IMG/VR virus record: IMGVR_UViG_3300024255_001563 | Span: 1-64,000 of that record | Length of the DNA: 64,000 nt | Strand: one strand, 5' to 3' | Origin: a virus | Taxonomy: Duplodnaviria; Caudoviricetes | In this document: positions 1 through 64,000 of the stretch, piece by piece | Layout: the number at the start of each line of letters is the position of its first letter | Position numbering within the stretch: the first letter of the stretch is position 1 | Made by a program: the position numbers and the translations under genes | The notes under the pieces: generated by a model | What the model was told of the DNA's origin: nothing | The model's input: only the letters and a program-made list of their open reading frames with translations | The model's database searches: none

Positions 1-210
1 AGAGTCTGGTATCTCTACATATATGTCACAGCGACAGTAGATATCCCCGGGTAACGATGTTGAACTAGTGCGAAGTAGTTGCCATTCCCAATTGTTAGAC
101 TCTACAGTTTTATATAATTCGTCACCTAGTTCTCGACGTATCCATAAATGTTCCATCTCGGAATCAGCGTGTGTCCATTTGTATTCACACTGTCCTAGAT
201 AGTATCTCAT
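1..210 (-). CDS. Hypothetical protein, 3' end beyond window (MRYYLGQCEYKWTHADSEMEHLWIRRELG...)
   Basis: Not in the ORF track. I translated it by hand: ATG at 210 in an ATGA overlap with the stop of 207..428, and 70 open codons to the window edge. Confidence 0.7.
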   Translation of the reverse strand, partial: MRYYLGQCEYKWTHADSEMEHLWIRRELGDELYKTVESNNWEWQLLRTSSTSLPGDIYCRCDIYVEIPDS

Positions 211-428
211 TTTTTTGACTCATGTTTTAACAGTAGTGCATTAACTTCGTCAGTCTTAACTAACCATCCGTCTTGATTAACTATAAACACATCGCCGGGT
301 TGATACAACGGACGATCTTTATTACCAGGATTACCTTGTCTGTCTAGTCCCATAACTTCACCGTGCCAATCGCCTTCGATACGAAAATTGTCACCAGCTT
401 GATTGATGTTATATTCCATCCAGATCAT
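207..428 (-). CDS. Small hypothetical protein
   Basis: 73-aa ORF tightly packed downstream of the helicase on the same strand. Confidence 0.7.
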   Translation of the reverse strand: MIWMEYNINQAGDNFRIEGDWHGEVMGLDRQGNPGNKDRPLYQPGDVFIVNQDGWLVKTDEVNALLLKHESKK

Positions 429-429
429 T

Positions 430-1860
430 TTAATCTCCTAAATTATTTAGAAAGTTTCTTAATTGTGTACTATTTGTTTCTGCTTTAATTTTACCTACAT
501 TGCCGCCTTCACTAGGATTTTCACTTACTGTATCTGCCGGCGTAGTTGTGCCGCCGCCACGTTTTAAATTATTCAGTAACGATGATCCAGTTTGAGATCC
601 TGTTGTTGTTTGTTCATCTTCTTCACCTAAGTCTTCAATGCGTAGTGTGTCTAAGTTAAATCCTAGATCAATCTTTTGTCCTACGCCACTACTGTTACGT
701 GTCTTCATCAGCTGTAGTTGATAGCGTCCACGTTCACGCATTGCTCTACTTGTAAAGATACCAAACACGTTATCCGCAGTCTGGATCTTACTAAGTCCAC
801 CTGAGATATGCGAGTGATCAAATTCAATTTCTTCAACAGCACCACGGTTCAACTGTGCCGCTGTAACAAACACTGTGTTCAATTCCATTGCTAGGTTACG
901 TAGCTCTTCCGATACGTACTTGTCTTTGATAAACAAGTTCTCTGCACTTACCTTTGTGCTTGCTGGCATTAACAAGTCTAAGTAGTCAATCAGTAGCACG
1001 TCTACCTTCTTGCCAGTTTTAATTTCATACTCTTTGATGTATGAACGTACATCGTTTGCTGTCTTGCCCGATGGCATATACTTGACCTGGAACGCACCTG
1101 ACTTTTTGCCGATCATCTTAACTTTCATCTCGACATCGTCAATGCTCTTAAACACATCACGACTCGGAATGCCAGTAGTCATACTATCAAGTCTCATACT
1201 AACTAGACTCTCTGCAAGCTCTAGTGTCAAGTAGATTACGTTCAAGCCTTTCTCAGCCATGTTAACACCAATGTTAGCAAGGAACAAACTCTTACCTGCA
1301 CCCGAGCCACCTGCAAAGATATTCAGCTCGCCTCTGTTGAAGCCACCAAACAGTTTCTTATCCATAGCTGGCCAGCCTGTGCTTACCTGTCCGTTTGTAC
1401 TCTTAATGCCTTCTAGTCTAGCTCTTGGATCAGCATAATAGTTTGTACCTAAGTCTTTTTGCAAACCTATCTGTACAGCCTTCTTAACTAAGTCTTCACA
1501 TGCACCATAGTCGCCATTCTCTAACAAGTCAGCACTCTTTAGGATTGCCGCTTCTAGTGCTTTGTGTTTACTAAATGTTTCAAACTCTTGCATCAACCAA
1601 TCGTAATGATTCTCTTGCAGTTCGCCTACGTCTTTTAATTGTACATCAGTTGCTGCATTAATCATATCGAGCGTAGGCAATGCATTATGTTCCATAACAT
1701 AATTGTTTAAAAACTCTGCCGGAGCCTTTAGTCTTCTATCAAAACTATCTGGATCAAACACAGCTTGACAGCGTACAAAGCTCTCAGCATCGCTCATCAT
1801 CATTTCTAGATATACTTTTTGTATATCATATCCATAGTCTGTGTTTTGTCTAGTTGCCAT
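430..1860 (-). CDS. gp41: Replicative DnaB-family helicase (T4 gp41-like)
   Basis: STGW motif, Walker A GGSGAGKS, Walker B LLIDYLD, TAAQLNR and KTRNS motifs; lies near the primase. Confidence 0.93.
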   Translation of the reverse strand: MATRQNTDYGYDIQKVYLEMMMSDAESFVRCQAVFDPDSFDRRLKAPAEFLNNYVMEHNALPTLDMINAATDVQLKDVGELQENHYDWLMQEFETFSKHKALEAAILKSADLLENGDYGACEDLVKKAVQIGLQKDLGTNYYADPRARLEGIKSTNGQVSTGWPAMDKKLFGGFNRGELNIFAGGSGAGKSLFLANIGVNMAEKGLNVIYLTLELAESLVSMRLDSMTTGIPSRDVFKSIDDVEMKVKMIGKKSGAFQVKYMPSGKTANDVRSYIKEYEIKTGKKVDVLLIDYLDLLMPASTKVSAENLFIKDKYVSEELRNLAMELNTVFVTAAQLNRGAVEEIEFDHSHISGGLSKIQTADNVFGIFTSRAMRERGRYQLQLMKTRNSSGVGQKIDLGFNLDTLRIEDLGEEDEQTTTGSQTGSSLLNNLKRGGGTTTPADTVSENPSEGGNVGKIKAETNSTQLRNFLNNLGD

Positions 1861-1919
1861 TCTTTGCTTCCGTTATATGTGATTGCGCTTTTACTTGTCC
1901 ACATGTCTTACAATATCTT

Positions 1920-1947
1920 ATTATAACACAAAACTTGTGATTGTCAA
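1920..1947 (-). promoter_or_regulatory. Sigma70-type promoter upstream of the helicase
   Basis: On the - strand: TTGACA-N16-TATAAT with an extended -10 TG (TGTTATAAT). Confidence 0.75.
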
Positions 1948-1977
1948 ACTCAATTATTTGTTTGTTTTCTGTTTGTA

Positions 1978-3480
1978 TTACGTTGTTGCAGCAGCCGTGC
2001 ATACCTTTACTCCATAGTGTTCTTCAAATTCTACTGCATCCTCTACAGTATTAACCATAGGCTTGCCTTTGATGTTGAGACTTGTGTTCAGTAGTATAGG
2101 GCATCCAGTTTCCTCATACCAGCGTTCTAACAGTTTTCTAAAGCCCACGCTTTGATTAGCAGAAACTGTCTGTACCCTAGAGGTGCCGTCCCCGTGGACA
2201 ATTGCAGGTAATCCAGGATCCGTGCAAGTTGCAGTGTATTGCATGAAGGGGCTGACATATCCGTCGAAATAGGCAGAGGCATGCTCCTCGAGGATCGCTG
2301 GAGCAAAGGGTCTAAACTTCTGTCTACGCTTGATGGTATTGACTCTGTCCTTGATATCTGTGCCGCGGGGGTCTGCAAGTAAGGAGCGATGTCCGAAAGC
2401 TCTGGGCCCGAACTCTGCTCTACCATTGGCGACACCGCAAATACCAGTAGTAAGCAACTCATGTAGAACTTCTTCAACGGGATAATCTCCTTCTATTTCG
2501 TAGCCTGTATACACATGTGGCATAGGCATAAACTCTTTCCTATGCGCTAGTACAGCACCTATAGCACTTCCTGCATCACCCGGGTTGGGCATAATCCATA
2601 CATCGTTCCAATCACTCTTGATAGTGCCGTTTGCACTACAGTTTAGAGCGCACCCTCCCATCAACACTAGGTTACCCGATGGCGATTTCCATCTAGCCCA
2701 GTTGCTGATGTACTTCAATATGTACGCATATATTCCTTGCACAGCAGCCGCTATGTCAAACATGTCTTGCTCTGTAGTAAGGTCTGGGCGCCACCACTGA
2801 CATCCTCTATGCAAGTTGTGTTTAAGTTTGATGGTTGGCTTGTTAAAGAAGATCTGTTTAAGGCTATCATCTTCAAGAGGGTGAAAAAATTCTTCTAGTA
2901 TCTCGTTGAAAAACCTTAGGGGGTCTCCATATGCTGCCATGCCCATAAGGATATATTCATCCTCCTGTGGCTTCAGTCCCAGTCTCTGCGTGAAGGCCGA
3001 GTACCATAGTCCAACGGAATGTGGGTAGCTTTGCGAGTAGATTCTTTTGAGTCCGTTGTCGGCTCCGTTCCAAATAGTGAGTGTTTGAAATTCACCGATA
3101 CTGTCAATAACAACAACAGTGGCTTCTCTAAAAGGACTAGTATAAAAACCGGCAGCAGCATGGGCAAGGTGATGATCAGTATAACGAATAGGAGCAGATA
3201 TACCATACTGTCGAAGATAACGATTAACATTATTTTCGGCCAACCGAAGTCCTTGTCCAGCTCGAATCTGTCTAAGAGTTTTTCTAAAGGGTCTTTCGTA
3301 CCAAATAATTTCATCCGGTTCTCCAAATTGTCGTGCATAGTTAATTATCTCTTTGTTAAGATGCGGATCATTCTTAACTCCGCTGAACCGTTCAGTGTGG
3401 CTAGCAAATTCTAAACCGTTGTCAGTAAATACAGCCAATGCTGCATCGTGACTGTTTGCACTTATACCCCAAGTAATCAT
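1978..3480 (-). CDS. O-carbamoyltransferase (NodU/CmcH/TobZ family), copy 1
   Basis: Kae1-like N-domain (HDAA, ERFSGVKND, DHHLAHA, LMGMAAYG, GGCALN, GDAGSAIG) and YrdC-like C-domain (RAFGHRS, FRPFAP, HGDGTSRVQTV, NTSLN). Confidence 0.93.
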   Translation of the reverse strand: MITWGISANSHDAALAVFTDNGLEFASHTERFSGVKNDPHLNKEIINYARQFGEPDEIIWYERPFRKTLRQIRAGQGLRLAENNVNRYLRQYGISAPIRYTDHHLAHAAAGFYTSPFREATVVVIDSIGEFQTLTIWNGADNGLKRIYSQSYPHSVGLWYSAFTQRLGLKPQEDEYILMGMAAYGDPLRFFNEILEEFFHPLEDDSLKQIFFNKPTIKLKHNLHRGCQWWRPDLTTEQDMFDIAAAVQGIYAYILKYISNWARWKSPSGNLVLMGGCALNCSANGTIKSDWNDVWIMPNPGDAGSAIGAVLAHRKEFMPMPHVYTGYEIEGDYPVEEVLHELLTTGICGVANGRAEFGPRAFGHRSLLADPRGTDIKDRVNTIKRRQKFRPFAPAILEEHASAYFDGYVSPFMQYTATCTDPGLPAIVHGDGTSRVQTVSANQSVGFRKLLERWYEETGCPILLNTSLNIKGKPMVNTVEDAVEFEEHYGVKVCTAAATT

Positions 3481-3599
3481 TTGTAAATAAACGGGTCCTT
3501 CTTGCGTAATTCTTTTAAACGTTTTCTAAATCGTATTTCTTCTTTAACTCGTGTATACGGCCAAATAAATATAGACCAAACTTTCTTAATTAAAACCAT
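3477..3599 (-). CDS. 40-aa basic peptide (MVLIKKVWSIFIWPYTRVKEEIRFRKRLKELRKKDPFIYK)
   Basis: Not in the ORF track; translated by hand. It overlaps the primase stop and is ATGA-coupled to the carbamoyltransferase. From recall, the C-terminal LRKxDPFIY resembles small peptides that precede phage carbamoyltransferases. Confidence 0.7.
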   Translation of the reverse strand: MVLIKKVWSIFIWPYTRVKEEIRFRKRLKELRKKDPFIYK

Positions 3600-4564
3600 T
3601 TCTTTGCTCTCAATCTAATTTTTAATGGGCTACTTTCAGCAGCACTTGCAATACTATACAATGTGTATAGTCTACCATACTTATCAACAGCATCACCTAC
3701 ATCGTTAATGTCTTGATCCCAGTCAGGCATGCTAACATGCCAGCCTCGGTCAATAGCTTGTTCAACTAGTTTGCTACCTGCTTTGTCTCTATCCGGTACA
3801 ACATATATATCCTTGCCTAGTCTGTTGAGCAACAATGCTTGTGCATCACCTATGTCACTACCACCGATGGCACAGCCATCTATGTGTAATGCATCAATTT
3901 GTCCTTCGCATAGTATGCAGAATATCTTATTAGGACCTTGTTCGTCTAAATTAAACACATAACCAGGTTGCATAGTAGTCAGGTACTTGCTTTTGCTTTC
4001 CCCTACTGTACGGGCTGTATATCCGACTATGCGCCCCTCGTAGTAGAAAGGTATAATAAGTCTATCGCGATAAGCAAGACTCGGTGACCAATAGTAATCT
4101 GTATCGTCTAAGTTCAACTGTCTTGCAGACATATATTCTAATATAGACATACTAAACTTGTTGAATTCTTTTATATCTGTAATCTTAATAGCATCTTCTG
4201 GCAATTGTACAGTACTAAACTCCGGTAGTTCAACTTTGTGTTGTTTTACTTCAACCCCTTCGTTTTCACGCATAACATCTAATGCTAGTTTTGTAATTTC
4301 GTCGTCAGGCGCATTAAGCCATTCAAGTAACTTCTTAAACTTATAACTAAGATTACGTCCTGGCTGCCAGCTAGCTTTGTATCCACAGTTGAAACAATGA
4401 AAACTTACTGCTTCACCTTCATGTATAACTCCGCCTCTGCCTTTCGTATCTTGTGTTTCACCGTTATGTATACAACAGGGTGCAATGAAACTAGTCCAAC
4501 CACTAGGAGTGGTTTTACGTTTTGCAGGCAAATATAAAGTCAAGGTGTCAGATACGATGCTCAT
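3590..4564 (-). CDS. gp61: DNA primase (T4 gp61-like)
   Basis: N-terminal Zn ribbon (PCC...HCFNC), RLIIPF and GYTAR motifs, TOPRIM CEGQIDA and PDRD. Confidence 0.9.
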   Translation of the reverse strand: MSIVSDTLTLYLPAKRKTTPSGWTSFIAPCCIHNGETQDTKGRGGVIHEGEAVSFHCFNCGYKASWQPGRNLSYKFKKLLEWLNAPDDEITKLALDVMRENEGVEVKQHKVELPEFSTVQLPEDAIKITDIKEFNKFSMSILEYMSARQLNLDDTDYYWSPSLAYRDRLIIPFYYEGRIVGYTARTVGESKSKYLTTMQPGYVFNLDEQGPNKIFCILCEGQIDALHIDGCAIGGSDIGDAQALLLNRLGKDIYVVPDRDKAGSKLVEQAIDRGWHVSMPDWDQDINDVGDAVDKYGRLYTLYSIASAAESSPLKIRLRAKKWF

Positions 4565-4570
4565 ACAATT

Positions 4571-4599
4571 ATACTAGCATCAAGTTATAATATTGTCAA
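4571..4599 (-). promoter_or_regulatory. Sigma70-type promoter of the primase (probably leaderless)
   Basis: TTGACA-N17-TAGTAT, then 6 nt to the ATG at 4564; no Shine-Dalgarno. Confidence 0.6.
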
Positions 4600-4600
4600 G

Positions 4601-5389
4601 TTAATTTCTAATTAATATTTTTGTAATACTATCTGCAGGAGAAGTTGTTGCTTTAAATCTTAGATGACTTAGTACACCATTAAAATTTACAAACGAAGGT
4701 TCTGACTCTGATCCTGTAAAACTCACAGTAGTAATATCAGACCAGTAAGTGCTTTCATCGATTTGATTATCAAGTGTACCTTGTAATATTATATCCCCTA
4801 TATAGCTATCGCTATAGATAGCAGCAGTGTGTAATGCTTCATTACCATTAATACCTGGTTCTGCATTAATTGATTCTGAAATCCAATACGGGGTATCTTC
4901 TGTTACTTGTGTAAATGTAGAAATGCTTTTAGATTCTTTTGCTCCAGGAAATGCACTACTATTAACTTTTATTATTCCGTCGTTGCCAAAATGACTATTA
5001 GAATAAGTTATTACATTTGTGTCATCTTGATCATTAAGGTATATATTATAACTTAGATATTGATCTTTAATATTAAGTAAATCATTTTCTGTAACAGTTA
5101 CTTTAAATAATCCTTTTATCGGAGTTGATCCATCTGATGTAAGTTGAACTCCGTCATGTTCGATTACTAGATTTTTATTTTCATCAAATGCTACAAATTT
5201 CATAGTATAACTAGAAAGGTCAATTGCTTTTTGATCTGCATTTAATAGTCTAAAATCTAAGACATTATCAATGCCTTTATATACTTGAAGTTGTTTATTA
5301 TACACTGGTCTATACTCCGTAATGAATCCTGCCATATCTACTACGGCTGTGGTTGTGTTTGAGACTAAATATCTAGGTACTAATTGCAT
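4601..5389 (-). CDS. Probable virion structural protein (BppU-like/baseplate-type beta-rich)
   Basis: Beta-rich composition, YKGIDNVLDFRLLNADQK motif, ATAAATA late-type motif 5 nt upstream. Function inferred. Confidence 0.5.
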   Translation of the reverse strand: MQLVPRYLVSNTTTAVVDMAGFITEYRPVYNKQLQVYKGIDNVLDFRLLNADQKAIDLSSYTMKFVAFDENKNLVIEHDGVQLTSDGSTPIKGLFKVTVTENDLLNIKDQYLSYNIYLNDQDDTNVITYSNSHFGNDGIIKVNSSAFPGAKESKSISTFTQVTEDTPYWISESINAEPGINGNEALHTAAIYSDSYIGDIILQGTLDNQIDESTYWSDITTVSFTGSESEPSFVNFNGVLSHLRFKATTSPADSITKILIRN

Positions 5390-5410
5390 ACTAATATTTA
5401 TCGGAAAAGC

Positions 5411-5782
5411 ATGTTAACAAAAGATATAAAAGATAATTTTCCATTTTTAAGTGTAGTAACTTATGGCGGAAATGAATACATTGGTATAATCATAAATCAA
5501 GATCAATGGGTAACTAGTATGTATGTGTATACTAATATAAACACTGAAATAGAAAAAACAAAATTTTTAGAACTAGGAGATGTGTGGTGGTGGGAATCAA
5601 ATAGAATGATACCTATTAACATATTCTTGAAAAGTGAATTAGATCCATTTAAATATTCTATTGTAACAATGAACTCTAAAGACGTAAGAGTGTCATTAGG
5701 CCCTTGTGTAAATTTAAATAACTTATCAATTAAAAGAGTTAAACGAAAACACGTTCAACTTATTAGAAAGCCTAAGAGCTAA
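5411..5782 (+). CDS. Conserved-type phage hypothetical protein
   Basis: ORF 5384..5782; likely start at MLTKD (5411). CTAAATA motif at 5365-5371 upstream. Confidence 0.65.
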   Translation: MLTKDIKDNFPFLSVVTYGGNEYIGIIINQDQWVTSMYVYTNINTEIEKTKFLELGDVWWWESNRMIPINIFLKSELDPFKYSIVTMNSKDVRVSLGPCVNLNNLSIKRVKRKHVQLIRKPKS

Positions 5783-6332
5783 AATTCTCGCATACTAAAT
5801 TCATATGTACTACGCATGCCATAGCATAACTTATAGCATGTGCTTTCTTAAAGTAGTATGCACCGTCAGTCGGCTTTGTCCACACTTCTTTCATTATCGT
5901 TTCCCAACTTTCGTTCAGCAAGTATCTCTTGGCTGGCCGAATAATTGCTAAAGTTGCTGCTAGTTGTTCCACTGAACAAGGCTTTAAAATCTTTAACAAC
6001 TGATGCTGGTTGTTGAGGTGGAAGATTAGATCTGAGAAGTCGCTGTGTTGTAATAGAGTCCATTGTGGTTCTTTCTGCATTAGTGATTGTAAATGTACTT
6101 CGTCATTTACATCTTTATATATGCTTACATTTAAAAAATCAAGTTTAAAGTATCCACGCTCTTCTGCTGTCTTATGTTCAATTGTAGATAGGTTATCTAC
6201 AGGGTTATGCGGAATCTCAGTTGCGTAAACTCCGGTGTTATGCTTCTTGCCTGTATCTAATTTTGCCGTTCGGTGTTGTATCTTATTTAAGATAATATTA
6301 CGATCAGCAAAGTCAATATCAATATCTGGCAT
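5772..6332 (-). CDS. Miniature DNA polymerase III alpha (DnaE)-like protein, palm plus partial fingers only
   Basis: MPDIDIDF, KHNTGVY, GYFKLDFL, LAIIRP and FKKAHAISYA match C-family polymerase motifs in order, but the protein is only 186 aa. Confidence 0.85.
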   Translation of the reverse strand: MPDIDIDFADRNIILNKIQHRTAKLDTGKKHNTGVYATEIPHNPVDNLSTIEHKTAEERGYFKLDFLNVSIYKDVNDEVHLQSLMQKEPQWTLLQHSDFSDLIFHLNNQHQLLKILKPCSVEQLAATLAIIRPAKRYLLNESWETIMKEVWTKPTDGAYYFKKAHAISYAMACVVHMNLVCENFSS

Positions 6333-6340
6333 ACTCTATC

Positions 6341-6622
6341 CTATAATAAAAATAATTGTATCATAGCAATTGAATTCATTACTACAAACCATAATGTTAA
6401 CACGATAGCAAACCCTGCTTTGCGAATCCACGTACTAATTACACCAAGAATACTTCCTACTAGATACATAGGAATAAAGATCTTAGTTGCAGGATCTAGC
6501 ACAGTATATGTTAATACTGCACTAGCACCTATCAGCATTACAGCTTCAATTAGTTCGCAATAAAATGCAAACGGTGATAGTTTATAACTATCTTTAAAAA
6601 AGTCTATAACGTATTTAATCAT
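6341..6622 (-). CDS. Small membrane protein (about 3 TM segments)
   Basis: Three hydrophobic stretches in 93 aa. Confidence 0.6.
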   Translation of the reverse strand: MIKYVIDFFKDSYKLSPFAFYCELIEAVMLIGASAVLTYTVLDPATKIFIPMYLVGSILGVISTWIRKAGFAIVLTLWFVVMNSIAMIQLFLL

Positions 6623-6806
6623 CTGATCCCTCTATTTTACTCCAGTGGTATTCACCATCTTTGGGTGTACATCCGATATACTCTTCTCCAGTCTCTCTAT
6701 CAACTAATTTCCACTTCATAGGTGCTTTTGTTTTGACAATAAGTTCTACTGGCTTTTCAAGTTCATATACAGTTACGCCGTTTTTTAATTCTCTAAAGTT
6801 TGCCAT
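6615..6806 (-). CDS. Hypothetical protein
   Basis: 63-aa ORF overlapping both neighbours on the same strand. Confidence 0.6.
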   Translation of the reverse strand: MANFRELKNGVTVYELEKPVELIVKTKAPMKWKLVDRETGEEYIGCTPKDGEYHWSKIEGSDD

Positions 6807-7197
6807 CTTCTCTCATCTTTTTGCGTATTTTTGTTGCACTAATGTCGTGTATATCTTTACCTAAATCGTGTTCAGTAAATGTATATCCAACGCCTCTTCC
6901 ATAACTAATGTCTACAATGTTTGGAACTATCATAATAACATATTCTTCGTTATAAGTAAAGCCTTCTTTTGCTAGTTCTTTTTTGATGTTTTCTTCTACG
7001 TCAGTAACAATAAACGGATTGTCATCTTGTGTTGCTGTGCGTCCGCCTGACGCATCTGTGTCTTGTGGTACAGTTCTAATCTGTATGCATACTTGTCCTG
7101 TTTCGGCAAGAGCTCGTTTAAACAGTTCTGTATGTCCAGCATGCCAAGGTTGCCAACGGCCTAACATTTGTGTAGTAGGCTTAAATCTATCAAACAT
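6793..7197 (-). CDS. HxGH-superfamily nucleotidyltransferase (cytidylyl/adenylyltransferase-like)
   Basis: GRWQPWHAGH motif and ISATKIR (KMSKS-like) motif; likely start MFDRF at 7197. Confidence 0.8.
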   Translation of the reverse strand: MFDRFKPTTQMLGRWQPWHAGHTELFKRALAETGQVCIQIRTVPQDTDASGGRTATQDDNPFIVTDVEENIKKELAKEGFTYNEEYVIMIVPNIVDISYGRGVGYTFTEHDLGKDIHDISATKIRKKMREDGKL

Positions 7198-7621
7198 TTT
7201 TTGCTCTCCAATATTGGTATCTTTCAACTGCAAGCATTAGTGTTTGGTGTGTATCCTCAAACCACTCTGCTACATGATAATCGCATTTAGGCGGTTGTTC
7301 AAATACTTTGTTTGTATCTTCAAACCTACCTTCTTTAATAGTATCCATCCACACTGTAAAGTCAGGGTCAAAGGCGTTACGTGCTGCTTCTGTAGGGCAT
7401 ACAAAGTCTGTAATAGCAATCTTACCTGCCATTACAACACCGTCGCTTAGATGACGCATACGCTGTGCTTGTCGCATACGTCCTTCAGGTGTAAAGTCCC
7501 AGTCGTCATACTTTGTGCGTACTGCATCTGCATTGATATGCACGCCGCCTAATAGTTGGGCAAAGGGCGTTGCTAGCGTAGTTTTGCCACTACCGGGTAA
7601 TCCAAATATTAATATTTTCAT
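7190..7621 (-). CDS. cysC: Adenylylsulfate (APS) kinase-like P-loop kinase
   Basis: GLPGSGKTTLA, NADAVR, D-W-D-F-T-x-E-G-R, AITDFVCP and FEQP motifs; short form. Confidence 0.75.
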   Translation of the reverse strand: MKILIFGLPGSGKTTLATPFAQLLGGVHINADAVRTKYDDWDFTPEGRMRQAQRMRHLSDGVVMAGKIAITDFVCPTEAARNAFDPDFTVWMDTIKEGRFEDTNKVFEQPPKCDYHVAEWFEDTHQTLMLAVERYQYWRAKNV

Positions 7622-8319
7622 AATGCACTTTCTTTTACTATGTCTTTTACTAATTGTACATCGTTCGGTTGTCGTTTAAACCGTAATGCCCAATGTTGTG
7701 GATTAATAACATGATATACAAGAGACAATTGTTCATCATTTAATCTACTTAATAAATCCTTACCGCTTTTACAATTTAAAATAAGCCACGGACTTATTTT
7801 ACCATCTCTAATATTCCATACTGCTTTGTTAAGGCTAATGTGGTGAAAATAGTGATTCCAAGGAGCAGGCTCATGTTCACTTGCCCATTCCATCATTGTT
7901 GTTACACTGCGCTCCAGTGCCGTTGCTACATCTTCTTTAAGTACAAGATCAATTGCATATTTCTCGTACATTTCTTCTTTGCACCAGTGGTCAAGTTTAA
8001 CTCCACTAGTAACAACATAGTCAATATACTTTTCAGGATACAGAGGCTTTACATTGTTTAAGAAACTGCCGAACTTTACAAATGCATTATAATAAGGACT
8101 TGCACAAAACTCTTCATATGTTTTTTCTTTTTTATTGCCTGCACTTAGTTTATAGAATCTACCAAAAGCATAAAAGCCATAACGTACACGTTTCTCATCT
8201 TTCTGCAAAGCTCTGCGCTTCTTCTCACACATATGCGCTGCAAGAGTTTTTTCTCTTACATAACTGCTTCCGCAGTATTCGCACTTGTATGGTTTATCAG
8301 AGTTTGACGTCAATGTCAT
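7618..8319 (-). CDS. Hypothetical protein with an N-terminal C2H2/C2HC-type zinc finger
   Basis: KPYKCEYCGSSYVREKTLAAHMC; likely start MTLTS at 8319. Confidence 0.7.
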   Translation of the reverse strand: MTLTSNSDKPYKCEYCGSSYVREKTLAAHMCEKKRRALQKDEKRVRYGFYAFGRFYKLSAGNKKEKTYEEFCASPYYNAFVKFGSFLNNVKPLYPEKYIDYVVTSGVKLDHWCKEEMYEKYAIDLVLKEDVATALERSVTTMMEWASEHEPAPWNHYFHHISLNKAVWNIRDGKISPWLILNCKSGKDLLSRLNDEQLSLVYHVINPQHWALRFKRQPNDVQLVKDIVKESAL

Positions 8320-8761
8320 GTTCTTGAGCCAATTGTTTGAGTTCTTTTTTTGTAGATGTTTTAGCAAGTAATTCTACCTCGTCTGTCTTCATATGCGGAT
8401 AAATTTGTTCTAATAATTTCATTGCTTTGCCTGTACTTCCGTCTCGTTTTTTAAAACCGATCCACGGATGAAATTCTTTTTTTCCTGTATTACCGCATTG
8501 ACATAAAATTAACCATTGTAGTTTAGGATGTTTGTTTCCTAGTATAGCCCAGTTTTTATTATAATATTCGTTTGTTTTAAACACAGCAAGTTCTTGTTTT
8601 TCTCTATTACCAGAAACACTACTCATATATCTATTAAGATTCCATAGGTCGCCTTTGATTTCTTTTTGTCCGTCTTCTTCAGCCGCTTCCCACATGTCTT
8701 TAATTCCTGCATCTAATGCAGGAATCATTTCTTTAAATAGGTCTATATGTTTATTTGGCAT
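8297..8761 (-). CDS. Clamp-loader small subunit (T4 gp62-like)
   Basis: NLNRYMSS...NEYYN...KLQWL...EFHPWI...K...IYP pattern resembles gp62; start MPNKH at 8761. Confidence 0.6.
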   Translation of the reverse strand: MPNKHIDLFKEMIPALDAGIKDMWEAAEEDGQKEIKGDLWNLNRYMSSVSGNREKQELAVFKTNEYYNKNWAILGNKHPKLQWLILCQCGNTGKKEFHPWIGFKKRDGSTGKAMKLLEQIYPHMKTDEVELLAKTSTKKELKQLAQEHDIDVKL

Positions 8762-8909
8762 TTTTTTCTGGCGCTTTCTTTTTCTTTGAACCAAATGTAT
8801 ATTCAATATTTTCAGTAATAGCACCTGACTCGCAAACAGTAATTTTATTATTTTCTAGCCACTGCTCGATTAATTTTTTATCTTTGTTGTCTATTAGTTC
8901 TCTAGCCAT
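8751..8909 (-). CDS. 52-aa hypothetical protein (MARELIDNKDKKLIEQWLENNKITVCESGA...)
   Basis: Not in the ORF track; translated by hand. Fills the gap between kdsB and the gp62-like gene with overlaps at both ends. Confidence 0.65.
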   Translation of the reverse strand: MARELIDNKDKKLIEQWLENNKITVCESGAITENIEYTFGSKKKKAPEKNAK

Positions 8910-9567
8910 TGTTTTGTTTCCACCTTTCTAAATCTTGTGGAGTGTTTATTTCAATACCGTTAAAATCAACTTCTGTTACTCCTATTGTAACATCGTTTTG
9001 TATCCAGCGCAACTGTTCAAGTTGTTCTTTTTCTTCTTCTTTGTATTTTTTTAAATTTCTATAGGTTGCTATTTCTTCTAGTCTATAACCATAAACACCT
9101 AAATGATGATCTCCGTATTCCAGTGGGGCTCTGCAAAACCAGTGTGCAGTATCTCCATTATGAATCATCTTAACACTATTAGGATCTTGTTGATTTTCCT
9201 TAGACATTTTCGTGTATGCAGTCGAAACTGAATAATCGTCTAGTTTTTGCTCAACAGCTTTTATGATATCTAAAGTAATATCTGGCATATCTCCTTGCAC
9301 ATTTATTATTTTTGTAGCCGTTACTTGAGAGCCATCAGTAGCAATCGAAATGCGTTCAGTTCCATTTTCCGCTGGCTGGGTAAAAAAGCATAACGGAGAC
9401 TGATTTAGTACTTTTCTACTATCTGAAACTATATATGACGGATATCCAAATGATTGACATTTTTCCCATACATTCCTAATTAAGGTTTTTCCATTAAGGT
9501 CTGCTAACATTTTTTCAGGAAAGCGTGTGCTTTCTAGTCTAGCAGGAATTAATATTATTGTGCTCAT
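8902..9567 (-). CDS. kdsB: CMP-Kdo synthetase (3-deoxy-manno-octulosonate cytidylyltransferase)
   Basis: IPARLESTRFPEKML, NGTERI, INVQGD, DPNSVK, HHLGVYGY, LEQLRW and EINTPQDL motifs. Confidence 0.92.
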   Translation of the reverse strand: MSTIILIPARLESTRFPEKMLADLNGKTLIRNVWEKCQSFGYPSYIVSDSRKVLNQSPLCFFTQPAENGTERISIATDGSQVTATKIINVQGDMPDITLDIIKAVEQKLDDYSVSTAYTKMSKENQQDPNSVKMIHNGDTAHWFCRAPLEYGDHHLGVYGYRLEEIATYRNLKKYKEEEKEQLEQLRWIQNDVTIGVTEVDFNGIEINTPQDLERWKQNNG

Positions 9568-9579
9568 AAATTTTTCCCT

Positions 9580-10377
9580 TCATAATTCAATAGTTGTTAT
9601 TTCTTGTATTGTATATTGGTGTGCAATAATATCTCTAACAACTCCTTCAAAGTCTTCTAGTTTAAGCATGTTGGGACCATCGCTAGGTGCGTTGTCTGGA
9701 TCAGCATGTACTTCTATAAAGAAGTTGTTAATGCCCATAGCAGAGGCAGCACGAGCAAGACCTGGAACGTAATCACGATTACCGCCACTCGATTCCCCAT
9801 TGCCTCCTGGCTTTTGGACAGCGTGGGTAACATCAAAAACACAAGGTACATCGTAATTGTCAAGCATATACTGAAGCCCAGTAAAATCAACAACCAAAGT
9901 ATTATATCCAAAACTAGTACCTCTTTCTGTTATCCAAACTTCTTTAGCATCTTCTGTTTTTGAAAGGATACCTTTTACATCCCACGGTGCTAGGAACTGA
10001 CCTTTCTTAATATTAACAATCTTATCTGTATCACAGGCTGCTTGAATAAGATCTGTTTGTCTGCACAAGAACGCAGGAATCTGATAGACATCAACTGCAT
10101 CCTTAAACTGTCGTTCAATACGTCTAACCTGTACTGCGTCATGTACGTCTGTTAGCGTCTTTACGCCTAGCAATACTTTTAGTGCTAAAAAGTCTGTAAG
10201 CGTTGCTTCCATGCCTGCGCCACGTTTGCCTTTGATACTACTACGATTGGCTTTGTCAAAACTTGCTTTGAAGTAATACTCAATTCCATACTTGTCACAT
10301 ACACGTTTACACTCACGTGCAATCTCGCTAGACTGTGCTAGTGTTTCGTGCTGACATGGTCCTGCTATTATTCTCAT
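9580..10377 (-). CDS. kdsA: Kdo-8-phosphate synthase
   Basis: IAGPC, FKASFDKANRSS, QIPAFLCRQTDL, NIKKGQFLAP, ERGTSFGY, DVTHAVQKPG and IEVHADPDNAPSDG motifs. Confidence 0.95.
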   Translation of the reverse strand: MRIIAGPCQHETLAQSSEIARECKRVCDKYGIEYYFKASFDKANRSSIKGKRGAGMEATLTDFLALKVLLGVKTLTDVHDAVQVRRIERQFKDAVDVYQIPAFLCRQTDLIQAACDTDKIVNIKKGQFLAPWDVKGILSKTEDAKEVWITERGTSFGYNTLVVDFTGLQYMLDNYDVPCVFDVTHAVQKPGGNGESSGGNRDYVPGLARAASAMGINNFFIEVHADPDNAPSDGPNMLKLEDFEGVVRDIIAHQYTIQEITTIEL

Positions 10378-10386
10378 TTTTCTTCC

Positions 10387-10551
10387 TTAATAAAATACTA
10401 CCCACAGAATTAAAAGTATAACTGCCCATCCAAATATACCTAATCCATTGTTTCCAACTAAGCCTCTGCTTCTAGCACAGCTATAACAGTATCTATATTT
10501 TGCACTGCATTTATTACTACAAAAAAATGCATCGCATGTCTTTTTACTCAT
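10387..10551 (-). CDS. Small Cys-rich protein with a C-terminal TM helix
   Basis: C-x4-C-x3-C...C-x2-C followed by a hydrophobic tail; TAATG overlap with metK. Confidence 0.55.
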   Translation of the reverse strand: MSKKTCDAFFCSNKCSAKYRYCYSCARSRGLVGNNGLGIFGWAVILLILWVVFY

Positions 10552-11642
10552 TACCAGCCTATACTTTCCCATGGTACATCGTTGTCACCAAAGTGTCCAT
10601 ATGTACAATTTTCACTATAGTTAGTATAACTGAATAATCCAAATCTGTCAATGATTCCTTTTGGGGTCAGGTCAATTTCACGTTCGATAAACTTAGCAAT
10701 ACTAGCATTGTGTCCGTTTGAATCAACATAGATACTTGTAGGTTCTTTGACACCGATAGCATAGCTCAACTGGATATTGCACCAGTCTGCCATATTGTCT
10801 GCTACTACATTCTTGGCGAGCCATCGTGCCATGTAGGCGGCACTTCTGTCGACTTTGGTGGGATCTTTGCCACTAAACGCACCGCCACCATGAGGAGCAA
10901 AACCCCCATAAGTATCAACAATAATTTTCCGCCCAGTAACACCTGCATCACCGTCAGGACCACCAATAACGAAATTTCCAGTAGGGTTAAGATGCCATGT
11001 AGTTCTTTCATCGACTAAGTCTCCTAATTCTTCCATTGCGGCAAGTTTACAAAGATGCCTTGCTTCTTCTACGTTGCCTTCTGTGTGCTGTGTACTTATC
11101 ACAACTTGATCAATACGTTTGATCACACCGTCACGTCTAGCACCATAGTATTCTACGCTTACTTGACTCTTAGCATCTGGTCCTAGTATAGCACCACGTT
11201 TGCTTTTTAAGTTCTTTAGTATCTCATGGCTGTAATGGATAGGTGCTGGCATCATACTGGGTGTATGATTACAGGCATATCCGAACATCAAGCCTTGATC
11301 TCCTGCACCAAAATCGTCTGTGCCTAATGCAATGTCTCCACTTTGTGCGTGGATCTCATTATAGATACGCAAGTTGTCCCAGTGAAACCCATCTTGCTCA
11401 TAGCCAATTTCTTTGACTTTATTACGTACTATCTCTTTAACTTGATCTCCAGTTACGTTAAAGTTTTTTACTTCGCCTGCTAGTGTAACCATATTAGTAG
11501 TTACAAGCGTTTCAATAGCTACACGAGTTGTTTCATCGCCATTAGCAAGTCCGGCATCTACTAGTGCATCACTAATTTGGTCTGCAACCTTGTCAGGATG
11601 CCCGTCACTTACACTTTCGCTTGTAAAAATATAGTTGTTCAT
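10551..11642 (-). CDS. metK: S-adenosylmethionine synthetase
   Basis: FTSESVSDGHPDK, GAGDQG, DAKSQV, GRKIIVDTYGG and GGGAFSGKDPTKVDRS motifs. Confidence 0.96.
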   Translation of the reverse strand: MNNYIFTSESVSDGHPDKVADQISDALVDAGLANGDETTRVAIETLVTTNMVTLAGEVKNFNVTGDQVKEIVRNKVKEIGYEQDGFHWDNLRIYNEIHAQSGDIALGTDDFGAGDQGLMFGYACNHTPSMMPAPIHYSHEILKNLKSKRGAILGPDAKSQVSVEYYGARRDGVIKRIDQVVISTQHTEGNVEEARHLCKLAAMEELGDLVDERTTWHLNPTGNFVIGGPDGDAGVTGRKIIVDTYGGFAPHGGGAFSGKDPTKVDRSAAYMARWLAKNVVADNMADWCNIQLSYAIGVKEPTSIYVDSNGHNASIAKFIEREIDLTPKGIIDRFGLFSYTNYSENCTYGHFGDNDVPWESIGW

Positions 11643-11896
11643 TTGTTATCCTTTACCATGTAATAGGTTGTTACTAGCTTGTCCATTAATTTTTTTAGTG
11701 TAGTATTTTGTGTTGCTAACTGACACATGTTCTGCCATTCGCCATAGTCTAATAGCTCTCCTTGCGCTCTTGCAACAGCACCTGGATCTCCGCCTATAAT
11801 CCAACGAGGTATCTCAGGCTTGTCTCGATAATGAGCGTAAACAACACCGTTGCTACGCTCATATATCAATACTTCATTTGGAATCAAATTTCCCAA
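11639..11896 (-). CDS. Hypothetical protein
   Basis: 85-aa ORF with a TTG start; LIYERSNGVVYA motif typical of small phage proteins. Confidence 0.65.
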   Translation of the reverse strand: MGNLIPNEVLIYERSNGVVYAHYRDKPEIPRWIIGGDPGAVARAQGELLDYGEWQNMCQLATQNTTLKKLMDKLVTTYYMVKDNK

Positions 11897-11897
11897 A

Positions 11898-12557
11898 CTA
11901 TTTTGCCTTCTTAGCAGGTGCTTTTTTCTTAGCTACCTTTTTTGTTGCTTTTACTGGAGCATCACTTAACGTACCATTCATGTAACGTAGTAGTAACCCA
12001 TATGCTGGTAGGAAGATAATTAAGCCTACAGCAATCTTTAAGCCTGCTTGACTTGTTGCAATTTCCATCCAATTAGCAGCCATGTACTCATCTGCTGAGT
12101 TATTAAATGCTACTGCAAAGAATGTATAGCTGTCGATTATGTTTGCAACTACAGTTGACAACGCCGGAGCAATCCACCATTGCTTTGACCAGTTTTCTCT
12201 AAAGTACTGGAATACATATACATCAAGCATTGTACCTACTGCATATGCTGTTGCACTTGCAAAGCCGATACGCATTGCTACACTCTCCGGTGCACCTTCT
12301 GCTAGTACTACTGCAATACTTGTAATGATTGCAATCGGATATGCTGCTGCAATAGTTGCTCGAGCAATGTTCTTACCTAACATTCTAACTGTCAAGTCAG
12401 TTGCTAGAATAACTAATGGGAACGTAAATGCTGCCCAGGTTAATTTAATACCAGCAATCTCTACTGGAATTGCAACTAGTGCATTACTAATTGTGATGAC
12501 TACAACGTGCAATAGTGCAAGTTTTAGCATCATCTTCTTATCTATGTTTTTAAACAT
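11898..12557 (-). CDS. yhhQ: Queuosine-precursor (preQ0/preQ1) transporter, VUT/YhhQ family
   Basis: Multi-TM protein with ISNALV, TWAAFTFP..ATDLTVR, RIGFAS..AY..G..LDV, STVVANIIDS..FF..AF motifs. Confidence 0.88.
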   Translation of the reverse strand: MFKNIDKKMMLKLALLHVVVITISNALVAIPVEIAGIKLTWAAFTFPLVILATDLTVRMLGKNIARATIAAAYPIAIITSIAVVLAEGAPESVAMRIGFASATAYAVGTMLDVYVFQYFRENWSKQWWIAPALSTVVANIIDSYTFFAVAFNNSADEYMAANWMEIATSQAGLKIAVGLIIFLPAYGLLLRYMNGTLSDAPVKATKKVAKKKAPAKKAK

Positions 12558-12591
12558 TCTACTTCTTCTTTCTTGTTACGGTGTCTAGTAT

Positions 12592-12675
12592 TCAACGAAC
12601 AATGTCGTTGTGGTTATTCGAACCAGTGTATTTAGAAGCGACACCATCTTCTAAATTCTTAAACTGGTGAATTTT
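12592..12675 (-). pseudogene. Decayed duplicate of the 3' end of the cupin gene 13244..13597
   Basis: Reads KIHQFKNLEDGVA-SKYTGSN-NHNDIVR* against KIHQFEGLEDGVA-FELYWAEF-NHDDIVRR in the intact gene; no start codon. Confidence 0.75.
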
Positions 12676-12677
12676 GT

Positions 12678-13244
12678 TTACTCATTCAAATTCTCATTTA
12701 TACGTTTATAATCTACTTCGTTAAAACTTGTATTAAAACTAATAATTGTTTTACGTGTATCTGATTCTAGCATAGGGGATCTATGTATATAATGACCTGG
12801 AAATGTAAGTAAGCAACCTTCAGTGACGCCTTCAATTTCAATAATTTTATTTTTCTGAATATCGTAAAGTTGGGTTGCATAATTACCTTTAGGCAATTCT
12901 AAAAAATATACATTAGAAAAATTACAACTATGATGATTATGCCAACTATGAAAATCATTTTTTGTATACTGCTGAAACCAAAAGCCATGTATATAGTACT
13001 CAATAAATCCTAACTTATTTCCTAGTTCAGCAACATAAGGAGTTATAAGATTACGAAAATTATGTTCGTATACTCTTTTTACAGTATCGTCTCTACGATA
13101 ATCAAAATTACTAATGTTTTCAAAATCTGATTTAGATTGCTCAATTGACATCATAGAAATGTCAGTTAATATAACATCTTTATAATCAATATGTTTTACA
13201 ACATCATTGATATAATAATAATCAGATAATGGAAACACTTTCAT
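12678..13244 (-). CDS. 2OG-Fe(II) oxygenase (TIGR02466-like)
   Basis: WFQQY...HSWHNH..NFSNVYF, LLTFPGHYIH, RKTIISFN; visibly AT-richer than its flanks. Confidence 0.8.
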   Translation of the reverse strand: MKVFPLSDYYYINDVVKHIDYKDVILTDISMMSIEQSKSDFENISNFDYRRDDTVKRVYEHNFRNLITPYVAELGNKLGFIEYYIHGFWFQQYTKNDFHSWHNHHSCNFSNVYFLELPKGNYATQLYDIQKNKIIEIEGVTEGCLLTFPGHYIHRSPMLESDTRKTIISFNTSFNEVDYKRINENLNE

Positions 13245-13597
13245 TATTTTACTTCTGTGCCACTTGTACGTCTTACAATATCATCGTGATTAAACTCAGC
13301 CCAGTATAGTTCAAATGCTACACCGTCTTCGAGTCCTTCGAACTGATGAATCTTGCCTGGCTTAACTTGTGTAAAGTCGCCTGCGTTTAGAATAGTTTCA
13401 TCAACTAGTCCTTGGTCATCTTGCCATACACGCACAAGCATCTGTCCTGACTCTACATAAAAGCCATTCCATTTAAATTGATGTTCGTGTTCCGAGCATT
13501 TGTAACCTTTATTGAATTCAATGCGATGAAACTCTAATGCTCCGTTTGCATGAATCAACTCTGTGTTACCCCAAATTTTTCCTGCTTTAATTCCCAT
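13244..13597 (-). CDS. Cupin-fold protein (sugar isomerase-like)
   Basis: KIWG, CSEHEH.FKWNGFYVESG, VKPGKIHQF; start MGIKAG at 13597. Confidence 0.75.
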   Translation of the reverse strand: MGIKAGKIWGNTELIHANGALEFHRIEFNKGYKCSEHEHQFKWNGFYVESGQMLVRVWQDDQGLVDETILNAGDFTQVKPGKIHQFEGLEDGVAFELYWAEFNHDDIVRRTSGTEVK

Positions 13598-13611
13598 ATT
13601 ATTTCCTTTCT

Positions 13612-14118
13612 CTAAATTAAAAGTGAGTATTCTATAACTTCGCACTGTCTACTAATTTCTTTAATAAAATATGCGCACAAAGGTTTCTCGCCTGTTGTAA
13701 TAGGTACAGTAAGTAATTGTCCGTTTTTTACTTTCGGAAAGTACCATTTTACGTCAGAATAAAAATTTACAATTTTTAATTCTTTAAATTCTGTTTTATA
13801 ACTAGTCATCGGGTTAAACAAGAAGGCTTCGAACCCTCTATCATTTAAACTAGTTAATGGTAATATTTCTAAATCATTTCCACTTTCGCTACATCCTACA
13901 GCTACACTCCAATCAACTGGCATTGTAATTTCATGACCGTCTATCTCTAGTACCATCGCCGGTGCGCTAAATGATTCTAAAAAGATCAAAGGAATAAAGA
14001 AGAAATCTGGTTCTTTAGGATTACTATTATCAAGAACAGAAAATCTTATATCGTCGTCTATTTGTTCAGGTAAATCATCTAACTCAAAGCATTTATTTTC
14101 TAATGTTAATATTCTCAT
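13612..14118 (-). CDS. Conserved-type phage hypothetical protein, possibly a degenerate HINT fold
   Basis: Directly downstream of uvsW; beta-rich pattern resembles intein blocks but lacks the catalytic residues. Confidence 0.55.
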   Translation of the reverse strand: MRILTLENKCFELDDLPEQIDDDIRFSVLDNSNPKEPDFFFIPLIFLESFSAPAMVLEIDGHEITMPVDWSVAVGCSESGNDLEILPLTSLNDRGFEAFLFNPMTSYKTEFKELKIVNFYSDVKWYFPKVKNGQLLTVPITTGEKPLCAYFIKEISRQCEVIEYSLLI

Positions 14119-14121
14119 ATA

Positions 14122-15585
14122 TTAATTCCAATCCACTTTTTCTATTGTAAATGGATACTGCGCCTCTTTGTAAAACTTTTTACGCTGAGTAAGGTGCCGC
14201 TTCGCAAACTTACATGTTGATGTAAGGTCCCATATTTGCACGAAGTCTTTGTCTTTTGCTATTCTTACGCCTCTACCAATTGATTGAATTACTCTTACAA
14301 AGGACTTCCCAGGCTCCAAAAGAACCAAGTTAAAAATACGAGGAATGTTAAGACCCACGGCAGCAACTCCATAGGTTGCGATAATAACTTCATTGTCGCC
14401 TTCACGAATTGTATCATATGTTTCTTTCCTATCTTTTACTTTAACTGCACCGCTTACAAACGTTGCGTTGGGTATAAGTTCTGCAAGTGCTTCGCCAGCA
14501 CTAATTCTATCTACTAGTATAAGTGTGTTGCCTGTGTCTTTTATTGTGTTTAATAATTTGCCTATATATTCTAATCTTGCTGTGTTTGTTGTTAGATATT
14601 TTAATTCTTCTTGGTAGCCTGCATGTGCTACTGTATCTATTAATTGTACTACATTAACATGACATTGTGATAGTACACCTTTGTCTTGTAATTCCTTTGC
14701 ACTGATGTTACCGATCACAGGTCCTAACGAAGCGTGTATTGATTCAAACTCAAACTTCTCTTTGGGTACTGTACCAGTTAGTCCCCAACGTATGGGTGCA
14801 TTCCGTAGGTTGCGTGTAAGCAAGTTCTTGAGAACTTCTGCTTTGGCTTGGTGTACTTCGTCAACAATAATAGTGCTTACACCTTCTAAGAACTCAGCTA
14901 GTGATAACACTGCGCTTCCGTCTTTATGCTTCTTGTCCAAAATATTTAAGGATTGCCAAGTGCAAATAGTGTGAGTCTTACCTAACATCTTCCTGTCTCC
15001 GAAGTACACCCCTACATCGAGACCGCAGTTAATATAGTCTTCTTCTGTTTGTTCTACTAACGACTTGTTAGGAACAATTACTAAAGATCTACCATACGGT
15101 TCGCTTATGTGTGACAGCGTTGCTGTGGTAATAGTTTTACCTGCACCAGTAGCAATCTGTTGCAAGCTCTGTGGATTATTCAAAAAATTATTAATTGCTT
15201 CTACTTGATAGTCACGTAGAATAATATCTTCGCCTTCTGCTGGATGACCTTCTGGCCATTGTACACCTTGGTCTTTCCAGTATGTTTCTGTAACTGGCGT
15301 AAAGTTTAACTGTATCGGATGTCGCTTATCTTCAATGTCAACAATTTGTACTCTGTTCTTAGCAAGTACTTCTTGTACAACATCAAGATGATTAACATAT
15401 CCAGTGCCGCCGATTCCAAAAAAGGCAACCTTTCCATCCCACCGTCCTAGCTTGTACTGTGGCATGTGCTTTGCATACGGCACTTCAAACTTAAGAGCGT
15501 TTGCTAATTTTCGACGTACATCTACATCAAGTCCTTCGATCTTAATGTTTACTTCGTCTTCGATTATTAATTTACAAGTTGCCAT
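14122..15585 (-). CDS. uvsW: SF2 DNA helicase UvsW
   Basis: LRDYQ, ATGAGKT, DEVH, GLTGT, ATYG...GLNIP and QSIGRGVR motifs. Confidence 0.92.
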   Translation of the reverse strand: MATCKLIIEDEVNIKIEGLDVDVRRKLANALKFEVPYAKHMPQYKLGRWDGKVAFFGIGGTGYVNHLDVVQEVLAKNRVQIVDIEDKRHPIQLNFTPVTETYWKDQGVQWPEGHPAEGEDIILRDYQVEAINNFLNNPQSLQQIATGAGKTITTATLSHISEPYGRSLVIVPNKSLVEQTEEDYINCGLDVGVYFGDRKMLGKTHTICTWQSLNILDKKHKDGSAVLSLAEFLEGVSTIIVDEVHQAKAEVLKNLLTRNLRNAPIRWGLTGTVPKEKFEFESIHASLGPVIGNISAKELQDKGVLSQCHVNVVQLIDTVAHAGYQEELKYLTTNTARLEYIGKLLNTIKDTGNTLILVDRISAGEALAELIPNATFVSGAVKVKDRKETYDTIREGDNEVIIATYGVAAVGLNIPRIFNLVLLEPGKSFVRVIQSIGRGVRIAKDKDFVQIWDLTSTCKFAKRHLTQRKKFYKEAQYPFTIEKVDWN

Positions 15586-16768
15586 AATATTGTGAATACC
15601 TTCTAAGAGGACTAATCATTGTGTCTCTATAAATTATTAAATCGCATGTACTTTGTACATATGAATCAATATATCTATTTGTTTTACTACCAAACATTAG
15701 TGTTGTAATCGGGTTCCATTCATTTTTAATCATTATTTTTGGAAGTTTATTATTATTAATATACACTACTTTTGTAGTGTTGTCAACCCAATTATTAAGA
15801 TTTTTTTCTTTAACAAAACTATTAAATTCTGTCTGTCCTTCTTGTCTAAACAAAACCGACTGCTCTGCATTTAAAACAATATTTTTAATGCTATTATATA
15901 TTTCATATATCTGTGACTCTGCTGTTTGCTCATCTAAAATTACAAGCAATGGAAATCTATCTAGTGTGTAAATACATTCGATAATACTATCTATTGATTC
16001 AACAGTTGGATTAGACAAGTACGAAGTATCATCTCTATAAGCAAGTTGTGTAATTAAACTATTTGCTTCAAGTTTATCTAAATTTACTAATCCGTATCTA
16101 CGATGTCTATCAATTAATTGTAATGGCGAATATTCTTTAAATTCGTTAACAATATTGTCATCTACATTAAAAATATTGTTTTCAAAAATACAGGGTAAAT
16201 GGTCTAATGGATTATCTTTAATTTTCTTTAGTTCAAGATATTCTTCTATTAATGTTTTATCTATTTCAAAATTCTTTTCTAAAAATCCAGAAATTACATG
16301 CAAAAGCATCTGTTCAGTTTTTAAAAAATGATGTACATGGGAACCTTTTTCATGATGGTAAGTATCATCTGTTTTATAAGGAATATCATTAATGACCATT
16401 ATAAGTTTTTTTGCAAAAGGAAATCTTACCTCTAACCATTCTTGAGTATTATCGACTCCGTGTAAGGGTTTATTCATTATAATAGTTTTTATATACTTAC
16501 TACGATCTATATGTCTCAAAGGATTTCTTAAGGTTTGTACAGCATGATCAAAATTAATATTTTTTTCTATAAACTGATTTTTATAATTTTGCAGTTTTTC
16601 CTGCATTAAATTATATTGTCTATCAGTTAACGATGTACCTTTGAAAACCTGTCTAGCAATACTATACATAATTGTAGTATCGGTAGGATTTATTTCAATT
16701 TTTTCTTTTCCTTGTAAACCTGTAATAAGTTCAAGGAGATCTTCGATTGTAAAGTTTTTATCATGCAT
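15572..16768 (-). CDS. Hypothetical protein (398 aa, AT-rich)
   Basis: Long ORF with its own promoter; no recognised motif. Confidence 0.7.
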   Translation of the reverse strand: MHDKNFTIEDLLELITGLQGKEKIEINPTDTTIMYSIARQVFKGTSLTDRQYNLMQEKLQNYKNQFIEKNINFDHAVQTLRNPLRHIDRSKYIKTIIMNKPLHGVDNTQEWLEVRFPFAKKLIMVINDIPYKTDDTYHHEKGSHVHHFLKTEQMLLHVISGFLEKNFEIDKTLIEEYLELKKIKDNPLDHLPCIFENNIFNVDDNIVNEFKEYSPLQLIDRHRRYGLVNLDKLEANSLITQLAYRDDTSYLSNPTVESIDSIIECIYTLDRFPLLVILDEQTAESQIYEIYNSIKNIVLNAEQSVLFRQEGQTEFNSFVKEKNLNNWVDNTTKVVYINNNKLPKIMIKNEWNPITTLMFGSKTNRYIDSYVQSTCDLIIYRDTMISPLRRYSQYYGNL

Positions 16769-16773
16769 ACTAT

Positions 16774-16802
16774 AAGATAACTTATAATAGCATATTTGTC
16801 AA
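16774..16802 (-). promoter_or_regulatory. Sigma70-type promoter (probably leaderless)
   Basis: TTGACA-N17-TATCTT, then 5 nt to the ATG at 16768. Confidence 0.55.
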
Positions 16803-17636
16803 TCTATTTAATGGCAATCCGGCAGATATTTCTTCAACGGTAAACTCTGTCCATGCGTAGTCATTCAGCCATTGTGTTCTATCCGGCATTAGAGGCTGTT
16901 CAATATCATGTAAGAAATTAATGTCATTGCCTGCAGGGTAAGCAAGACTGTGGGTACTAACAAAAGCAGGCACACCCTCGATGATACTATGTATTCCCGG
17001 GTTACTCGAATAACTGATAGTAGCCCATATATTATTAAAACCCATGTCAAAATCATCGTAAGTGCCGTTAACATGTCGAGGCTCCTGTCTGTATACGTGT
17101 TTAAGACCACGTTCTATATGTTCTAATCTACAACGTGGATGTGGTCTAAATATTATAGGGCGGTCTGTGTGTTTGCGTATTTCGTCATAGGTGTTTAAGA
17201 ACCAATTGCTTATACTTGACATGCCTTGCCATTGTAAACTTTTGTTGTGCTGACCGCATATGAGAATATGTTTTCCGTCTGTGCGCCATTTCTTTGTTGA
17301 TAATCCTAATGAAAGTGCTCTATCATTAGTGCTATTGCCATCACCAAAATAAGCATCTCTATTAATTCCATTTAACCCTACCTTCCACGTTGTACCTCGT
17401 TTTATTCCGCCGACTTCTAGTACAATAACTTTACGACCTGTTTTTGTATAATAGTCCCAGATAGGCTTGTTGCCAGTCATGCGCCCGTTAAATAACACAC
17501 TCCATATTACAGCAACATCGGCATGCATATCACTTTCAGTTACAATATGTCCTGCGTTACGAAGACTTTTTTCAAAAGCTTCAAAAACAGGCTTGCTATT
17601 CATTGCACCATATTCTTTGAATAAACTAAATCTCAT
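16782..17636 (-). CDS. KpsS/KpsC (GT107)-like capsule-biosynthesis glycosyltransferase paralog 1
   Basis: ILICGQ, IIFRPHP, ISYSSNPGIHSIIEGVP, DRTQWLNDYAWTEFT motifs. Confidence 0.7.
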   Translation of the reverse strand: MRFSLFKEYGAMNSKPVFEAFEKSLRNAGHIVTESDMHADVAVIWSVLFNGRMTGNKPIWDYYTKTGRKVIVLEVGGIKRGTTWKVGLNGINRDAYFGDGNSTNDRALSLGLSTKKWRTDGKHILICGQHNKSLQWQGMSSISNWFLNTYDEIRKHTDRPIIFRPHPRCRLEHIERGLKHVYRQEPRHVNGTYDDFDMGFNNIWATISYSSNPGIHSIIEGVPAFVSTHSLAYPAGNDINFLHDIEQPLMPDRTQWLNDYAWTEFTVEEISAGLPLNRLTNMLL

Positions 17637-17638
17637 TG

Positions 17639-17661
17639 TTAAATACTCCAGTAGTATTTAC
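17639..17661. promoter_or_regulatory. Overlapping face-to-face late-type promoters
   Basis: TAAATACT-ccagt-AGTATTTA inverted repeat gives TTAAATA on + and GTAAATA on - between two divergent GT genes. Confidence 0.6.
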
Positions 17662-17673
17662 AAAGGATTCAAC

Positions 17674-18516
17674 ATGACTAACATAACTGTGGTTACAACT
17701 TTTCACAAGCCGGGACTTAACTTATACGGCCAACGTTTTTTAAATTCGTTTGCTGAAAAAGTAGATTCTAAAATTAAATTACTTGTATACGCAGAAGATT
17801 GTTCGCCTGTAAATCCTAATTCAGAACAGATAACAATACTCGATGCTAAAGAAGTTTTACCAAAACTAAATGCATTTAAAGAAAAATATAAAAATGTTCC
17901 ACATGCAAATGGAAATATTGCAAAGCATCCTGCACGTAATGGACGTAAAGACTGGAATAAAGAATTTAAATGGGACGCTGTAAGATTTGCTAATAAAACC
18001 TATGCTGTGTATGATGCATGCGAACGCAGCGAAGATTGGTGTGTGTGGATGGATGCAGATACGTTTGTACACAGCGAATGGTCATATGAACAATTTAAAC
18101 ATCTGCTTCCAGAAGATAAATGGATAACATATGTAGGTAGAGGCAAAGGATCACAAACATGGCCAGAGTGTGGCTTTTATGGAATGAACCTAAATCATCC
18201 GGTGTGTCATCAGTTTCTTAAAGAGTTTGAACGTATGTACGAAGATGCAGAAAACGGCATTTTTAAATTAGTTGAATGGCACGATAGTTTTGTATTTGGA
18301 CATCTATTAAAAAATTTAAAACCAGTTAGTAATAATGTACTCGACTATAGTGCAGAAATGTATCTTAAAGAAGCAAAATCAGGTGGCGGTGGACATCCTT
18401 TAATTAATACAATTTTAGGTAAATGGATCGATCATATGAAGGGTGATCGTAAAAATACAGGCAAGTCTAAAGCATCCGATATTATGGTTAACAGAAAAGA
18501 GAGTTACTGGAAGTAA
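17674..18516 (+). CDS. GT-A fold glycosyltransferase
   Basis: VVTTF, RFANKTYA, VWMDADT (DxD), ECGFYGMN, EWHDSFVF, DHMKG; start MTNIT at 17674 with AAGGA upstream. Confidence 0.75.
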   Translation: MTNITVVTTFHKPGLNLYGQRFLNSFAEKVDSKIKLLVYAEDCSPVNPNSEQITILDAKEVLPKLNAFKEKYKNVPHANGNIAKHPARNGRKDWNKEFKWDAVRFANKTYAVYDACERSEDWCVWMDADTFVHSEWSYEQFKHLLPEDKWITYVGRGKGSQTWPECGFYGMNLNHPVCHQFLKEFERMYEDAENGIFKLVEWHDSFVFGHLLKNLKPVSNNVLDYSAEMYLKEAKSGGGGHPLINTILGKWIDHMKGDRKNTGKSKASDIMVNRKESYWK

Positions 18517-18544
18517 TTACTATTAGGAAATCTTACTGTATTCA

Positions 18545-19372
18545 TTATGCATCCTTTTTGTATATTTTTTGATTGTCAGTACACCATACAGGTATATTTA
18601 CTCTTTCTGAAATTTGCTTAGCCTGCTTTGGATCGCTTTCTATATACATTAGCATATTGTTTGAGTTAATTATATTTGCCTTATACACCCCGTGCTTGAT
18701 GTTCGAATCTATTTTCATTATTAGTTTTTCGTATTGTATATTATGACGCTTTAACCAATCGGTTGTAACATCTCTATATTTTTCTAATCTACTTGTAATA
18801 ACAAATTTTACAGGCCGTTCTGGTAAAAATTTAGGCTCTGCTCTATGATAAAAGTCTAATAGCTTAGGTCCTTTATCATTTTCTTTTTTACTAGGATCTC
18901 TACACAGAACTCCATCCATGTCAGTACCAAATCTACCTAACTTATGATGCTTCCATAAGTTCCACTGGAAAACTCTAGGACGAGGACAAAAATCTGCACA
19001 TAAATCTATTTCTGATAAATTTGTTTTATCAGAATACCAAACTGCAAACTTTATTAATTCGTCTTCGATATTTGCTGCCTTAATCAAAGATATTGATTTT
19101 TTAAAACTAGAACCAGTATTAATACTATCGTCTACTAACAACACTCTATTTTTTGCTTTTAAATCTATTCGTTTGCCGCTTGTGCCTGAGGCTTGTCTAT
19201 TAATATATGTTTGTAAATCTGCATATGGCAATTGCAAGTGTAAGGCAATAAATGCCGCCGGTGCTATTCCTGATCGAGGAATACCAACAACTAAATCTAT
19301 ATCGTATTGTCTTATTTTATCTAAAACATTAACAATACTAACATTCATATCTTCAAAAGATCTAAAATTCAT
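18545..19372 (-). CDS. Phosphoribosyltransferase-HAD phosphatase fusion
   Basis: N-domain VVGIPRSG and PRPP loop VLLVDDSINTGSS; C-domain DMDGVL (HAD motif I), ITSR, K and YIESD. Confidence 0.8.
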   Translation of the reverse strand: MNFRSFEDMNVSIVNVLDKIRQYDIDLVVGIPRSGIAPAAFIALHLQLPYADLQTYINRQASGTSGKRIDLKAKNRVLLVDDSINTGSSFKKSISLIKAANIEDELIKFAVWYSDKTNLSEIDLCADFCPRPRVFQWNLWKHHKLGRFGTDMDGVLCRDPSKKENDKGPKLLDFYHRAEPKFLPERPVKFVITSRLEKYRDVTTDWLKRHNIQYEKLIMKIDSNIKHGVYKANIINSNNMLMYIESDPKQAKQISERVNIPVWCTDNQKIYKKDA

Positions 19373-19950
19373 TTAGTACCAATAATTCCCATGTTAATCC
19401 AACCATGTCTGTTACGCAATCTATTTTGATCCATGGTCATTTGCTTAACATTTTTTAAACCTGCATTCCTAAAACACTGTTGTAAAAATTTAGGTGTAAG
19501 TAATGCCCTGTGAAGCTGGTAATCAAAATCATCTTCTGGATTTATACAATAATTATATAATTTTCCTACTAACCATAAGTAAGGATCTTGGTTGGTTAAT
19601 TCTTTTCGCCAATTAACTTTTAATTTTTTTGTAGTTTGGCCAGTGTTTTCGTAATGTATTATTTCTTTCATTACATCTAATCCATTTACAGTCCAAACCT
19701 CAAGAGTACCGCCTGGGTTGATTACTCTAGCCCATTCAGATATAGTTGACTGCACTTGATACCAATGAACATGTTCTATACAGTGAGAAGAATATACACA
19801 ATCAAATTCACCGTCTTTAAATCTCGACAAGTCTCTTGCATCACCTTGATGATCTGATTTGCCACCATCTGATTTTAATTTATCTCCTAAATTAAAAGTT
19901 TCAAAACCTTCAACCTTCATTTTACCAGGACCTATTTCTAATCCTCTCAT
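19369..19950 (-). CDS. SAM-dependent methyltransferase (Methyltransf_11-like)
   Basis: LEIGPG, GDARDL, FDCVYSSHCIEH, RVINPGG motifs. Confidence 0.85.
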   Translation of the reverse strand: MRGLEIGPGKMKVEGFETFNLGDKLKSDGGKSDHQGDARDLSRFKDGEFDCVYSSHCIEHVHWYQVQSTISEWARVINPGGTLEVWTVNGLDVMKEIIHYENTGQTTKKLKVNWRKELTNQDPYLWLVGKLYNYCINPEDDFDYQLHRALLTPKFLQQCFRNAGLKNVKQMTMDQNRLRNRHGWINMGIIGTK

Positions 19951-20804
19951 TTGTTTTCCTTTTTTAATTTATATTCATTACTAAAAAATTCGGGATACTG
20001 ATAGAATAATGTTTCTAGTTCAGGATCTAACCGTATATGCTTTCCCATTAAATTAGCTTTTTGTTTTGCTTTTCTATATACGCTATTCCAATCTTGTATA
20101 GTAGTAACGCTTTGTGCAATTTGTGCGTAACTTTTACTTATTTTTTTCTCCCAGTTTCTAGTATCTTTAATACTTTTTAATTTTGCTTCTCTAGCTTCGT
20201 TAGATCCAAAATAACTAAAATGCCAACCGTTTTCGATTGGATGTAATCTAAAATATACTTTATGTTTTATATATTTAAATTTACCATGGCTCATAGGCCT
20301 TTCTTCAGGTAATCGATCTAATGTTGTAAATCTAGAGCCTCCCCAACCTCCATATCGTGCCATCCAGTCTACAAATACTATCCTATATTCTTGCCAACAA
20401 ACAACATAGTTATGTTGGTCCACTGCGGCTAGTATGTCTGTTAATCGTCTTTTATCCCAAAATTCGTCAAGATCATTATAAGCAAAATAAGCATTTTTAT
20501 CTATAGTCCTTGCTTCGTAGACAAGGCTATCTCTCATTTTGTTTTGTACTAATTTTTGTTTCCAACTTGCTTCATTAAGCCATTCATTAGGATGATCGAT
20601 AATACGATGATGAATTTTTTCTTGAATTTCTTGTGATAGATGAGGCCAAACATTTTCCATAAAGTTAGGAGTATTTCTTGTGCCTCTCCACGTATGTGTA
20701 CTTTCTAATATCACAAAATGATCAACAACATCTGCATAATAATTTAATCTTATTTTACATAAGTCGGCTTCATTAAAGTAGCAAAAAGAATCTATTAATT
20801 TCAT
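19947..20804 (-). CDS. GT17-like (beta-1,4-GlcNAc transferase-like) glycosyltransferase
   Basis: IDSF.YFNE.DL, VDHFVILES..T, Q...R, DLDE, GWHFSY; start MKLID at 20804. Confidence 0.8.
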   Translation of the reverse strand: MKLIDSFCYFNEADLCKIRLNYYADVVDHFVILESTHTWRGTRNTPNFMENVWPHLSQEIQEKIHHRIIDHPNEWLNEASWKQKLVQNKMRDSLVYEARTIDKNAYFAYNDLDEFWDKRRLTDILAAVDQHNYVVCWQEYRIVFVDWMARYGGWGGSRFTTLDRLPEERPMSHGKFKYIKHKVYFRLHPIENGWHFSYFGSNEAREAKLKSIKDTRNWEKKISKSYAQIAQSVTTIQDWNSVYRKAKQKANLMGKHIRLDPELETLFYQYPEFFSNEYKLKKENK

Positions 20805-21721
20805 ATGTATTTCCTTATATGCGCCCAAGCTTCCCCAGATCTCAGTTCTTTAAAATTCCAATGACTCATTGAAATTTTTTCAATCCATTGTTGTCTATCA
20901 GGCATTAAAGGATTTTCTATTTTTTTTAATTTTGTATTTGCAATTTCAAAAGCTTGACTATTTTCGGCATTTGTATCTAATACAAATACAGGAATGCCTT
21001 CTATAGCAGCAGCTACTCCAGGACTACTATTATATGTTATAACACACCAAGCATCTTTTAAATCATCTGTAATGTTTGGAGTAAAACTTGTTTTAACATT
21101 AGGATAATTTAATTTTAAATATTGTACTGCACGTTTATCGCCCGGATGTGCTCTAACTACAATAGGTCTATCTGTCACTGCTTGAATTCTTGCAATTACA
21201 TTTTTGCACCAGCTCATTACATCTAAGCCTTGCATACTCCAGCCACCGTTTCTTTGTAAGCATATTACTATATGATTACCTTTTGTACGCCAGTCTTTTA
21301 GTGAAAGCTTTAGGGTTTGGCTGATACTTTTCCATCTATTAGGATCAGGATCATCCCAAAAATAATTACCAGTAGTAGGAAAGACACCGTTACTACTATA
21401 TCTAAGATAATGATTACTATTACCAGGATCTGCATATAAAAATAAATTACTATCAATAATAATAGCATGTCTTCTATTTGCAATTTGTTTATCAATCACT
21501 TCTCTACGTAATTTTAAATGCGGACTATTAGGACTAGAACTATGTACAAATCCTTGTATTACTCCAGCATGACTCTTTGACCAACGGCGTTGCTCTGATG
21601 CAACACCTAAATCTCCATACTTAGTTACTCCTTCTGCAAAAAATTTTAAAACATCAATTTTTTCTTTATTTTTTGCGTTAGGAATTCCTTTAAGATATGT
21701 AATTACTGTTTTCTTAGTCAT
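20801..21721 (-). CDS. KpsS/GT107-like paralog 2
   Basis: IVICLQ, IVVRAHP, ITYNSSPGVAAAIEGIP, DRQQWIEKISMSHW motifs. Confidence 0.7.
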   Translation of the reverse strand: MTKKTVITYLKGIPNAKNKEKIDVLKFFAEGVTKYGDLGVASEQRRWSKSHAGVIQGFVHSSSPNSPHLKLRREVIDKQIANRRHAIIIDSNLFLYADPGNSNHYLRYSSNGVFPTTGNYFWDDPDPNRWKSISQTLKLSLKDWRTKGNHIVICLQRNGGWSMQGLDVMSWCKNVIARIQAVTDRPIVVRAHPGDKRAVQYLKLNYPNVKTSFTPNITDDLKDAWCVITYNSSPGVAAAIEGIPVFVLDTNAENSQAFEIANTKLKKIENPLMPDRQQWIEKISMSHWNFKELRSGEAWAHIRKYI

Positions 21722-22724
21722 TGTCGTCCTGTGATGATTCTAATATTTCATTTACTGATTCTTTTAAATGTGCCCAACATTCTCCTGATTCCATTTCTTC
21801 AGGTGTCCATTGACAGTATGCAAGATTATTTAACCATTGTTGAACTTGAGGTTCTGTTGCTAATTGCATGTTTTCTACATTTGCTAATTTTCTTTCTCCG
21901 ATATTCCAAGCAAAGTTACCTTCGTCACATGCAATTACCGGAATACCCTGAAGAGCAGCATCAATACTTAATCCACTTGTATATGCTACAACACAATATG
22001 CATTTTGTAATTGATTTTCCCAAGGATGTGCTTTTCCGTTTGTAAACGATATATTTTTATAATTATTAAACATAAAATGTCTAAAAAGCTCATCATGATC
22101 TGCCCATCCTTTTTCGCTTACTGCCGGATGTGTTCTTATTTCAATAGGCCTATCAGTATTTGCTCTTAACGTGCTAACTGTATCTTTTACCCATTGATTA
22201 ATATCGTTATTTCTTAAACTTGCATCACCACCAAGTTGCATAGCAATTACTATAGGACCTTCGGATTTATTATTCCATCCTTTGTAATGAATGCCTAGTT
22301 TGTCTAACCGATCACCTTTATGATCAACGTCTGGACCCCAGATAGCATCTCTATTTAAAAAGCCATTAATTCCGACTCGTTGATGTGTATTTGGTTTGAG
22401 TACCCGTCTATTTAACAGAGGTGTTTCTATACAAATAAAACAATTTGATTTTTCAACAATAGAAGATCTACATACGTGATGTATATTAGATCGTTGAGGT
22501 TTCCAACTGCCAAACATAACTCCAACATCGCATTTTGAATATTTTTCACCATACTCGTACTCAACGCCTGTTCCTCTGCCATTAGCTTTATTAACAGCTC
22601 TGATATATCGTAATTCTCTTTTACTAGAAGGAATTAGATCAGATGCAATGCCGTTGTGCATATTTCTTAGTACTTCTCTTTCATGATTATGACCTGCTGT
22701 CATCATGAATGTTTTAACTTTCAT
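21714..22724 (-). CDS. KpsS/GT107-like paralog 3 (retains QxxxD and HP)
   Basis: IAMQLGGDASL, IEIRTHP, VVAYTSGLSIDAALQGIP, WLNNLAYCQW motifs. Confidence 0.75.
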   Translation of the reverse strand: MKVKTFMMTAGHNHEREVLRNMHNGIASDLIPSSKRELRYIRAVNKANGRGTGVEYEYGEKYSKCDVGVMFGSWKPQRSNIHHVCRSSIVEKSNCFICIETPLLNRRVLKPNTHQRVGINGFLNRDAIWGPDVDHKGDRLDKLGIHYKGWNNKSEGPIVIAMQLGGDASLRNNDINQWVKDTVSTLRANTDRPIEIRTHPAVSEKGWADHDELFRHFMFNNYKNISFTNGKAHPWENQLQNAYCVVAYTSGLSIDAALQGIPVIACDEGNFAWNIGERKLANVENMQLATEPQVQQWLNNLAYCQWTPEEMESGECWAHLKESVNEILESSQDDND

Positions 22725-23484
22725 TTAATAATCTCCATGCTGTTCCATCTTTAAATTCTTCAATATGAAATTGTCCGTATGCAAGATGACAAGCCCATTT
22801 ATATATTTTATCTTTATCCTGTAGTGTGGGAGTTTCAATTAGGCTTAAATCTTTGTCGCAGACAGGGTCTGCTGCTGTCGGTGCCATCGAAAATGCCGGT
22901 ACACCATATAGCACACTTTCAACTGCTGCAATACTTTGATAAGTTACAAGTGCATGACAATATCTTAAATCATCAAATATAGTGTTCTTTATACGTTCTG
23001 GTCTTGTTGCTTTATCTCTAACTTTGATAGGTCTATCGGTATATTTTCTTATTTCTTCTATAGTTTTAGTTACCCATTCATTTCGTGATATACCGTAAAA
23101 CTTACAAGGCTTGTCTGAAGGTGTTACTAATAAAATATGTCTACCTTGTTTTAGATTTTCTATAGGGTACTGTAATTTTTTCCATCTATCATCCGGTCTT
23201 TCTATTATTCGTTCATGTTGTATATTATTTTTTACAATTCTATGCCAGTTCTTCCATCCTAATGGATTAATTGCTGATTTATAGTTGCCAACATATCCGC
23301 TGTCCATATAATAAAATGTATGATTATTCTTTAAGCACCATTGTATAAGTTTACGTTTTCCCATACTACGTATCATTATAGGATTGTTTTTAAAGTCATA
23401 TGAATAATTTTCTATAGGTAAGTTTGCCCCTTGTGCAAACATATTGACGTATTCGTCTGTTTTATGTTTACTTAGGCATATCAA
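22714..23484 (-). CDS. KpsS/GT107-like paralog 4 (divergent)
   Basis: YMDSGY, LLVTPSD, IKVRDK (no HP), VTYQSIAAVESVLYGVP, WACHLAYGQF motifs. Confidence 0.65.
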   Translation of the reverse strand: MICLSKHKTDEYVNMFAQGANLPIENYSYDFKNNPIMIRSMGKRKLIQWCLKNNHTFYYMDSGYVGNYKSAINPLGWKNWHRIVKNNIQHERIIERPDDRWKKLQYPIENLKQGRHILLVTPSDKPCKFYGISRNEWVTKTIEEIRKYTDRPIKVRDKATRPERIKNTIFDDLRYCHALVTYQSIAAVESVLYGVPAFSMAPTAADPVCDKDLSLIETPTLQDKDKIYKWACHLAYGQFHIEEFKDGTAWRLLNES

Positions 23485-24113
23485 AACTTATATCCAAATG
23501 TTTCTAAATCTTCTTTAAATAATTCTGTAACTATATTACGTGTTTTATCATTATAATATTCTCTATAATGTTTATGCTTGCTTTTATTAAGATGAGGCAA
23601 ATCTATTTTACATTTAAAAATATCTTCTAAATGATGTAAGCTACTATTAATCTCTTCTAATTTAATTACTATATCTACTCTATGTTCTAGCCAATGGACC
23701 ATAGGAGTTTTTCTTTTATATAACCAGATACCTAAATCAAATGGATTTTTTATATCTGCACTATGTTCGACTATCCAATTTTCAAAGCCTTTATTATAAT
23801 ACTCTGCTATTAAGATATCGTCTTCTTGATTAGTACTTTTCTTAGTGCGTAAACCTTGTTTGCGCATCTCAATTCTTTCTAGTGCTCTCTGACCAATGAA
23901 ATGATATAAACTAATTATCCTTGCATAAGGATTTCTAACAAAACTAAAAGTTGTACCTAGATTATTCCACACAGATTCTGCATCTGTTATTGTACAGTGT
24001 TTCTGTTGTCTATCGTGATTTATATTATCATAAACCCATTGTTCAAAACTACTGCCGCCTGTTTTAGGAATATGTATAAATGTTGCCTTAGGATTTTTAA
24101 AATGTATTGCCAT
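23481..24113 (-). CDS. Sulfotransferase family 2 (carbohydrate sulfotransferase-like)
   Basis: 5'-PSB FIHIPKTGGSSF, 3'-PB SFVRNPYARIISLY, C-terminal FKEDLETFGYKF; start MAIHF at 24113. Confidence 0.85.
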   Translation of the reverse strand: MAIHFKNPKATFIHIPKTGGSSFEQWVYDNINHDRQQKHCTITDAESVWNNLGTTFSFVRNPYARIISLYHFIGQRALERIEMRKQGLRTKKSTNQEDDILIAEYYNKGFENWIVEHSADIKNPFDLGIWLYKRKTPMVHWLEHRVDIVIKLEEINSSLHHLEDIFKCKIDLPHLNKSKHKHYREYYNDKTRNIVTELFKEDLETFGYKF

Positions 24114-24115
24114 AA

Positions 24116-24787
24116 TTAATTCATCATAATAAATAATTCTTGTTTCCACAATTCGTTAAATTCACAATCTCTGTAGTTTTCAAACCACGGTCCGCCTTCG
24201 GTGTAGTGTATTAAGTTTGGTGTTTCAATGTCATCATACACACCTACTAGATAGTTCCATGTATGATCTAATTCGCCAATCTCTTCATCTTTGAGCCAAC
24301 TAAAGCGATGTAAGTATGCTCCATTAATCTCAGGATCATTTACTAAATCTTGTGTAAGTTTAGCATTACTAGGATGGCCGCAGTTAAACAGCATCACACT
24401 TGACCAATTTTTACGTGGATAGATTGTTTGCTTTTGACCATCCATCTTCATACCTTCTTTAGGTGTATAATCATGTTGCACACACATAACAGCGTACTTG
24501 TCATCTGCTTGGTCAAATAATTCTTTAATGTCTGTAGTAAGAATCATGTCACAATCCATAAACACTGCCCAACCTTTGAAGTTAGCAAGTTCTGGTATTA
24601 AAAAACGTGTAAATGTAAATTCTGTACTTGCAAGTTTGTCTATGGGACGTTTATACCATCCTGCATCACGTAGTTCCTGTTGTTTTAGAGGACGCACATC
24701 TGCTTCAGGCTGTTTAGTTAATATACTGTGTTTGCACACTTGATATGCAATATCTTCTCTTGTGTCATAACCTACAAATATTTTCAT
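24116..24787 (-). CDS. GT8-like glycosyltransferase
   Basis: IFVGYD.RE, STEFTFTRF, FMDCD, YPRKNWSSVMLFN, WNYLVG, HYTEGGPW motifs. Confidence 0.8.
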   Translation of the reverse strand: MKIFVGYDTREDIAYQVCKHSILTKQPEADVRPLKQQELRDAGWYKRPIDKLASTEFTFTRFLIPELANFKGWAVFMDCDMILTTDIKELFDQADDKYAVMCVQHDYTPKEGMKMDGQKQTIYPRKNWSSVMLFNCGHPSNAKLTQDLVNDPEINGAYLHRFSWLKDEEIGELDHTWNYLVGVYDDIETPNLIHYTEGGPWFENYRDCEFNELWKQELFIMMN

Positions 24788-25545
24788 TAATCTCTTCTTT
24801 CTATATCGTCTTCGGTGAGCTCATTACCTAACCACACTTCTATTACTTTTGCACTCTTAGTATCTAGATTCACAGCCTTATGCCAATAGCCTGTTGGAAT
24901 GTCTATACTGTCTCCAGGAGTTAATAATGTAGTAGTTTGATGACCAGACTTGTCTTCTAAGAACATATTAATTACGCCATCAACTACATGCCAATGTTCG
25001 CTGCGTTTAAAGTGTCTTTGATCACTTAATGCATGTCCTTCATAGAATTCAAGTTGTTTAACTTGCCAGCCTGAGCCGTTATCTAGTATAGTGTATTTGC
25101 CCCATGCACGTTCAGTAGTAGGCTGACTCCATTCTTTAAGTATCCAACTACTTGAATTCTTTTTATCTTCCCCACCTACACCAAATACAAATTCTACATT
25201 AGTATATTGCATTTCGGGTATATTAGACTTTGTTCTATCTCCGCCATTAGCAAAGATAATTTTTGTACTTGCCCCTGATGTGCTTTGTAATTGAAATATT
25301 GCATGATTAGCAGTATTGTCAGAATCGTTAAATCCAATAACTTGATCAACACACGCAAGTTCTTTAATGATTGCGCAGCGTTCTTCAAAGGGCATAAACG
25401 GTCTACCCTTCTTGCGTGTTAACCATTCGTCACTGTTTACTCCGACAACTAGTTTATCGCCTAACTTTTTTGCTGCTTTAAAATATGCAATGTGTCCGCT
25501 GTGTAGTGGATCGAAGCCACCTGTTACTAATACTGTGTTGCTCAT
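24787..25545 (-). CDS. RfaE-like cytidylyl/nucleotidyltransferase fused to a ManC/PMI-type cupin
   Basis: VTGGFDPLHSGH, GVNSDEWL.RKKG, FANGGDR, SSSWIL; C-terminal ERAWG, SDQRH..RSEHW, IPTGYWH; start MSNTV at 25545. Confidence 0.85.
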   Translation of the reverse strand: MSNTVLVTGGFDPLHSGHIAYFKAAKKLGDKLVVGVNSDEWLTRKKGRPFMPFEERCAIIKELACVDQVIGFNDSDNTANHAIFQLQSTSGASTKIIFANGGDRTKSNIPEMQYTNVEFVFGVGGEDKKNSSSWILKEWSQPTTERAWGKYTILDNGSGWQVKQLEFYEGHALSDQRHFKRSEHWHVVDGVINMFLEDKSGHQTTTLLTPGDSIDIPTGYWHKAVNLDTKSAKVIEVWLGNELTEDDIERRD

Positions 25546-25552
25546 GCAGTAT

Positions 25553-26008
25553 TTACAAGGTAGCGTCTTCCATTCCTGCAACTCTGAGTTTAACTACGTT
25601 TGTTATCTGCCATTGCTTTTGATCAAGACCTTTTAACAGACCTAACCACTTGTTACGCATTAGTGCAAACTCATTAATAATCTTTTCATAGTCAACAACG
25701 TCTGCCTCACCGTCTACGTATTTTTCAACGTCACGGCTTGACAGAGCTCGTTGATAGTTCTCAAGATATTTCTTAAAGAACGAACTGCGCAATCTACGCA
25801 GTTCGATATTTAAGTAGTTTAGGATTGCTTCAATTTCTTGTAGCTGATTAAAACGGTACTCAACAATACCAGGCATTTCTGCTGCTGCCTTTTCGACATT
25901 GCCTTTTAGTTTTACTTCTGCTCTTGCCTGGACAAGTTCATTTTCAAAGTATTGTATAGCAGCCGGAATTTGATTAATATCTCGGCTTACATTACTATAC
26001 CATCCCAT
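25553..26008 (-). CDS. uvsY: Recombination mediator UvsY
   Basis: Helical protein with YLENYQRALSSRDVEKYVDGE...KGLDQKQWQI; lies near uvsX. Confidence 0.8.
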   Translation of the reverse strand: MGWYSNVSRDINQIPAAIQYFENELVQARAEVKLKGNVEKAAAEMPGIVEYRFNQLQEIEAILNYLNIELRRLRSSFFKKYLENYQRALSSRDVEKYVDGEADVVDYEKIINEFALMRNKWLGLLKGLDQKQWQITNVVKLRVAGMEDATL

Positions 26009-26247
26009 TATTCATCCCAATCCTCGTCAAAATCATCTTCAACATATAAGTCAGAATCTTGTTCTAGATAATAATTTATCGCTTTATCTAAATCTTTATC
26101 TATTCCAATTAAATCCTGCATTATAAGATCTGATGTTCCATAATCTGCTAATAGATCAATAAATTTTTCTGCTACTAGCTCAATTTGTTTTTTATCTAGA
26201 TATTCTTTAAACAGTGTCCATATCTCGGCTATCTGCTCTTCAGTCAT
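26008..26247 (-). CDS. Small acidic hypothetical protein
   Basis: Between uvsX and uvsY; start MTEEQ at 26247; acidic C-tail. Confidence 0.65.
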   Translation of the reverse strand: MTEEQIAEIWTLFKEYLDKKQIELVAEKFIDLLADYGTSDLIMQDLIGIDKDLDKAINYYLEQDSDLYVEDDFDEDWDE

Positions 26248-27379
26248 TTTCAGCAATTTCCTCAACTAAGTTATCATCGGTATTTACCAAAGCGGCGTCT
26301 AATTCAGCTAATTCAGCTTCACGTGCCAACCGTTCAGCTTCTGCTTCATCGGCTGCAACTTGTGCTTCCTTAGCTGGCAAATCTGCCATAACTTTATCGA
26401 GTAATTCGCCAGTCCAACGCTTGCGGAATTCTAAGATAGGTTCGCCAGTACTCATAACATACTCGTACCGATTGCCTTTCTTTTCTAGTAGGCCTTTTGC
26501 GTCCATTAAATCAAACATACCTGAATACGGATCCATACCTGTTTCATATGGAATCTCAACTTGCACACTTTCAAACGGTTTGTTATAACGTGTTTTCATA
26601 ACTTTACAGGCAGCACGAATACCGTGTACTTGTGATGTTTTATTACCGTCTGCATCTGTTTTAAGTTTGAGTTTCTTCATAGCAACAACCATTGAACTTG
26701 CATACACAAATCCTGAACCACCTGAGATCTTGTCATCTGGATCAAACATATCTTGCGATGCATATGTGTGATTAGTGACACACATACCTACATTATATGA
26801 ACCAAACATATTCACACAGTTAGTCACAAGTGCTTTTAGTGCCTTTGCTTTACGACCAAAGTCACCTTTCATATCACCTTTTTGGAACTGGTCCATTTCA
26901 GTTGGTGACATAAGCATACCAAGTGAATCAACTACAAACAACACTTTAGGACGTTCTTCTTCCGCCATTTGTTTATAGTCTTCCATAAACGTACTAACTG
27001 TTTTAGCAACATCGTCAATCATTGCCATGTTAAGTTTTAGTAGTTTGTCTTCACTTGTATCTACTTTTAGTGCTTGTAGCCATGTTTCGTCAAGTGCGTT
27101 TTCACTGTCAATAAGAACAACAAAGATACCTTGTTCTTGTGCGTACTTTACAATGTTACCTGACACAATGTAAGATTTACCTGCGCCTGATTCTCCTGCA
27201 AATACACTTACTTTACCTAGCGGAATACCTTTAGTAAAGTCGCCACTTAGCAAGTAATTAAGTGCAAAGTTTCCTGTGCTGATCCAGTCTGTTGGATCAT
27301 TAAACCCTGCGCTCATACCCGTAATAGATTTTGTCAACGAATTACGGAACTTCGTTGGATCGAATGTTTTACTAGCCAT
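26240..27379 (-). CDS. uvsX: RecA-family recombinase UvsX
   Basis: ISTGN.ALN, GESGAGKS, IDSENA, VVDSLG, NHTY, SGG and KTRY motifs. Confidence 0.93.
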   Translation of the reverse strand: MASKTFDPTKFRNSLTKSITGMSAGFNDPTDWISTGNFALNYLLSGDFTKGIPLGKVSVFAGESGAGKSYIVSGNIVKYAQEQGIFVVLIDSENALDETWLQALKVDTSEDKLLKLNMAMIDDVAKTVSTFMEDYKQMAEEERPKVLFVVDSLGMLMSPTEMDQFQKGDMKGDFGRKAKALKALVTNCVNMFGSYNVGMCVTNHTYASQDMFDPDDKISGGSGFVYASSMVVAMKKLKLKTDADGNKTSQVHGIRAACKVMKTRYNKPFESVQVEIPYETGMDPYSGMFDLMDAKGLLEKKGNRYEYVMSTGEPILEFRKRWTGELLDKVMADLPAKEAQVAADEAEAERLAREAELAELDAALVNTDDNLVEEIAEND

Positions 27380-27409
27380 TAAATTCTCCTAAAAAGCCAA
27401 ATACAATAT

Positions 27410-27434
27410 GGGTTGCATCTACAAAATGCAACCC
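27410..27434 (-). terminator. Stem-loop between gp32 and uvsX (attenuating terminator or processing hairpin)
   Basis: GGGTTGCAT-N7-ATGCAACCC perfect 9-bp stem; only a weak U-tract follows. Confidence 0.55.
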
Positions 27435-27449
27435 ACTTTAGTTGCGTTA

Positions 27450-28427
27450 TTAACCTTGACGTGATCGGATCATTGCAAGAATGTCTTGTGCTCCGCCTGC
27501 AGGTTCAGCTGCTGCTGGAGCAGGTTCTTGCCAACCTGTGTCAGTTGTAGTTTCAGCTACTGGTGTTGGAGTTGGTGCGCTTTGGCTAGTTGCTGTAGCC
27601 TGTGGGCTTGCTGCCTGTTGCGGATCACCTGTACGTGCTTGCATGCCTGCTGGACGGAAATATTGGCTCCAACGATCTGCATCGTATGCCTCACCGTCTA
27701 CACTTGCTTCGAACATTTCATGCATTACTTTTTGCTCAATGTCGCCTGGCTTCTTAGGTAAGAAGTCTGAAAGATTAAACAATCCGTTTGTATTTACTGC
27801 ATTCATTTCAGTGTCACTCAACGGACGCTCACGACGTGCCCAGTTACTTGTGCCGTAGTCTGCATAGCCACCTTTTGATCCTTTATTAAGACGGAAGTCA
27901 ATACCAGCAGTATAATCTGTTGGCAACTCTTCCATGTCTGGATCTAAAAGTGATTGTTTGATAATTTGGAAAATTTGTGGGCCAATAATAAATCGACGAA
28001 TTGGATTTTCTGGCGTAGTATCTTCCTTTAATGGATCATCTACAACAAATCCTTGGAATACGTATGAACGTTTCTTCCAGTACTTACGACCCATATCTTC
28101 TAGTGAAGGATCTTTAAACCAGCCACGTACTTCGTTAAGAATATTACATGTTTCGCCATACATTTCCATACACGGAATTTGTACTTGTACTGGTCGTGAA
28201 CTTGTATCACCTTTTACTCCACTAAACGGAAGTTTGATCATCAAACGTTCTGCCCAGAAAAAATCGTTAGATTCATTTCCGTCTGGCAAGAAACGCATTG
28301 TTGCGCTACTGCCTTCTGCCATATTCCAAAATGGGTAAATTGCGTTGTCGCCACCGCCTGTGCGTTGACTGCCTGCGCCGGCTTCTTGTTCTTTGAGCTT
28401 TGCTCGAATTTCTGCTAATGATGCCAT
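27450..28427 (-). CDS. gp32: Single-stranded DNA-binding protein (T4 gp32-like)
   Basis: RFLPD, PC...GETCNI, YWKKRSY, IIGPQIF, GIDFRL..GSKGGYADYGTS; upstream of uvsX. Confidence 0.88.
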   Translation of the reverse strand: MASLAEIRAKLKEQEAGAGSQRTGGGDNAIYPFWNMAEGSSATMRFLPDGNESNDFFWAERLMIKLPFSGVKGDTSSRPVQVQIPCMEMYGETCNILNEVRGWFKDPSLEDMGRKYWKKRSYVFQGFVVDDPLKEDTTPENPIRRFIIGPQIFQIIKQSLLDPDMEELPTDYTAGIDFRLNKGSKGGYADYGTSNWARRERPLSDTEMNAVNTNGLFNLSDFLPKKPGDIEQKVMHEMFEASVDGEAYDADRWSQYFRPAGMQARTGDPQQAASPQATATSQSAPTPTPVAETTTDTGWQEPAPAAAEPAGGAQDILAMIRSRQG

Positions 28428-28507
28428 AGTGCCTTTTCTCCTATATGTTATGCCTATGTTAGAACAACTAATATTGCTCTTGTGCCTAAAATGTATAGCA
28501 CTCTTAT

Positions 28508-28536
28508 ATACTACACGATATTATTTATCTTGTCAA
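28508..28536 (-). promoter_or_regulatory. Dual early/late promoter of the gp32-uvsX operon
   Basis: TTGACA-N17-TAGTAT with an ATAAATA motif (28522-28528) nested in the spacer. Confidence 0.7.
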
Positions 28537-29237
28537 GCGATTTTTTTTAAATTATTGATATTAGGAGATATATTATGATCTATCCAATTTACCATTTCAT
28601 TAAATAGTAAATCGTGATTAGCCGGAGTCATGTGATTTGGTAATTCTTTGTTAATATCTTTTTCTATACTGTATAAACTAGGACCTTTACAAAAAGTAAA
28701 TTTTTCTGTGTCTTGAATAGGTAATCCAAATTTTTTATATAACAAACTATCTTGCGGGTCTTCAAATACATTTACTACTAGAACTTTTTTAAAAAACGCA
28801 CTATATTCTTTTAATATACCTACGTATTGTAACTGTCGAAAATCTTGTAAATCATTATGTAAATAGTATCTTCTAAAAAAGTTATGTAAGAACTTTTTGT
28901 AAGATTTATATCTTGCAACTCTTTTTCTTATGTAAAGATCATCATTCCTGCCGAAAATTACATTCATCATAATTGATTGATCTTCAGGCTGCATAGTAAA
29001 ATTAAAGTTTTTTCTTTCATCGCCAGATAAGAAAAATATTAGATTAATTTTTTCTAACTCGTCAGTTTCTGTATTTTGTATTGCATCTCGAAAAAGTTGC
29101 ATCATGTATTCGGGGCCAGTGCCCCCAATAGCATAATTTTTTACATCATAAGTTTGTGCTATACGTTTTGACCAGGCATAGTGTTTATCATAAGTATCAT
29201 TAGCATAGCTGTCTCCGAAGATCCAGACTTTCTGCAT
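28533..29237 (-). CDS. SGNH/GDSL-like hydrolase or acyltransferase-like protein
   Basis: WIFGDSY block I, NYAIGGTG block II, C-terminal PNHMT..NH; AT-rich. Confidence 0.55.
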   Translation of the reverse strand: MQKVWIFGDSYANDTYDKHYAWSKRIAQTYDVKNYAIGGTGPEYMMQLFRDAIQNTETDELEKINLIFFLSGDERKNFNFTMQPEDQSIMMNVIFGRNDDLYIRKRVARYKSYKKFLHNFFRRYYLHNDLQDFRQLQYVGILKEYSAFFKKVLVVNVFEDPQDSLLYKKFGLPIQDTEKFTFCKGPSLYSIEKDINKELPNHMTPANHDLLFNEMVNWIDHNISPNINNLKKIA

Positions 29238-31426
29238 TATTTTAAACCGGCTAAACTCTTAATTCTATCTAATGTGCCTGGTTTTTTTGGTGCTTCAGGT
29301 GCTTTTGCTTTAGCGTACTTTGGACCCGGATTGTCTAAATCAACATTAGTCATATCCCTCTTGTCTTTTTTCAGTTGCACGTACTGTGTTCCATCTGTTG
29401 CAATTAAGCCTAATTTATCAGCATCTGCAGAAGCTTGCTTTCGGTGCATCATTGGATACATTTTCTTTATTTCCATAGTGTCCGGATTGTATAGTACAAT
29501 ATTATTTTTAAATTTATCAAACACGCCGCCCTCCATTTGCTGTGGATTATTACGCATTTGATGCTCGTCAAATTTTGCTTGTATTTGTTCAATAAATGCC
29601 TTAGCAGGGTCAATGTACTGTTCACCGTAATCTTTTTCTACCATAGTAAGAATTGCTGTTTCACCTTTTGGAAACTCACCTGTTTCTCTATCGTAGTAAG
29701 ATAGTATGAACTCACCTAATGGTGTCTTTTGTTCTTTTTCAAGTGTAATCTCGTCACCGTCTGGTCCGTCTACTTTGTCGCCTTTTTTCTTGCCATTCAT
29801 TTTAGCTTTCTTTACAGCGTGTGCGTATGCATTGCCTTCGTCGGTGTCGTCTTCTTTTTTGTTTCTATCAAAGTCTGTTGTATATAGATATTCCATTACA
29901 GGATACAATGCAGTTACAATAGCATTACCAAAGCGAGAATTTTTACCTGATCCTGGCTCAGTTTCTAATTTCTTTGCTTCGCCACGTAGTTTCATCATTC
30001 CTTCAATTGCAGCTTTGGCATTCTTGTCTAGTCCGCTAAATCCATTTGTTCTTGCTTCAATAAATGAATACACATCCCATACATCGCTTACGTACTGATT
30101 TGCTAAGTTGCCTTGATCGTCATCTTGCCCACGTTCAATTGCTTTACCTTTGCCACGTAGTGCGCCTAGTACTTCTATAGCATCTTTACTTGTGTCAATA
30201 TATGCTTCTTGTACTTCTTCTTCGTTTGTGTCACATTCGCAAGGTGCGCAATTACATTCTTCGCACTCTTTTGCTTCTGCAAACTGACCCATCATTTCTT
30301 CAAAGCCTTGCTCTAGTTCTGCTTCTTCCGGGATGCACGATCCTTTAGAACCACGAGTTGCACCTGGCTTCTTTTTCCAGCCATCTCTGCATTTGTCATA
30401 AATTTTACTATTGCCGTGCTGCTCGCCTTCGTCTACTAAGTCATCTGGTCCTAGAGATTTTGCTTTACTTGCTTCGCTTACTAGTTTGTATATGTATGGA
30501 AACACATCTGATAGTTCTTCGTTAAACTGTTTAATAGTTAATTGGTCAATCCAGTTTTCAGCAACATCACTAGGAACATCTTCCATTACTGGGGTTTCAA
30601 ATGCTTCAAATGTTTCTTTGTAATATGCTGGCTTTTGTAAGCTCTCGATTGTTTTCTTAACTGTAGCAATGCGCTCTTTAACAATGTCTGTATATCCTGC
30701 TAGGCTTTCTGCCATTACAGCACTACGTCCCATGTAGTTCTTAAACTTACGTAGTTTTGACATTTCTTCTGATAAGCCTACAATATGCTTACCAAAATCG
30801 TCATAGGCATTTCCGCCTTCGCTAACATGTCGAGCCATTGCTCTTGCACCACTTAGGTGTTTATAAGGATATCTAAATCTTTCACCATCGGATGATTCAA
30901 TGTAGATCTTTCCTATTTTTTGTGTGCGTCCTGTAGCACTTTCTTGATTAACACTTTCGGTATGCTTAATCATTATACGTGCTTCACCTATTTTTTGGTA
31001 GCTTATACGTGATGTACCATATAACTTTGTTTCGTTCATGTTATTATCCCCAGATCGATTTGCTAAAAATTTATAATCTCTTTTTGTTAAATTTGTTTTA
31101 TTAATATCTCTCACATCAAAATTTAGTAAGCGTTTTTTAGCAAATTCACGTAATTCTTTTAAAAAGTTATACCAATTTTTTTGAGTTGTGTTATCTTGAT
31201 CATTAATAAAATCTCTTGAATATATAATACTAATTCCGTCGTCTTCTGATAACGAGATAGATATCGTACCTAACGAGGTACCGTCTTCTTTATACTCAAA
31301 ATCAAAAAATCTTGCAGCTGCCGGCTCAGTAACAATATTACCATTTTGGTCACCAATAGTTAAATTAGGAAATCTTCCTCTAATTTTATTAAACAAGTCT
31401 TCTGATATTGTATTCAAGTTTTTCAT
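29237..31426 (-). CDS. Large late protein, probable virion/head component
   Basis: 729 aa; ATAAATA 4 nt upstream; acidic/Lys-rich low-complexity C-half; next to the terminase. Confidence 0.6.
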   Translation of the reverse strand: MKNLNTISEDLFNKIRGRFPNLTIGDQNGNIVTEPAAARFFDFEYKEDGTSLGTISISLSEDDGISIIYSRDFINDQDNTTQKNWYNFLKELREFAKKRLLNFDVRDINKTNLTKRDYKFLANRSGDNNMNETKLYGTSRISYQKIGEARIMIKHTESVNQESATGRTQKIGKIYIESSDGERFRYPYKHLSGARAMARHVSEGGNAYDDFGKHIVGLSEEMSKLRKFKNYMGRSAVMAESLAGYTDIVKERIATVKKTIESLQKPAYYKETFEAFETPVMEDVPSDVAENWIDQLTIKQFNEELSDVFPYIYKLVSEASKAKSLGPDDLVDEGEQHGNSKIYDKCRDGWKKKPGATRGSKGSCIPEEAELEQGFEEMMGQFAEAKECEECNCAPCECDTNEEEVQEAYIDTSKDAIEVLGALRGKGKAIERGQDDDQGNLANQYVSDVWDVYSFIEARTNGFSGLDKNAKAAIEGMMKLRGEAKKLETEPGSGKNSRFGNAIVTALYPVMEYLYTTDFDRNKKEDDTDEGNAYAHAVKKAKMNGKKKGDKVDGPDGDEITLEKEQKTPLGEFILSYYDRETGEFPKGETAILTMVEKDYGEQYIDPAKAFIEQIQAKFDEHQMRNNPQQMEGGVFDKFKNNIVLYNPDTMEIKKMYPMMHRKQASADADKLGLIATDGTQYVQLKKDKRDMTNVDLDNPGPKYAKAKAPEAPKKPGTLDRIKSLAGLK

Positions 31427-31437
31427 ATTGTATTTAT

Positions 31438-33018
31438 CTAATAGTTACTGCTTACGAATATAGGCATGGGCGGATCGTAGTCTTCTAAATCTTCTGCTTG
31501 TGTAAACGTATTATACACTCGCGGATCCCAATCTTTGAGTACAGCCATCATTCGTATAGCAAGAAGTGTAGCACTAATCAAATCATCAGTCATACCAGAC
31601 TTAGCTTGAAAACTCGATCCTGTTGCAACAAACCCTTTAAGTTCTGATAAAAATGGTTTAGAATGTATAACCATTTTATCATTTTCTATCATTGTTTTTA
31701 ATCTACTACAAGCGGTTACTTTTGTGCTGTGTGTAGTATTAAAGCCTTTGCGGAATTTACGAACATGCCCTTTACGCATAGGTTCACTAACAAATAAACC
31801 TGGAATGTTTTCTTCACCAAAGTCATTAATAACAATAAGACATGCTTCGCCGATACCGTTGTTTTCTACACTCCAGTATATGCCTTGGGGATTATTAGTT
31901 TCTTGTTCTAAATACTTGCATATGTCTGCAAGTACTCTAATCTGCCCAGGAATAGCAGTTTGGTTGTGTTGCCATTCTGCTACTTGTTCATAACTAGGTA
32001 ATTCAAATACTTGTATTGCAGCATAGTCGCCACCTGTGCCCATACTAGGGTCGAGTGCAACAGCATATGTATATTGACTAGTTGGTTTTTTGTACCATCG
32101 TGTTTGTCCCATATTGAGTACAGGATTGTCGCCTTCCATAGCAGCAAGCTTAATTGAATTAATTAGTGTTTCGTCAAATACTAGGAATTCGCAACCATAT
32201 TCTCGTCGGAACTTTTCTTCACCGATACGCCCAACTTCTTCTACTTTCCACGCTTCGTCACGATCTGGATGTTCATCCCATTGTGCAACAAAACTATGAA
32301 AGCCGTTTGATCCTAGCTCTTGCTCATTGCCGTGTGCATCAAATTTGTCTTCGGCTTGTTTCCAAATAGTAGCAAACGTATCTTCATCACTGTTAGGTGT
32401 GCTAGTAATAATAGCTCTACCACCTGTTGCCAGTGTAGGTGATATCGAAGTCCAAAACTCTTCAGCAATGTTTGGTTGTACGAATGCAAACTCGTCACAG
32501 TATAGTAGCGAGATACTCATACCACGTCCTGTGTTGCCTGTTGTAGTCTGTGCTACAATACGTGAACCGTTTTCAAATTCTATTGATTGTTTATTGTAGC
32601 TTGTAACCCCTGCTCTAATATGATCAGGACAAGTTTCATACACAAAGCGTATACGAGACATAATCTCTTGCGCACCTGTGTATTTGTGTGCAGCAACTAG
32701 AATAGTTTGGTCTGGATTAAACATTGCATACCAAGCAAGGTATATACTAGCACAGGTTGTTTTACCTGTTTGTCTAGGCATCATGTTAATGTTAAAGCGA
32801 TAGTTATGATAGCTGTGCATCAAACGCAGCTGATATTCAAAAGGATCAAACAGCAACTTACCTTTTACAGGGTGTTGAATGTATGCAAACTTACGAGCAA
32901 AGTACAAATACCCCTCGTCAGGATCCATACATTTCATCAAGTCTTCGACTTGTTCATTTGTGAATGTTTCTTGTTTGTTAGCTTTCTTAATAAGAACGCC
33001 GTCTAATGATGCTGCCAT
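31438..33018 (-). CDS. gp17: Terminase large subunit (T4 gp17-like)
   Basis: Walker A PRQTGKT, LYCDEFAF, ITSTPN, nuclease ALDPSMG, DDL.SA; start MAASL at 33018. Confidence 0.95.
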   Translation of the reverse strand: MAASLDGVLIKKANKQETFTNEQVEDLMKCMDPDEGYLYFARKFAYIQHPVKGKLLFDPFEYQLRLMHSYHNYRFNINMMPRQTGKTTCASIYLAWYAMFNPDQTILVAAHKYTGAQEIMSRIRFVYETCPDHIRAGVTSYNKQSIEFENGSRIVAQTTTGNTGRGMSISLLYCDEFAFVQPNIAEEFWTSISPTLATGGRAIITSTPNSDEDTFATIWKQAEDKFDAHGNEQELGSNGFHSFVAQWDEHPDRDEAWKVEEVGRIGEEKFRREYGCEFLVFDETLINSIKLAAMEGDNPVLNMGQTRWYKKPTSQYTYAVALDPSMGTGGDYAAIQVFELPSYEQVAEWQHNQTAIPGQIRVLADICKYLEQETNNPQGIYWSVENNGIGEACLIVINDFGEENIPGLFVSEPMRKGHVRKFRKGFNTTHSTKVTACSRLKTMIENDKMVIHSKPFLSELKGFVATGSSFQAKSGMTDDLISATLLAIRMMAVLKDWDPRVYNTFTQAEDLEDYDPPMPIFVSSNY

Positions 33019-33032
33019 AATATTATTTACCC

Positions 33033-33060
33033 AAAAAAATAGCACCCGAAGGTGCTATTT
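33033..33060 (-). terminator. Rho-independent terminator with a cUUCGg tetraloop
   Basis: AAATAGCACC-TTCG-GGTGCTATTT followed by a U run on the - strand; a second small hairpin lies just upstream (about 33066-33086). Confidence 0.85.
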
Positions 33061-33088
33061 GGCCGTTCGCTCTATCGGTAGAACGTTC

Positions 33089-34126
33089 TTATTTCTTTTG
33101 GAACTGTGGAGGTACTACACCTTTTTTAGGCTTGCTTCCGCCTTTGCTTTTCTTGTCACCAGTCTTTTGATTTAAGAAAGCAGGCTTATCGTCATCAGTG
33201 CCTTTTTTGCCATCTGGTCCTGCGCCCATAGGCATCTTCTTTTCAGCAAGTGCTGCCCATAATTTACTTTTTATAGATTCAGTTGCCATTGGATTATCGC
33301 CACGTTGTGCCGCTTTGTATGATTTCTTTTCGCGGTTGATACCACCACTTAAATCTTTAATCATTACTTCGTGATCGTCATACTTCTCATCTGGTTCGTT
33401 AGCGTAACCTTCAAGATTTGGAAGATGATCGTAGTCACTGTCATCGCTACCGTCAATCATATCCATAGCATCTTGTGCTACCATAGAAGCACGATTTGGA
33501 CCGCCGCCTTCACCTTCGCCGAAGTCTTCTGGCTCAAGACTTCTAAGTACTTTAAAAGCATTTGTTACTATTGGATCGCCCATATCTTTAACTTCGTCAA
33601 ACATATCATTTAGTTCATCAACAACGTTGTCGTAACTATGCATTCCTTTTTGTATTTCTTGTGCAAAATCGTGTAGTTGTTCTTGCATATCAGTTACAGC
33701 ATCTTTCATGCCGCCTTCTTCCATATCTGCTTCATCGCCTTTAGGAAGTGGCATTTCTTTATCGTCAAATCCTGGCTCGTCCATTATACTCGACAAGCGT
33801 TCCATATCCATACGTGGTGACATCATTTTGTCTGCTGCTGGTGCTGCATCACCTAGTCCTGCGTTCTTCATCATATCTAATAAATCAGCAACATGTTCTT
33901 TGCCACTTGCATTCATTGATACACTTACTGTTACTGGATTACCTTTGTCCATCTCTGGTGCAGGTATTGTAGGCATAGGTCCTTCGTCAACCATTGGTCC
34001 ACATTCATCTACTGCCTGAATTGACTCTAAAATAGTTTTCATATCGTTAACATTTGATCCTGCTACTGACGGCTTATCGCCTGCTGCTGCTGAATCCATA
34101 TTTTCTAAGATTTTTTTCATATCCAT
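33089..34126 (-). CDS. Acidic, Met-rich probable head scaffold/internal protein
   Basis: Very D/E/M-rich, duplicated MKxILE motif, basic C-tail; located between the terminase subunits. Confidence 0.55.
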   Translation of the reverse strand: MDMKKILENMDSAAAGDKPSVAGSNVNDMKTILESIQAVDECGPMVDEGPMPTIPAPEMDKGNPVTVSVSMNASGKEHVADLLDMMKNAGLGDAAPAADKMMSPRMDMERLSSIMDEPGFDDKEMPLPKGDEADMEEGGMKDAVTDMQEQLHDFAQEIQKGMHSYDNVVDELNDMFDEVKDMGDPIVTNAFKVLRSLEPEDFGEGEGGGPNRASMVAQDAMDMIDGSDDSDYDHLPNLEGYANEPDEKYDDHEVMIKDLSGGINREKKSYKAAQRGDNPMATESIKSKLWAALAEKKMPMGAGPDGKKGTDDDKPAFLNQKTGDKKSKGGSKPKKGVVPPQFQKK

Positions 34127-34130
34127 AATT

Positions 34131-34688
34131 TCAGCCTCCTACAACTGCTTTAGTATTTTCTACATCGCCAATGTCAGATGACTCTCCAACTGGTGCGCCT
34201 TCTGCACCACTGTGTTCATTTTCTTTGCGAGCAGTTTCTAATTCTTTTAACAAACTCATCACACGATTGCCTGCTACATCTTCTTGTGCAGTTTCGCCGC
34301 CCATGTCTTCTTTGGTTAACATAGATTCGTATGGCGCAGTGTCTTTTAGTTTTTGATATTCTTCTCTAGGATCATTCATATTGCGTACAATAATGTATGA
34401 TTGATCAATGCCACAACACTTACCCAAATACTCTTGTAGTACTTGACTAGTTGTTGGGTATTCAACTTCTGCTTCAAAATATGTAACTTCCATATTTTGT
34501 AACTGCGGGAAGTCTAGTGGACGCTCTTGTATCGGCGTCTTTTTACCCGATGTCATGTTTATTACACTAAATTTCTTTAGAGCAGTTTCTAACTTATCTA
34601 CACAGTCGTCTGGACAGTTTCCAGCAACTCCTATTTTAAATTCATAAGTCTTTTTAGACTCGGTAAGTATTTCTGTAAATGATCTCAT
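34131..34688 (-). CDS. Probable head-internal protein with a capsid-targeting-like N-terminus
   Basis: MRSFTEILTE resembles the T4 internal-protein CTS (MKTYQEFIAE-type); late motif at 34716-34722. Confidence 0.55.
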   Translation of the reverse strand: MRSFTEILTESKKTYEFKIGVAGNCPDDCVDKLETALKKFSVINMTSGKKTPIQERPLDFPQLQNMEVTYFEAEVEYPTTSQVLQEYLGKCCGIDQSYIIVRNMNDPREEYQKLKDTAPYESMLTKEDMGGETAQEDVAGNRVMSLLKELETARKENEHSGAEGAPVGESSDIGDVENTKAVVGG

Positions 34689-34714
34689 TGCGCATTGATC
34701 CTGTTGTCTATGTA

Positions 34715-35215
34715 TTATTTATCTTTATCTAAGCCTTTAAGTCGCTCTAAAAGACTATTTCTATCAGTAACTACATAACCTTCGCCGTTAATGATAGAGT
34801 CGTCATTTTTATTACTATCTTTGTCCATTTTTTCTTTTTTAAGTTGTAGTTCAACCATTTTTAATTTTTTGTCTAATTTTGCAACTTTAGCATCTAATCC
34901 TGTTTTAAGCATCCCGCCTGCAACTTCAAATACACGACCGCTGTAACGACTTTCAACATTCATACCTAAATCCATTAGATCTTCATATGCTTGCATTGCT
35001 TTATCTGCTACTTCATTAAGTTCTTTATCAGCTGCTTCGCCTAGGCCTTTTACACTTGGCAGTGCCGCAGTAATTTTATCAAACTCGGCTATATCTCTAA
35101 AAGTTTCTGCTTGTTCGATTTCGTATGCTTTTTGTTCTTCTTCTTGATCTTCTGCTTGTTCAATGATTTCTTTTGAATCAGGTAAGTTTAACAAGTCTTC
35201 TAATTTTTTAGTCAT
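34715..35215 (-). CDS. Terminase small subunit (T4 gp16-like)
   Basis: Helical core AMQAYEDLMDLG...SRYSGRVFEVAGGMLK resembles gp16; about 1.7 kb upstream of gp17. Confidence 0.65.
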   Translation of the reverse strand: MTKKLEDLLNLPDSKEIIEQAEDQEEEQKAYEIEQAETFRDIAEFDKITAALPSVKGLGEAADKELNEVADKAMQAYEDLMDLGMNVESRYSGRVFEVAGGMLKTGLDAKVAKLDKKLKMVELQLKKEKMDKDSNKNDDSIINGEGYVVTDRNSLLERLKGLDKDK

Positions 35216-35244
35216 GGGTCCAATCCATTATATGCTACTATTAT

Positions 35245-35682
35245 TTATCTTTTACGACCATTGTGGAAAATATCATCTTCAGTAACAATACGGAATATTA
35301 TTCCTTTTTGTTTACACCATGCTCTAGCTGCTTCCCACTTTGCTTGATTAACAACATAATGTGCTTGATTATGTTTACTTCTGCCTAGTCTTTCTCGCAT
35401 TGCTTGATTAGCAGGTTTAACTTCAATTAATTCTACACGCTGCTTCGTGCCTTTGTCTGAATAAACTATAAAAAAATCCGGAACATATATAGTTTGCTTG
35501 CCGGTAAGTGGATTTCTATAAGGTATGCGTATTGCTTCACTAGCCCATTGTAATATAGCAGGATGATCGTCACACATTTTCATAAATGTAAATTCCCAGC
35601 CTGATCGATACGTAGGTGTTTTTGTACCTACATACTTTTGTGGGTTTTTTAGATTATACTTACCTTGAGCAAAACGTCCCAT
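35245..35682 (-). CDS. gp4: Head-completion nuclease (T4 gp4/TnsA-like PD-(D/E)xK)
   Basis: YRSGWE, WASE, YVPDF, IEVKP, N.AKW.AA..WC motifs. Confidence 0.88.
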   Translation of the reverse strand: MGRFAQGKYNLKNPQKYVGTKTPTYRSGWEFTFMKMCDDHPAILQWASEAIRIPYRNPLTGKQTIYVPDFFIVYSDKGTKQRVELIEVKPANQAMRERLGRSKHNQAHYVVNQAKWEAARAWCKQKGIIFRIVTEDDIFHNGRKR

Positions 35683-36047
35683 TAGACAATAATATTTCTA
35701 GCCTCGAGTCTCAAACCTTCAATGTTAGTTTTAAAACCTAACTGACTGGTTTTATCTCTGCTGTTATTAAGTATTTGTCCTACAACATTATTAAGTTGTA
35801 CATCATTAACGCCGTCTAAAGTGTCTAATAGTTTTTGTACAGGAATTTTATCAATCCTTGCTTGTGCTAATAATATATTAGCAGTTGAAGTTGCACTGAC
35901 TTCTTCAAAGCCTCTTTTTAAAAAATAACCAATCGCTGAATCAATATCGGCTGCACTAAATGCTGCTGTTGGTTGATAAAATTTATCAAAAAATCGTTTA
36001 ACTTTTGTTGCGCTATCTGGGCTTAAAGTATTTGGTACCTGTGACAA
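35682..36047 (-). CDS. Hypothetical structural-region protein
   Basis: AGGAG-N7-TTG start; TAATG-coupled to gp4. Confidence 0.7.
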   Translation of the reverse strand: MSQVPNTLSPDSATKVKRFFDKFYQPTAAFSAADIDSAIGYFLKRGFEEVSATSTANILLAQARIDKIPVQKLLDTLDGVNDVQLNNVVGQILNNSRDKTSQLGFKTNIEGLRLEARNIIV

Positions 36048-36057
36048 TAAATTTCTC

Positions 36058-37236
36058 CTATTTTATAGCATTTACGACTGCGTTTGCTAGATTTACAATC
36101 TTTCTGTCGCCGCCTACTAATTTTCCAATAATTTCGGTTTGTATTGCTTTCTGTGTTGCACTTTCTAATGTGTCATACTGTTGAAAATTTCTACTACTAT
36201 ACGAATCACTAAACGAACCTGTGCCTAAAGTAACTTTAACTAGACTATTTAAAGCAGCAGGATTGTTTAATATTCTATCAGCAAGTACACTAGGATCGTT
36301 ACCTACATCTCTAACAGTATTTGCAATTCTTATAGCAAGATCAACTTCTGGTGCACCTGGAAATTTAAGATTATTTATGCCGCCGGTACTTAATACTGAA
36401 TCAGCTATTATTGCTCCTAATGTAGGAGCACCTGTGCTAGAATTTCTACCTAATAATGGATTAGTAGGATAACCAAAATTATTTGATGTGTGCCTAAAAG
36501 GTCTAGGTTGATCAGCATAAAATTGTTCTAGTTTATCACTAACAGGACTAGGTGTATTATCGTATCCAGTTTCTGGTGCAGTAAATCCTTTTGGCGTGTC
36601 AAAATCATTTACATATCCGCTATCATATAATACCGATTCATACATTACTGTTAATTGATTTTCAGTAATACCTGAGGCGTCACTATAATCCAAATCACTA
36701 TGTTGCCAGTTTTGCACTACTGGATTAATTAATGTATAACTATTCCATTCTTGTTTTGCTAATTGAAAAATTTTAATTTCTTTAAAAAAGGGTGTATTAA
36801 AGTTATTATCTAACCCGTAGCTAGGAACACTGTTTGCAAACTTATCTAGTGGATCATAATCAAATCCAGAATTTTTCTTACCGTCTCTATAATAAAAATT
36901 ATAATATTCTTTTAATAAGTCTTTTGTGTGTCCTGCCATATCGTCGTGAAATGTAAAAGTTACAGGTTCGTAGTCTATTCGTGTTTGAACATTCTTTTTT
37001 CTATTATATTGTTGCACAGTAGAAATCTGTGATGTATATGAAGGTAAGTTTAAACTTTTAACTAATACATTTATTAAATTATTTTTAAAAGAAGAAATAG
37101 GAGACTTAAATCTTGCTTCGGGTGTTAGGTCAAAATAGCAATGATATAGATACTTAACCTTCGGAGAAAAATCAAGCCTCTGTTGTGTATATAAATTATG
37201 GGCATGCTGAGCATCTCGTAAAAGAATTGACGACAC
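36058..37236 (-). CDS. Tail-tube-fold baseplate/tube-initiator protein (gp48/gp54-like)
   Basis: VKSLNLPSY...YNRK...YEPVTFTFHDD is gp19-like; the true start is probably GTG at 37236 after AAGGAG. Confidence 0.7.
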   Translation of the reverse strand: MSSILLRDAQHAHNLYTQQRLDFSPKVKYLYHCYFDLTPEARFKSPISSFKNNLINVLVKSLNLPSYTSQISTVQQYNRKKNVQTRIDYEPVTFTFHDDMAGHTKDLLKEYYNFYYRDGKKNSGFDYDPLDKFANSVPSYGLDNNFNTPFFKEIKIFQLAKQEWNSYTLINPVVQNWQHSDLDYSDASGITENQLTVMYESVLYDSGYVNDFDTPKGFTAPETGYDNTPSPVSDKLEQFYADQPRPFRHTSNNFGYPTNPLLGRNSSTGAPTLGAIIADSVLSTGGINNLKFPGAPEVDLAIRIANTVRDVGNDPSVLADRILNNPAALNSLVKVTLGTGSFSDSYSSRNFQQYDTLESATQKAIQTEIIGKLVGGDRKIVNLANAVVNAIK

Positions 37237-37288
37237 AATGAATCTCCTTATAAAGTATTTATTATAATCAATTATATACGCACATAAA

Positions 37289-37316
37289 AAAATAGAGAGC
37301 AAAAGCTCTCTATTTT
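37289..37316 (-). terminator. Rho-independent terminator after the tail tube gene
   Basis: AAAATAGAGAGC-TTTT-GCTCTCTATTTT perfect inverted repeat with a U run. Confidence 0.85.
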
Positions 37317-37339
37317 ATAGTTATGCCACTATATAATAA

Positions 37340-38017
37340 TTAACCTTGAACTGACTGGTTACCTGTAACTAGTACTCCAGGTCCTGTTGACGTGTCACCA
37401 CTTGGTCTATTAACAGGTTCGCCTACGCCATTATTTCTAGTAGTTCCGTCTGCATCTGTTTGTACTGCATTGTCGTATCTTATACTTAATGTAACAGTAA
37501 CTGGATCAGTCGATGCACTATATGCTAATGAATTATAATTAGCTGATTCTAAATAGCAACCTACTAGATTCCATTGTTCTAATACAGTTGGAGCTGTTGC
37601 GTCTCCGCCGTTGCCGCCGTCTAATATTTGAATTTTTGTTTCAAATTTATAACTTGCTCCAGAAACTGCACTTGCTTGTTCATAAAAGTCAAATTGTTTC
37701 TGTAACTGTTGTCCGGTTACTTTACTTATATTATTATTTACATCGTCACGTAATGTAAGTGTAATCGGATCCCAAGAATGTTTACCTGCAAGGTATGATC
37801 TTGAGTTATACACATCTAGTGTAATTGTTTCGAAATTAACTGTTGGACGAGTAACGTCTACAACCTGTTTTGTTACTTCAGTTAGTAGTCCTCCGTCAAT
37901 ACCAAAATTTTGTAATACAACTCGAAATCTGTATTGCAATTTCGGCATTAACAATGTGCCGTTTCTTTGGCCATCGTCGATCGGAACCGAAATATTTCTT
38001 AATGATGTTAGTGGCAT
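37340..38017 (-). CDS. gp19: Tail tube protein (T4 gp19-like)
   Basis: PKLQYRFRV, RPTVNF, YLAGKHSWDPITLTLRDD, W.L.GC, LSIRYDNA; directly downstream of the sheath. Confidence 0.88.
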   Translation of the reverse strand: MPLTSLRNISVPIDDGQRNGTLLMPKLQYRFRVVLQNFGIDGGLLTEVTKQVVDVTRPTVNFETITLDVYNSRSYLAGKHSWDPITLTLRDDVNNNISKVTGQQLQKQFDFYEQASAVSGASYKFETKIQILDGGNGGDATAPTVLEQWNLVGCYLESANYNSLAYSASTDPVTVTLSIRYDNAVQTDADGTTRNNGVGEPVNRPSGDTSTGPGVLVTGNQSVQG

Positions 38018-38082
38018 ATTTTATCCTCTCTTTGATACATATATTTAGCTCTTTTTAGTAATCAGGCCCTAGGGCCTAATTA

Positions 38083-41000
38083 TCAACCTCCTAATGCAGC
38101 AATTTCGCCTGTGTTTTTAATACGCAACGGAATGTAAATAAATTCAATTGCTTTTACTGGTTCAATTGCTATATCTAACCAAAGCTCGTTACGATCAATT
38201 CTAGCTGGTGTGTTATTTGAATCATCACATACTGTAATGAAATCATACAATGCACGTAAGCTAACTAATTCTAAACAGAATGCATCAGCTGCTGATTTGA
38301 CTTGATCTCTTGTGATTCTGTCATTCGGTTCAAACAAGTAAGGTCTTGCTAATAGTTCAAGCTGTGTTCTCATATAAACAATCAACCTTGCTACATTAAC
38401 TCTATCAAGAGCGCTTGCATTTCTTGCTCTAGTTTTTTGACCAAATACAACTAATCCTGCTCCACTAATAAATGTAATTGGATTAATATTATTTTCGTAT
38501 AATGTATCTCTTTGTCCTGTATTAAGAGAAATACTTACAAACTCTCCTTCAGAATTTACATATCCTGAACTTGTTGCGTTTGTAACTCCGCCACGTCTTG
38601 TACCAGCTGGTGCAAACCATGGATAAGCAACTTGGTCATTTATTATCATTGTGCGTAGAGCCATATGACTTGGTGGAACAGCAATGTTATTACCGTTATT
38701 ATCGCTTGAGAATCCCCATGGATAATACATACCTAAATATTCATCAAAACTCACAGCACCATTATCATTATCTTCTACTGCTGAACGAACATTTGCTGCC
38801 CAGTTATTCAAAGATGTTGCATCTGGTGTTAATCTTGCAGGAGAATCACCTACAACAAATCCTGTTAAGCGTCTGTCGTAATTAAGTGTGATCAATTCTC
38901 CGATTAGTTCCGGATATCCTGGACATGCCATTAAGTTAAATCTTCTTGCTTCTTCGTCACGGATATCTTGATTACTGTTAACATTTGCTTGTAATGACTG
39001 TACAACTGATTTTCGTTGTGCAAGTCTACCAAATGTACCCGAACCGTCTGCATTATTACCACTTAGTGTTACCCAACGGTGTGGATAATATGTATCCATT
39101 GATTGTGCATTACCGTTAGCATCAAACACATCTCCGCTATCAACTGTATATTGCTCGTTATCACCCGATGTATCTATGTAGTTGCGCTCAAAACGCTTAA
39201 CATTAAATCCGCTTCTACGTGTGTTCCATAGTAGCATACCTTTTGGATATAGTGCTGGATCTGGACAATCAGGATCTACATAATTGCTTTCTAGTAGATC
39301 TGTAATTTCTGCTGCATCACTTTCTGATCCTGCTGTGCCCCAACGTGCGTCTGCAAATAGTATACCATTTTCAGTTGTTTGATCTGTTTTATCTAACAAC
39401 ACCCACGAACTTAAAGCTTCGTTATATTTGTATACAGTTCCGTACTCTTCAATGTCGCCAGTTGCAATCCAAATATCGCCATCTTGTAATGGATCTGCTT
39501 GTGAATTTTCAGTAGGTTCACTAGCTGATACTATAGGTCCATTTGGATCTGTATCACCAGTACCATTTCCGTGATCATAATTTAAATACCCTATCCAGTT
39601 TGCACCGTCGTGTATCATCATATCAACTTCGTCTACTACTGAACTGTACCAAACTTCGCCGTCTGCTGTTAAGCTTAATGGTGCATCAACTGCTGGAGTA
39701 TAGTTTAATACTTTCCAGTTTGAAGCTAAAAATACACCAGAAACGCTAACTTCACCTAGTAGTGTCGGTGCGTCTGTAATAATTTGGTTTGGTGCACCAT
39801 ACAAGTTTGATGTAGTTGAAGTGTCTCCTGCAACAAATGCAGCAAATCCTGAAGAAGCTAATGCTCCGTCGATATCGTAAAGATAAAAATCACCGCCTGT
39901 TTTATGTTCAATAGTAATTCTATTTTGACTATCAACACTTGCTACAATATTTGTTAAACCTGCTGCGTTAATTGCGCCTGCAATTGTATCTGCATCACCT
40001 GATGCGCCTGCTGCTGTAAAACTAACAGTTACTGGTGCAGCAAATACATTTGAATTTGTTTTTGTTTCAGCAATTGCAAAGTCATATGCAACTAAATTTG
40101 TTAATCCAGTTGTAATTTTAGGACTTTTAATAGATGTAGTACCGCTAGAATTTCTACGATAAAATTTAAAGTTAACTTTTGGATTAGTATCTTCTTCAAA
40201 ATTTACTTTTGCATAAAGATCGCCCGTTACAAGATTTGACCCACCGCCGGCTCTGTCTAATCCATATAGTGCTGCTGAACTAGTTTGAAAAGCAGGAACA
40301 GTTAATCTTTCCCATAAATTAGTTTCAGCGTTATAATTTTTTATACGTAGATCAATACCGCCATTTGGTTCTGTTGTTTTAAACCAAATTGAACCAGTTG
40401 GTCTTGGGTTAACATCTACTGCTTTAAACGTAGGTACACTTGTATGATCAGCAACAGCAACTTTAGGTGAATAATAAGTGCCTGCTACTAGCCCAAGTTC
40501 TGCATTTGCTGTTCCTGCGCCTATTACTAAGCTTTCGTTTGTTGTATATATTTCTAATGCACTATCTACAACTGCTGCCGACACTCCTGAAATACCTGCA
40601 TCATTAATATCCACTGCTGCTAATGCTGCCGATGCACCACTTAATGTAATTGCTACTGCGCCGTCAATAATAACTGTATTACTAGGTGTAACTGTTGGAT
40701 TTTGCAACGAACCTCTTACTGTATAATGACTAGACTTCCATGCATCTGACCCAACTTCTACCCAAGTTCCGCTATTATTTTTATAGTATGTACTATTCAT
40801 AGTGGTAATGGCTACAATGCAATAATCGCCTATTGCACCTACGCTTGCTTTAGGTGCTCCCGGTGCTGATAAACTTTCGCCTACTGTTCTATCAACATCA
40901 TTTGGAGTTAAAACAATAGGTACTATAGTATTAAAACTTTGTCCGCCGGCTGCATTAATAGCTGCGCCATTCCATTCTTGAATTCCAAAGTCTGTAGATT

Positions 41001-41418
41001 GTACATCAAACCAGTATGAGCCTGCTTCTGGTTCGCCTCCTGGTGCAGTTGCACTTGCTGTTAGTTTTCCTAAATCAAGATCTGCTCTACATACATATAC
41101 ACGATTAGTAACTCCTAATAACGAATATGCAGTTTGTAATCCGTATTCATTTAGTTCTCCTGCATGAATCGGATTATTGTTAGTATCAGTATAAAATGTT
41201 GGAGTACCAAATAATTCAACTAATTCTCTTTGTGAAGTAACTAAGTACGGTGTTCCAGCATTTGCTGCTAGTGTTCCTGCTGCTAGCTCTGAGCCGCTGC
41301 CGTTCAGCTTATTTTCAGCAGAAGCTACAAATATCATAGGTACAGTACCAGCAGCTGCCGGAGTATAAAAACTCTCGTCTATGACTTGTACTTCTACACC
41401 TGGTGATGTTAATGCCAT
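38083..41418 (-). CDS. gp18: Tail sheath protein (T4 gp18-like), extended
   Basis: MALTSPGVEVQVIDES N-terminus; C-terminal PWFAPAG..RG, INPI, GQKT, DRVNVARL, FEPND, KAIEFIYIP. Confidence 0.95.
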   Translation of the reverse strand: MALTSPGVEVQVIDESFYTPAAAGTVPMIFVASAENKLNGSGSELAAGTLAANAGTPYLVTSQRELVELFGTPTFYTDTNNNPIHAGELNEYGLQTAYSLLGVTNRVYVCRADLDLGKLTASATAPGGEPEAGSYWFDVQSTDFGIQEWNGAAINAAGGQSFNTIVPIVLTPNDVDRTVGESLSAPGAPKASVGAIGDYCIVAITTMNSTYYKNNSGTWVEVGSDAWKSSHYTVRGSLQNPTVTPSNTVIIDGAVAITLSGASAALAAVDINDAGISGVSAAVVDSALEIYTTNESLVIGAGTANAELGLVAGTYYSPKVAVADHTSVPTFKAVDVNPRPTGSIWFKTTEPNGGIDLRIKNYNAETNLWERLTVPAFQTSSAALYGLDRAGGGSNLVTGDLYAKVNFEEDTNPKVNFKFYRRNSSGTTSIKSPKITTGLTNLVAYDFAIAETKTNSNVFAAPVTVSFTAAGASGDADTIAGAINAAGLTNIVASVDSQNRITIEHKTGGDFYLYDIDGALASSGFAAFVAGDTSTTSNLYGAPNQIITDAPTLLGEVSVSGVFLASNWKVLNYTPAVDAPLSLTADGEVWYSSVVDEVDMMIHDGANWIGYLNYDHGNGTGDTDPNGPIVSASEPTENSQADPLQDGDIWIATGDIEEYGTVYKYNEALSSWVLLDKTDQTTENGILFADARWGTAGSESDAAEITDLLESNYVDPDCPDPALYPKGMLLWNTRRSGFNVKRFERNYIDTSGDNEQYTVDSGDVFDANGNAQSMDTYYPHRWVTLSGNNADGSGTFGRLAQRKSVVQSLQANVNSNQDIRDEEARRFNLMACPGYPELIGELITLNYDRRLTGFVVGDSPARLTPDATSLNNWAANVRSAVEDNDNGAVSFDEYLGMYYPWGFSSDNNGNNIAVPPSHMALRTMIINDQVAYPWFAPAGTRRGGVTNATSSGYVNSEGEFVSISLNTGQRDTLYENNINPITFISGAGLVVFGQKTRARNASALDRVNVARLIVYMRTQLELLARPYLFEPNDRITRDQVKSAADAFCLELVSLRALYDFITVCDDSNNTPARIDRNELWLDIAIEPVKAIEFIYIPLRIKNTGEIAALGG

Positions 41419-41452
41419 TTTTTCTTTCTCCTATTGGGTAGTGTTCTTAATG

Positions 41453-41523
41453 TATTTAGTAGATTTATTTTAAATCCACCTATTAAACCATACGAAAAAG
41501 GGGCGAAAAAGGTGCGATAAATA
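41453..41523. promoter_or_regulatory. Divergent late-type promoters at the strand switch, with a phased 11-bp repeat
   Basis: CTAAATA on - (41453-41459), ATAAATA on + (41517-41523), CGAAAAAGG(G/T)G x2 between them. Confidence 0.6.
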
Positions 41524-41528
41524 AAGTT

Positions 41529-41867
41529 ATGAGACCATTATGTATTTGTAAGCAAAGACCAGCAGCAATTAATTACCGTAAAGGTAATAAAGTATACTAT
41601 AGAAAAAAATGCGAAATCTGTGTTAAGCATGGAAGTATCGGACACGGTCTTCCAAGGTGGCAAATTGCAGGATATATTAAAAAAGACTATTGTGAAAAGT
41701 GTGGATTTAAATCTAAGTATCAAGAACAATTTGACGTTTTTCATATAGATGGGCGTTTAGAAAATTCTAGACCTAGTAACTTAAAAACTATATGTGCAAA
41801 TTGTCAGCGTATTTTACAAAAAGAAGGATCGTTATGGAAACAAGGCGATCTTACTCCAGATTTTTAG
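41529..41867 (+). CDS. Small HNH endonuclease with Zn fingers
   Basis: CEIC, CEKCGF, DVFHIDG..N..PSNLKTICANCQR. Confidence 0.8.
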   Translation: MRPLCICKQRPAAINYRKGNKVYYRKKCEICVKHGSIGHGLPRWQIAGYIKKDYCEKCGFKSKYQEQFDVFHIDGRLENSRPSNLKTICANCQRILQKEGSLWKQGDLTPDF

Positions 41868-41868
41868 G

Positions 41869-41897
41869 TTGACATTTAATTTACTTTATGTTATTAT
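41869..41897 (+). promoter_or_regulatory. Sigma70-type promoter
   Basis: TTGACA-N17-TATTAT with TG extension; AGGAG RBS before 41932. Confidence 0.7.
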
Positions 41898-41931
41898 TAT
41901 TGTAATGATAAGGCATTAATAGGAGTACGGC

Positions 41932-42207
41932 ATGTCGATTGATTACAAGTTTAATGAAAAAGCACTTATTGAAGAGTTTCAAGCATATATTGATAGTACA
42001 TATCAAGGTCATTATGCTACTAATAAATTTCAATCAACTGAAGTGATTATTGAAAGAGGTCATGGTACTGGATTTTGTATGGGCAACGTTGACAAGTATT
42101 CTAATCGTTACGGCAAAAAAGGTTCTAAGGATGACGCAAGAAAAGACTTAATGAAAGTTTTACATTATGCACTAATACAATTGCATATACATGATAACGA
42201 TCTTTAA
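41932..42207 (+). CDS. DUF3310-like phage protein
   Basis: HY...Q..EVI...G.GFCMGNVDKY..RYGKK...RKDLMKVLHY pattern. Confidence 0.7.
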   Translation: MSIDYKFNEKALIEEFQAYIDSTYQGHYATNKFQSTEVIIERGHGTGFCMGNVDKYSNRYGKKGSKDDARKDLMKVLHYALIQLHIHDNDL

Positions 42208-42959
42208 CCTATTGTAAAGCCATATCCTGTGCCGCCTGCAACAGCTAACGACACTTCTTGTTCTAGCTTATCCATCTCAGTTTGTGCTTCTGCCTTTAAT
42301 GCATCACCGTTTAGTGTTGATCCACCTTGTGGACCTGCAATAGTAGCAAACTTTGAACGTGCTTCGCCTAGCATATATTTACAACTCGCAAGTGTATAAT
42401 CTTTAATCCATTGTACAGCTAGGTAATCTTTTAATAATTCTTCATCTGGACGAAAGTTATATACCATTAATAAAAGATCCTCTTCAGAGCGTGGCCTTTG
42501 TAATATTGTCAATTTCTTTGTAGTCGAATTCCACTGAAATTCTATAAAACTACCAAACATTCTGCCTACTAGTTCTTGATACTGACTAAACATATCATAT
42601 GTTGCTAGTCCGCCCATTTTAGAACCTGATAACAGATAAGTGTTTGTGTAAGCAAGATTAAATGGTTCAAACAGTGTCCCGCCGCCTCCGCCACCGGATC
42701 TTGATCCTATTGATCTACGGAAAATTTGTCTAACTTCCATTACTTCATTAGGTAAAATATATTCGTTTTGATCTATTACTGTTGGCATAAACATATACGA
42801 TTCTTCTACACTATAATCACTGCGCATACGATATCTTGTTAACGCCTTTGTTAACGCTGTTTGATAATGTATCGGGTCTAATTCAACATCGACCATTCCA
42901 CCACCGAGGAATGCGTTTACATAATCAAATATTTCTTGTTTTTGTGTTGCTAGTGTCAT
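42204..42959 (-). CDS. gp13: Neck protein (T4 gp13-like)
   Basis: LGGG.VDVEL...H...A, WIKDY.LA.CK.MLG..RSKF...GP.GG..LNG motifs. Confidence 0.85.
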   Translation of the reverse strand: MTLATQKQEIFDYVNAFLGGGMVDVELDPIHYQTALTKALTRYRMRSDYSVEESYMFMPTVIDQNEYILPNEVMEVRQIFRRSIGSRSGGGGGGTLFEPFNLAYTNTYLLSGSKMGGLATYDMFSQYQELVGRMFGSFIEFQWNSTTKKLTILQRPRSEEDLLLMVYNFRPDEELLKDYLAVQWIKDYTLASCKYMLGEARSKFATIAGPQGGSTLNGDALKAEAQTEMDKLEQEVSLAVAGGTGYGFTIG

Positions 42960-43021
42960 ATGAAGTTCTCCAATAGTATTTATTCGTTACGATAAATATG
43001 TATAACAATAGGAGAACGGCT

Positions 43022-44176
43022 ATCCCTCGCTTATCACTATACAAACCAGAACGTGGCAATGATTATGAATTTCTCGATCGTCAGATTGAAGAAATGTTTC
43101 ATATTGGCGGAACTGATATTAATATACACAAATATTTAGGACCAGTAAATCCTGAAGAAGATGAAGCAACGGCTGCACAACCGCAATACAATGCTTTAAA
43201 TGAAACTAATATACAAGATTTGCTATTTTTAGAAAATAGAGATAGAAAATACGAAAAAGATGTATATAGTCATAGAGCTATATATAATGTTCAAGATATT
43301 GATTTTGATTTAAGTCAGTTTGGATTATTTTTAAGTAATGATACATTATTCATGACTGTGCATATTAGAAGTATTGTAAAAACTTTAGGCAGAAAACCTT
43401 TAAGCGGAGATGTTATAGAATTACCGCATTTAAAAGATGAGTATGCATTAAACGATTATGATGTTGCATTAAAACGCTTTTATGTTATCGAAGATATTAC
43501 TCGAGCTGCTGAAGGATTTTCGCAGACTTGGTATCCACACCTATATAGACTAAAATTAAAACAAATATACGACGGTAGAGAATATGCTGAAATTTTAGAT
43601 TTACCAGTTAGTGAAACAAGCGATACAACACTAAGAGACGTATTATCAACATATGAAAAAGAAATGCAAATTAATAATGCAGTAGTGCAACAAGCAGAAG
43701 CAGACGCACCATTAAGTGGCTATGACACTACGCACTTTTACACTATGGCCTATAACGAAGACGGAACAATTGATCTTGAAACAGCAGATCAAACAGATAT
43801 AGATGCAAGTAATATTACTAACACAACAGACGAAATTTCTGCAAATCCTGAAAGAAGTGCATACAATGGATACTTAGTCGGTAATGATACTCCAAATGGT
43901 GCTCCGTATGGTGCAGGAATACAATTTCCTAGAGTAAATTATGACGGCGACTATTTCTTGCGTACTGATTTTTTACCTAATAGATTATTTAGATATGACG
44001 GAAATAAATGGGTAAAAGTTGAAGATAATGTTAGAATGACATTAACTAATAGTCTTGATCGAATAACACAAAGACATTCATTTGTAAATAACACTAATAG
44101 TAGCGAGATTGCTGGAGAAACTGTCGAAGAAAGACAAAGTATATCTAAAGCACTAAAACCTAGGGCAGATAATTAA
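43022..44176 (+). CDS. gp14: Neck/head-closure protein (T4 gp14-like)
   Basis: YNVQD...LSQFGLF..D.LF..H, GDVIELP, YVIED..R, LKLKQI. The track start is 42998; the probable true start is ATC at 43022 (see findings). Confidence 0.78.
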   Translation: MPRLSLYKPERGNDYEFLDRQIEEMFHIGGTDINIHKYLGPVNPEEDEATAAQPQYNALNETNIQDLLFLENRDRKYEKDVYSHRAIYNVQDIDFDLSQFGLFLSNDTLFMTVHIRSIVKTLGRKPLSGDVIELPHLKDEYALNDYDVALKRFYVIEDITRAAEGFSQTWYPHLYRLKLKQIYDGREYAEILDLPVSETSDTTLRDVLSTYEKEMQINNAVVQQAEADAPLSGYDTTHFYTMAYNEDGTIDLETADQTDIDASNITNTTDEISANPERSAYNGYLVGNDTPNGAPYGAGIQFPRVNYDGDYFLRTDFLPNRLFRYDGNKWVKVEDNVRMTLTNSLDRITQRHSFVNNTNSSEIAGETVEERQSISKALKPRADN

Positions 44177-45600
44177 TGCTATATTTTTATGACGGACAAG
44201 TAAGACGATATATTAGTCAAATTATACGTATGCTAAGTAATTTTTCTGTGCAAGACGGCAAAGGCGGATTAAAAGAAATACCAGTAATGTATGGTGATCT
44301 TACTAGACAAGTAGCTAATATAATTAGAGAAAATAGCGAAAATAAATTGCCTAGTGCGCCACGAATGAGTGTTTATGTTACAGGTTTAGAATTAGAAAGA
44401 GATAGAATACAAGATCCTAGTTTTATTAAAAAAACAAACATTGTAGAACGTGCATATGATAAAGAAAATAATCAATATCTTAACTATCAAGGTAAAAACT
44501 ATACTGTAGAAAAACTTATGCCTATGCCTTATTTGCTGCGAGTTAATGCAGATATCTGGGCAAGTAGTACAGATCAAAAATTACAAATATTAGAACAAAT
44601 TTTAGTATTTTTTACACCGAGTCTCGAAATACAGACTACTGACAATTATATCGACTGGACAAGTTTAACTGTTATAAATCTTGATAATATACAATGGACA
44701 AATAGAAGCATTCCAGTAGGTGTAGATAGTGAAATTGATGTAGCAACACTTACATTTACAACTCCGATTTATATTAGCACTCCGGCTAAAGTAAAACGTC
44801 TAGGTGCTATAACTAATATTATTACAAGTATGTTTGACGAAACTCAGGGTACTATTGATTTAGGAAATGATCAAGCATCTTTAAACAGATGGGACGATGT
44901 TGCAACATCGGGTAGATTCACAGGCGAGTTTGGTGAAACAGCCGAAACACAAATTGCAAAACATTCAGCTGATGTTAATGATGGACAATACGGTGTATAT
45001 ATAAGAGGAAATCAAGCACAGTTATACGGTAGAGGTTCTATCGGTACAACAAGTTGGCGTTCAGTAACAGAAAATTTACCAGGAACTTATACCGGGGGCG
45101 TTAGTAGAATATTCCTAACAAGTTTAGACACTGATGCAGTTCTTACTGGAACAATTGCATTAAATGAATTAGATGAAACAATACTAATAGTAAACTGGGA
45201 TGTTGACAGTTTTCCTGACGATGACATTATTTCCAGTGACATCGGCGATCGTACTAGTATAGATTATATAATTGATCCACGTAGACGTAATCCTTCTGAT
45301 ATTAAAACTCCAGGTACTAGGATACTACTTTTAGATGATATCGGTGGAGAAGATGCACTAGAATCAGCAATAGCGTGGAAAAATGTAGACAATAGTCAAT
45401 TAGTAGCAAGTGCTAATGATATAATAGAATGGACTGGTACAAAATGGAATATAATTTTTGATGCTAGTGAAACAGATGAAATAACTTATATTACTAATTT
45501 AAATACAGGAATACAATACAGGTTTAGCAATGGTGAATGGCTAATAAGTGTTGAAGGCGATTATCCAGTTGGCACCTGGCGTCTTGACCTTTATGGCTAA
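44176..45600 (+). CDS. gp15: Tail terminator/completion protein (T4 gp15-like)
   Basis: YFYDGQVRRY, IPVMYG, PRMS, PYLL, QILEQIL.FF.P, VGVDSE...ATLTF motifs. Confidence 0.85.
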   Translation: MLYFYDGQVRRYISQIIRMLSNFSVQDGKGGLKEIPVMYGDLTRQVANIIRENSENKLPSAPRMSVYVTGLELERDRIQDPSFIKKTNIVERAYDKENNQYLNYQGKNYTVEKLMPMPYLLRVNADIWASSTDQKLQILEQILVFFTPSLEIQTTDNYIDWTSLTVINLDNIQWTNRSIPVGVDSEIDVATLTFTTPIYISTPAKVKRLGAITNIITSMFDETQGTIDLGNDQASLNRWDDVATSGRFTGEFGETAETQIAKHSADVNDGQYGVYIRGNQAQLYGRGSIGTTSWRSVTENLPGTYTGGVSRIFLTSLDTDAVLTGTIALNELDETILIVNWDVDSFPDDDIISSDIGDRTSIDYIIDPRRRNPSDIKTPGTRILLLDDIGGEDALESAIAWKNVDNSQLVASANDIIEWTGTKWNIIFDASETDEITYITNLNTGIQYRFSNGEWLISVEGDYPVGTWRLDLYG

Positions 45601-45608
45601 TTATTATT

Positions 45609-46070
45609 ATGAAACAAATAATCTGTAGCGGTGCTTTATTCTACTCTCTTGACACTCGAAGATTTCTTTTTTTACACAGAAATAATGGTAAAAGAAAAAA
45701 TCTATGGGGATTAGTCGGAGGTACTAATGAAGGTAAGGAAACACCTTGGGAAGGACTTCGTAGAGAAGTTGAAGAGGAAATAGGGTTTCTGCCAGAAATA
45801 GTAAAAACTATGCCATTAGAAACTTTTATATCTAATGATGAACTATTTCATTATCATACATATATTTGTATAGTTCAAGACGAATTTATTCCAAAACTAA
45901 ATTTTGAACATGATGGATATGCTTGGGTTAGTTTTACAAAGTGGCCCAAACCATTACACGACGGTGTAAGAAATACACTAAACAATAGAGTTAATCAAAA
46001 AAAATTACAGACAGTATTTGAAGTGTTAGATTTATTATTAGAGAAAAGCAATGGAACCAAAACAATTTAG
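45609..46070 (+). CDS. NUDIX hydrolase
   Basis: Nudix box GG.NEGKETPWEGLRREVEEEIG; EHDGYAW. Confidence 0.88.
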   Translation: MKQIICSGALFYSLDTRRFLFLHRNNGKRKNLWGLVGGTNEGKETPWEGLRREVEEEIGFLPEIVKTMPLETFISNDELFHYHTYICIVQDEFIPKLNFEHDGYAWVSFTKWPKPLHDGVRNTLNNRVNQKKLQTVFEVLDLLLEKSNGTKTI

Positions 46071-46695
46071 AAATATAGGATATATGTTACACAAACTACA
46101 AGATAGTGAGCTGTCTCATATATCTCAACGAATTAAAGATATACAAGATAATTTTGATACTTCTACTCCGGTAAATTATCAACTTATAGGACAAATTGAA
46201 AGAGAATTTGATCTAGCAGATGATAAAAAGTGTCAAGAAGAAATGTATAAAATTTTAATGCCGCTTGTAGAAGAATATGAAAATCATTTTACTTATTTAA
46301 AAAATAGATCAAGATTATTAGTTGATAAAAGTCCTGCACTTACTTTAGAAAGTTTGTGGGTAAATTATCAAAAAAAATATGAATTTAATCCTACACATAA
46401 TCACAACGGCGTATATTCATTTGTTATATGGCACAAAATACCATATAGTATAGAAGACGAAAAACAAAATAGTCCAGGTAAAAAAGCAAATAATGCATTA
46501 GCTGGACACTTTGAATTTCAATTTACTAATAGTTTAGGAAATATATTGCAGGAATCATTGCCTGTAGACAAAGAATGGAATAATACTATCTGTCTTTTCC
46601 CTGCTGAAATGATACATAATGTGTATCCATTTTTTACATCAGACGATTATAGAATTACAATTTCAGGAAATATAAGTTTGGAGATACACAAGTGA
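46051..46695 (+). CDS. 2OG-Fe(II) oxygenase (HxH type)
   Basis: LWVNYQKKYEFNPTHNH.G.YSFV, LFPAEMIH.VYPF, RITISGN. Confidence 0.82.
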   Translation: MEPKQFRNIGYMLHKLQDSELSHISQRIKDIQDNFDTSTPVNYQLIGQIEREFDLADDKKCQEEMYKILMPLVEEYENHFTYLKNRSRLLVDKSPALTLESLWVNYQKKYEFNPTHNHNGVYSFVIWHKIPYSIEDEKQNSPGKKANNALAGHFEFQFTNSLGNILQESLPVDKEWNNTICLFPAEMIHNVYPFFTSDDYRITISGNISLEIHK

Positions 46696-47054
46696 GTGAT
46701 AATGTAGAAAAACATTCTTGGGGATTTGAAGCAGTATGGGCAAAAGCTGACGGCTATGGTGCTAAACATATGATGTTCCTACAAGCAGGAAGTAAAACCG
46801 ATATATTTTTTCAAAAAAAGACACATAAAACTTGGTTTGTTGCATCAGGAAATTTTTCTATAAAATGGATAGATACAAGTAATGGTAAAGTATTTGAATC
46901 GAAACTAGAAGAAGGATCTGTGTTTGAAGTTGAAACTTTAAAGCCAGTATGTTTAGAAGCACTTACAGATAATAGTTCAATTACCGAAGTTAATAACGGT
47001 ATATACGATAATGATAAATTTATTGTTTACCCTAGTAATAATGTAGGAATATAG
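46692..47054 (+). CDS. Cupin-fold protein lacking the metal-binding His residues
   Basis: VEKHSWG.E..W, K.HKTWFV.SG resemble the other cupins, but the HxH is absent. Confidence 0.55.
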   Translation: MSDNVEKHSWGFEAVWAKADGYGAKHMMFLQAGSKTDIFFQKKTHKTWFVASGNFSIKWIDTSNGKVFESKLEEGSVFEVETLKPVCLEALTDNSSITEVNNGIYDNDKFIVYPSNNVGI

Positions 47055-47315
47055 ATGTTACCTAAACTATCAGAATCACAATTCTTTAAAGACGAACTAA
47101 AATTGTTTGAAATTCATATGCAAGATCTATCAAACGACAAAAAAATCGAAGCACAAAAAAAGATTGCAAGTCTTTTAGAACTAGTAGAATATGTAGACAC
47201 AGGTCATACACAAAAAATTGGATCTAGAATAACTCCGTCATTAATGGATAATACTAGATCGCAAATTGTAGATCTTAGAAAACAAATAGCAAAAATTTGT
47301 AATATTAAGATATAG
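47055..47315 (+). CDS. Hypothetical helical protein
   Basis: 86-aa ORF directly after the cupin. Confidence 0.6.
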   Translation: MLPKLSESQFFKDELKLFEIHMQDLSNDKKIEAQKKIASLLELVEYVDTGHTQKIGSRITPSLMDNTRSQIVDLRKQIAKICNIKI

Positions 47316-50300
47316 TTATTGCGCCAAACATATTATTGTGGAATTCACATTGATAATAATATGTTCCTGTAGTTGTTGGTGTCCAGTATACTGATCCTAA
47401 AGTTGCACCTTGATTAGTTACACCTATGGCTTGATCGCCTGTACCTGTACCTTGAACAGTCTTGAGGTAGAAAGGATGTCCTGGTGCATTTACAGAGAAT
47501 TCAACGTAATCACCAACATTAAATGCTAGTGCAGGATCATTTCCGTTCACACTACCGTTTCTGTCACTACCGCTTAGAGTATAGTTTTGTGTATTATTAG
47601 CACTTACACTGATAACATAATCAGGTGCAACACTTGTATCTAGAATTGTTACATCTTCTGTTAAACTGCCAGTACTATTACCTAAACTATCTGTTGATGC
47701 AAGTGTAACAGTCATTGTTTCTGCACCTTCAGTTAATGAATCGTTTTCTAATGTAATAGTAAATGTGCCTGTGCCACTATTAATGTTAATTACACCGCCT
47801 AGTGTCGCCGCTGTAATATCATCTACGGTTACACCAGAGATAGAATACCCAACAGTTGTGCCGTCATCTACTCCGCTTGTAGATAGTGTATATGTAACAG
47901 TTGTTCCTTCTCCTACTTCGGTTGCATCAGCAGTTAATGAATCATATGTTATAGGAATCGATGTGTCTGCAATAACAATGTCAATACTATCTCGACCATT
48001 ATCTAATGATAGTGTCATAGTTTCTGGACCTTCTGTAGTAACATCGTTTGCAATGACAAATGCTATTGTATCTGTATTACTATTAACTGTAAAGTTGCCA
48101 GTAATACTACCACTACTCAAGTCACTTGCATCGATACCTGTTATTGTATATGCAATAGATGTGCCATTAGCTAGACTTGTAGTATCAAGTGTAATATTTA
48201 CTGTATCGCCTTCATCGACGGACACACTATTTGCACTTAGTTCATATGTTGGACCTAGACTTGTATCTAAAATTGTAATACTAATGTCATCTTCACTATT
48301 ATCTAGTGCTAGATTCATAACTTCAGATCCTTCTGTAGTAATATCTTGATCAAATGTGAAACTCAATGATGCAAAATTACTGCTAACAGTAAAGTTACCT
48401 GTTATAGATCCGCTTGATAAATCCGATGCATCTATACCTGTAATAGTATACGGAACAACCGTTCCGTTTGATACGTTTGTTGTGTTAAGTAAAATATTTA
48501 CACTATCGCCTTCATTAACAGTTGTTGAACCAGAGCTTAGTATATATGTAGGTGATCCTGTAATACTAGTATCATTAATTACAACACTTACATCTTCACC
48601 TAGTCCGTCTAATGTTAATGTTAATGATTCACTACCTTCTGTAGTAGCATCATCTGCAATATTTATTGCAAGTGTATCTGTATTTGAAGTTATAGTAAAC
48701 GATCCTGTTAGTGCTATATCTATATCAGATACATCAACACCTGTAATTGTGTATGGAATACTAGTAGCATCTGCTATATCTGTTGTTGTAAGAGTAATAA
48801 CAATCGAATCGCCTTCGTTTACATCTGGAACACTACTTGATAGACTATAGGTCGGCGGCGCTGTACTTGTATCTGCAATAACCACATTGTCTGATAAAGA
48901 AGTTGTTCCATTTCCGTTACTATCAGTTGCGTCTAATGTTATTATAAGAGTTTCAGCACCTTCTGTATCTAAGTCTTCTACAAGATCTATGCTTAATGTT
49001 GATGTATTACCTACAATTGTAAATATACCAGTTAAGCTTACTAAGTCTATATCATCTACCGATACCCCTGTAATTGTATATCCAACTGTTGTATCATCAG
49101 CAATTTGACTTGTATTAAGAGTAAACGTAATTGTATCGCCTTCATCTGCCGTTTCTACATCTGCTGCAAGACTTGTATATGTCGGAACAACAGGAGTTGT
49201 ACTAGTGTCTATAATAGTAACATCAACACTATCACCGCCATTGTTAAGTGCTAGTGTAATTGTTTCAGTGCCCTCTGTAGATAAGTCCTCTGCTAATGTA
49301 AAGCTAATATTAGAAGTATTATTTACAACTATAAAGCTTCCTGATATACTACCAGAAGTAAAATCATTAGCTGTTATTCCTGTACCTGTAATCGTATATT
49401 GAATTGGTGTTCCGTTTGGAATATTTGTAGTTGTTAGATCAACATTAAATGTTGCTCCTTCATTAACAGTTGTCGGAGAAGCTATAAGTGAATATGTAGG
49501 ATCTAGAGATGTATCATTAATAGTTATTGGATTTGATGTTACGCTAGTACCGTTTATGTTTAATGTTAATTCTTCAGCGCCTTCTGTAGTAGTATCTTCT
49601 GCAATTGCTAATTCAATAATTGATTTATTATTATATCCTGCATAAAAATTTCCATTTAAATCTACTGCGGTATCATTAACCTTTATAATAGAAAATATTG
49701 TATCAGGTCCTGAAGCAGACTCTTCCACTCCTAATCTATATGTATTTCCGTCTGTTGAAGTAAGTAATCCGTTTTCAGAAAAGGCAGAATCTGAATTATA
49801 ATCACCTACAATTGATGTATTCCAACGTAATCGATATCTATATCGTTGCCCGGGTGCAGAACTACCAGTTAATGTTCTAATTACTTCGTATGTATTACTA
49901 ACATACCTTTCTTGCCATTGATATAGATTACTAATATCTGAAGTTGTAATTCCCGAAAGTGTAAACGGAATGTCTGTTCCTTCGTCTATATTTACTGTTG
50001 TAAGAGTATATCTTACTGTGCCGCCTTCATCGATGCTAGTAACATTTTGAGATAGATAATATAGCGGAATAGTAGTAGAAAGCGATACAGTACCAGATAA
50101 CGATAAGGGTTGTTTTCCGTATTTCGAAAACATCATTCTATTAGGACTGCCCATTAATGATGTTTCGTATGCTGTATAATCTGAATCTAATCCTGTAGAA
50201 TATAATACATCTTTACTTTCAGCTACTAATTTGTTTTTTATTTGTAACGGAGTTGCATTAGGATCTACTTGTAAATGAAGTGCAATTAACCCAGCAACTT

Positions 50301-51642
50301 GAGGAGCTGCCATGCTTGTGCCGCCGATGTTTGCAATTTTATAACCCGGAGTAAAATAATCTCCTGCACTTGAACCAAATACATTAGTATCACTACAAGC
50401 ACTTATTATATCAGTTCCTGGGGCCCAGAAATTTGTACCAGGCCCTTTATTACTACTGCCTGCTGTTTTATCTCTAAATACTACACCATCTTGTTGTGTA
50501 GTACTATCTACATTACCTACAATAAATGCTTCTTCGCTATATGGACTAGATCCTTGATGATATTGAGTATTAAGTCCACTAAAAGTCACTTCGTTGTTGT
50601 AATCAAGGCCTGTAGGCACATCTATTTTATAATATTGATTTCCCGATGCAATACAAACATGTATTCCTGCATCAATCATGTCTTCAACCTCTGCATCAAT
50701 TTGCGCTAGTCTTACTGGAATTCTTCTACTTGTACCGCTGGGGCCAGTTAGTTGAGGAACTATACCATACGTTTGCCATAACTGATTTTGTGTTTCACCA
50801 AGATAAGACCATGGTGTTCCTCGATATGTCCCTCCAGTCGGGTCAGTAGTAGTAATTGTTCTACCGTATCCCCAACTCATATTTACTACTGTAGGACGTC
50901 CGTTAGTTTTTGCTAAATGCCATAATCGAATCACATCAAAGCAGTCAGTTGTGCTTATGCCTCCATTTGGATCCGAAGGCCCTTCTAATCCCGAAACTTT
51001 TACTGCATATATGTTTGCATTTTTAGCCCAGCCATATGTTTTACCTGCTGTAATTCCTGCGCAATGTGTTCCGTGGCCGTGATAATCAATATAATGTCCT
51101 GCAGGCATTGTGCCAGGTAATCCACTTTCGCTATACCAATCAATTTCTATAAATCTACTAGCACCTTGCATGTTTTGCCATTCTGGATGATCGGCACTAG
51201 TACCTGTATCTTGTATTACTACATCAACATCAGTTCCGTCTAGCCCATAAGGATAAAATCCATCCGGTGCAGTAGTTCCAGCAGAATACGAATTTGTATC
51301 ATCAATACACCTTCTAAGACCCCAGTTTGCTTTTGTATTATCTACTGCTGAAGTTTTATCAAAGTTAAATCCTTGTGTAAGATGAAGCATTTTATCTATA
51401 CCGTCTTGTTGATCTATAGGTACTTCCACTGCTTCTACTCTTGGATCATTTTTTAATCTTTCGGCTTCTTCGTCACTTAATAGCCAGTTAGTCATTCTCT
51501 TAGAGCCTGGTCTAGAATTCACAACGTCTACTGATCTTTCAGGTATAAATTCGCTTCCGGTTGAGCTAGATAATTCTGTATCTAATTCTTCTAAATTATT
51601 ATTTCTTTTTACAACTACTACATATTCTTTTTCGGTGCTCAT
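47305..51642 (-). CDS. Subtilisin (S8) protease with seven Ig/Calx-beta-like repeats and a C-terminal cupredoxin-like domain
   Basis: Catalytic triad IQDTG / HGTHCAG / GGTSMAAP; N-terminal prodomain; about 100-aa repeats; ends H-P-F-Y...YYYQCEFHNNM. Confidence 0.9.
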   Translation of the reverse strand: MSTEKEYVVVVKRNNNLEELDTELSSSTGSEFIPERSVDVVNSRPGSKRMTNWLLSDEEAERLKNDPRVEAVEVPIDQQDGIDKMLHLTQGFNFDKTSAVDNTKANWGLRRCIDDTNSYSAGTTAPDGFYPYGLDGTDVDVVIQDTGTSADHPEWQNMQGASRFIEIDWYSESGLPGTMPAGHYIDYHGHGTHCAGITAGKTYGWAKNANIYAVKVSGLEGPSDPNGGISTTDCFDVIRLWHLAKTNGRPTVVNMSWGYGRTITTTDPTGGTYRGTPWSYLGETQNQLWQTYGIVPQLTGPSGTSRRIPVRLAQIDAEVEDMIDAGIHVCIASGNQYYKIDVPTGLDYNNEVTFSGLNTQYHQGSSPYSEEAFIVGNVDSTTQQDGVVFRDKTAGSSNKGPGTNFWAPGTDIISACSDTNVFGSSAGDYFTPGYKIANIGGTSMAAPQVAGLIALHLQVDPNATPLQIKNKLVAESKDVLYSTGLDSDYTAYETSLMGSPNRMMFSKYGKQPLSLSGTVSLSTTIPLYYLSQNVTSIDEGGTVRYTLTTVNIDEGTDIPFTLSGITTSDISNLYQWQERYVSNTYEVIRTLTGSSAPGQRYRYRLRWNTSIVGDYNSDSAFSENGLLTSTDGNTYRLGVEESASGPDTIFSIIKVNDTAVDLNGNFYAGYNNKSIIELAIAEDTTTEGAEELTLNINGTSVTSNPITINDTSLDPTYSLIASPTTVNEGATFNVDLTTTNIPNGTPIQYTITGTGITANDFTSGSISGSFIVVNNTSNISFTLAEDLSTEGTETITLALNNGGDSVDVTIIDTSTTPVVPTYTSLAADVETADEGDTITFTLNTSQIADDTTVGYTITGVSVDDIDLVSLTGIFTIVGNTSTLSIDLVEDLDTEGAETLIITLDATDSNGNGTTSLSDNVVIADTSTAPPTYSLSSSVPDVNEGDSIVITLTTTDIADATSIPYTITGVDVSDIDIALTGSFTITSNTDTLAINIADDATTEGSESLTLTLDGLGEDVSVVINDTSITGSPTYILSSGSTTVNEGDSVNILLNTTNVSNGTVVPYTITGIDASDLSSGSITGNFTVSSNFASLSFTFDQDITTEGSEVMNLALDNSEDDISITILDTSLGPTYELSANSVSVDEGDTVNITLDTTSLANGTSIAYTITGIDASDLSSGSITGNFTVNSNTDTIAFVIANDVTTEGPETMTLSLDNGRDSIDIVIADTSIPITYDSLTADATEVGEGTTVTYTLSTSGVDDGTTVGYSISGVTVDDITAATLGGVININSGTGTFTITLENDSLTEGAETMTVTLASTDSLGNSTGSLTEDVTILDTSVAPDYVISVSANNTQNYTLSGSDRNGSVNGNDPALAFNVGDYVEFSVNAPGHPFYLKTVQGTGTGDQAIGVTNQGATLGSVYWTPTTTGTYYYQCEFHNNMFGAITIS
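47635..50065 (-). repeat. Seven tandem ~100-aa repeats (V.EG.T....L.T......T...YTITG....D......G.F..........D..TEG.E)
   Basis: Repeats read directly in the translation; the first is interrupted by an insertion. Confidence 0.85.
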
Positions 51643-52823
51643 GTTATGCTTCCTGTATCTAATTCGACCCAGCTTCCGTTTTGATATGCTTCTATTTTAT
51701 TAGAAGTTGTATTATATATCATATCTCCATTTACTGAAATTAAACCATCTCTATCTGTATCACTAAAACTAGGCAATCTTAAAGGGCCGCCTGTAATAGA
51801 TACACCGTCGCCTGTACTTATTGTTAATCTTGCTGCTGTTTCTAATTCAGCATTTCCTATTCCTGTATTTTTTAATGAGCTTGTTTCTATTGTATTTGCA
51901 ATAAGATCTCCGAGTATTAAATCTGACCCGGATTGTATGCTAGGAGGATCTACAAAGGTTACTACTCCGCTACCGTTGGTTTGTAAAAATTGTCCAGTAT
52001 CACCGTCTGTTATTCCTAAATCAAAAAATTCAGTTGGCTTTGGTCTTACAAACGATCCGCTTGACTCTACATAAACATATAACAATTCGTCATCGCTATC
52101 AAACCATAAAGTGCCATTTGTAGCTTCAGATGGTTGAGACGGACTAACTGTAATATTTGCGCCGCTATCATCGTCGCCACCGCTGCCTGTTCCTGGCATA
52201 CTCACAGTTATAGTATTTCCCATAAGTGTATGATTTTGACACCAATAATAAAGTGTTTCAGGAGTTGAGGTTGTTACTGTAATTTGTACTTGTCTTGTTT
52301 TAGATCTTTGAAAATCTCTCCAATATTCTGCTTGTGTTACTTCTTCACCGTTTAGAATATATATTACATTTTCTAAATACGATGTGCCACCGCCGAGTTC
52401 ACCACTGGCGTTGTCTGAACTAAAATTTAACGGGTGTTGATTATTTGCGCCGCCTTCAGCATTTGGAAAATATACATTTGTTTGATCTGTTTGATCAAAA
52501 ACATAAGTGTAACCTACTACCATTGATATTGCTGGTTTATACTCTCCGTTTAGCACATACTTGTTACCGGAATCACCACCTTGTGGACCTGTAATAGTTA
52601 CATTATACTTTACAGTTGCTATCTCTTTTGCAGCAATATTTCTAGGTAACGCTTCGTCAGTGAGTACTTCAAATCCGCCTCGGTTTATAGTTCTGCCACT
52701 ATAAACTCTTAAAGTATTTGTTTCTTTACTAAAAAATACCTCACCGCTAGAACCTGTAGCTCTATCTAAAAATTCTTTTGCTCTAGGAATTATCCTTATA
52801 CGATCAACAATAGGTGATGCCAT
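51639..52823 (-). CDS. Virion/tail-associated protein with a cupredoxin-like domain and fibre modules
   Basis: HPLNFS...LYYWCQNHTLMG; G.LWFDS...LYVY module; C-terminal GDMIYNTT..KIEAY..GSW; ATAAATA at 52847-52853. Confidence 0.7.
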   Translation of the reverse strand: MASPIVDRIRIIPRAKEFLDRATGSSGEVFFSKETNTLRVYSGRTINRGGFEVLTDEALPRNIAAKEIATVKYNVTITGPQGGDSGNKYVLNGEYKPAISMVVGYTYVFDQTDQTNVYFPNAEGGANNQHPLNFSSDNASGELGGGTSYLENVIYILNGEEVTQAEYWRDFQRSKTRQVQITVTTSTPETLYYWCQNHTLMGNTITVSMPGTGSGGDDDSGANITVSPSQPSEATNGTLWFDSDDELLYVYVESSGSFVRPKPTEFFDLGITDGDTGQFLQTNGSGVVTFVDPPSIQSGSDLILGDLIANTIETSSLKNTGIGNAELETAARLTISTGDGVSITGGPLRLPSFSDTDRDGLISVNGDMIYNTTSNKIEAYQNGSWVELDTGSIT

Positions 52824-52860
52824 CTATATTCTCCATTCGATACTATTATTTATCGTATAT

Positions 52861-54390
52861 TTAATCTAGTTGTCCTGTATATTCCCATAATATATTTTCT
52901 TGTTTAATAGTTTCTGTAAACTGATCAAATCTATAATTAGCACGATATATTCTTTCTACTCTATCATGTAATTCTTTAAGTTCTTGCTGTGCTTGATTTA
53001 TACTAAAATCGTTTAGATATTTCGAACAAACTTCAGGTGAAAGTTGACCAGTTTGTATTAATATATAGCTCCACAATTGCCATCCTGCTGCTCCAGGATA
53101 TGACGGAAAATCATAAAGTGTTGGCATTTTAGTTTTACACATTTCTCGAATCATTTTTGAAAATTCTGTTTCAATTGCACCGCTTGTAATGTATTTCCAA
53201 AATTCACTATCTGTACGCCCGCCCATATAATGCGCTACAAGAAAATCTTTAAAATCGTCAAACATTTTGTTTACTCTTTTATTGTATGCTTTAATACATG
53301 CAGGATTTAAAGTTGTTTCTAAATCATCTTTTAAGTATTCAAATGCAAAGTATTTAAGTTGTACAATTGCACCATGAATTGAAGTTGCTTCTAAAGGTTC
53401 TGCAAAAGTACTACTAAGCCCAATGGTTAAACAATTCTTAACCCATGTATTTTCTAGTCTTCCAGTATCAAAAGTAAATGGATCTCTTAATGGTTCAATT
53501 TTTCTACCAAGAGTTTTCTCAATTTCATTTAACGCTTCGTCGTCACTTATAAAATCACTACAATATGTATAGCCGCAGCCTTTCCTTGTTTGTATAGAAG
53601 CTTGCCACATCCAGCCAGCTGATAGCGCCTGAGCTTCTGTATAAGGATCTGGTTTTGTAGTGTCGTCGTACTGTAAGAAGAAAGGTATAGCTCTGTCAAC
53701 AGGTAAATTTTCTTTATAACAAATCCACTTTGTTCCTAATTTATTAGCTAGTATTCGTCTAAATCCTGAACAATCTATATAAAAATCAGAGTCTATAATT
53801 GTCTCATTATCTAATATCAGCTTGTCTATTCTTCCCTTTTCGTCTTGTGTTACTTCATTTATTATTGCATCAATTAATTCAACATTTTCGTAACGTGTGC
53901 AAACTTTTTGTAAGTAATCAGCTACTAGTCTTGCATCAAAATGCCATGCATGTGTCTGTTCTTCGTAAGTTCCTGTTCTTTTAAGTATAGGTGATGTTCT
54001 AGCTTCCATCAAACACCCAAAATATGTACCTCTATGTAAATTTTGTTTATCGTTTACTGCTAAGAATGAAGTTACACTATCAAGTAAATTCAAAGCAGTT
54101 GGAGTTCCGTCTATCGGCGCAAAGTAATTATAATCCTTTACCCAATCTTTATGCAATATGCCATACTTAGGCATTGCGGCTGTCTTTCTTATAAAATCTA
54201 ATGGATCAATACCAAAGTCACCGTAAGTTCCTAATATAAAATCCATTAGTTCTCCAGTTACTCCTTCACCGGCTCCGAGTATTCCGATTTTACTTGACGC
54301 AACTATTTTAATTTTTGCATTTGAATTATGTGCTAAAAATAAAGCCGATATCCATCCTGCTGTTCCACCGCCGACTACTGTAATTTCCAT
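52861..54390 (-). CDS. Flavin-dependent (tryptophan-halogenase-like) enzyme 1
   Basis: VVGGGTAGW, GAGEG, PKYGI (catalytic Lys position), HFDA, IDCSGF, WMWQAS, FAEPLEATSI. Confidence 0.88.
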   Translation of the reverse strand: MEITVVGGGTAGWISALFLAHNSNAKIKIVASSKIGILGAGEGVTGELMDFILGTYGDFGIDPLDFIRKTAAMPKYGILHKDWVKDYNYFAPIDGTPTALNLLDSVTSFLAVNDKQNLHRGTYFGCLMEARTSPILKRTGTYEEQTHAWHFDARLVADYLQKVCTRYENVELIDAIINEVTQDEKGRIDKLILDNETIIDSDFYIDCSGFRRILANKLGTKWICYKENLPVDRAIPFFLQYDDTTKPDPYTEAQALSAGWMWQASIQTRKGCGYTYCSDFISDDEALNEIEKTLGRKIEPLRDPFTFDTGRLENTWVKNCLTIGLSSTFAEPLEATSIHGAIVQLKYFAFEYLKDDLETTLNPACIKAYNKRVNKMFDDFKDFLVAHYMGGRTDSEFWKYITSGAIETEFSKMIREMCKTKMPTLYDFPSYPGAAGWQLWSYILIQTGQLSPEVCSKYLNDFSINQAQQELKELHDRVERIYRANYRFDQFTETIKQENILWEYTGQLD

Positions 54391-54403
54391 AAATTATCCT
54401 TTA

Positions 54404-54453
54404 TATAAATATGTATCTAAAAAATTAACTGGGTACTTTATTTATGGTAAATA
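54404..54453. promoter_or_regulatory. Late-type promoters driving the halogenase/oxygenase island in both directions
   Basis: TATAAATA on + (54404-54411), ATAAATA on - (54439-54445), GTAAATA on + (54447-54453). Confidence 0.6.
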
Positions 54454-54470
54454 CTCTGCAAGGAGTTCAT

Positions 54471-55070
54471 ATGGAATTAAATTTTGAATATCTTTTTTCA
54501 ACATATCTATCTACTTTAAAAAATCTTAATATCGACAATGATTCTTTAGAAGAGTATGCATACTTGCAAAGAGAAAAAGATAACGGTGTAGAAAAAAGTA
54601 ATTGGAAGGGCTGGCAAAGCGATACTTTAGAAGAACAAAATTCTGAAGTTGAAAAGCTATGTTCTATAATAGAAGACGCATGTAATGAATTAAAAAATAA
54701 CTTAGGATTTAAAAAACACTTAATTCCAAAAATAAACAATATATGGCTCAATATTAATTCTAACGGATCTTTTAATCGTCCACATTTACATCCTGGTAGT
54801 ATATTTTCTGGAACGTATTATATAAAAAAATCAGCAGAGGATGGAAATATAGTATTTACTACACCTTGTGTACAGCAACAATATCATATAGAAAAAGAGT
54901 TAATAGACCAATTTAATCCTACAACATCAAGTGTATATAGTATTCCCACAGACCCGGGTACAATGATACTATTTCCGTCATGGGCAGAGCATTTTGTTGA
55001 ACCCAACAACACAGATGTAGATAGAATTTCTATTGCGTTTAACGTAGCATTATTAGAGGATAACACATGA
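54471..55070 (+). CDS. 2OG-Fe(II) oxygenase (TIGR02466-like, HxH)
   Basis: IWLNIN..G.FNRPHLHPGSIFSGTYY, ILFPSWAEHFV, RISIAFN; start MELNF at 54471. Confidence 0.88.
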   Translation: MELNFEYLFSTYLSTLKNLNIDNDSLEEYAYLQREKDNGVEKSNWKGWQSDTLEEQNSEVEKLCSIIEDACNELKNNLGFKKHLIPKINNIWLNINSNGSFNRPHLHPGSIFSGTYYIKKSAEDGNIVFTTPCVQQQYHIEKELIDQFNPTTSSVYSIPTDPGTMILFPSWAEHFVEPNNTDVDRISIAFNVALLEDNT

Positions 55071-56548
55071 AAAATTTAGTGATCGCAGGCGGCGGCTCTG
55101 CGGGCTGGTTAACAGCACTTTTTGTAAAACAACTTTTTCCAGATCATAATGTAACGTTAGTACAAAGTAGCGAAATAGGAACTATCGGCGTCGGTGAAGC
55201 AACTACTCCTCATCTACCAAATTTTCTTGATAGTTTAAAAATACATCCTGTAGATATAATACCGCATATTAAAGGCAGTATAAAAAATGGTATCAGTTTT
55301 GAGAATTGGAATGGCGATAATAAAAAATATATGCATGCATTTCATGATAAAATTATAGATTTTCAAATTCCTAATATATTTGATCGTAACTGTACTGATT
55401 ATCATCATAGAGAAATAATTTCAAAAAAATTATCTATGAAAGAATATCTTTATCAACAAAAAATAGCATATGAAAATAAAGTAGATATCGAAAATGTAAA
55501 TTGGGCATTGCACTTTGATGCAAAAGAGTTTGCTAATTATTTGCAAAAAATAGCAATAGATAGAAATATAAAATTAATAGATGATGAAATAGTAGGGTTT
55601 GAAAATGATGAAAAAAACTTTATTACAAAAGTAATACTAAAAAATAATAGAAGTGTAAGCTGTGATTTTATATTCGATTGTACTGGATTTAGAAGAGAAA
55701 TAATAGGAAAGTTTTACAAAGAAAAATGGAAGAGTTATAGATCTTACATGCCTATGAAAAAAGGCATTCCATTTTGGCTAGAATCAAAAGAAAGTTTGCC
55801 ATCATATACTTCTAGTATTGCATTGAAAAATGGATGGAGTTGGCAAATACCGCTGCCTCATAGAACTGGTAGTGGTTATATTTTTGATTCTGATTACATA
55901 AGTGTAGACGAAGCACTAAATGAAGCAGAAGAATTCTATAAACAAAAACTGGAAGTAAGAAAAGTAATAGATTTTGATCCTGGAAGATTTGAAAATCTTT
56001 GGATTAAAAACTGCATTGCTGTTGGATTATCAGGCAGTTTTTTAGAACCTTTAGAATCAACCTCTATTTGGCAAACTATTGATCAATTAGAAACGTTAAA
56101 ACATTTCTTAAACGTCCTTACAAAAGACGAAAATGATTCAAGAAGTTTGTATAATGAAATGATGAATAACAGTATTGATCATAAAAGTTATTTTATATAT
56201 CTTCATTATTACACGAAAAGATCAGATAGTGATTTTTGGAAAGAATTTAAAGAAAAAAATCCTATGCCAGAAGAACTAAAAAATCTTTATAATTCTCTAA
56301 AAGATGGAAGCTTTAGATATTTCGATATGTTAAATCACAAAACTCCAGGAACATTTGCAGTATCAAGTTTTACACAAGTAGGATACGGGCTTAATATGAT
56401 TGACAATCTAGATAATTCAGTATATAATAAAATTCAACCTTCTGTAGAAGAATATAAAAATATAATTAATTATCATAATGATATGATTGCGATAGACCAT
56501 AGACATTTTTTAGAAAGACAATATGAAAATATTAGGAATAAATTTTAA
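55067..56548 (+). CDS. Flavin-dependent (tryptophan-halogenase-like) enzyme 2
   Basis: IAGGGSAGW, IGVGEAT, SIKNGISF, HFDA, FDCTGF, GWSWQIP, FLEPLESTSI. Confidence 0.9.
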   Translation: MKNLVIAGGGSAGWLTALFVKQLFPDHNVTLVQSSEIGTIGVGEATTPHLPNFLDSLKIHPVDIIPHIKGSIKNGISFENWNGDNKKYMHAFHDKIIDFQIPNIFDRNCTDYHHREIISKKLSMKEYLYQQKIAYENKVDIENVNWALHFDAKEFANYLQKIAIDRNIKLIDDEIVGFENDEKNFITKVILKNNRSVSCDFIFDCTGFRREIIGKFYKEKWKSYRSYMPMKKGIPFWLESKESLPSYTSSIALKNGWSWQIPLPHRTGSGYIFDSDYISVDEALNEAEEFYKQKLEVRKVIDFDPGRFENLWIKNCIAVGLSGSFLEPLESTSIWQTIDQLETLKHFLNVLTKDENDSRSLYNEMMNNSIDHKSYFIYLHYYTKRSDSDFWKEFKEKNPMPEELKNLYNSLKDGSFRYFDMLNHKTPGTFAVSSFTQVGYGLNMIDNLDNSVYNKIQPSVEEYKNIINYHNDMIAIDHRHFLERQYENIRNKF

Positions 56549-58235
56549 TTCACATTGTTCTGCTTGTCTAATAGTAGATAATGAATTAATATATTTTAAT
56601 CAAGAAGAAAGACTATCTAGATTAAAAAACGATAGCGGTATTCCTTATCTTTGTCTAGAAGAAATAAAAAAAATAGAAACAAAAATAGATTTATTACTTG
56701 TAACAGGTTATAATTATAATATTAATAATGGTTTTTATTTGTTAAACTTTCTTAATAAAAGCGGTTTTAATATAGAAGGGTGGTACGGTTATTATAAATC
56801 ACACCATTTAGTTCATGCTGCAAAGGCTGTAAACGATAGCGGATTCGATGATGCTCTTGTGTTTGTACAAGATGGAAAAGGATCATCGTATATGCTATCA
56901 AACGGTTATGAAAGTATAGAAACTACTAGTATATTTGAGTATTCAAAAGATAAAGGCTTTTCTTGTGTTTATAAAAATTTGTTTTCTCACTATCATACAG
57001 CAAGAAATTTAGAAGTTGGAACAGATATATTTCCTATTATAGATCACGAATATGAAAAGGCTTATGCGTTTCCAACAGATCGCCTGTATGAAGATACAAA
57101 ATTTAACATTTCTAATCACTTCGATTTAGGATTATTATATACTATAACAGGACAGTGTTGCGGATTTACTGATGATGGCGGCAAATTAATGGGACTTCAA
57201 AGTTACGGAACTAACGACAGCGAATTACCAGATGTACTCTTTGATGATTATAAAATTAACATGGACAGTTTTATACTAGATCAGTCTAATATATATAATA
57301 ACGAATTTAACTATAAAAAATATCCATATCTAGCAATAGAACAAAAGAAGAAAAACTTTGCCTATAAAGTACAAAAATCTTTTGAAGAGAAACAACATAA
57401 TTTAATATCAAAATATCTAAAGGAAACAGGAAAAAAGAATTTAGTAATGTCTGGAGGAACTGCATTAAATGTAGTAGGAAATGGTAAACTGTTATCTAAA
57501 TTAGACTCTGATATTAATATTTTTATTGAACCTGTATGCGGCGATGAAGGTAATAGTATAGGAATTTGCAATCTGTATCTATTAGAAGACAACATAAAGA
57601 CATCTTTCAGTATTTACAATTGTGGGACAGATCCCGAATACAATTATAATTTACTTGATTTTGAATCTGAAAAAAAAGTTACTGATCAAGATATTGCTGA
57701 ACTTATTGCCAAAGGCGCAATTGTATCGTATTTCCACGGAAAGGGAGAAGCTGGTCCTAGAGCATTAGGAAATAGAAGTTTATTATTTAATCCTAGTATA
57801 ATAGATGGTAAAGATATAGTTAATCAAGTAAAAGGAAGAGAAAGCTTTAGACCGTTTGCATGTAGTATACTTGAAGAACATGCAAAAAACTGGTTTGACT
57901 TTAAAGGTCAAAATTCTTCCCCTTATATGATGTTTGCCCTTGAGTGCAATAAAGATGTAGAAAAAATAATTCCTAGTGTAATACACGTTGATGGAACTTG
58001 TAGAGTACAAACTGTAAATATAGAACAAAATAAAAATTATTATAATTTAATTAACGAGTTTTATAAAATTACAAATATTCCTTTACTTTTTAATACATCA
58101 TTTAATCTAGCAGGCGATCCTATTGTGCATACAGTACAAGACGCATTAGAATCTATAAGAAATAGTAAAATAGAATATTTATATCTACCCGAAATTAACA
58201 CCTTAATACATAGTGAGAACCTTTATGAAAACTAA
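56523..58235 (+). CDS. O-carbamoyltransferase (NodU/CmcH family), copy 2
   Basis: QEERLSRLKND, HHLVHA, GKLMGL..YG, SGGTALN, GDEGNSIG, RALGNRSL, FRPFA, HVDGTCRVQTV, NTSFN. Confidence 0.92.
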   Translation: MKILGINFNSHCSACLIVDNELIYFNQEERLSRLKNDSGIPYLCLEEIKKIETKIDLLLVTGYNYNINNGFYLLNFLNKSGFNIEGWYGYYKSHHLVHAAKAVNDSGFDDALVFVQDGKGSSYMLSNGYESIETTSIFEYSKDKGFSCVYKNLFSHYHTARNLEVGTDIFPIIDHEYEKAYAFPTDRLYEDTKFNISNHFDLGLLYTITGQCCGFTDDGGKLMGLQSYGTNDSELPDVLFDDYKINMDSFILDQSNIYNNEFNYKKYPYLAIEQKKKNFAYKVQKSFEEKQHNLISKYLKETGKKNLVMSGGTALNVVGNGKLLSKLDSDINIFIEPVCGDEGNSIGICNLYLLEDNIKTSFSIYNCGTDPEYNYNLLDFESEKKVTDQDIAELIAKGAIVSYFHGKGEAGPRALGNRSLLFNPSIIDGKDIVNQVKGRESFRPFACSILEEHAKNWFDFKGQNSSPYMMFALECNKDVEKIIPSVIHVDGTCRVQTVNIEQNKNYYNLINEFYKITNIPLLFNTSFNLAGDPIVHTVQDALESIRNSKIEYLYLPEINTLIHSENLYEN

Positions 58236-58842
58236 TTATATTATAATTGACGATTTTTACGATAATCCCTGGGAAATAAGACAACGTGCTTTAGAATTAG
58301 AATATAAAAAACTAGAAGGTTCTACATATCCTGGTTTAAATTCTTTAGGATTTTTATACAATGATGAAATGCATAAAAATATTGAAGGCATCTTAAATAC
58401 AAAATTAGAAAATCCAAGAGACATGCAAGCTGGATATTTTCGTATTTCTCACGAAGATGCAGATGCTGCACAAGATATACATATAGATCCCGACTTTGAC
58501 TATGGAGGTGTATTGTTTTTAAATCCGCCTAATCAATGTACAAACGATGCTGGTACTAGTTTTTATACACACAAAATATTAGGAATCGACAAAGGTCCAA
58601 AAAATTTAGAAGAAGTTAAACAACTAGGATTTCCAGGTTATGAAAATTTTGTAAACGAAATGATTTATGGCGATTGTCTTGATAGGTCAAAATGGGAACG
58701 ATATTGCAGAATACCTTACAAATTTAATAGACTGGTATTATTTGATAGCCATTTATGGCATAGTCATGGAGTTAATTTTGGAAATAATTTACAAAATTCT
58801 AGATTAGTACAATTATTTTTTTATAAAAGGTTAAAAAAGTAA
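58225..58842 (+). CDS. 2OG-Fe(II) oxygenase-like (DUF6445-like)
   Basis: IIDDFYDNP..IR..AL, YPG, IHID, GGVLFL, YKFNRLVLFDSHLWH, RLVQLFF. Confidence 0.8.
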   Translation: MKTNYIIIDDFYDNPWEIRQRALELEYKKLEGSTYPGLNSLGFLYNDEMHKNIEGILNTKLENPRDMQAGYFRISHEDADAAQDIHIDPDFDYGGVLFLNPPNQCTNDAGTSFYTHKILGIDKGPKNLEEVKQLGFPGYENFVNEMIYGDCLDRSKWERYCRIPYKFNRLVLFDSHLWHSHGVNFGNNLQNSRLVQLFFYKRLKK

Positions 58843-58843
58843 A

Positions 58844-59410
58844 TTAGTATACCCATGAAACATAACTATATCTAGTTCCTTTTGTTACTGGTTCTACTTT
58901 GTGAGGATACATAAAGTTACTAGGAAAAATTAAAACGGCGCCTGGAGGAATATCTATTACCGTATCCCACATAACAAACTCGCCACCTTCGTAATCATTA
59001 TTTAACCCGCCTACTATACTTAAAATTGGTATTCCGTTTATACCAGGCCCAAAAAGATCATGTATATGATCACAATGTAACTTCATTTTTTTCTTTTCAC
59101 TATACCGATTAAATCTTAACGGACTGTATCCACGCCACCCTGCAAACCATTTATGATCTAAATCATTAATAATATAATTTTCTAAGGCTTTGTAAAGATT
59201 ATCTTGTATTGTTTGTTTTTCTTTTATATCACTCCAAGACATTTGTAAATCATCTACAAACGTAACTCTTTCTTGTGTTGTATTATTATTAAAATAATGA
59301 TCTTCCCATAGCTCATCATTTTTCAAACTTTTTACTGTATTATTACAAGTATCTTCATCAATAATATTTTCATAAACTTTTATATATTTGTCAATTGTAT
59401 TGTTAATCAT
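58844..59410 (-). CDS. Prolyl-4-hydroxylase-like 2OG-Fe(II) oxygenase
   Basis: FNRY...MKLHCD, LNNDYEGGEF, LIFPSNFMYPHKVEPVTKGTRYS. Confidence 0.88.
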   Translation of the reverse strand: MINNTIDKYIKVYENIIDEDTCNNTVKSLKNDELWEDHYFNNNTTQERVTFVDDLQMSWSDIKEKQTIQDNLYKALENYIINDLDHKWFAGWRGYSPLRFNRYSEKKKMKLHCDHIHDLFGPGINGIPILSIVGGLNNDYEGGEFVMWDTVIDIPPGAVLIFPSNFMYPHKVEPVTKGTRYSYVSWVY

Positions 59411-60024
59411 ACGTTTAGCTCCGATAAAAAGAATTCGCTTCCGATTGAACCTTTTATAAATGTATTAAATGATAAACTCATTCTAGATTCCCTTTCTTGA
59501 TCTTCTTGCACAATATCTACATAATGTAAAAGACTGCTCGGAAATAATACTAACATTCCTGTGCTTACAGGATAATACCAGGTGCTAGCATTATGAATAT
59601 TATAAGTAACAGGTTCAATTTCTAGAGGATTAAAAATGCCTTTATCAAACCATATACTATCTGTATTTGGATTTGCACTAATATAATATACTCCACTTAC
59701 GAGACTGTTGGTATGAGCATGTTTATGATGCATTTCTCCTGGAAAAGTTTTATTACACCACGACTGTGTTATATGTAAAGATACCTGGTTATTAGGTTGA
59801 TAAACTTCCTTAAAATAAAACTGAACATGCTTGTCAATTTCATTACGCAAAGTAGAAAGTTCTTTTCTTTCTAGAAGGTATGAATCTACTGATCTATGAT
59901 TAAACTTATTTTGTTGAAAATCTTGAGATTTTATAAAATTAAATTCGTCTTGATGTGGTATGTAGTCTAACCCTGTTGTATAAACAGGTGTTGGAAATAA
60001 ATTATGTATGTTTGTATCTGCCAT
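59407..60024 (-). CDS. 2OG-Fe(II) oxygenase (TIGR02466-like, HxH)
   Basis: LFPTPVY, TQSWCN...GEMHHKHAH.NS.VSGVYY, LFPSSLLH.V, RMSLSFN. Confidence 0.88.
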   Translation of the reverse strand: MADTNIHNLFPTPVYTTGLDYIPHQDEFNFIKSQDFQQNKFNHRSVDSYLLERKELSTLRNEIDKHVQFYFKEVYQPNNQVSLHITQSWCNKTFPGEMHHKHAHTNSLVSGVYYISANPNTDSIWFDKGIFNPLEIEPVTYNIHNASTWYYPVSTGMLVLFPSSLLHYVDIVQEDQERESRMSLSFNTFIKGSIGSEFFLSELNV

Positions 60025-60063
60025 AAAATTATTTAGTTATATATGTATATTATAAATACTTTT

Positions 60064-60576
60064 ATGAATGTAATTGATAATTTTTTAGACAAAAAAGAAT
60101 TCCAACAAATACAAGATATTTGTTTAGGGGCAAACTTTCCGTGGTTCTGTAATAGTAATATTGTTCGTCCTGAAAATAAAGATGAATTTCTTAATTTTTA
60201 TAATTATCAATTTACGCACACTTTATATCGAGATTATTCCCCTTGTAGTAACTATTTCAATGATATTTGCGATCCTTTATTTTTCAAGATTAATCCTGCA
60301 TCAATTATGAGAGTAAAAGCAAATCTTATACCGAGAGCAGATAAAAATGTAATACACGAGTATCATGAAGACATTACAAATTTTAAAGGAAAGACTGCTA
60401 TCTACTATGTAAACACTAATGATGGTAAGACATATTTTAAAGACCATCAATCTGTCGAGGCTGTAGAAAATAGATTAGTAATATTTGATAGTAATCTATT
60501 ACATACAGGCAGTACGTGTACAGATCAGCGCACTCGAGTTGTTTTAAATTTAAATTATTTCGAATGGAATAATTAA
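60064..60576 (+). CDS. 2OG-Fe(II) oxygenase-like protein
   Basis: VIDNFL, RVKANL, YHED, AIYYVNTNDG.T.F, NRLVIFD..LLHTG, RVVLNLN; start MNVID at 60064. Confidence 0.8.
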   Translation: MNVIDNFLDKKEFQQIQDICLGANFPWFCNSNIVRPENKDEFLNFYNYQFTHTLYRDYSPCSNYFNDICDPLFFKINPASIMRVKANLIPRADKNVIHEYHEDITNFKGKTAIYYVNTNDGKTYFKDHQSVEAVENRLVIFDSNLLHTGSTCTDQRTRVVLNLNYFEWNN

Positions 60577-61224
60577 TTAAACAAATCTAGGTCCTCTTAC
60601 CCAAATAACTATTGATTTTCGAACACCTTTTGTTACAGGTGCAACTCTATGCATTACAAAAGACGGAAATAAGATACATTGTCCTTTTGCACAAGGTACT
60701 ATGTCATTCTTTGGATCTGAAGTTCTTCCCATCATAAACTCGCCACCTTCAAAATCGACACCGGGTTCGTTTAATAATAATGTTAATGATAATTTACGTT
60801 GATGAGGATCTAGTTGCTGTTGACCTGTTTCTAAATCAATATGCCAGTCATATGTGCCGTTATCTTCAGCATGATATTCTGTATATTGAAATGCTTCGTA
60901 TCCATTTAAATCAAAGTTATAAAAATCTTCATTTACAGCTTCGATTATACTATTTAATCTTTGGAATATAAAATTATTATCTTCGTTCGGAAACTGCCAT
61001 CCAAGTTTAGATCTTCTAACGTCTTCTAATTTTCTTCCGTCCTGTTTAGCTGGATCATTATCTCTGTTTCCAACTTTTCCATCTTCAAGCTTTTGTGATG
61101 ACATTAATACTTGAATTTTTTCTAATTCTTCGTTAGAAAAAGACTCCATCCAATAACAGTACGGAGAAAAATATTGTGATCGTTGTATGGGGTTGTTTAT
61201 TAGTCTTTTAAATCTGCCAGACAT
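60577..61224 (-). CDS. PKHD-type 2OG-Fe(II) hydroxylase
   Basis: RRSK, QYTEY...YDWHID, RKLSLTLLL, FEGGEF, FPSFVMHRVAPVTKGVRKS.V.W..GP. Confidence 0.9.
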   Translation of the reverse strand: MSGRFKRLINNPIQRSQYFSPYCYWMESFSNEELEKIQVLMSSQKLEDGKVGNRDNDPAKQDGRKLEDVRRSKLGWQFPNEDNNFIFQRLNSIIEAVNEDFYNFDLNGYEAFQYTEYHAEDNGTYDWHIDLETGQQQLDPHQRKLSLTLLLNEPGVDFEGGEFMMGRTSDPKNDIVPCAKGQCILFPSFVMHRVAPVTKGVRKSIVIWVRGPRFV

Positions 61225-61310
61225 CCTCTAAATCCTTTTTTTTAATACTAGTAGTAATTATCGTTTTATACTTACATGTATTATTAAACTGGATTTAGAG
61301 GACTAGATTT

Positions 61311-61871
61311 TTATAGTTCAGCTTGACCTTCAGGATCAGCTAAAGGTGTAAATGCTTGCCATTCGCCTGTACTATCATTCCATGCAAACTTTTCATCTCC
61401 TGATTCAGCTGATGCCGGCACAGGTTGTGTAATATCTGTTTGAACTGCATGCGGAGTTATAATACTATCGTGGCTTACCCAGTTAGTAGATATTTCGTCC
61501 CATAAATGATCGTTGCCATCTGTAGGATATGCTACAGGAGGAACATGCACACCGAGAGCATCATCAAACACCCACGAAGGAAACCCGCCATCGGCTCTCC
61601 AGTTAGCTTTTAAAGTATTCTTTTTATCTACTACTTCAGCATCTGTCATTTCTCTTAGAACCCAGTCATCTGATGCACTAGTACGATCAGCACTTACACT
61701 ATAAGCATGATCGTTGGTTTGATACACTCCTTCAACTGGTCTTTCAGTTCTAGTAAAAGGAACAAATGTTTTACCTTCTTTAAAGCTATCTGGTGCCGCA
61801 TCTAAGTTACTTTTTTCTATAGGATGATTTACAGCATTACCGTGTTCGTCTATTTCAATATATAATTCCAT
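61311..61871 (-). CDS. Tail-associated hypothetical protein
   Basis: GFPSWVFDD...PPVAYPTDG..WDE pattern typical of fibre-accessory proteins; downstream of the fibre genes. Confidence 0.6.
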   Translation of the reverse strand: MELYIEIDEHGNAVNHPIEKSNLDAAPDSFKEGKTFVPFTRTERPVEGVYQTNDHAYSVSADRTSASDDWVLREMTDAEVVDKKNTLKANWRADGGFPSWVFDDALGVHVPPVAYPTDGNDHLWDEISTNWVSHDSIITPHAVQTDITQPVPASAESGDEKFAWNDSTGEWQAFTPLADPEGQAEL

Positions 61872-61883
61872 TATTATCTCCTA

Positions 61884-62885
61884 TTATTGATCGTTGGTGT
61901 TAGTGCCGGGCCATGATCTTGGGATTGTAGTTCCCCAAATGATTCTTACTACGCCTCGACCACCGTCGCCTGAACTAGAAGGCCAACTTGTACCTGGGCC
62001 GCCACCGCCGCCTCCGTACGCACCACCTCGTATATTATTTGAACTTTCGCCAGTTCCGCTCCATGGATTTTGTCCATAGTAGCCTCTCTCGCCACTGGAG
62101 CCTCCTAATCCACCGCCACCTTGTGGCGAACCTGATGTTGACCATGGAGTATACTGACCGTTACCGTTAGGTCCTTGTCCGTATATACCAGTGCCGCCTC
62201 CGGCGCCTGTACCGAATGTTGATGAGTAATTTCTGCCGCCAGCAGCTCCTCCAGAATATGGGTGCGGATATTCATTTACGTTGCCGCCACGTCCTGTGTA
62301 GCCGCCTGCGCCGCCTCCGCCAGTCCAATCAGTTGAATTGCCGCCTCCGCCGCCGCCGTCGCCGTTATATCCTCCACCGCGTCCGTTATTTCTCGGGCCG
62401 CCTGTTTGACCTTGTGCAGATCCGCCGCCATAGCCGCAAACAGTATTAGTACTTTGGAAATAGCTGTTGCCGCCATTTTGACCATTGCCGCCGCCGTAGC
62501 CAACAACAACTGTATAACTTCCGCCTGGTGTTACAGGTATAGTATTTTTCCAACCTAAACCTGCGCCAGCGCCGCCTGGGTTAGCCCAACTATTCTGGCC
62601 TCCGCCGCCGCCGCCGATAGCAAGCACGTTTACTTCGTAAACTTGTGAAGGTGCAACCCATGTATACGAACCTGGGTTCGTATAGTTTTGTTGTCCTGGT
62701 GGAATGGGTGGATTTGTCAGCGGTAGCGGTAGCCATTCACTGCCGTCATAACCTTCAAAATTGCCATCGCTTGTATTCCATCTCATCATGCCGGCGCTTG
62801 CTCCGCCTGGGCGTTGACCTGTTGTACCAGAAGCAACTTTTAAATATCCGGTGTCATTTATTGTCGTATTCTTTAAACTAGCCAT
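61884..62885 (-). CDS. Glycine-rich tail fibre/receptor-binding protein
   Basis: N-terminal fibre module (GTTGQRP..AGMMRWNT...FEGYDG..W), then many GGGG/GAGG repeats ending GGRGVVRIIW. Confidence 0.82.
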   Translation of the reverse strand: MASLKNTTINDTGYLKVASGTTGQRPGGASAGMMRWNTSDGNFEGYDGSEWLPLPLTNPPIPPGQQNYTNPGSYTWVAPSQVYEVNVLAIGGGGGGQNSWANPGGAGAGLGWKNTIPVTPGGSYTVVVGYGGGNGQNGGNSYFQSTNTVCGYGGGSAQGQTGGPRNNGRGGGYNGDGGGGGGNSTDWTGGGGAGGYTGRGGNVNEYPHPYSGGAAGGRNYSSTFGTGAGGGTGIYGQGPNGNGQYTPWSTSGSPQGGGGLGGSSGERGYYGQNPWSGTGESSNNIRGGAYGGGGGGPGTSWPSSSGDGGRGVVRIIWGTTIPRSWPGTNTNDQ

Positions 62886-62886
62886 A

Positions 62887-63750
62887 TTAATTTCTTCCTT
62901 TTAATGTTTCAACTTCAGCAGTAAGTTCTTTTACTGCTTCGATAAGATATGCAGTCAATTTAGTATATGTAATCCCATCTGCGGTTTTATCATCGTTGTA
63001 TTTAACCACATTAGGAAGTATTTTAGCTACTTCTTCCGCAATCAAGCCAGGTTCTTCTGTTGCACTGCCGTCTAATCTATCGTATGTTACACCTACTAAT
63101 CTCTTAATTGAGTTTAGAGCGCCTTCGATAGGTCTTACATTTTCTTTATACGTTATACTTGATGTTTCAGTAATACTTGTAAATCGTCCTGAACTTGGAG
63201 TTGATGATCCAACTGTAGTACCGTCAATTGCTCCGCCATTGATATCAACACTAGAACTTAATAAATTACCGCTAAATCTTGTTGCACTAATTGTGCCGTT
63301 ACTTGGCGTAAAACTAAATTTACTATTACTGGTTGTAACTGCTGTAATAATTCCGCTTGTTGATGTAATTAAAGTTGGGTAATAAGTAGTTCCACTTGTT
63401 GTGTTATTACTTACTGATACGTTAGCAGCAGCCCAACTTAATGTTCCGCTACCGTTTGTTTTTAAAAAATATCCGTCAGTGACGCCGCTTGCAGGTAGTG
63501 TATAAGTTATATTCGAACCAACTGTTCCAGGTACAGCAAGTGCAACATAATTTGAACTATCTGAATCTGTTAGTCTTAGTTGACTGTTTGATTGTAACGA
63601 AACATGTGCATTAGATCGAACATCACCTGTACCATTTGGTTCGAAAATAATATCATCGTTTGGCTCGATGGTTTGTAGTCTATTATTTTGAGCCGTAAAT
63701 GTACCTAAAACCGGTCCACCTTGGATACTTGTACTAATTCTTCTTGGCAT
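62887..63750 (-). CDS. Tail fibre protein with a C-terminal intramolecular chaperone (peptidase S74) domain
   Basis: SSITYKENV....AL..I..L.GV.Y...GLIAEEV...P..V...Y..L.A.LIEAVKEL. Confidence 0.85.
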   Translation of the reverse strand: MPRRISTSIQGGPVLGTFTAQNNRLQTIEPNDDIIFEPNGTGDVRSNAHVSLQSNSQLRLTDSDSSNYVALAVPGTVGSNITYTLPASGVTDGYFLKTNGSGTLSWAAANVSVSNNTTSGTTYYPTLITSTSGIITAVTTSNSKFSFTPSNGTISATRFSGNLLSSSVDINGGAIDGTTVGSSTPSSGRFTSITETSSITYKENVRPIEGALNSIKRLVGVTYDRLDGSATEEPGLIAEEVAKILPNVVKYNDDKTADGITYTKLTAYLIEAVKELTAEVETLKGRN

Positions 63751-63762
63751 ATTATTTTCCTT

Positions 63763-64000
63763 CTAAGCTGTTGATGTTTCGATTCCATACACCACAGCAT
63801 TGCACTCCGTACTGTTTGAAAAACATACAATTTTTTGTCCTGCTGATAGCACAAAACCTGTTCTTTCTAAAACACCATTACCGATTAGCTCTGTATCATA
63901 TTCGACCCATTCTGCTGTAGTTGGGCTGTCTGTATCTGCTAGTGCTATTCTAATGTTTCTTGCTTGTGAATTTCGGTTAGTAAAGTTTACCGACACTACA
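63763..64000 (-). CDS. Structural-module hypothetical protein, 5' end beyond window
   Basis: The frame is open to the window edge; C-terminal VLERTG.VL..G..I...S.....VYG.E motif. Confidence 0.65.
   Translation of the reverse strand, partial: VVSVNFTNRNSQARNIRIALADTDSPTTAEWVEYDTELIGNGVLERTGFVLSAGQKIVCFSNSTECNAVVYGIETSTA

Follow-up and report, generated by a model that had tools for sequence, protein, structure and literature searches.

The closest described relatives of the gene analyzed here are the split minimal Pol III alpha proteins of the group 2.2 jumbo phages, a set of T4-related phages resembling RaK2, PA5oct, and Atu_ph07. These proteins were described from sequence by Iyer, Anantharaman, Krishnan, Burroughs, and Aravind (Iyer et al. 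2021, Viruses 13:63, PMC7824862), who regarded the C-terminal unit (C-unit) as template-binding and suggested that the enzyme cooperates with PolB or has a role in repair. In the literature searched, we found no later paper on the family and no biochemical activity for any of its members. Two cellular systems offer further comparisons. Bacterial DnaE (2HNH, 3E0D, and 5LEW) shares with the C-unit its palm topology, the three catalytic aspartates, the lysine of the KxD motif, and the RPG and FNKSH motifs, and the structural match extends over the whole C-unit with Z scores of 9 to 10, but DnaE uses ~380 residues for the region that the C-unit covers in 186. The split-intein DnaE of cyanobacteria is, like the phage form, a family C polymerase derived from two distant genes; however, its split site differs, and it carries intein halves through which its two parts are united by protein trans-splicing, whereas the phage form has no intein.

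The window (the whole 64-kb stretch of DNA that was analyzed) is the first part of a 200,843-bp IMG/VR record judged to be ~57% complete. Its source is a T4-related jumbo myovirus, uncultured and marine. The window encodes a tail sheath protein, a large terminase, UvsX, a UvsW-type helicase, a DnaG-type primase, and DnaB, and a PolB ORF of 889 aa is present near 196-198 kb of the same record (G000:C1). The C-unit encoded in the window is another member of the already published kind, and the novelty implied by the initial annotation is accordingly withdrawn (Iyer et al. 2021, PMC7824862). It agrees with the published C-units in family, length, motifs, split point between the GS and PDxDxD motifs, replication neighborhood, and accompanying PolB, and it shares 36-54% identity with its counterparts in PA5oct, Atu_ph07, and RaK2. 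Unlike those counterparts, it belongs to an uncultured marine lineage whose members are 70-85% identical among themselves and very abundant in metagenomes, and, in contrast to the published split systems, no partner gene is found on the 200-kb fragment. The genes that define its neighborhood are as follows.

430..1860, minus strand: DnaB-type replicative helicase, a conserved neighbor downstream; the contig ends ~0.5 kb further on
3590..4564, minus strand: DnaG/Toprim-type primase, a conserved neighbor downstream
4601..5389, minus strand: virion-structural-like protein, a conserved member of the neighborhood
5384..5782, plus strand: convergent ORF (phrog_11637), 132 aa, likely start ATG at 5411, function not assigned
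5772..6332, minus strand: CDS of the C-unit (P0001), 186 aa, very probably the C-terminal unit of a split minimal Pol III alpha
14122..15585, minus strand: UvsW-type SF2 helicase, upstream; part of the replication block here, as it is in RaK2 and phAPEC6

The 3' end of the convergent ORF overlaps the 3' end of the C-unit gene by 11 nt. The position of this ORF was kept in all of the relatives that we examined, including a contig on which the C-unit is part of a fused gene (see below), and an ESM Atlas look-up with its product returned no usable match. Upstream of the C-unit lies a 93-aa membrane-like ORF. The order C-unit, convergent ORF, structural-like gene, primase, and DnaB was retained in eight of nine phages examined, XacN1 being the one that differs. 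None of these neighbors (the membrane-like ORF, the phrog_11637 ORF, the structural-like protein, the primase, and DnaB) supplies the domains that the C-unit lacks, as the initial annotation had noted.

The C-unit gene consists of a single uninterrupted frame of 186 codons at 5772..6332 on the minus strand, beginning with ATG and ending with TAG. An AGGA sequence is present 8-11 nt 5' of the ATG, and the start lies 8 nt past the stop of the preceding gene. The protein carries the motifs MPDIDIDF (residues 1-8), KHNTGVY (30-36), KLDFL (63-67), AIIRP (129-133), and FKKAHAISYA (161-170). They occur in the order found in DnaE, an arrangement far beyond chance. The reading of the locus as an intact ORF with these motifs in Pol III alpha order was thus correct, as was the statement that all three catalytic aspartates (D3, D5, and D65) are retained; the codons concerned are listed here.

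6312..6326, minus strand: codons of D3-I-D5-I-D7 (PDxDxD motif), all three Asp invariant in 75 homologs
within 6312..6326, minus strand: D3 and D5, counterparts of E. coli D401 and D403
6138..6146, minus strand: codons of K63-L64-D65 (KxD motif), K63 and D65 invariant
within 6138..6146, minus strand: D65, the third catalytic carboxylate, counterpart of E. coli D555
5934..5939, minus strand: codons of R132-P133 (the "RPG" finger motif of DnaE), invariant
5838..5849, minus strand: codons of K162-A-H165 in the FKKAH motif (DnaE FNKSH), conserved in at least 90% of 75 diverse homologs and in 78 of 78 close ones

In a separate study, independently assembled DNA contigs span the gene without differences, which argues against the misassembly that the initial annotation had named as a possible source of error. 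On the RNA side, a 205-nt metatranscriptome contig (X17) spans positions 5591-5795, where it covers the convergent ORF but no more than the final 24 nt of the C-unit gene; other putative RNA runs matching the stretch are probably DNA. Transcription across the body of the C-unit gene was thus not seen in the metatranscriptome contigs.

Profile searches placed the protein in family C. The phage family phrog_11778, annotated as "DNA polymerase," matches the C-unit over its full length (E = 7e-58), and the full-length DnaE-type phrog_405 matches it in three colinear pieces (profile positions 441-453, 582-678, and 773-809). Pfam barely detects it (DNA_pol3_finger, E = 0.038, under the cutoff), and a single-sequence phmmer search of the PDB returned only noise (lectins and a kinase). 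A profile built from 75 homologs, however, found Pol III alpha chains only (E. coli 2HNH at E = 1.3e-5, M. tuberculosis, and T. aquaticus), with profile positions 52-137 aligned to E. coli residues 539-641 and positions 149-180 to residues 740-772.

The predicted fold gave the same answer. The AlphaFold2 model of the C-unit had a pLDDT of 95.9 and a pTM of 0.87, and each of the best 14 Foldseek matches in the PDB was an entry for Pol III alpha or a related polymerase. With VIA-align, the model matched Taq Pol III alpha residues 461-838 with a Z score of 10.0 (rmsd of 3.5 Å over 184 aligned residues), M. tuberculosis DnaE1 residues 419-808 with a Z score of 9.9, and E. coli residues 400-781 with a Z score of 9.1; the DNA polymerase entry 9qrn scored 7.7, and the best unrelated chain scored 3.5. 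The C-unit is a thumbless nucleotidyltransferase core of the C family (DnaE type). The initial annotation had called it a C-family nucleotidyltransferase and had proposed a structure prediction as a check; the phrog_11778 match, the PDB profile search, and the confident model (Z of ~10, DnaE and PolC only) all bear out that assignment.

The economy of the protein is explained by what it lacks relative to DnaE. The spacing from D5 to D65 is 60 residues, versus 152 in E. coli (D403 to D555), a shortening that had already been recognized. The ~92 residues absent between the DxD motif and the third aspartate correspond, in the E. coli structure, to the thumb. A second deletion of ~98 residues lies between the RPG and FNKSH motifs, where E. 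coli residues 642-739, in the middle of the fingers, are reduced to ~11 residues. In bacterial DnaE, this segment contains conserved residues contacting the incoming dNTP, and its loss means that templated polymerase activity is not assured. The C-unit ends 16 residues past FKKAHAISYA, and its model alignment stops at E. coli residue 781; it begins at the PDxDxD motif, so that no PHP domain is N-terminal to the core. Compared with bacterial DnaE, it therefore lacks the thumb, the middle fingers, and the PHP, beta-binding, HhH, and OB domains.

More importantly for its function, the C-unit lacks the GS-motif half of the nucleotidyltransferase fold. To our knowledge, every Pol-beta-fold transferase needs the GS motif and arginines to hold the triphosphate, and the Gly-Ser motif precedes the DxD strand. 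The initial annotation had pointed out that the arginines upstream of PDxD are absent; this is true but understated the deficit, since the whole GS-motif half and the mid-finger segment are gone as well. The protein is very probably no self-sufficient "mini-DnaE" but half of an active site: the GRGS half is found on a separate protein in eight of eight sufficiently complete relatives and joined to it in a natural fusion. In the split phage form, unlike in bacterial DnaE, the N-terminal half of the palm thus resides on another polypeptide.

In each of the eight sufficiently complete relatives, the segment of Pfam model PF07733 that contains the GRGS motif (model positions ~16-98) is encoded once per genome by a separate ORF of ~170-190 aa, the N-terminal unit (N-unit). 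The two genes are far apart: 44 kb in Paride, 34 kb in RaK2, 182 kb in Atu_ph07, 15 kb in XacN1, 116 kb in SCTP-2, 30 kb in Vibrio phage 2.275.O, and 31 kb in phAPEC6. In the metagenomic relative G002, whose C-unit is 74% identical to that of the window, the distance is 122 kb. There, PF07733 positions 20-95 fall on the N-unit and positions 96-196 on the C-unit, implying a cut between adjacent model positions, and the C-unit of the window begins where position 96 begins. Correspondingly, N-units end in ...(I/F)WG(V/L)GRGSS...(E/K)EFL(K/R), at the point where bacterial DnaE continues to PDFDVDF.

No N-unit was found in the 200,843-bp, ~57% complete record by scans with the PF07733 and phrog_405 profiles, by a search for GRGS/ERFL motifs in all ORFs of at least 50 aa, or by tblastn with the Paride and RaK2 N-units. 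Nor was the N-unit neighborhood of G002 detected in the record when its six genes all served as tblastn queries. However, G002 and the window share a syntenic, colinear stretch that extends from 18.5 kb to 0.56 kb of the window, at which point the window's contig ends and G002 continues, and the G002 N-unit lies 122 kb further in the direction of the missing end. Because of this synteny and the N-units of the relatives, we read the missing N-unit as a consequence of the incomplete record; the most economical reading is that the N-unit gene of this phage would sit past the contig's left end, in the 43% of the genome that the record lacks. The record likewise contains no match to PHP (PF02811) or to a DnaQ-type exonuclease (PF00929), and no clamp-binding, OB, or PHP domain or further PF07733 match was found in its 200 kb. 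The genome search that the initial annotation had proposed therefore recovered the PolB (889 aa), whereas the PHP or further DnaE pieces that it had also named were not found in the 200-kb record.

Do the two halves act together? One natural protein joins them. P0354 (375 aa) is a single called ORF in which an N-unit (residues 1-180) is followed by a linker of ~10 residues and then a C-unit. Its N-terminal half is 31% identical to the N-unit P0121 (E = 9e-23), and its C-terminal half is 36% identical to the C-unit of the window. The gene lies on a 2.4-kb metagenomic contig (L093), with the usual convergent neighbor of the C-unit downstream. The fused protein therefore shares the motifs and the convergent ORF of the split form but is a single polypeptide, and it is rare: P0354 is the sole fused form among the 150 representatives listed, and a search of IMG/VR found no relatives of it. 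A composite DNA pattern (W-G-x-G-R-G-S-S followed by D-x-D-x-D at 84-114 nt) found no fused gene in IMG/VR or the JGI metagenomes; each half of the pattern works on known loci, and the composite is blind to forms without the tryptophan, such as P0354 itself. A combined MAFFT alignment of the fused protein with both units placed the N-units over the C-terminal half and was discarded.

We also predicted the complex of the G002 N-unit with the C-unit of the window. The pair scored 0.92, and the best of three controls scored 0.05; among 80 solved complexes, 58 reached this mark, as did 2 of 110 mismatched pairs. Full-length structures have been solved for the fold that the two chains jointly make up, such that the pass may reflect likeness to these, and the N-unit comes from a related phage rather than from the window's genome. 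Runs agreed in at least 98% of contacts, with a partner pLDDT of at least 91. The predicted contacts join N-unit residues 146-159 (a strand and the GS loop, NDIVWGVGRGSSVA) to C-unit residues 2-9 (PDIDIDFA) in an interchain beta-sheet. An N-unit folded alone from a shallow alignment gave a pLDDT of only 57, and that model was used neither in fold searches nor as evidence. Together, the fusion and the predicted complex support the idea that the halves may assemble into one enzyme. No residues precede MPDIDIDF in the C-unit, and the N-units of the relatives end right after the palm helix (...EFLR), leaving no space for intein halves at either end, so that the joining would have to be noncovalent.

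We conclude that the gene very probably encodes the C-terminal unit of a split minimal Pol III alpha of the type characteristic of group 2.2 jumbo phages. Its family, fold, conservation, purifying selection, co-occurrence of the halves, natural fusion, and predicted interface are all supported computationally. In such an enzyme, the C-unit would contribute the strand bearing D3, D5, and D7, the strand bearing K63-x-D65, and shortened fingers (RP-x-K and FKKxH), while the other half of the Pol-beta-type fold would be provided by a separate protein of ~185 aa with the GS motif and the arginines, its C-terminal part reading ...VWGVGRGSS...EFLR. The N-unit strand IVWGV is predicted to pair with the C-unit strand DIDIDF, creating one active site from two chains, and the two proteins would most likely assemble noncovalently without an intein. 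The triphosphate would be held by the GRGS loop of the N-unit together with neighboring arginines; the two metals would be bound by D3, D5, and D65, with K63 beside them; and the shortened fingers would face the template. Such a heterodimer, with no thumb, clamp-binding domain, OB fold, or PHP domain, would be poorly processive on its own.

This assignment has to be weighed against readings in which the gene is dead, artifactual, or self-sufficient. Conservation bears on the first two. In an alignment of 75 full-length C-unit homologs reaching down to 27% identity, D3, D5, D7, K63, D65, R132, and P133 were invariant in all 75, and H31, G34, Y36, K135, K162, and H165 were at least 90% conserved. 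The ORF was intact, at 185-191 aa, in 78 of 80 related viral contigs, and the key residues were unchanged in 78 close loci. Pairwise Nei-Gojobori dN/dS values ranged up to 0.295, with a median of 0.136 (919 unsaturated pairs); judged by these codon comparisons, the gene is under purifying selection, with a dN/dS of ~0.14. The very weak Pfam detection (E = 0.038) might suggest that a bacterial dnaE was captured and is now decaying, or that faulty assembly has shortened a longer gene. Against this stand the dN/dS, a length fixed across thousands of clusters, the invariant catalytic residues, and the recovery of the same ORF from isolate genomes and from independent metagenomes of at least 10 studies, and we consider such an origin scarcely conceivable. 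The low dN/dS, the fixed length, and the unchanged residues exclude the pseudogene and misassembly readings. The earlier judgment that the gene is no pseudogene was therefore sound, and neither the relaxed selection nor the variable truncation of which it had warned was seen. It is also very improbable that the 186-aa protein dispenses with a phage N-unit and serves, by itself or together with, for example, the DnaE or clamp of the host, as a mini-polymerase or a modulator of the host replisome. The lack of an N-unit in 200 kb and the confident folding of the C-unit alone in AlphaFold2 are what such a protein might be expected to show, but it would have neither the GS motif nor the triphosphate-holding arginines, an N-unit co-occurs in eight of eight sufficiently complete relatives and is fused to the C-unit in P0354, and the record, only ~57% complete, ends on the very side where G002 has its N-unit.

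A more serious competitor accepts the two-chain enzyme but makes it a template-independent or end-specific nucleotidyltransferase rather than a templated, replicative-type polymerase, with a role in tailing, end filling at the genome terminus, repair patch synthesis, or the making of a non-DNA product. The Pol-beta superfamily includes many nontemplated transferases, the thumb and the finger segment corresponding to E. coli 642-739 are absent, no clamp-binding, OB, or PHP domain is encoded in the 200-kb record, and a complete PolB is present for bulk synthesis. Yet the DnaE-specific finger motifs RP-x-K and FKKxH, for which a bare minimal nucleotidyltransferase would have no use, persist in 90-100% of homologs, the gene keeps a fixed place in a primase-helicase block in eight of nine phages examined, and Iyer et al. 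interpret the C-unit as template-binding. On balance, we regard a nontemplated enzyme as unlikely. The initial annotation had envisaged three functions: a distributive or template-independent polymerase, a protein- or nucleotide-transfer enzyme, and one subunit of a split polymerase that is completed in trans. Only the last fits these observations.

If the split polymerase reading is right, the heterodimer would be an active, DNA-templated, and probably poorly processive polymerase. Because the record also encodes an 889-aa PolB, the C-unit is probably not part of the main replicase, as the initial annotation had proposed; in contrast to bacterial DnaE, its polymerase is not the only one in its genome and probably not the main one. 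At the fork, alongside PolB, the heterodimer would most likely extend primers or fill gaps, a role suggested by the conserved gene order next to the primase and DnaB. More speculatively, the split mini-Pol III could be a working second polymerase of the replisome in an abundant marine lineage, taking over primers from the primase and passing them to PolB, although we hold this to be rather doubtful. Analogous hand-offs occur from DnaE3 to PolC in Bacillus and from Pol alpha to Pol delta in eukaryotes. Were it true, a two-chain enzyme of ~370 residues, with its active site lying across a protein-protein interface, would rank as the smallest C-family polymerase known and would offer a model of how the family looked in its ancestral state.

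Activity of the heterodimer would also show how little of a C-family polymerase suffices for catalysis, how an active site can be built from two polypeptides, and that T4-related giant phages can have two-polymerase replisomes. The family itself represents a natural minimal core of the bacterial replicative polymerase, cut inside its active site and maintained in this form under strong selection in thousands of phage lineages. An apt annotation for the gene is "split minimal Pol III alpha, C-terminal unit," rather than a pseudogene, a replicase, or a discovery.

Both units are widespread. The C-unit family comprises at least 8000 clusters at 90% identity, with lengths of 184-195 aa among those listed, and 410 clusters at 50% identity. 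The N-unit family is similarly abundant, with at least 7993 clusters, and its listed full-length members are 182-187 aa. Some marine sequencing runs match 97-99% of the sampled words of the stretch, and at least 10 studies contributed marine and seawater metagenomes containing DNA nearly identical to that of the window.

Convergent to the gene for the C-unit, the C-terminal unit of the split minimal Pol III alpha, we found a small ORF with counterparts at four loci of relatives.

5384-5782 of the window, plus strand: phrog_11637 ORF, ~120 to 130 aa, convergent to the C-unit
L090:2069-2464, L001:6569-6967 and L002:6581-6937: counterparts, convergent to the C-unit
L093:2185-2415: counterpart, convergent to a fused gene

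The position of this ORF is constant in the cultured jumbo phages PA5oct and RaK2 and in the marine relatives, and it is kept beside the fused gene too. The ORF is the sole opposite-strand member of an otherwise one-directional gene block, and in most of the phages compared its 3' end overlaps that of the C-unit gene by 11 to 17 nt. Its product could act as a partner of the mini-polymerase or regulate it. A single 205-nt contig from a seawater metatranscriptome matched window positions 5591-5795 without a difference, spanning the 3' part of the phrog_11637 ORF and the final 24 nt of the C-unit, although its depth was low and it may represent DNA carry-over.

Two proteins carry the C-unit, in whole or in part, within a longer chain.

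L093:1066-2193, on a 2.4-kb AT-rich metagenomic contig: P0354, a single-chain fusion of the C-unit and its GS-motif partner, the N-unit, 375 aa
1,405-bp ENA contig: P0123, 425 aa, an N-terminal part of ~270 aa continuing in frame into a truncated C-unit

P0354 was the only fused form among the 150 representatives listed, and it offers a ready-made construct for biochemistry. The C-unit portion of P0123 lacks the first ~40 residues, the PDxDxD motif among them. The protein could have arisen through insertion of a mobile element, or its contig could be chimeric through misassembly. By eye, its N-terminal part has a reverse-transcriptase-like appearance; Pfam returned no match.

The surroundings of the N-unit are conserved as well (L088:928-2553, L006:228-2407 and L007:951-2486). 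A small helical ORF of ~80 to 100 aa lies upstream, and the N-unit is followed by an ORF of 113 to 127 aa with the common motif VDMD..L...N.(R/K)GD.LG.GG and then by an ORF that, by eye, resembles a GroES-type co-chaperonin.

Directly upstream of the C-unit, the window and its close relative G002 differ, and this neighbour is therefore variable.

L090:1026-1523, in G002: peptide deformylase-like ORF (by eye), overlapping the C-unit start
6341-6806 of the window: a membrane-like ORF of 93 aa and an ORF of 63 aa

Between the UvsW helicase gene and the C-unit, the window carries metabolic genes (6793-11642, minus strand). They include one for an APS-kinase-like P-loop protein, supported by a Pfam scan, and, recognized by eye only, ORFs resembling CMP-KDO synthetase, KDO-8-P synthase and S-adenosylmethionine synthetase. 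The corresponding interval of RaK2 holds small hypothetical genes only.

A second D-I-D-I-D coding pattern (49830-49844, minus strand) lies inside a 1,445-aa baseplate-hub/protease-like ORF (47305..51642); we dismissed it as a coincidence because no other DnaE motif was found around it.

The load of tailoring enzymes in the window is unusual for a phage, with two tryptophan-halogenase-like genes and two NodU/CmcH-type carbamoyltransferase genes (52861-58235 and 1978-3480). Both halogenase-like genes match phrog_2928 (E values of 1e-98 and 2e-109), and one carbamoyltransferase gene sits between dnaB and the primase gene.

Follow-up and report, generated by a model that had tools for sequence, protein, structure and literature searches.

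Retaining beta-Kdo transferases are defined by two motifs, QxxxD and HP, and one such enzyme, the E. coli K13/K20/K23 capsule synthase KrkA, carries, joined to its Kdo transferase, a phosphoribosyltransferase acting on glycans as well as a HAD phosphoribosyl-phosphatase (PMC12887879). Among phages, kdsA and kdsB of S-SCSM2R have been described as the first in a cyanophage (PMC12801897), and Pyle et al. reported DNA sugar-hypermodification clusters whose glycosyltransferases (GTs) come from LPS-type enzymes and of which one product was assigned as Kdo on 5hmC (bioRxiv 10.1101/2023.12.21.572611). Virion glycosylation is known from mycobacteriophages (Freeman et al., 2023, as cited in PMC12619734), and giant viruses encode glycan machineries of their own (PMC9614988).

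Here we analyze a 64-kb stretch of DNA (the window), the first part of a 200,843-bp viral record. The record encodes UvsW, UvsY, UvsX, a DnaB-like helicase, a primase and a T4-type terminase, which identify its source as a phage; this is a marine jumbo phage, uncultured, whose replication genes are of the T4 type. The record is ~57% complete. A sequence-only reading of the window had proposed a Kdo-glycan assembly line with sulfation, methylation and ribosylation, and every gene that it named was recovered in place. Our analysis supports a model in which the phage encodes here an island for glycan assembly, where soluble KpsC-fold transferases and a CMP-Kdo supply probably yield, within the cytoplasm, an acidic oligosaccharide that contains Kdo. 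Genes of the island lie on the minus strand unless noted otherwise.

CMP-Kdo supply

Three genes of the window bear on donor synthesis:

8902..9567, minus strand: kdsB-like CMP-Kdo synthetase, 221 aa (CTP_transf_3, 1.6e-19)
9580..10377, minus strand: kdsA, Kdo-8-phosphate synthase, 265 aa (NF003543, TIGR01362)
13244..13645, minus strand: small cupin, 133 aa (Cupin_2, 9.9e-8), syntenic with kdsA

KdsA is assigned at the equivalog level, with 332.4 bits against NF003543 (cut-off 242) and 316.8 bits against TIGR01362 (cut-off 314) in NCBIfam. All 13 matches of KdsB to solved structures are CMP-Kdo synthetases (best 3.7e-23), and its five best NCBIfam matches are all KdsB models, although under their cut-offs (152.9 vs 193 bits). 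IMG/VR contigs hold at least 266 related kdsA copies; kdsB adjoins kdsA in 71 related loci, with a median gap of 24 bp, and the small cupin lies no more than 3.3 kb from kdsA in 77 loci. KdsC and KdsD, which the sequence-only reading did not see in the window, are also absent from the entire 200-kb record. The Atlas clusters closest to the small cupin are viral cupins, some with phosphomannose isomerase (PMI) or D-lyxose isomerase families, making it a candidate sugar-phosphate isomerase that could stand in for KdsD.

Four paralogs with a Kdo-transferase fold

Four proteins that had been read as KpsS-like share 21–30% pairwise identity:

16782..17636, minus strand: P1, C-type Kdo-transferase-fold protein (motifs QHNKS and RPHP; family profile 304 bits)
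20801..21721, minus strand: P2, B-type (motifs QRNGG and RAHP; AF2 model)
21714..22724, minus strand: P3, A-type (motifs QLGGD and RTHP)
22714..23484, minus strand: P4, D-type (RDKA in place of the His-Pro motif; family profile 214 bits)

None of the four matches Pfam or PHROG, and sequence comparison with PF05159 and all solved Kdo transferases gave nothing significant. When an AF2 model of P2 (pLDDT 96.4) was searched against the PDB with Foldseek, retaining beta-Kdo transferases occupied ranks 1–24 (E ~3e-7 to 4e-6). An exhaustive aligner (VIA) run over 48,161 chains placed KpsC (two chains), WbbB and KrkA at Z scores of 14.5, 14.0, 13.2 and 12.2, with the next fold at 10.9, and among Swiss-Prot models FixF, LipA, LipB, KpsS, LpsZ and KpsC filled ranks 1–8. 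The best PDB match of a family profile built from 129 sequences is likewise KpsC, at a non-significant E of 0.12, with KpsC QVESD and HP aligned to the family QxxxD and (K/R)xHP. In our model the paralogs form a phage family that is new and shares the fold of KpsC, WbbB and KrkA. Their assignment to GT107 is not upheld by sequence, and the catalytic Asp of QxxxD is present in only one of the four. The proposal that CMP-Kdo supply sits beside transferases of the KpsC/KpsS/WbbB fold is borne out by the equivalog-level KdsA, the CMP-Kdo synthetase matches of KdsB and these fold searches.

Only P3 has both QxxxD and RxHP complete. P1 and P2 retain the Gln and RxHP, with Ser (P1) or Gly (P2) replacing the Asp nucleophile, and P4 lacks Gln, Asp and His-Pro altogether. 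All four types are nonetheless conserved subfamilies with a common set of invariant positions (Arg, Ser, Gly-x-Pro and acidic residues); the B and C types (51 and 58 sequences) show strict conservation of Gln and RxHP, and the D-type also occurs in Pelagibacter phage Mosig. Of the four, P1 shows the most constant linkage to kdsA/kdsB, and it is the sole paralog in some relatives that bear them. P3 is found in ~10 of ~150 related loci and is missing from most relatives that retain kdsA/kdsB. With three of four paralogs lacking the Asp and P3 mostly missing, Kdo transfer, if any, would usually proceed by a mechanism unlike the known one.

Other enzymes of the island

The remaining features comprise a core and a set of accessories:

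7190..7621, minus strand: P-loop kinase, 143 aa (APS_kinase, 9.3e-8, 32.7 bits)
10551..11642, minus strand: metK, SAM synthetase (all three S-AdoMet_synt domains)
17637..17673, no strand: divergent intergenic region, 37 bp (palindrome TAAATACT..AGTATTTA, read directly)
17674..18516, plus strand: 280-aa conserved protein, possibly GT-A-like (Glycos_transf_2, E 0.026, sub-threshold; DAD motif)
18545..19372, minus strand: fusion of an N-terminal phosphoribosyltransferase (PRTase) and a C-terminal HAD phosphatase (Pribosyltran, 8.5e-14; invariant DxDGV)
19369..19950, minus strand: class I SAM methyltransferase, 193 aa (Methyltransf_11, 9.2e-11)
19947..20828, minus strand: GT17-like glycosyltransferase, accessory (Glyco_transf_17, 3.3e-11, 43.3 bits, cut-off 26)
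23481..24149, minus strand: carbohydrate-type sulfotransferase, accessory (Sulfotransfer_2, 1.7e-10)
24116..24787, minus strand: GT8-like glycosyltransferase, core (Glyco_transf_8, 1.1e-6, 28.8 bits, cut-off 24.3)
24787..25581, minus strand: fusion of a cytidylyl/adenylyl-transferase and a PMI-type cupin, core (CTP_transf_like, 7.1e-17; MannoseP_isomer, 3.6e-20)

In ~150 related viral contigs the genes run in a conserved order, kdsB-kdsA...uvsW-[transferase island]-uvsY, and the core set is present in every one of the 65 loci reaching from uvsW to uvsY. Among the 30 C-type-paralog loci with at least 7.5 kb of downstream sequence, kdsA and kdsB each occur in 28, so that the co-occurrence with the GTs expected by the sequence-only reading is indeed found in loci with enough flank. 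Within the lineage this synteny is inherited and so is not independent evidence of coupling.

The GT8-like gene is shared by all 65 complete islands, a distant lineage (L090) and cyanophage S-SCSM2R. The 280-aa protein is present in the same 65 islands and in L090; its earlier designation as a GT-A enzyme is weak, given the sub-threshold GT2 match and the lack of any match in the PDB or PHROG. The nucleotidyltransferase-cupin resembles RfaE domain II, its PDB matches are phospho-alcohol cytidylyltransferases, and it probably makes a second activated donor.

The genes proposed for sulfation, methylation and ribosylation pass Pfam cut-offs, like metK, the GT17- and GT8-like genes and the nucleotidyltransferase-cupin gene, but they are strain-variable accessories outside the conserved core: the PRTase-HAD and methyltransferase, sulfotransferase, GT17-like and P3 genes all vary among relatives, with the sulfotransferase in ~15 and the GT17-like gene in few, and metK is a variable accessory carried by a minority. 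The sulfotransferase matches a galactose-3-O-sulfotransferase in PHROG (1.6e-15). Supply of its presumed donor PAPS is doubtful: the 143-aa kinase aligns with the APS kinase model over its N-terminal P-loop half only (residues 3–83) and scores 28 bits against NCBIfam apsK (cut-off 138.7), and ATP sulfurylase was not found. The best PDB match of this kinase is a probable APS kinase (3.9e-7); in relatives it travels with an NMNAT-like neighbor, and its membership in the pathway is doubtful. Profile matches of the PRTase-HAD fusion are to purine PRTases and the Pnkp1 phosphatase domain, and the folds nearest to its model (pLDDT 96.6) are again purine PRTases. The methyltransferase is paired with it in every other context examined, the pair turns up again next to GT genes elsewhere, and the cassette is missing from nearly all relatives. 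The fusion gene is real, but ribosylation is a suggestion from domain logic and neighborhood, made against the closer likeness to purine PRTases.

Acceptor and alternative explanations

No island enzyme has a transmembrane segment, and no flippase, ABC-2 permease, ABC ATPase or exporter was found across the 200-kb record, in which the sole multi-TM ORF is a Vut_1 transporter; the absence of an exporter or flippase reported for the window thus extends to the record. In the late/lysis module of CcrColossus, a cultured Caulobacter phage, a 1665-aa tail protein is followed by two members of the family, which favors a virion acceptor. Phage structural proteins are, tentatively, the most likely acceptor; against this, the genes next to the transferases in the window include no Thr-rich or otherwise obvious acceptor. 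Late motifs at 17639–17661 had been taken to favor a virion acceptor. The TAAATA letters are present, at 17640–17645 (plus) and 17659–17654 (minus), and form a palindrome, but they make a weak argument: this form differs from the one enriched before the phage's structural genes (TTAAATA 2-fold and GTAAATA 3.3-fold, vs ATAAATA 19-fold), and the canonical T4 late motif is rarer than expected by chance.

Rather unlikely, in our assessment, is a role in remodeling the host envelope, where the genes would act as auxiliary metabolism, raising CMP-Kdo and adding or altering a Kdo glycolipid, LPS core or capsule primer through host lipid acceptors and export, so as to exclude superinfecting phages or evade grazers. 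The closest characterized fold relatives, KpsC and KpsS, do work on a membrane lipid acceptor, LPS cores typically involve GT8-like enzymes, the host would provide KdsC, KdsD and exporters, and the sole published comment on phage kdsA/kdsB calls them cell-wall modification genes (PMC12801897). However, the island enzymes all lack a membrane anchor, the record encodes none of the transport components listed above, a lytic jumbo phage is short of time for exporting a new polymer, and the CcrColossus family members sit in a tail/lysis module.

It is quite improbable that the association is coincidental, with kdsA/kdsB as stand-alone metabolic genes, paralogs that use other donors or are non-catalytic, and no Kdo glycan made by the island. 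The Asp is absent from three of four paralogs and the CMP-binding HP from one, and uvsW stands between kdsA/kdsB and the transferases in this lineage. The two gene sets also occur apart: the 462-kb phage LR756500 has kdsA/kdsB but no paralog detectable up to 20 kb away from kdsA on each side, S-SCSM2R has kdsA/kdsB but no detectable KpsC-fold paralog over the 30.7 kb that surround kdsA, and CcrColossus and Mosig carry paralogs without a phage kdsA. The last two are no contradiction, because their hosts are Gram-negative and expected to make their own CMP-Kdo. Against coincidence, the sets are contiguous in L090 (kdsA 47% identical), where kdsB, cupin, kdsA, three paralogs, the 280-aa protein and GT8 follow one another on one strand with no unrelated gene intervening and the cupin directly between kdsB and kdsA; the strict conservation of Gln and RxHP in the B and C types argues likewise.

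Decoration of a modified phage base with Kdo-containing glycans, as protection from restriction, is very improbable: the island does lie inside the replication/recombination module (uvsW to uvsY), its soluble enzymes come with no exporter, and reports exist of a phage GT that places a putative Kdo on 5hmC and of DNA glycans with up to three sugars (bioRxiv 10.1101/2023.12.21.572611), but that enzyme is T4 beta-GT-like, not KpsC-like, at least seven transferase-like genes, with a carbohydrate sulfotransferase besides, go beyond any known DNA glycan, and the 200-kb record lacks a thymidylate-synthase-type hydroxymethylase/hydroxylase, a TET/JBP dioxygenase and a C5 DNA methyltransferase, an absence that is not final given the record's incompleteness.

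Proposed model of glycan assembly

CMP-Kdo genes, Kdo-transferase-shaped enzymes and tailoring enzymes together make it very probable that the phage builds its own acidic sugar chain; gene identities, fold, motif states, synteny, co-occurrence and the lack of an exporter are the observations on which the following scheme is built. KdsA would join PEP and arabinose-5-phosphate, a host or phage enzyme would remove the phosphate, and KdsB would form CMP-Kdo. Soluble transferases would then use it, with Kdo as the presumed transferred sugar: one has the full retaining-Kdo-transferase active site, two retain the Kdo-carboxylate Gln and CMP-binding RxHP without the Asp nucleophile, and the fourth has none of these elements; the nucleophile-less copies are presumably active. 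Completed by the GT8-like enzyme, the 280-aa protein and the nucleotidyltransferase-cupin as source of the second donor, the core would jointly assemble the acidic, Kdo-containing oligosaccharide in the cytoplasm. Strain-variable cassettes may then attach sulfate and a further sugar of GT17 type to it, and probably also a ribose that comes from PRPP and is possibly methylated.

Comparison with known systems

As in the window, the mycobacteriophage and giant-virus systems employ viral GTs, which there coat capsid, tail or fibril proteins; as described, they use other GT families and other sugars, with no Kdo and no comparable donor-synthesis genes. Mycobacteriophage virions are glycosylated, whereas the window phage is known here from its genes alone. 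The clusters of Pyle et al. are defined by a cytosine methyltransferase and a TET-like dioxygenase, neither of which was found in our record, and their Kdo enzyme resembles T4 beta-GT, in contrast to the KpsC-fold paralogs.

S-SCSM2R is closer in gene content, with kdsA 40%, kdsB 33% and an adjoining GT8-like gene 50% identical to those of the window; its kdsA/kdsB were read only as host cell-wall modification genes (PMC12801897). KrkA offers, in principle, the same three activities, with PRTase then HAD in the same N-to-C order. In the window, however, they reside on separate small proteins, the PRTase is nearest to purine PRTases, and the cassette is rare in relatives.

From KpsC, WbbB and KrkA the window paralogs differ in having no significant sequence similarity, in their size (~260–340 aa) and single-module, soluble architecture, and in the loss of the Asp nucleophile in three of four subtypes and of Gln and His-Pro in one; compared with KpsC/KpsS they are phage-encoded and come without kps export genes. 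What they have in common with KpsC/KpsS (GT107), the N-terminal module of WbbB (GT99) and KrkA (GT140) is a modified GT-B fold, the QxxxD and (K/R)xHP motifs of retaining beta-Kdo transferases at aligned positions of the family consensus, both present in P3, and, with the KpsC/WbbB/KrkA group, a setting beside CMP-Kdo donor genes.

Genome setting

The window covers the opening 64 kb of an IMG/VR virus record of 200,843 bp, rated ~57% complete by CheckV. It encodes a DnaB-like helicase, primase, UvsW, UvsY, UvsX, and a T4-type large terminase closest to those of jumbo myophages, among them Pseudomonas phage PA5oct (54% identity); nearly every gene between 1 and 41.4 kb lies on the minus strand. 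Seawater and marine metagenomes, as well as one study labelled freshwater, contain near-identical DNA, and 19 metagenome runs contain at least half of the record's sampled words. Megablast comparison of the entire region with 50,697 phage records gave zero matches. The replication genes, the terminase affinity, and the metagenome sources thus identify the source as a jumbo phage, uncultured and mainly marine, that carries T4-like replication genes. The genes considered here include an island of transferase and tailoring genes between uvsW and uvsY.

Genes discussed (window coordinates)
1978-3480, minus strand: NodU/CmcH-type carbamoyltransferase (Carbam_trans_C, 4.7e-50), flanked by the DnaB-like helicase and primase
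6793-7621, minus strand: overlapping pair, NMNAT-like protein (146 aa) and P-loop kinase (143 aa), co-travelling in relatives
8902-9567: kdsB
9580-10377: kdsA
11898-12557, minus strand: Vut_1/YhhQ-type transporter, the sole multi-TM ORF in the 200-kb record
13244-13645: small cupin
15572-16768, minus strand: 398-aa protein, no family found, always between uvsW and the C-type paralog
16782-17636: P1, C-type paralog
17674-18516, plus strand: 280-aa protein
18545-19372: PRTase-HAD fusion (PRT-HAD)
19369-19950: methyltransferase
19947-20828: GT17-like protein
20801-21721: P2, B-type paralog
21714-22724: P3, A-type paralog
22714-23484: P4, D-type paralog
23481-24149: sulfotransferase
24116-24787: GT8-like protein
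24787-25581: nucleotidyltransferase-cupin (NT-cupin)

The carbamoyltransferase could be a further tailoring enzyme acting by O-carbamoylation of a sugar or base. The 398-aa protein evolves fast, with 23-46% identity among relatives and 97% in a near-identical contig.

CMP-Kdo supply

KdsA exceeds the equivalog cut-offs of both NF003543 (332.4 bits, cut-off 242) and TIGR01362 (316.8 bits, cut-off 314) and scores at most 70 bits against DAHP synthase models. The five best NCBIfam matches of KdsB are all KdsB models, yet they stay under cut-off (152.9 vs 193 bits); all 13 of its PDB matches are CMP-Kdo synthetases (best 3.7e-23), with no CMP-NeuAc or CMP-Pse synthetase among them. Pfam gathering scores are passed by metK, Vut_1, the 2OG oxygenase, the small cupin, the PRTase, the class I methyltransferase, the GT17-like protein, Sulfotransfer_2, the GT8-like protein, and the cytidylyltransferase-like/PMI-cupin fusion; the sulfotransferase belongs to a PHROG named galactose-3-O-sulfotransferase. 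The gene inventory of the sequence-only reading is thus confirmed by Pfam, NCBIfam, and PDB profile matches. It has two weak items, the P-loop protein at 7190-7621, listed there as an APS kinase, and the plus-strand 280-aa protein, listed there as a GT-A enzyme, which carries a DAD motif but has only a sub-threshold GT2 match; PDB and PHROG searches with this protein gave no match. Neither KdsC nor an SIS-type KdsD was found in the 200-kb record of this ~57% complete genome.

Four paralogs on a Kdo-transferase scaffold

P1-P4 are 21-30% identical to one another, making them paralogs, and no further paralog was found in the 200-kb record. None has a Pfam (E up to 10) or PHROG assignment. With PF05159 (Capsule_synth), neither a search of the record (E limit 1) nor one of the four proteins (E limit 10) gave a match, and weak contact was limited to 5 of 129 family members. 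Searched against the PDB, a four-sequence profile returned chance matches to NDUFA2 only. A 129-sequence profile placed KpsC first (E 0.12) and WbbB next (E about 1), neither being significant; its alignment superposed the family's Q-x-x-x-D-x-S and R-x-H-P on QVESDAS and HP of KpsC. The family comprises 3,450 proteins in a word-indexed search and 4,777 clusters at 50% identity in an exhaustive one, is almost wholly unannotated, and is mostly viral.

The AlphaFold model of P2 (306 aa; pLDDT 96.4, pTM 0.92) matched WbbB, KpsC, or KrkA at every one of ranks 1-24 in a Foldseek search of the PDB. An exhaustive aligner other than Foldseek (VIA) gave Z scores of 14.5-12.2 for four WbbB/KpsC/KrkA representatives and at most 10.9 for generic GT-B proteins, and the best eight matches among Swiss-Prot models were FixF, LipA, LipB, KpsS, LpsZ, and KpsC. 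At the level of the model, these comparisons settle the fold of P2 as the modified GT-B fold common to WbbB, KpsC, and KrkA; P1, P3, and P4 are assigned to it via their 21-30% identity and the common profile. The term KpsS-like, applied earlier to these proteins, holds for the predicted fold but not for sequence, where matches to PF05159 and characterised members are not significant.

Active-site states

Retaining beta-Kdo transferases (GT99/GT107/GT140) are defined by two motifs: QXXXD, with an absolutely conserved Asp as covalent nucleophile and a Gln that holds the carboxylate of Kdo, and (K/R)XHP, the binding site for CMP (PMC12887879). The four paralogs differ at both positions.

Motif states of the paralogs
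P1, C-type: QHNKS and RPHP
P2, B-type: QRNGG and RAHP
P3, A-type: QLGGD and RTHP
P4, D-type: PSDKP and RDKA

Only P3 has QXXXD, and it is the sole paralog with both motifs; P1 and P2 keep the Gln and RxHP and have lost the Asp, and P4 has neither motif. The same states recur in 14 A-type, 51 B-type, 58 C-type, and 53 D-type sequences of relatives, and an Arg, a Ser, a Gly-x-Pro, and an acidic residue of the N-domain are invariant across all four subtypes. That the paralogs are products of decay was rejected, every motif state being a conserved subfamily in relatives. Fold match and motif states thus place the paralogs on a Kdo-transferase scaffold. Taken together, however, they fall short of one defining feature of retaining Kdo transferases, the QXXXD motif. 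By motif content, one of the four, P3, is the canonical predicted catalyst, and most paralogs must, on the same reading of their active sites, act via another mechanism or another donor. Natural variants without the catalytic Asp therefore make the family a ready-made test of how the scaffold works.

Co-occurrence with kdsA and kdsB

With the window's KdsA as query, at least 266 viral contigs were found, of which 80 with 75-94% identity were kept. Gene order in these relatives runs phrog_11058, hypothetical, kdsB, kdsA, a variable slot (metK/Vut_1/2OG), cupin, hypothetical, and uvsW; then the 398-aa protein, C-type, the 280-aa protein, a second variable slot, B-type, an occasional A-type, and D-type; and finally an occasional sulfotransferase, GT8, NT-cupin, uvsY, and uvsX. 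With the C-type paralog as query, kdsA and kdsB were each present in 28 of the 30 loci whose downstream sequence extends for 7.5 kb or more. The core was complete in all 65 loci spanning uvsW to uvsY, with islands of 7.7-13.3 kb. Since synteny in these relatives reflects descent, it is weak evidence of functional coupling. An independent case is L090, a related viral locus from a divergent lineage, whose kdsA is only 47% identical to that of the window and whose three paralogs comprise one in the Q+HP state and two without.

Compact module of L090
2807-9741, one strand: contiguous kdsB, cupin, kdsA, three paralogs, homolog of the 280-aa protein, and GT8

Co-occurrence of kdsA/kdsB with the glycosyltransferase (GT) block in relatives, set beforehand as a test, is borne out by the 28 loci, the invariant core, and the L090 block. 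No paralog was detectable near kdsA/kdsB in cyanophage S-SCSM2R, whose GT8-like gene shares 50% identity with that of the window, or in a 462-kb phage; Pelagibacter phage Mosig and Caulobacter phage CcrColossus carry paralogs and no phage kdsA. The proposal that phage CMP-Kdo supply is tied to a new phage family with a Kdo-transferase fold and to further tailoring enzymes is partly supported.

Matches to kdsA in 'Acinetobacter phage MD-2021a' (CAKLQF020000008.1, CAKLQH020000043.1) were discarded: with pyrG-kdsA-eno and a pca operon, these records are bacterial chromosome, so kdsA there is not phage-borne.

Variable tailoring cassettes

PRT-HAD with the methyltransferase, GT17, the sulfotransferase, metK, and a complete A-type paralog are each carried by few relatives. 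In metagenome run X2, contigs of a co-occurring strain (window 21455-24609) join B-type to D-type with no A-type gene between them, and D-type to GT8 with no sulfotransferase between them; more than one form of the island is present in a single sample. A metagenome joint skipping 12.2 kb (13597 to 25827) was distrusted, as it occurs in one contig with a 30-base side. The sulfation, methylation, and ribosylation proposed for the glycan thus stand as genes present in the window but are strain-variable and limited to few relatives.

PRT-HAD contains a Pribosyltran domain (residues 22-137) and an invariant D151-x-D153-G-V, and its C-terminal part matches the Pnkp1 phosphatase domain profile (2.9e-5). 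The order of modules, a PRPP-type PRTase followed by a HAD phosphatase, is like that of polysaccharide ribofuranosyltransferases, whereas the PRTase domain is closest in sequence and fold to purine PRTases. Both the top 50 Foldseek hits and the leading profile matches were purine, xanthine, or orotate PRTases, and none was a glycan PRTase (Bcs3, Klebsiella O7, or the C-terminal part of KrkA). The methyltransferase/PRT-HAD pair, found in the window and in the related loci L159 and L173, adjoins GT genes in three contexts.

Two-gene methyltransferase/PRT-HAD cassettes in related loci
L172, 5441-7574
L173, 5466-6873

In L173 the pair directly follows uvsY; in one contig its neighbour is a GT2-like gene, and a gene for an HK97-fold capsid protein is found within a few kb.

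The gene neighbourhood favours a glycan role for PRT-HAD. With module order and GT neighbourhoods on one side and a purine-like PRTase domain on the other, the earlier ribosylation claim is retained as plausible, at roughly even odds.

PAPS supply

The P-loop protein at 7190-7621, read earlier as an APS kinase that might supply PAPS, aligns over residues 3-83 of its 143 aa to positions 5-91 of the 152-position APS kinase model. It scores 28.1 bits against TIGR00455 (cut-off 138.7), short of a full-length APS kinase (CysC), and ATP sulfurylase and CysD are absent from the 200-kb record. In relatives the kinase travels with its NMNAT-like neighbour, and a NadR-like NAD-salvage pair explains 6793-7621 no less well than an APS kinase. 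Given the half-model match and the missing ATP sulfurylase, PAPS supply by the phage is doubtful.

Promoter motifs and expression

A scan of the island for sigma-70 promoters and terminators gave no excess over shuffles. With 3 copies in the window where 13 are expected, the motif TATAAATA is rarer than chance. Across the whole record, the 50-base stretches preceding start codons show a 19-fold enrichment of ATAAATA, often as GATAAATA. Most of the genes so marked are large structural ones, and the motif frequently sits just 4-15 bases from the ATG; to judge by this distribution, it is probably the late-promoter core of the phage.

Genes preceded by ATAAATA (examples)
29237-31426
34131-34688
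42204-42959
51639-52823

The site at 17640-17659, unlike these, is a TTAAATA/GTAAATA palindrome, forms that are weakly enriched. Late motifs there had been used to argue for a virion acceptor; given the scarcity of TATAAATA and the non-ATAAATA site, this argument does not hold in the form given, and thus no inference on timing is drawn for the island. A cDNA-labelled seawater library yielded short contigs on metK, Vut_1, uvsW, PRT-HAD, and the A/D-type junction; because the library is probably DNA-contaminated and consists of contigs only, they are not taken as expression evidence.

Candidate acceptors

The observation that the window holds no exporter extends to the 200-kb record (~57% complete): searches for an ABC-2 permease (ABC2_membrane) and an SIS domain found nothing, no ABC ATPase (ABC_tran) match rose above noise, and Vut_1 was the only multi-TM ORF; the island enzymes have no TM segment. 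This fits a cytoplasmic acceptor, or reliance on host export. As to DNA, a putative Kdo-on-5hmC product was reported for another phage GT (bioRxiv 10.1101/2023.12.21.572611); a search of the 200-kb record, ~57% of the genome, for prerequisites of DNA glycosylation (ThyA homolog, TET/JBP, C5-MTase) found none. Decoration of virion proteins is addressed by CcrColossus, which carries two family members.

Family members in CcrColossus
gp125-gp131: region containing gp127 (Q+HP, B-like) and gp128 (no HP)

These two genes follow those for a 1665-aa tail protein and a sialyltransferase-like protein and precede the lysis cassette, in a late/lysis module. This arrangement favours virion decoration for the family. 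In the window, the transferases have no Thr-rich ORF as a neighbour.

Discussion

The sugar Kdo is considered a hallmark of Gram-negative envelopes and capsules, and a family of ~4,800 clusters (50% identity) would extend Kdo-transferase-fold enzymes to viruses. In a joint reading that we consider unlikely as a whole, widespread marine jumbo phages would coat virion proteins with an acidic, strain-variable Kdo glycan made wholly by the virus, in some strains with added sulfate, ribose, and methyl groups; the B- and C-types would form a new class of CMP-Kdo transferases on the GT99/GT107 scaffold, for example inverting and making alpha-Kdo, and the small cupin near kdsA would be a non-SIS arabinose-5-phosphate isomerase replacing KdsD. 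If the virion is the acceptor, abundant marine phages would have charged, strain-variable glycan coats, with a bearing on host recognition, grazing, aggregation, and carbon export. Cultured carriers offer tractable systems: CcrColossus and relatives on Caulobacter, and Mosig on Pelagibacter.

The group 2 capsule (kps) system combines the KpsM/KpsT exporter, KpsE/KpsD, and KpsF (A5P isomerase), a set not found in the 200-kb record of this ~57% complete genome. The variable cassettes between uvsW and uvsY, with sulfate, ribose/methyl, and extra GT genes, resemble a serotype-style hypervariable locus in a virus.

Follow-up and report, generated by a model that had tools for sequence, protein, structure and literature searches.

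A fibre-linked island of halogenase, Fe/2OG oxygenase and carbamoyltransferase genes with predicted late-type promoters in an uncultured ocean jumbo phage

A halogenase/dioxygenase gene array behind the tail fibre genes has been described in phage Syn9, and Gly-rich and tail-collar proteins have been predicted to be hydroxylase substrates in bacteria (Iyer et al. 2010, PMC2938197). A phage 2OG oxygenase was detected in the virion proteome of S-SCSM2R (PMC12801897), and the host recognition cluster of marine myophages gathers unrelated genes (PMC7029224). A phage carbamoyltransferase is also known to make 5-carbamoyloxymethylcytosine (Yang et al. 2021, PMC8670742). The island described here is of the same kind as the Syn9 array. 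It occupies positions 52861 to 61224 of the window, the 64,000-nucleotide stretch that was analyzed, and its carrier is an uncultured ocean jumbo phage represented by a 200-kb contig.

Open reading frames, together with Pfam and PHROG matches, resolved the island into nine intact genes encoding two flavin-dependent halogenases (HAL1 and HAL2), six Fe/2OG-type oxygenases (OX1 to OX6; two PF13640, two PF13759, and two DUF6445-type) and one O-carbamoyltransferase (CT), the content given in a preliminary description of this DNA. All nine enzymes retain their catalytic residues and are acidic (pI 4.7 to 6.2), and start/stop overlaps run through OX1-HAL2-CT-OX2. The AT-richness attributed to the island was borne out, as its GC content (0.301 versus 0.357 for the genome) is the lowest of all 8.4-kb segments of the contig. 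So was its position inside a fibre module, with fibre-type genes on both flanks: a 1,445-amino-acid subtilase-domain structural protein and a 394-amino-acid fibre-like protein on the left, and orf186, a Gly_rich_2 protein, and a Peptidase_S74 fibre on the right. Late structural operons border the island on both sides; the HAL1 unit runs on into fibre/baseplate genes, and the fibre operon closes with OX6. In line with the preliminary description, no flavin reductase (PF01613) match was found in the 200 kb of a contig that is only ~57% complete.

HAL1 (52861 to 54390, minus strand; 509 amino acids; Pfam Trp_halogenase, 3.7e-90) is a flavin-dependent halogenase paralogue that opens a minus-strand late unit continuing into the gene for the 394-amino-acid fibre/baseplate-like protein (51639 to 52823, minus strand; PHROG baseplate wedge and tail fibre). 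The latter gene shares its transcription direction with HAL1 and has its own late motif at 52847 (minus strand). HAL1 forms a separate clade, conserved in relatives L075, L077, L085, and L119, and keeps GxGxxG, the catalytic Lys, and the Glu of EPLEAT, with WMWQAS in place of the canonical WxWxIP. All motifs (GGGSAG, the Lys in SIKNGISF, WSWQIP, and FLEPLEST) were found in HAL2 (55067 to 56548, plus strand; 493 amino acids; Pfam Trp_halogenase, 2e-106). Within the island, HAL2 is the cassette that varies: DNA identity to relative L010 falls from 96 to 100% to ~70% exactly across the ORF, and a metagenome contig switches from OX1 into the other HAL2 allele at 55117. Judged by these breakpoints, near-identical phages exchange one halogenase as a cleanly bounded cassette.

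Two oxygenases belong to PF13759. OX1 (54471 to 55070, plus strand; Pfam 5e-22) has a longest ORF from 54444, but its start is likely 54471, which is preceded by the Shine-Dalgarno sequence AAGGAG. Its metal residues follow HxH...H, with all three His invariant in alignment A6, and its PDB relatives, 2RG4 and 3BVC, are both uncharacterized. OX4 (59407 to 60024, minus strand; 205 amino acids; Pfam 3.5e-18) overlaps by 4 nt with OX3 (58844 to 59410, minus strand; 188 amino acids), a PF13640 (P4H/PiuC-like) enzyme (Pfam 4.6e-12) that matches PiuC in PDB at 1.8e-5; in alignment A5, H112, D114, and H170 are invariant and R180 is conserved at ≥90%. The second PF13640 enzyme, OX6 (60577 to 61224, minus strand; 215 amino acids; Pfam 1.8e-14; PiuC match, 2e-6), retains HID...H...R and is encoded by the closing gene of the minus-strand fibre operon. 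OX2 (58213 to 58842, plus strand; 209 amino acids; Pfam DUF6445, 7.6e-13) has H90, D92, H183, and R197 invariant across 34 homologues, and its AF2 model (pLDDT 92) resembles OGFOD1, BesD-type hydroxylases, PHD2, P4H, and Tpa1. OX5 (60043/60064 to 60576, plus strand; 170 to 177 amino acids) is a phrog_274-type enzyme (5e-52) with weak DUF6445/PF13640 matches and HxD...H...R conserved in 15 homologues. The name "DNA endonuclease V" was rejected as a database mislabel of the OX5 family, whose clusters in the Atlas contain viruses only and are named "2OG-Fe(II) oxygenase".

T4-like cyanophages use NATAAATA as their late promoter (PMC2984593). The TAAATA hexamer alone is uninformative here, since it occurs in 240 copies in 200 kb. 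For the heptamer ATAAATA, 26 of 49 copies fall in the intergenic 3.4% of the contig (15-fold enrichment; P = 1.4e-25), and all but one of these 26 are directed at a start codon ≤110 nt away. Copies lie ahead of genes for neck adaptor, tail-tube-like, baseplate hub/wedge, fibre, and virion structural proteins, and a gene for a gp55-type late sigma factor is present. Within the island, HAL1 and OX1 lie back to back across a 53-nt spacer carrying a putative divergent promoter pair (TATAAATA at 54404 to 54411, plus strand; ATAAATA at 54439 to 54445, minus strand); a bare TAAATA is found at 54448 (plus strand). CTAAATA at 60030 to 60036 (minus strand) stands 5 nt ahead of the OX4 start. TATAAATA at 60051 (plus strand; ATAAATA core at 60052 to 60058) likewise ends only 5 nt before the OX5 ATG at 60064, which implies that the OX5 mRNA would be leaderless or near-leaderless. 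The 86-nt gap between OX6 and orf186 contains no perfect late motif. The bidirectional (N)TAAATA pair is retained in L085 and L075/L077 while other spacer sequence has diverged, the OX5 promoter is kept as ATAAATA-N5-ATG in L085/L084 and as GTAAATA-N5-ATG in L077, and relatives at 45% protein identity still carry the island promoter sites. The genome-wide statistics, the sigma factor gene, and this conservation in distant relatives strengthen the earlier proposal of late promoters, and the island is probably expressed late, alongside virion assembly.

CT (56523 to 58235, plus strand; 570 amino acids) is a TobZ/NodU/CmcH-family O-carbamoyltransferase (Carbam_trans_N, 1.7e-22; Carbam_trans_C, 6.9e-59). 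Its PDB matches 7XB6, NovN, TobZ, and GdmN (1e-37 to 1e-44) align with it at the HHxxH and DG metal motifs, and it shares at most 38% identity with its phage homologues. A HAL2-type halogenase lies within 8 kb of CT, co-oriented every time, in 11 of 35 loci. These halogenase-linked CTs are spread over four separate CT clades, and very divergent CTs (28 to 44% identity) each adjoin HAL2-type genes. By gene order, the carbamoyltransferase thus repeatedly accompanies the halogenase in the same orientation. The coupled pathway proposed in the preliminary description drew mixed support: at least four architectures contain a co-oriented set of CT, small oxygenase, and HAL2-type halogenase genes, but CT and halogenase are 30 to 90 kb apart in the cultured cyanophages P-SSM2, P-SSM5, and S-RIM44. 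That the island enzymes act on one common substrate is, on balance, slightly favored. A perfect sigma-70 consensus (TTGACA-17-TATAAT; 56400 to 56428, plus strand) lies inside HAL2, at the 3′ end of the gene and 95 nt upstream of CT; the site is not preserved in L010, L011, L077, or L085 and is a possible strain-specific early input.

Next to the island, orf186 (61311 to 61871, minus strand) encodes a small, acidic, Trp-rich conserved protein with no Pfam match and keeps its place next to the island in L010, L085, and L119. The ORF at its position in L123, L127, and L130 carries Phage_tail_APC, and by this analogy of position orf186 may encode an analogue of tail-fibre assembly chaperones. It lies between the island and the gene for a 333-amino-acid Gly_rich_2 tail-fibre protein (61884 to 62885, minus strand; PF21722), single-copy within 200 kb, whose product is 30% Gly, 6.9% Pro, 5.7% Tyr, and 3.3% Trp. 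The protein models as a real fibre (pLDDT 78.5; best matches, cyanophage Pam3 fibre, Bxb1 tail-tip proteins, and the ALK glycine-rich domain) and is a candidate substrate of the island enzymes. The next gene (62887 to 63750, minus strand) encodes a tail-fibre protein with a C-terminal Peptidase_S74 intramolecular chaperone domain (Pfam 1.1e-9; many PHROG tail-fibre families).

In L010, L119, and L085, the island is bordered by the same trio of orf186, Gly-rich, and S74-fibre genes, and this adjacency, from 99% down to 32% homologue identity, upholds the suggested linkage of island and fibre genes. The core order HAL1 / OX1-HAL2-CT / OX3 / OX5 / OX6 and its divergent orientations are retained to ~45% protein identity; in the genomes aligned, island order is thus conserved over deep divergence. 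OX4 is absent from L119, L010/L011 have a second OX5-type copy inserted at 58835, L085 has a third halogenase, and no OX2 was found in L077/L085. Beyond these relatives, a Gly_rich_2 tail-fibre gene is found ≤2 kb from oxygenase/halogenase/carbamoyltransferase arrays in about ten different phage architectures, among them those of Syn9, HTVC008M, and a P2-like phage. Examples are L078, L086, L087, L096 (where the Gly_rich_2 match, at 23.3 bits, is slightly below the Pfam cutoff of 24.3), L098, and L102, in which the Gly_rich_2 gene ends 20 bp ahead of CT. Syn9 gp38/gp39, before gp40-54, and HTVC008M gp065 are the sole Gly_rich_2 loci in their genomes, and both are array linked. Among nine Gly_rich_2 proteins picked solely for their location on long contigs, three, one of them from a P2-like phage, had PF13640 and/or PF13759 and/or a halogenase within 2 kb. 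The halogenase of HTVC008M and L115 type lies among neck and terminase genes, away from the Gly-rich gene.

The recurrence of this enzyme-fibre pairing across many unrelated phages suggests that the fibre may be chemically decorated by the enzymes. We therefore tentatively favor a late-transcribed enzyme cassette tied to the Gly-rich fibre that tailors this protein or a co-made virion-surface component, a reading to which we give somewhat less than even odds. In the fibre loops that bear Pro, Trp, and Tyr, the Fe/2OG enzymes would add hydroxyls to Pro, Lys, Asp/Asn, or aromatic side chains; CT, acting as a TobZ-type enzyme, would convert carbamoyl phosphate and ATP to carbamoyl-AMP and then O-carbamoylate one such hydroxyl; and the two halogenases, with FADH2 supplied by a host reductase, would halogenate Trp or Tyr. 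Several observations count against fibre tailoring. The TobZ-family enzymes characterized so far have small-molecule or nucleic-acid substrates, and the known members of the Trp-halogenase family mostly use free aromatics; the canonical WxWxIP is missing from HAL1, and in this strain a perfect sigma-70 site precedes CT. The distance between CT and halogenase in P-SSM2, P-SSM5, and S-RIM44, the halogenase placement in HTVC008M and the L115 type, and the cargo-hotspot observations given below also weigh against it.

Those enzymatic precedents lead to an alternative that we consider unlikely, in which the enzymes jointly tailor a host metabolite or make a halogenated, hydroxylated, and carbamoylated secondary metabolite freed at lysis, and fibre adjacency is incidental. 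The characterized CT relatives TobZ, NovN, GdmN, and 7XB6 all carbamoylate small molecules, and the Trp-halogenase family, including viral VirX1, halogenates free aromatics. Hydroxylation, carbamoylation, and halogenation together follow natural-product tailoring logic, as in cephamycin, novobiocin/clorobiocin, and ansamitocin, and the repeated co-orientation of CT, OX, and HAL genes fits such chemistry. Small-molecule tailoring was also proposed for the Syn9 array (Iyer et al. 2010, PMC2938197). However, no scaffold builder (NRPS, PKS, RiPP precursor, or prenyltransferase) is present in or near the island, late timing would leave little time for a metabolite to aid infection, and the Gly_rich_2 adjacency in about ten architectures is left unexplained. 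Equally unlikely, in our estimate, is that the genes share no pathway and are independent moron/AMG-type enzymes with separate targets, gathered in a permissive late-fibre-operon slot of the host recognition cluster. The slot behind Gly_rich_2 and the chaperone holds ho1 and pebS in L125 and L130 and is empty in L126 to L129, so it may be a general cargo hotspot at the late-operon end; and since the sister P2-like phages L124 and L126 differ in the oxygenase pair (present only in L124), the fibre can do without the enzymes. Among the accessory families of marine myophages, 2OG oxygenases are the most frequent. The lowest GC content of the contig is consistent with foreign cargo, and the variable gene content among relatives, the unlinked CT and halogenase of cultured cyanophages, and the known collection of unrelated genes in this cluster (PMC7029224) point the same way. 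Independent acquisition fits poorly with the deeply conserved core order and orientations, the overlapping starts and stops of OX1-HAL2-CT-OX2, the HAL2-type neighbors of CTs at 28 to 44% identity, and the PF13640+PF13759 pair that recurs in T4-like and P2-like phages.

Two further targets appear less probable still. NodU/NolO/TobZ-type enzymes carbamoylate sugar hydroxyls, and LPS-type genes abound in host recognition clusters, so that CT might O-carbamoylate a sugar hydroxyl while the enzymes decorate a phage glycan or host LPS/capsule. We regard this as improbable: no glycosyltransferase or sugar-nucleotide gene lies in or beside the island, and flavin halogenases are not known to use sugars as substrates. 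Least probable is DNA or nucleotide hypermodification by 5-hydroxymethylcytosine carbamoylation, TET-like oxidation, or base halogenation, even though a phage carbamoyltransferase yields 5-carbamoyloxymethylcytosine and a halogenase adjoins terminase genes in pelagimyophage-like genomes. The 5-carbamoyloxymethylcytosine system co-occurs with thymidylate-synthase-like hydroxymethylase, dCMP deaminase, and MazG-type genes (PMC8670742), all of which are missing from the island. No ThyA/ThyX homologue was found in the 200 kb of the ~57%-complete contig, no island gene had an above-threshold Pfam match to Tet_JBP, and the acidity of all nine enzymes also argues against a DNA target.

If tailoring of the fibre is the correct reading, the HAL2 cassette swap between otherwise identical phages would alter adhesin chemistry.

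The window covers the first 64 kb of the source contig, which is 200,843 bp long and ~57% complete by the CheckV estimate. At window positions 52861 to 61224, it carries nine close-packed ORFs, referred to here as the island. Pfam and PHROG searches identified two Trp_halogenase-family proteins (HAL1, 3.7e-90; HAL2, 2e-106), a carbamoyltransferase (CT) with both carbamoyltransferase domains (Pfam, 1.7e-22 and 6.9e-59), and six small oxygenase-like proteins, namely, OX1 and OX4 (PF13759), OX3 and OX6 (PF13640), OX2 (DUF6445), and OX5 (phrog_274). HAL1 and HAL2 are the sole halogenases, and OX3 and OX6 the sole PF13640 genes, across 200 kb. The island is flanked on the left by genes for a 1,445-aa subtilase-domain structural protein and a 394-aa fiber-like protein and on the right by a 186-aa ORF (orf186), a 333-aa Gly_rich_2 protein, and a fiber with a Peptidase_S74 chaperone domain. 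Its GC content is 0.301, compared to 0.357 for the contig, and is the lowest of all 8.4-kb windows. The preliminary description had placed two halogenases, a carbamoyltransferase, and six oxygenases in an AT-rich block between tail-fiber and virion genes; the ORF, domain, flank, and GC data therefore show that this description was correct. A megablast search of the island against cultured phages returned zero matches.

Two neighboring features were also recorded. The 1,445-aa protein (47305 to 51642, minus strand) belongs to a late structural operon; it has a Peptidase_S8 subtilase domain, Reeler and Calx-beta-like segments, and PHROG matches to baseplate hub/lysozyme, making it a candidate for an unusual virion-associated protease. 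A second small enzyme group (45609 to 47315, plus strand) lies immediately left of the structural genes and encodes a Nudix hydrolase, a PF13759 oxygenase, a cupin (phrog_7851, "cysteine dioxygenase"), and an 86-aa ORF; the Nudix gene directly adjoins HAL1 in two relatives, L077 and L085.

DNA of this phage is present in many marine metagenomes. The phage is not a cyanophage; the closest matches to its neck protein come from PA5oct, Phosso, and Rak2-like jumbo phages, and its contig lacks psbA. Two viral contigs, L010 and L011, are 96 to 100% identical to it over the island, with two exceptions. One is the HAL2 ORF, where DNA identity is only ~70% (63% for the protein) with clean boundaries, marking a gene-sized allelic replacement (window 55100 to 56590 versus L010 2629 to 4074). 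The alternative allele was also found in a metagenome contig from another sample, where it joins from OX1 at 55117. The other is a 502-bp insertion between OX2 and OX3 (window 58835; L010 6401 to 6907) that encodes a seventh, phrog_274-type oxygenase 36% identical to OX5. Exchange of the HAL2 cassette between near-identical phages fits a host-interaction gene. In the contigs L119 (OX2 67% identical), L077, and L085 (both 40 to 55% identical), the order and orientations HAL1 / OX1-HAL2-CT / OX3 / OX5 / OX6 are kept, and the island is followed by orf186, the Gly-rich protein, and the S74 fiber. L119 lacks OX4, no OX2 was detected in either L077 or L085, and L085 has a third halogenase. Island order is thus conserved from 99% to ~45% identity, while content varies by single genes.

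The oxygenases retain the residues of their families. OX2 belongs to a family of at least 80 DUF6445 proteins, and its H90, D92, H183, and R197 are invariant across 34 homologues; in OX3, H112, D114, and H170 are invariant and R180 is at least 90% conserved. OX6 has HID...H...R, and the OX5 family conserves HxD...H...R, though databases name it "DNA endonuclease V." OX1 and OX4 carry HxH...H, the variant typical of PF13759. In a fold test done on OX2 alone among the six, the AlphaFold model (pLDDT of 92) was a double-stranded beta-helix with a TM score of ~0.5 to OGFOD1, PHD2, P4H, and BesD-type enzymes, a fold also found in Tpa1. OX3 and OX6 resemble PiuC/P4H-type hydroxylases, and OX3 weakly matches the LH3 lysyl hydroxylase (E value of ~0.01); a literature search on PiuC function yielded nothing usable. 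Complex prediction for OX3 and OX4, a recurrent PF13640-PF13759 pair, gave a score of 0.00, which is evidence neither way. A DUF6445 homologue on a 258-kb contig has neither a halogenase nor a CT nearby. Three PHROG families, phrog_274 ("DNA endonuclease V"), phrog_1644 ("minor coat protein"), and phrog_3531 ("ferrochelatase"), match 2OG-oxygenase-like proteins of the island that have HxD...H...R. These labels look wrong, the families seeming to be 2OG-oxygenase-like instead, and they have spread into RefSeq phage annotation, e.g., Syn9 gp46 and gp51 to gp54.

Both halogenases have the GxGxxG FAD-binding motif (GGGTAG in HAL1 and GGGSAG in HAL2). With PrnA K79 and E346 as the reference catalytic residues for PF04820 halogenases, alignment to PyrH and PrnA placed the catalytic Lys and Glu of HAL2 in SIKNGISF and FLEPLEST, and K75 and FAEPLEAT of HAL1 occupy the same columns. 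The WxWxIP motif is WSWQIP in HAL2 and WMWQAS at that place in HAL1, so that HAL2 retains GxGxxG, Lys, WxWxIP, and Glu of the PrnA/PyrH/RebH enzymes. HAL2 matches VirX1, the flavin-dependent halogenase of Syn10 (PDB 6QGM), at 2e-55 over residues 3 to 404. The two share a Pfam family, catalytic motifs, and a viral origin, and the natural substrate of VirX1 is not known. HAL2 differs, however, in being only ~30% identical to VirX1, and its C-terminal part aligns solely with Xcc4156/2PYX-type proteobacterial halogenases. In a tree, HAL1, HAL2, and the third halogenase of L085 form separate clades. As had been noted earlier, no flavin reductase is apparent: PF01613 is absent from the 200 kb of this ~57% complete contig. 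7-Deazaguanine bases were dropped as a halogenase target, TGT/QueC Pfam matches being absent from the contig.

A HAL2-query scan of genome contigs returned only two "MAG" contigs and zero bacterial context. One of them (L115) is annotated as a T4-like phage, yet was binned into a Porticoccaceae MAG; the other has the length and gene order of a viral contig, L103. In pelagimyophage-like genomes, a HAL2-type halogenase interrupts the core late operon, lying between gp15 and terS in L115 (5564 to 15856) and between terS and terL in HTVC008M (L074; 8421 to 11995).

CT comprises Carbam_trans_N (Kae1-like; 80.8 bits) and Carbam_trans_C (YrdC-like; 198.6 bits). It aligns with TobZ, NovN, GdmN, and 7XB6, including the metal motifs HHxxH and DG (SHHLVHA and QDGKG, aligned to 7XB6), and shares this two-domain architecture and the conserved metal motifs with NodU and the phage 5hmC carbamoyltransferase as well. 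Of 35 HAL2-type loci, 11 have a CT no more than 8 kb from the halogenase; the two genes are co-oriented in every case and show at least four arrangements. This sample is biased, as the halogenase served as the query that retrieved the loci. The halogenase-linked CTs fall into four separate clades of the CT tree. Two findings count against obligate coupling: CT and halogenase are separated by 30 to 90 kb in P-SSM2, P-SSM5, and S-RIM44, and a halogenase is present in only 5 of 64 CT-selected loci. Most HAL2-type genes are directly preceded or followed by a small oxygenase of varying family, and the PF13640-PF13759 pair recurs in T4-like and P2-like phages. At one CT locus without a halogenase (L016, 12767 to 15727, minus strand), three glycine-rich ORFs of ~255 aa lie in tandem, no more than 1 kb from the CT; the one of the three that was scanned matches Gly_rich_2.

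The preliminary description had read TAAATA motifs as late promoters. The bare hexamer is uninformative, with 240 copies in the contig, but the heptamer ATAAATA is enriched between genes: 26 of its 49 copies fall within the intergenic 3.4% of the contig (P = 1.4e-25), and 25 of these 26 face a start codon no more than 110 nt away. TATAAATA is rarer than expected in the window (3 copies versus 13.4). Genes behind ATAAATA include those for the neck adaptor, a tail-tube-like protein, baseplate hub/wedge proteins, a 2,341-aa fiber, and virion structural proteins, as well as gp32 and a few enzymes. The contig also encodes a gp55-type late sigma factor (phrog_12791, 1e-78). The late promoter published for T4-like cyanophages is NATAAATA (PMC2984593), and here (N)ATAAATA is a -10-like element near starts without a -35 element, as in the sequence of T4-type late units. 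The 53-nt HAL1/OX1 spacer holds one late motif per direction, ATAAATA at 60052 (plus strand) is 5 nt upstream of the ATG of OX5 (60064), and CTAAATA lies 5 nt before OX4. HAL1 is transcribed toward the fiber-like and 1,445-aa genes, and OX6 is the final gene of the minus-strand fiber operon. The motif sites of the island are kept in relatives whose proteins are only 40 to 55% identical, while the spacer around them has diverged. Motif statistics, the gp55-type sigma factor, and site conservation thus make late expression of the island well supported by sequence.

Six ATAAATA copies lie 4 to 6 nt before a start codon and lack a Shine-Dalgarno sequence, at window positions 31431 (minus), 41517 (plus), and 60052 (plus) and contig positions 94859, 169120, and 173572 (all minus); because of this spacing, leaderless or near-leaderless late mRNAs would be implied. 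For OX5, the spacing ATAAATA-N5-ATG is kept in relatives at 45 to 50% protein identity. As a caveat to late expression, the 3′ end of HAL2 contains a perfect sigma-70 consensus, TTGACA-17-TATAAT (56400 to 56428, plus strand), 95 nt upstream of the start of CT; none of the relatives examined has kept it. Of 16 TTGACA-N16-18-TAnAAT sites in the genome, 9 are intergenic. Among the sequencing runs recorded as containing this DNA, none is listed as RNA. Run X20, labeled a metatranscriptome, contains small contigs over parts of OX1, CT, OX2, OX4, OX5, and OX6; it is flagged "probably DNA," and these contigs are therefore no measure of expression, timing, or transcript starts. Nothing usable was found in the literature on cyanophage time courses for these genes.

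The protein next to the island is the sole Gly_rich_2 (PF21722) gene product of the contig. Its model best matches a solved fiber of cyanophage Pam3, Bxb1 tail-tip proteins, and the ALK glycine-rich domain; judged from this predicted structure, it is a genuine fiber component. Gly_rich_2 genes occur within 2 kb of enzyme arrays in L078, L086, L087, L096 (where the match is slightly below the Pfam cutoff), L098, L102, Syn9, and HTVC008M. In L102 the gene ends 20 bp upstream of CT; in Syn9, gp38 and gp39, the sole such loci of the genome, immediately precede gp40 to gp54; and in HTVC008M, the sole copy, gp065, lies 1.1 kb before the 2OG array. For the reverse test, nine Gly_rich_2 proteins were chosen only for lying on long contigs. 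Three of the nine had a PF13640, PF13759, or halogenase gene no more than 2 kb away (in one case in a P2-like phage), two had ho1 and pebS in the same slot, and four had an empty slot, one of these four being the oxygenase-free sister of the P2-like phage. The sisters (L124 and L126, P2-like marine myophages) differ in the slot between fiber chaperone and sheath gene, where only one has a PF13759-PF13640 pair after its Gly_rich_2 genes.

In three loci, the small ORF that follows the Gly-rich gene is a Phage_tail_APC chaperone; we therefore suggest that orf186 may also be a fiber chaperone. Trp content is high in orf186 (3.8%) and in the Gly-rich protein (3.3%), but these values lie within the top 5 to 8% of genome ORFs and are not significant alone. 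Searches of viral contigs with either protein singly returned near-identical relatives only, and tblastn matches of the Gly-rich protein to cultured phages were limited to an N-terminal motif of ~50 residues. A custom Gly-rich HMM was too narrow and left the L078, Syn9, and HTVC008M copies undetected.

The Syn9 genome reportedly dates from Weigele in 2007. Iyer, Abhiman, de Souza, and Aravind described its gp40 to gp54 array, with ten dioxygenases and two halogenases, in NAR in 2010 (PMC2938197). With six oxygenases of at least three families and two halogenases, the island is an array of the Syn9 type: both contain two Trp-halogenase-type genes (tandem in Syn9) and many small 2OG dioxygenases, share phrog_1644 (OX2 type), phrog_274 (OX5 type), and phrog_3531 (OX3/OX6 type; Syn9 gp45 to gp54), and directly follow tail-fiber genes (including Gly_rich_2 gp38 and gp39 in Syn9). 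The Syn9 array, however, belongs to a Kyanoviridae cyanophage, lies on one strand, lacks a carbamoyltransferase, and has a JmjC/MINA-type member, whereas the nine island proteins gave zero JmjC or Cupin_8 matches at E ≤ 0.01. The island belongs to the PA5oct/Rak2-like jumbo lineage, with an integrated CT, divergent late units, and at most about 33% halogenase identity to Syn9. The host recognition cluster (HRC) of pelagimyophages and cyanomyophages is likewise an accessory-enzyme-rich region among tail-fiber genes, within the structural module of marine T4-like phages. It was described as non-syntenic and as holding mostly glycosyltransferase and radical SAM genes, with halogenases and carbamoyltransferases unmentioned (Zaragoza-Solas et al. 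2020, PMC7029224); the island, in contrast, is syntenic across deep divergence, with single-gene content changes. The kind of array is therefore already known (Syn9 in 2010; HRC in 2020), and sporadic prnA, carbamoyltransferase, and 2OG genes have already been catalogued in cyanomyoviruses. We found no earlier report of an integrated carbamoyltransferase, deep synteny in a jumbo-phage lineage, the late-promoter anatomy, halogenase cassette exchange, or the Gly_rich_2 association.

Virus hydroxylases that modify virion fiber proteins include mimivirus L230, a collagen lysyl hydroxylase/glucosyltransferase, and the PBCV-1 prolyl 4-hydroxylase. As in those cases, the island pairs viral enzymes of the Fe/2OG P4H/lysyl-hydroxylase superfamily with a Gly/Pro-rich virion-associated protein, here a candidate substrate. 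Those viruses, however, are eukaryotic giant viruses with collagen-type repeats, while the candidate here is a polyglycine-type Gly_rich_2 fiber that would also be halogenated and carbamoylated.

What the enzymes act on can be read in several ways. We tentatively propose that they act on the Gly-rich fiber, which would explain the recurrent adjacency; we prefer this possibility because the association spans very different architectures, because the fiber gene shares its orientation with CT, halogenase, and oxygenase, because Iyer et al. 2010 independently predicted Gly-rich/tail-collar proteins as substrates of bacterial hydroxylases (PMC2938197), and because the virion proteome of a cyanophage included a phage 2OG oxygenase (PMC12801897). 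A literature search on phage fiber hydroxylation returned nothing usable. Adjacency may instead arise if the end of the fiber operon is a favored site for late-expressed cargo, where 2OG oxygenases, the commonest accessory family, would naturally dominate. The slot does accept unrelated cargo, since in cyanophage-like L125 (8289 to 9551) and L130 (8289 to 9489) a heme oxygenase and a PebS-type bilin reductase follow Gly_rich_2 and a small ORF. That ORF, in the chaperone position, is Phage_tail_APC in L130 and Pfam negative in L125.

Besides unrelated cargo, tailoring of small molecules or of glycans provides further rival readings. DNA modification is the least likely. In its precedent, the phage 5hmC carbamoyltransferase system (Yang et al. 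2021, PMC8670742), the carbamoyltransferase is co-located with a thymidylate-synthase-like dCMP hydroxymethylase and, optionally, dCMP deaminase and MazG-like genes. This thymidylate-synthase-like partner, a marker of the DNA-modifying clade, is absent from the 200 kb, where PF00303 and PF02511 gave zero matches; CT instead neighbors halogenases and oxygenases, and all nine island enzymes are acidic. Turning back to action on the fiber, its fullest form, in which phage-encoded enzymes hydroxylate, halogenate, and O-carbamoylate Gly_rich_2-class adhesins posttranslationally, is unlikely.

To our knowledge, the numerous 2OG-Fe(II) oxygenase genes and the frequent "tryptophan halogenase" and carbamoyltransferase genes of marine T4-like phages have counted as auxiliary metabolic genes for almost 20 years, and no substrate is known for them. 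The Gly_rich_2 tail-fiber protein beside the arrays here, in Syn9, in HTVC008M, and in a P2-like phage is a concrete candidate substrate, and cultured carriers exist (Syn9, Syn10, and HTVC008M), so the role of the enzymes is directly testable. Should action on the fiber prove wrong, the slot behind the distal fiber and chaperone genes would still be a preferred site for late-expressed cargo. If it is true, this would be the first halogenated or carbamoylated virion protein, the long-unexplained oxygenase and halogenase genes of marine phages would gain a general function, and the halogenases would be protein-modifying enzymes of biotechnological interest. HAL2 cassette exchange would then tune adhesin chemistry, and hence host range, among otherwise identical phages, and chemical editing of receptor-binding fibers by phages would constitute a new layer of host-range control.
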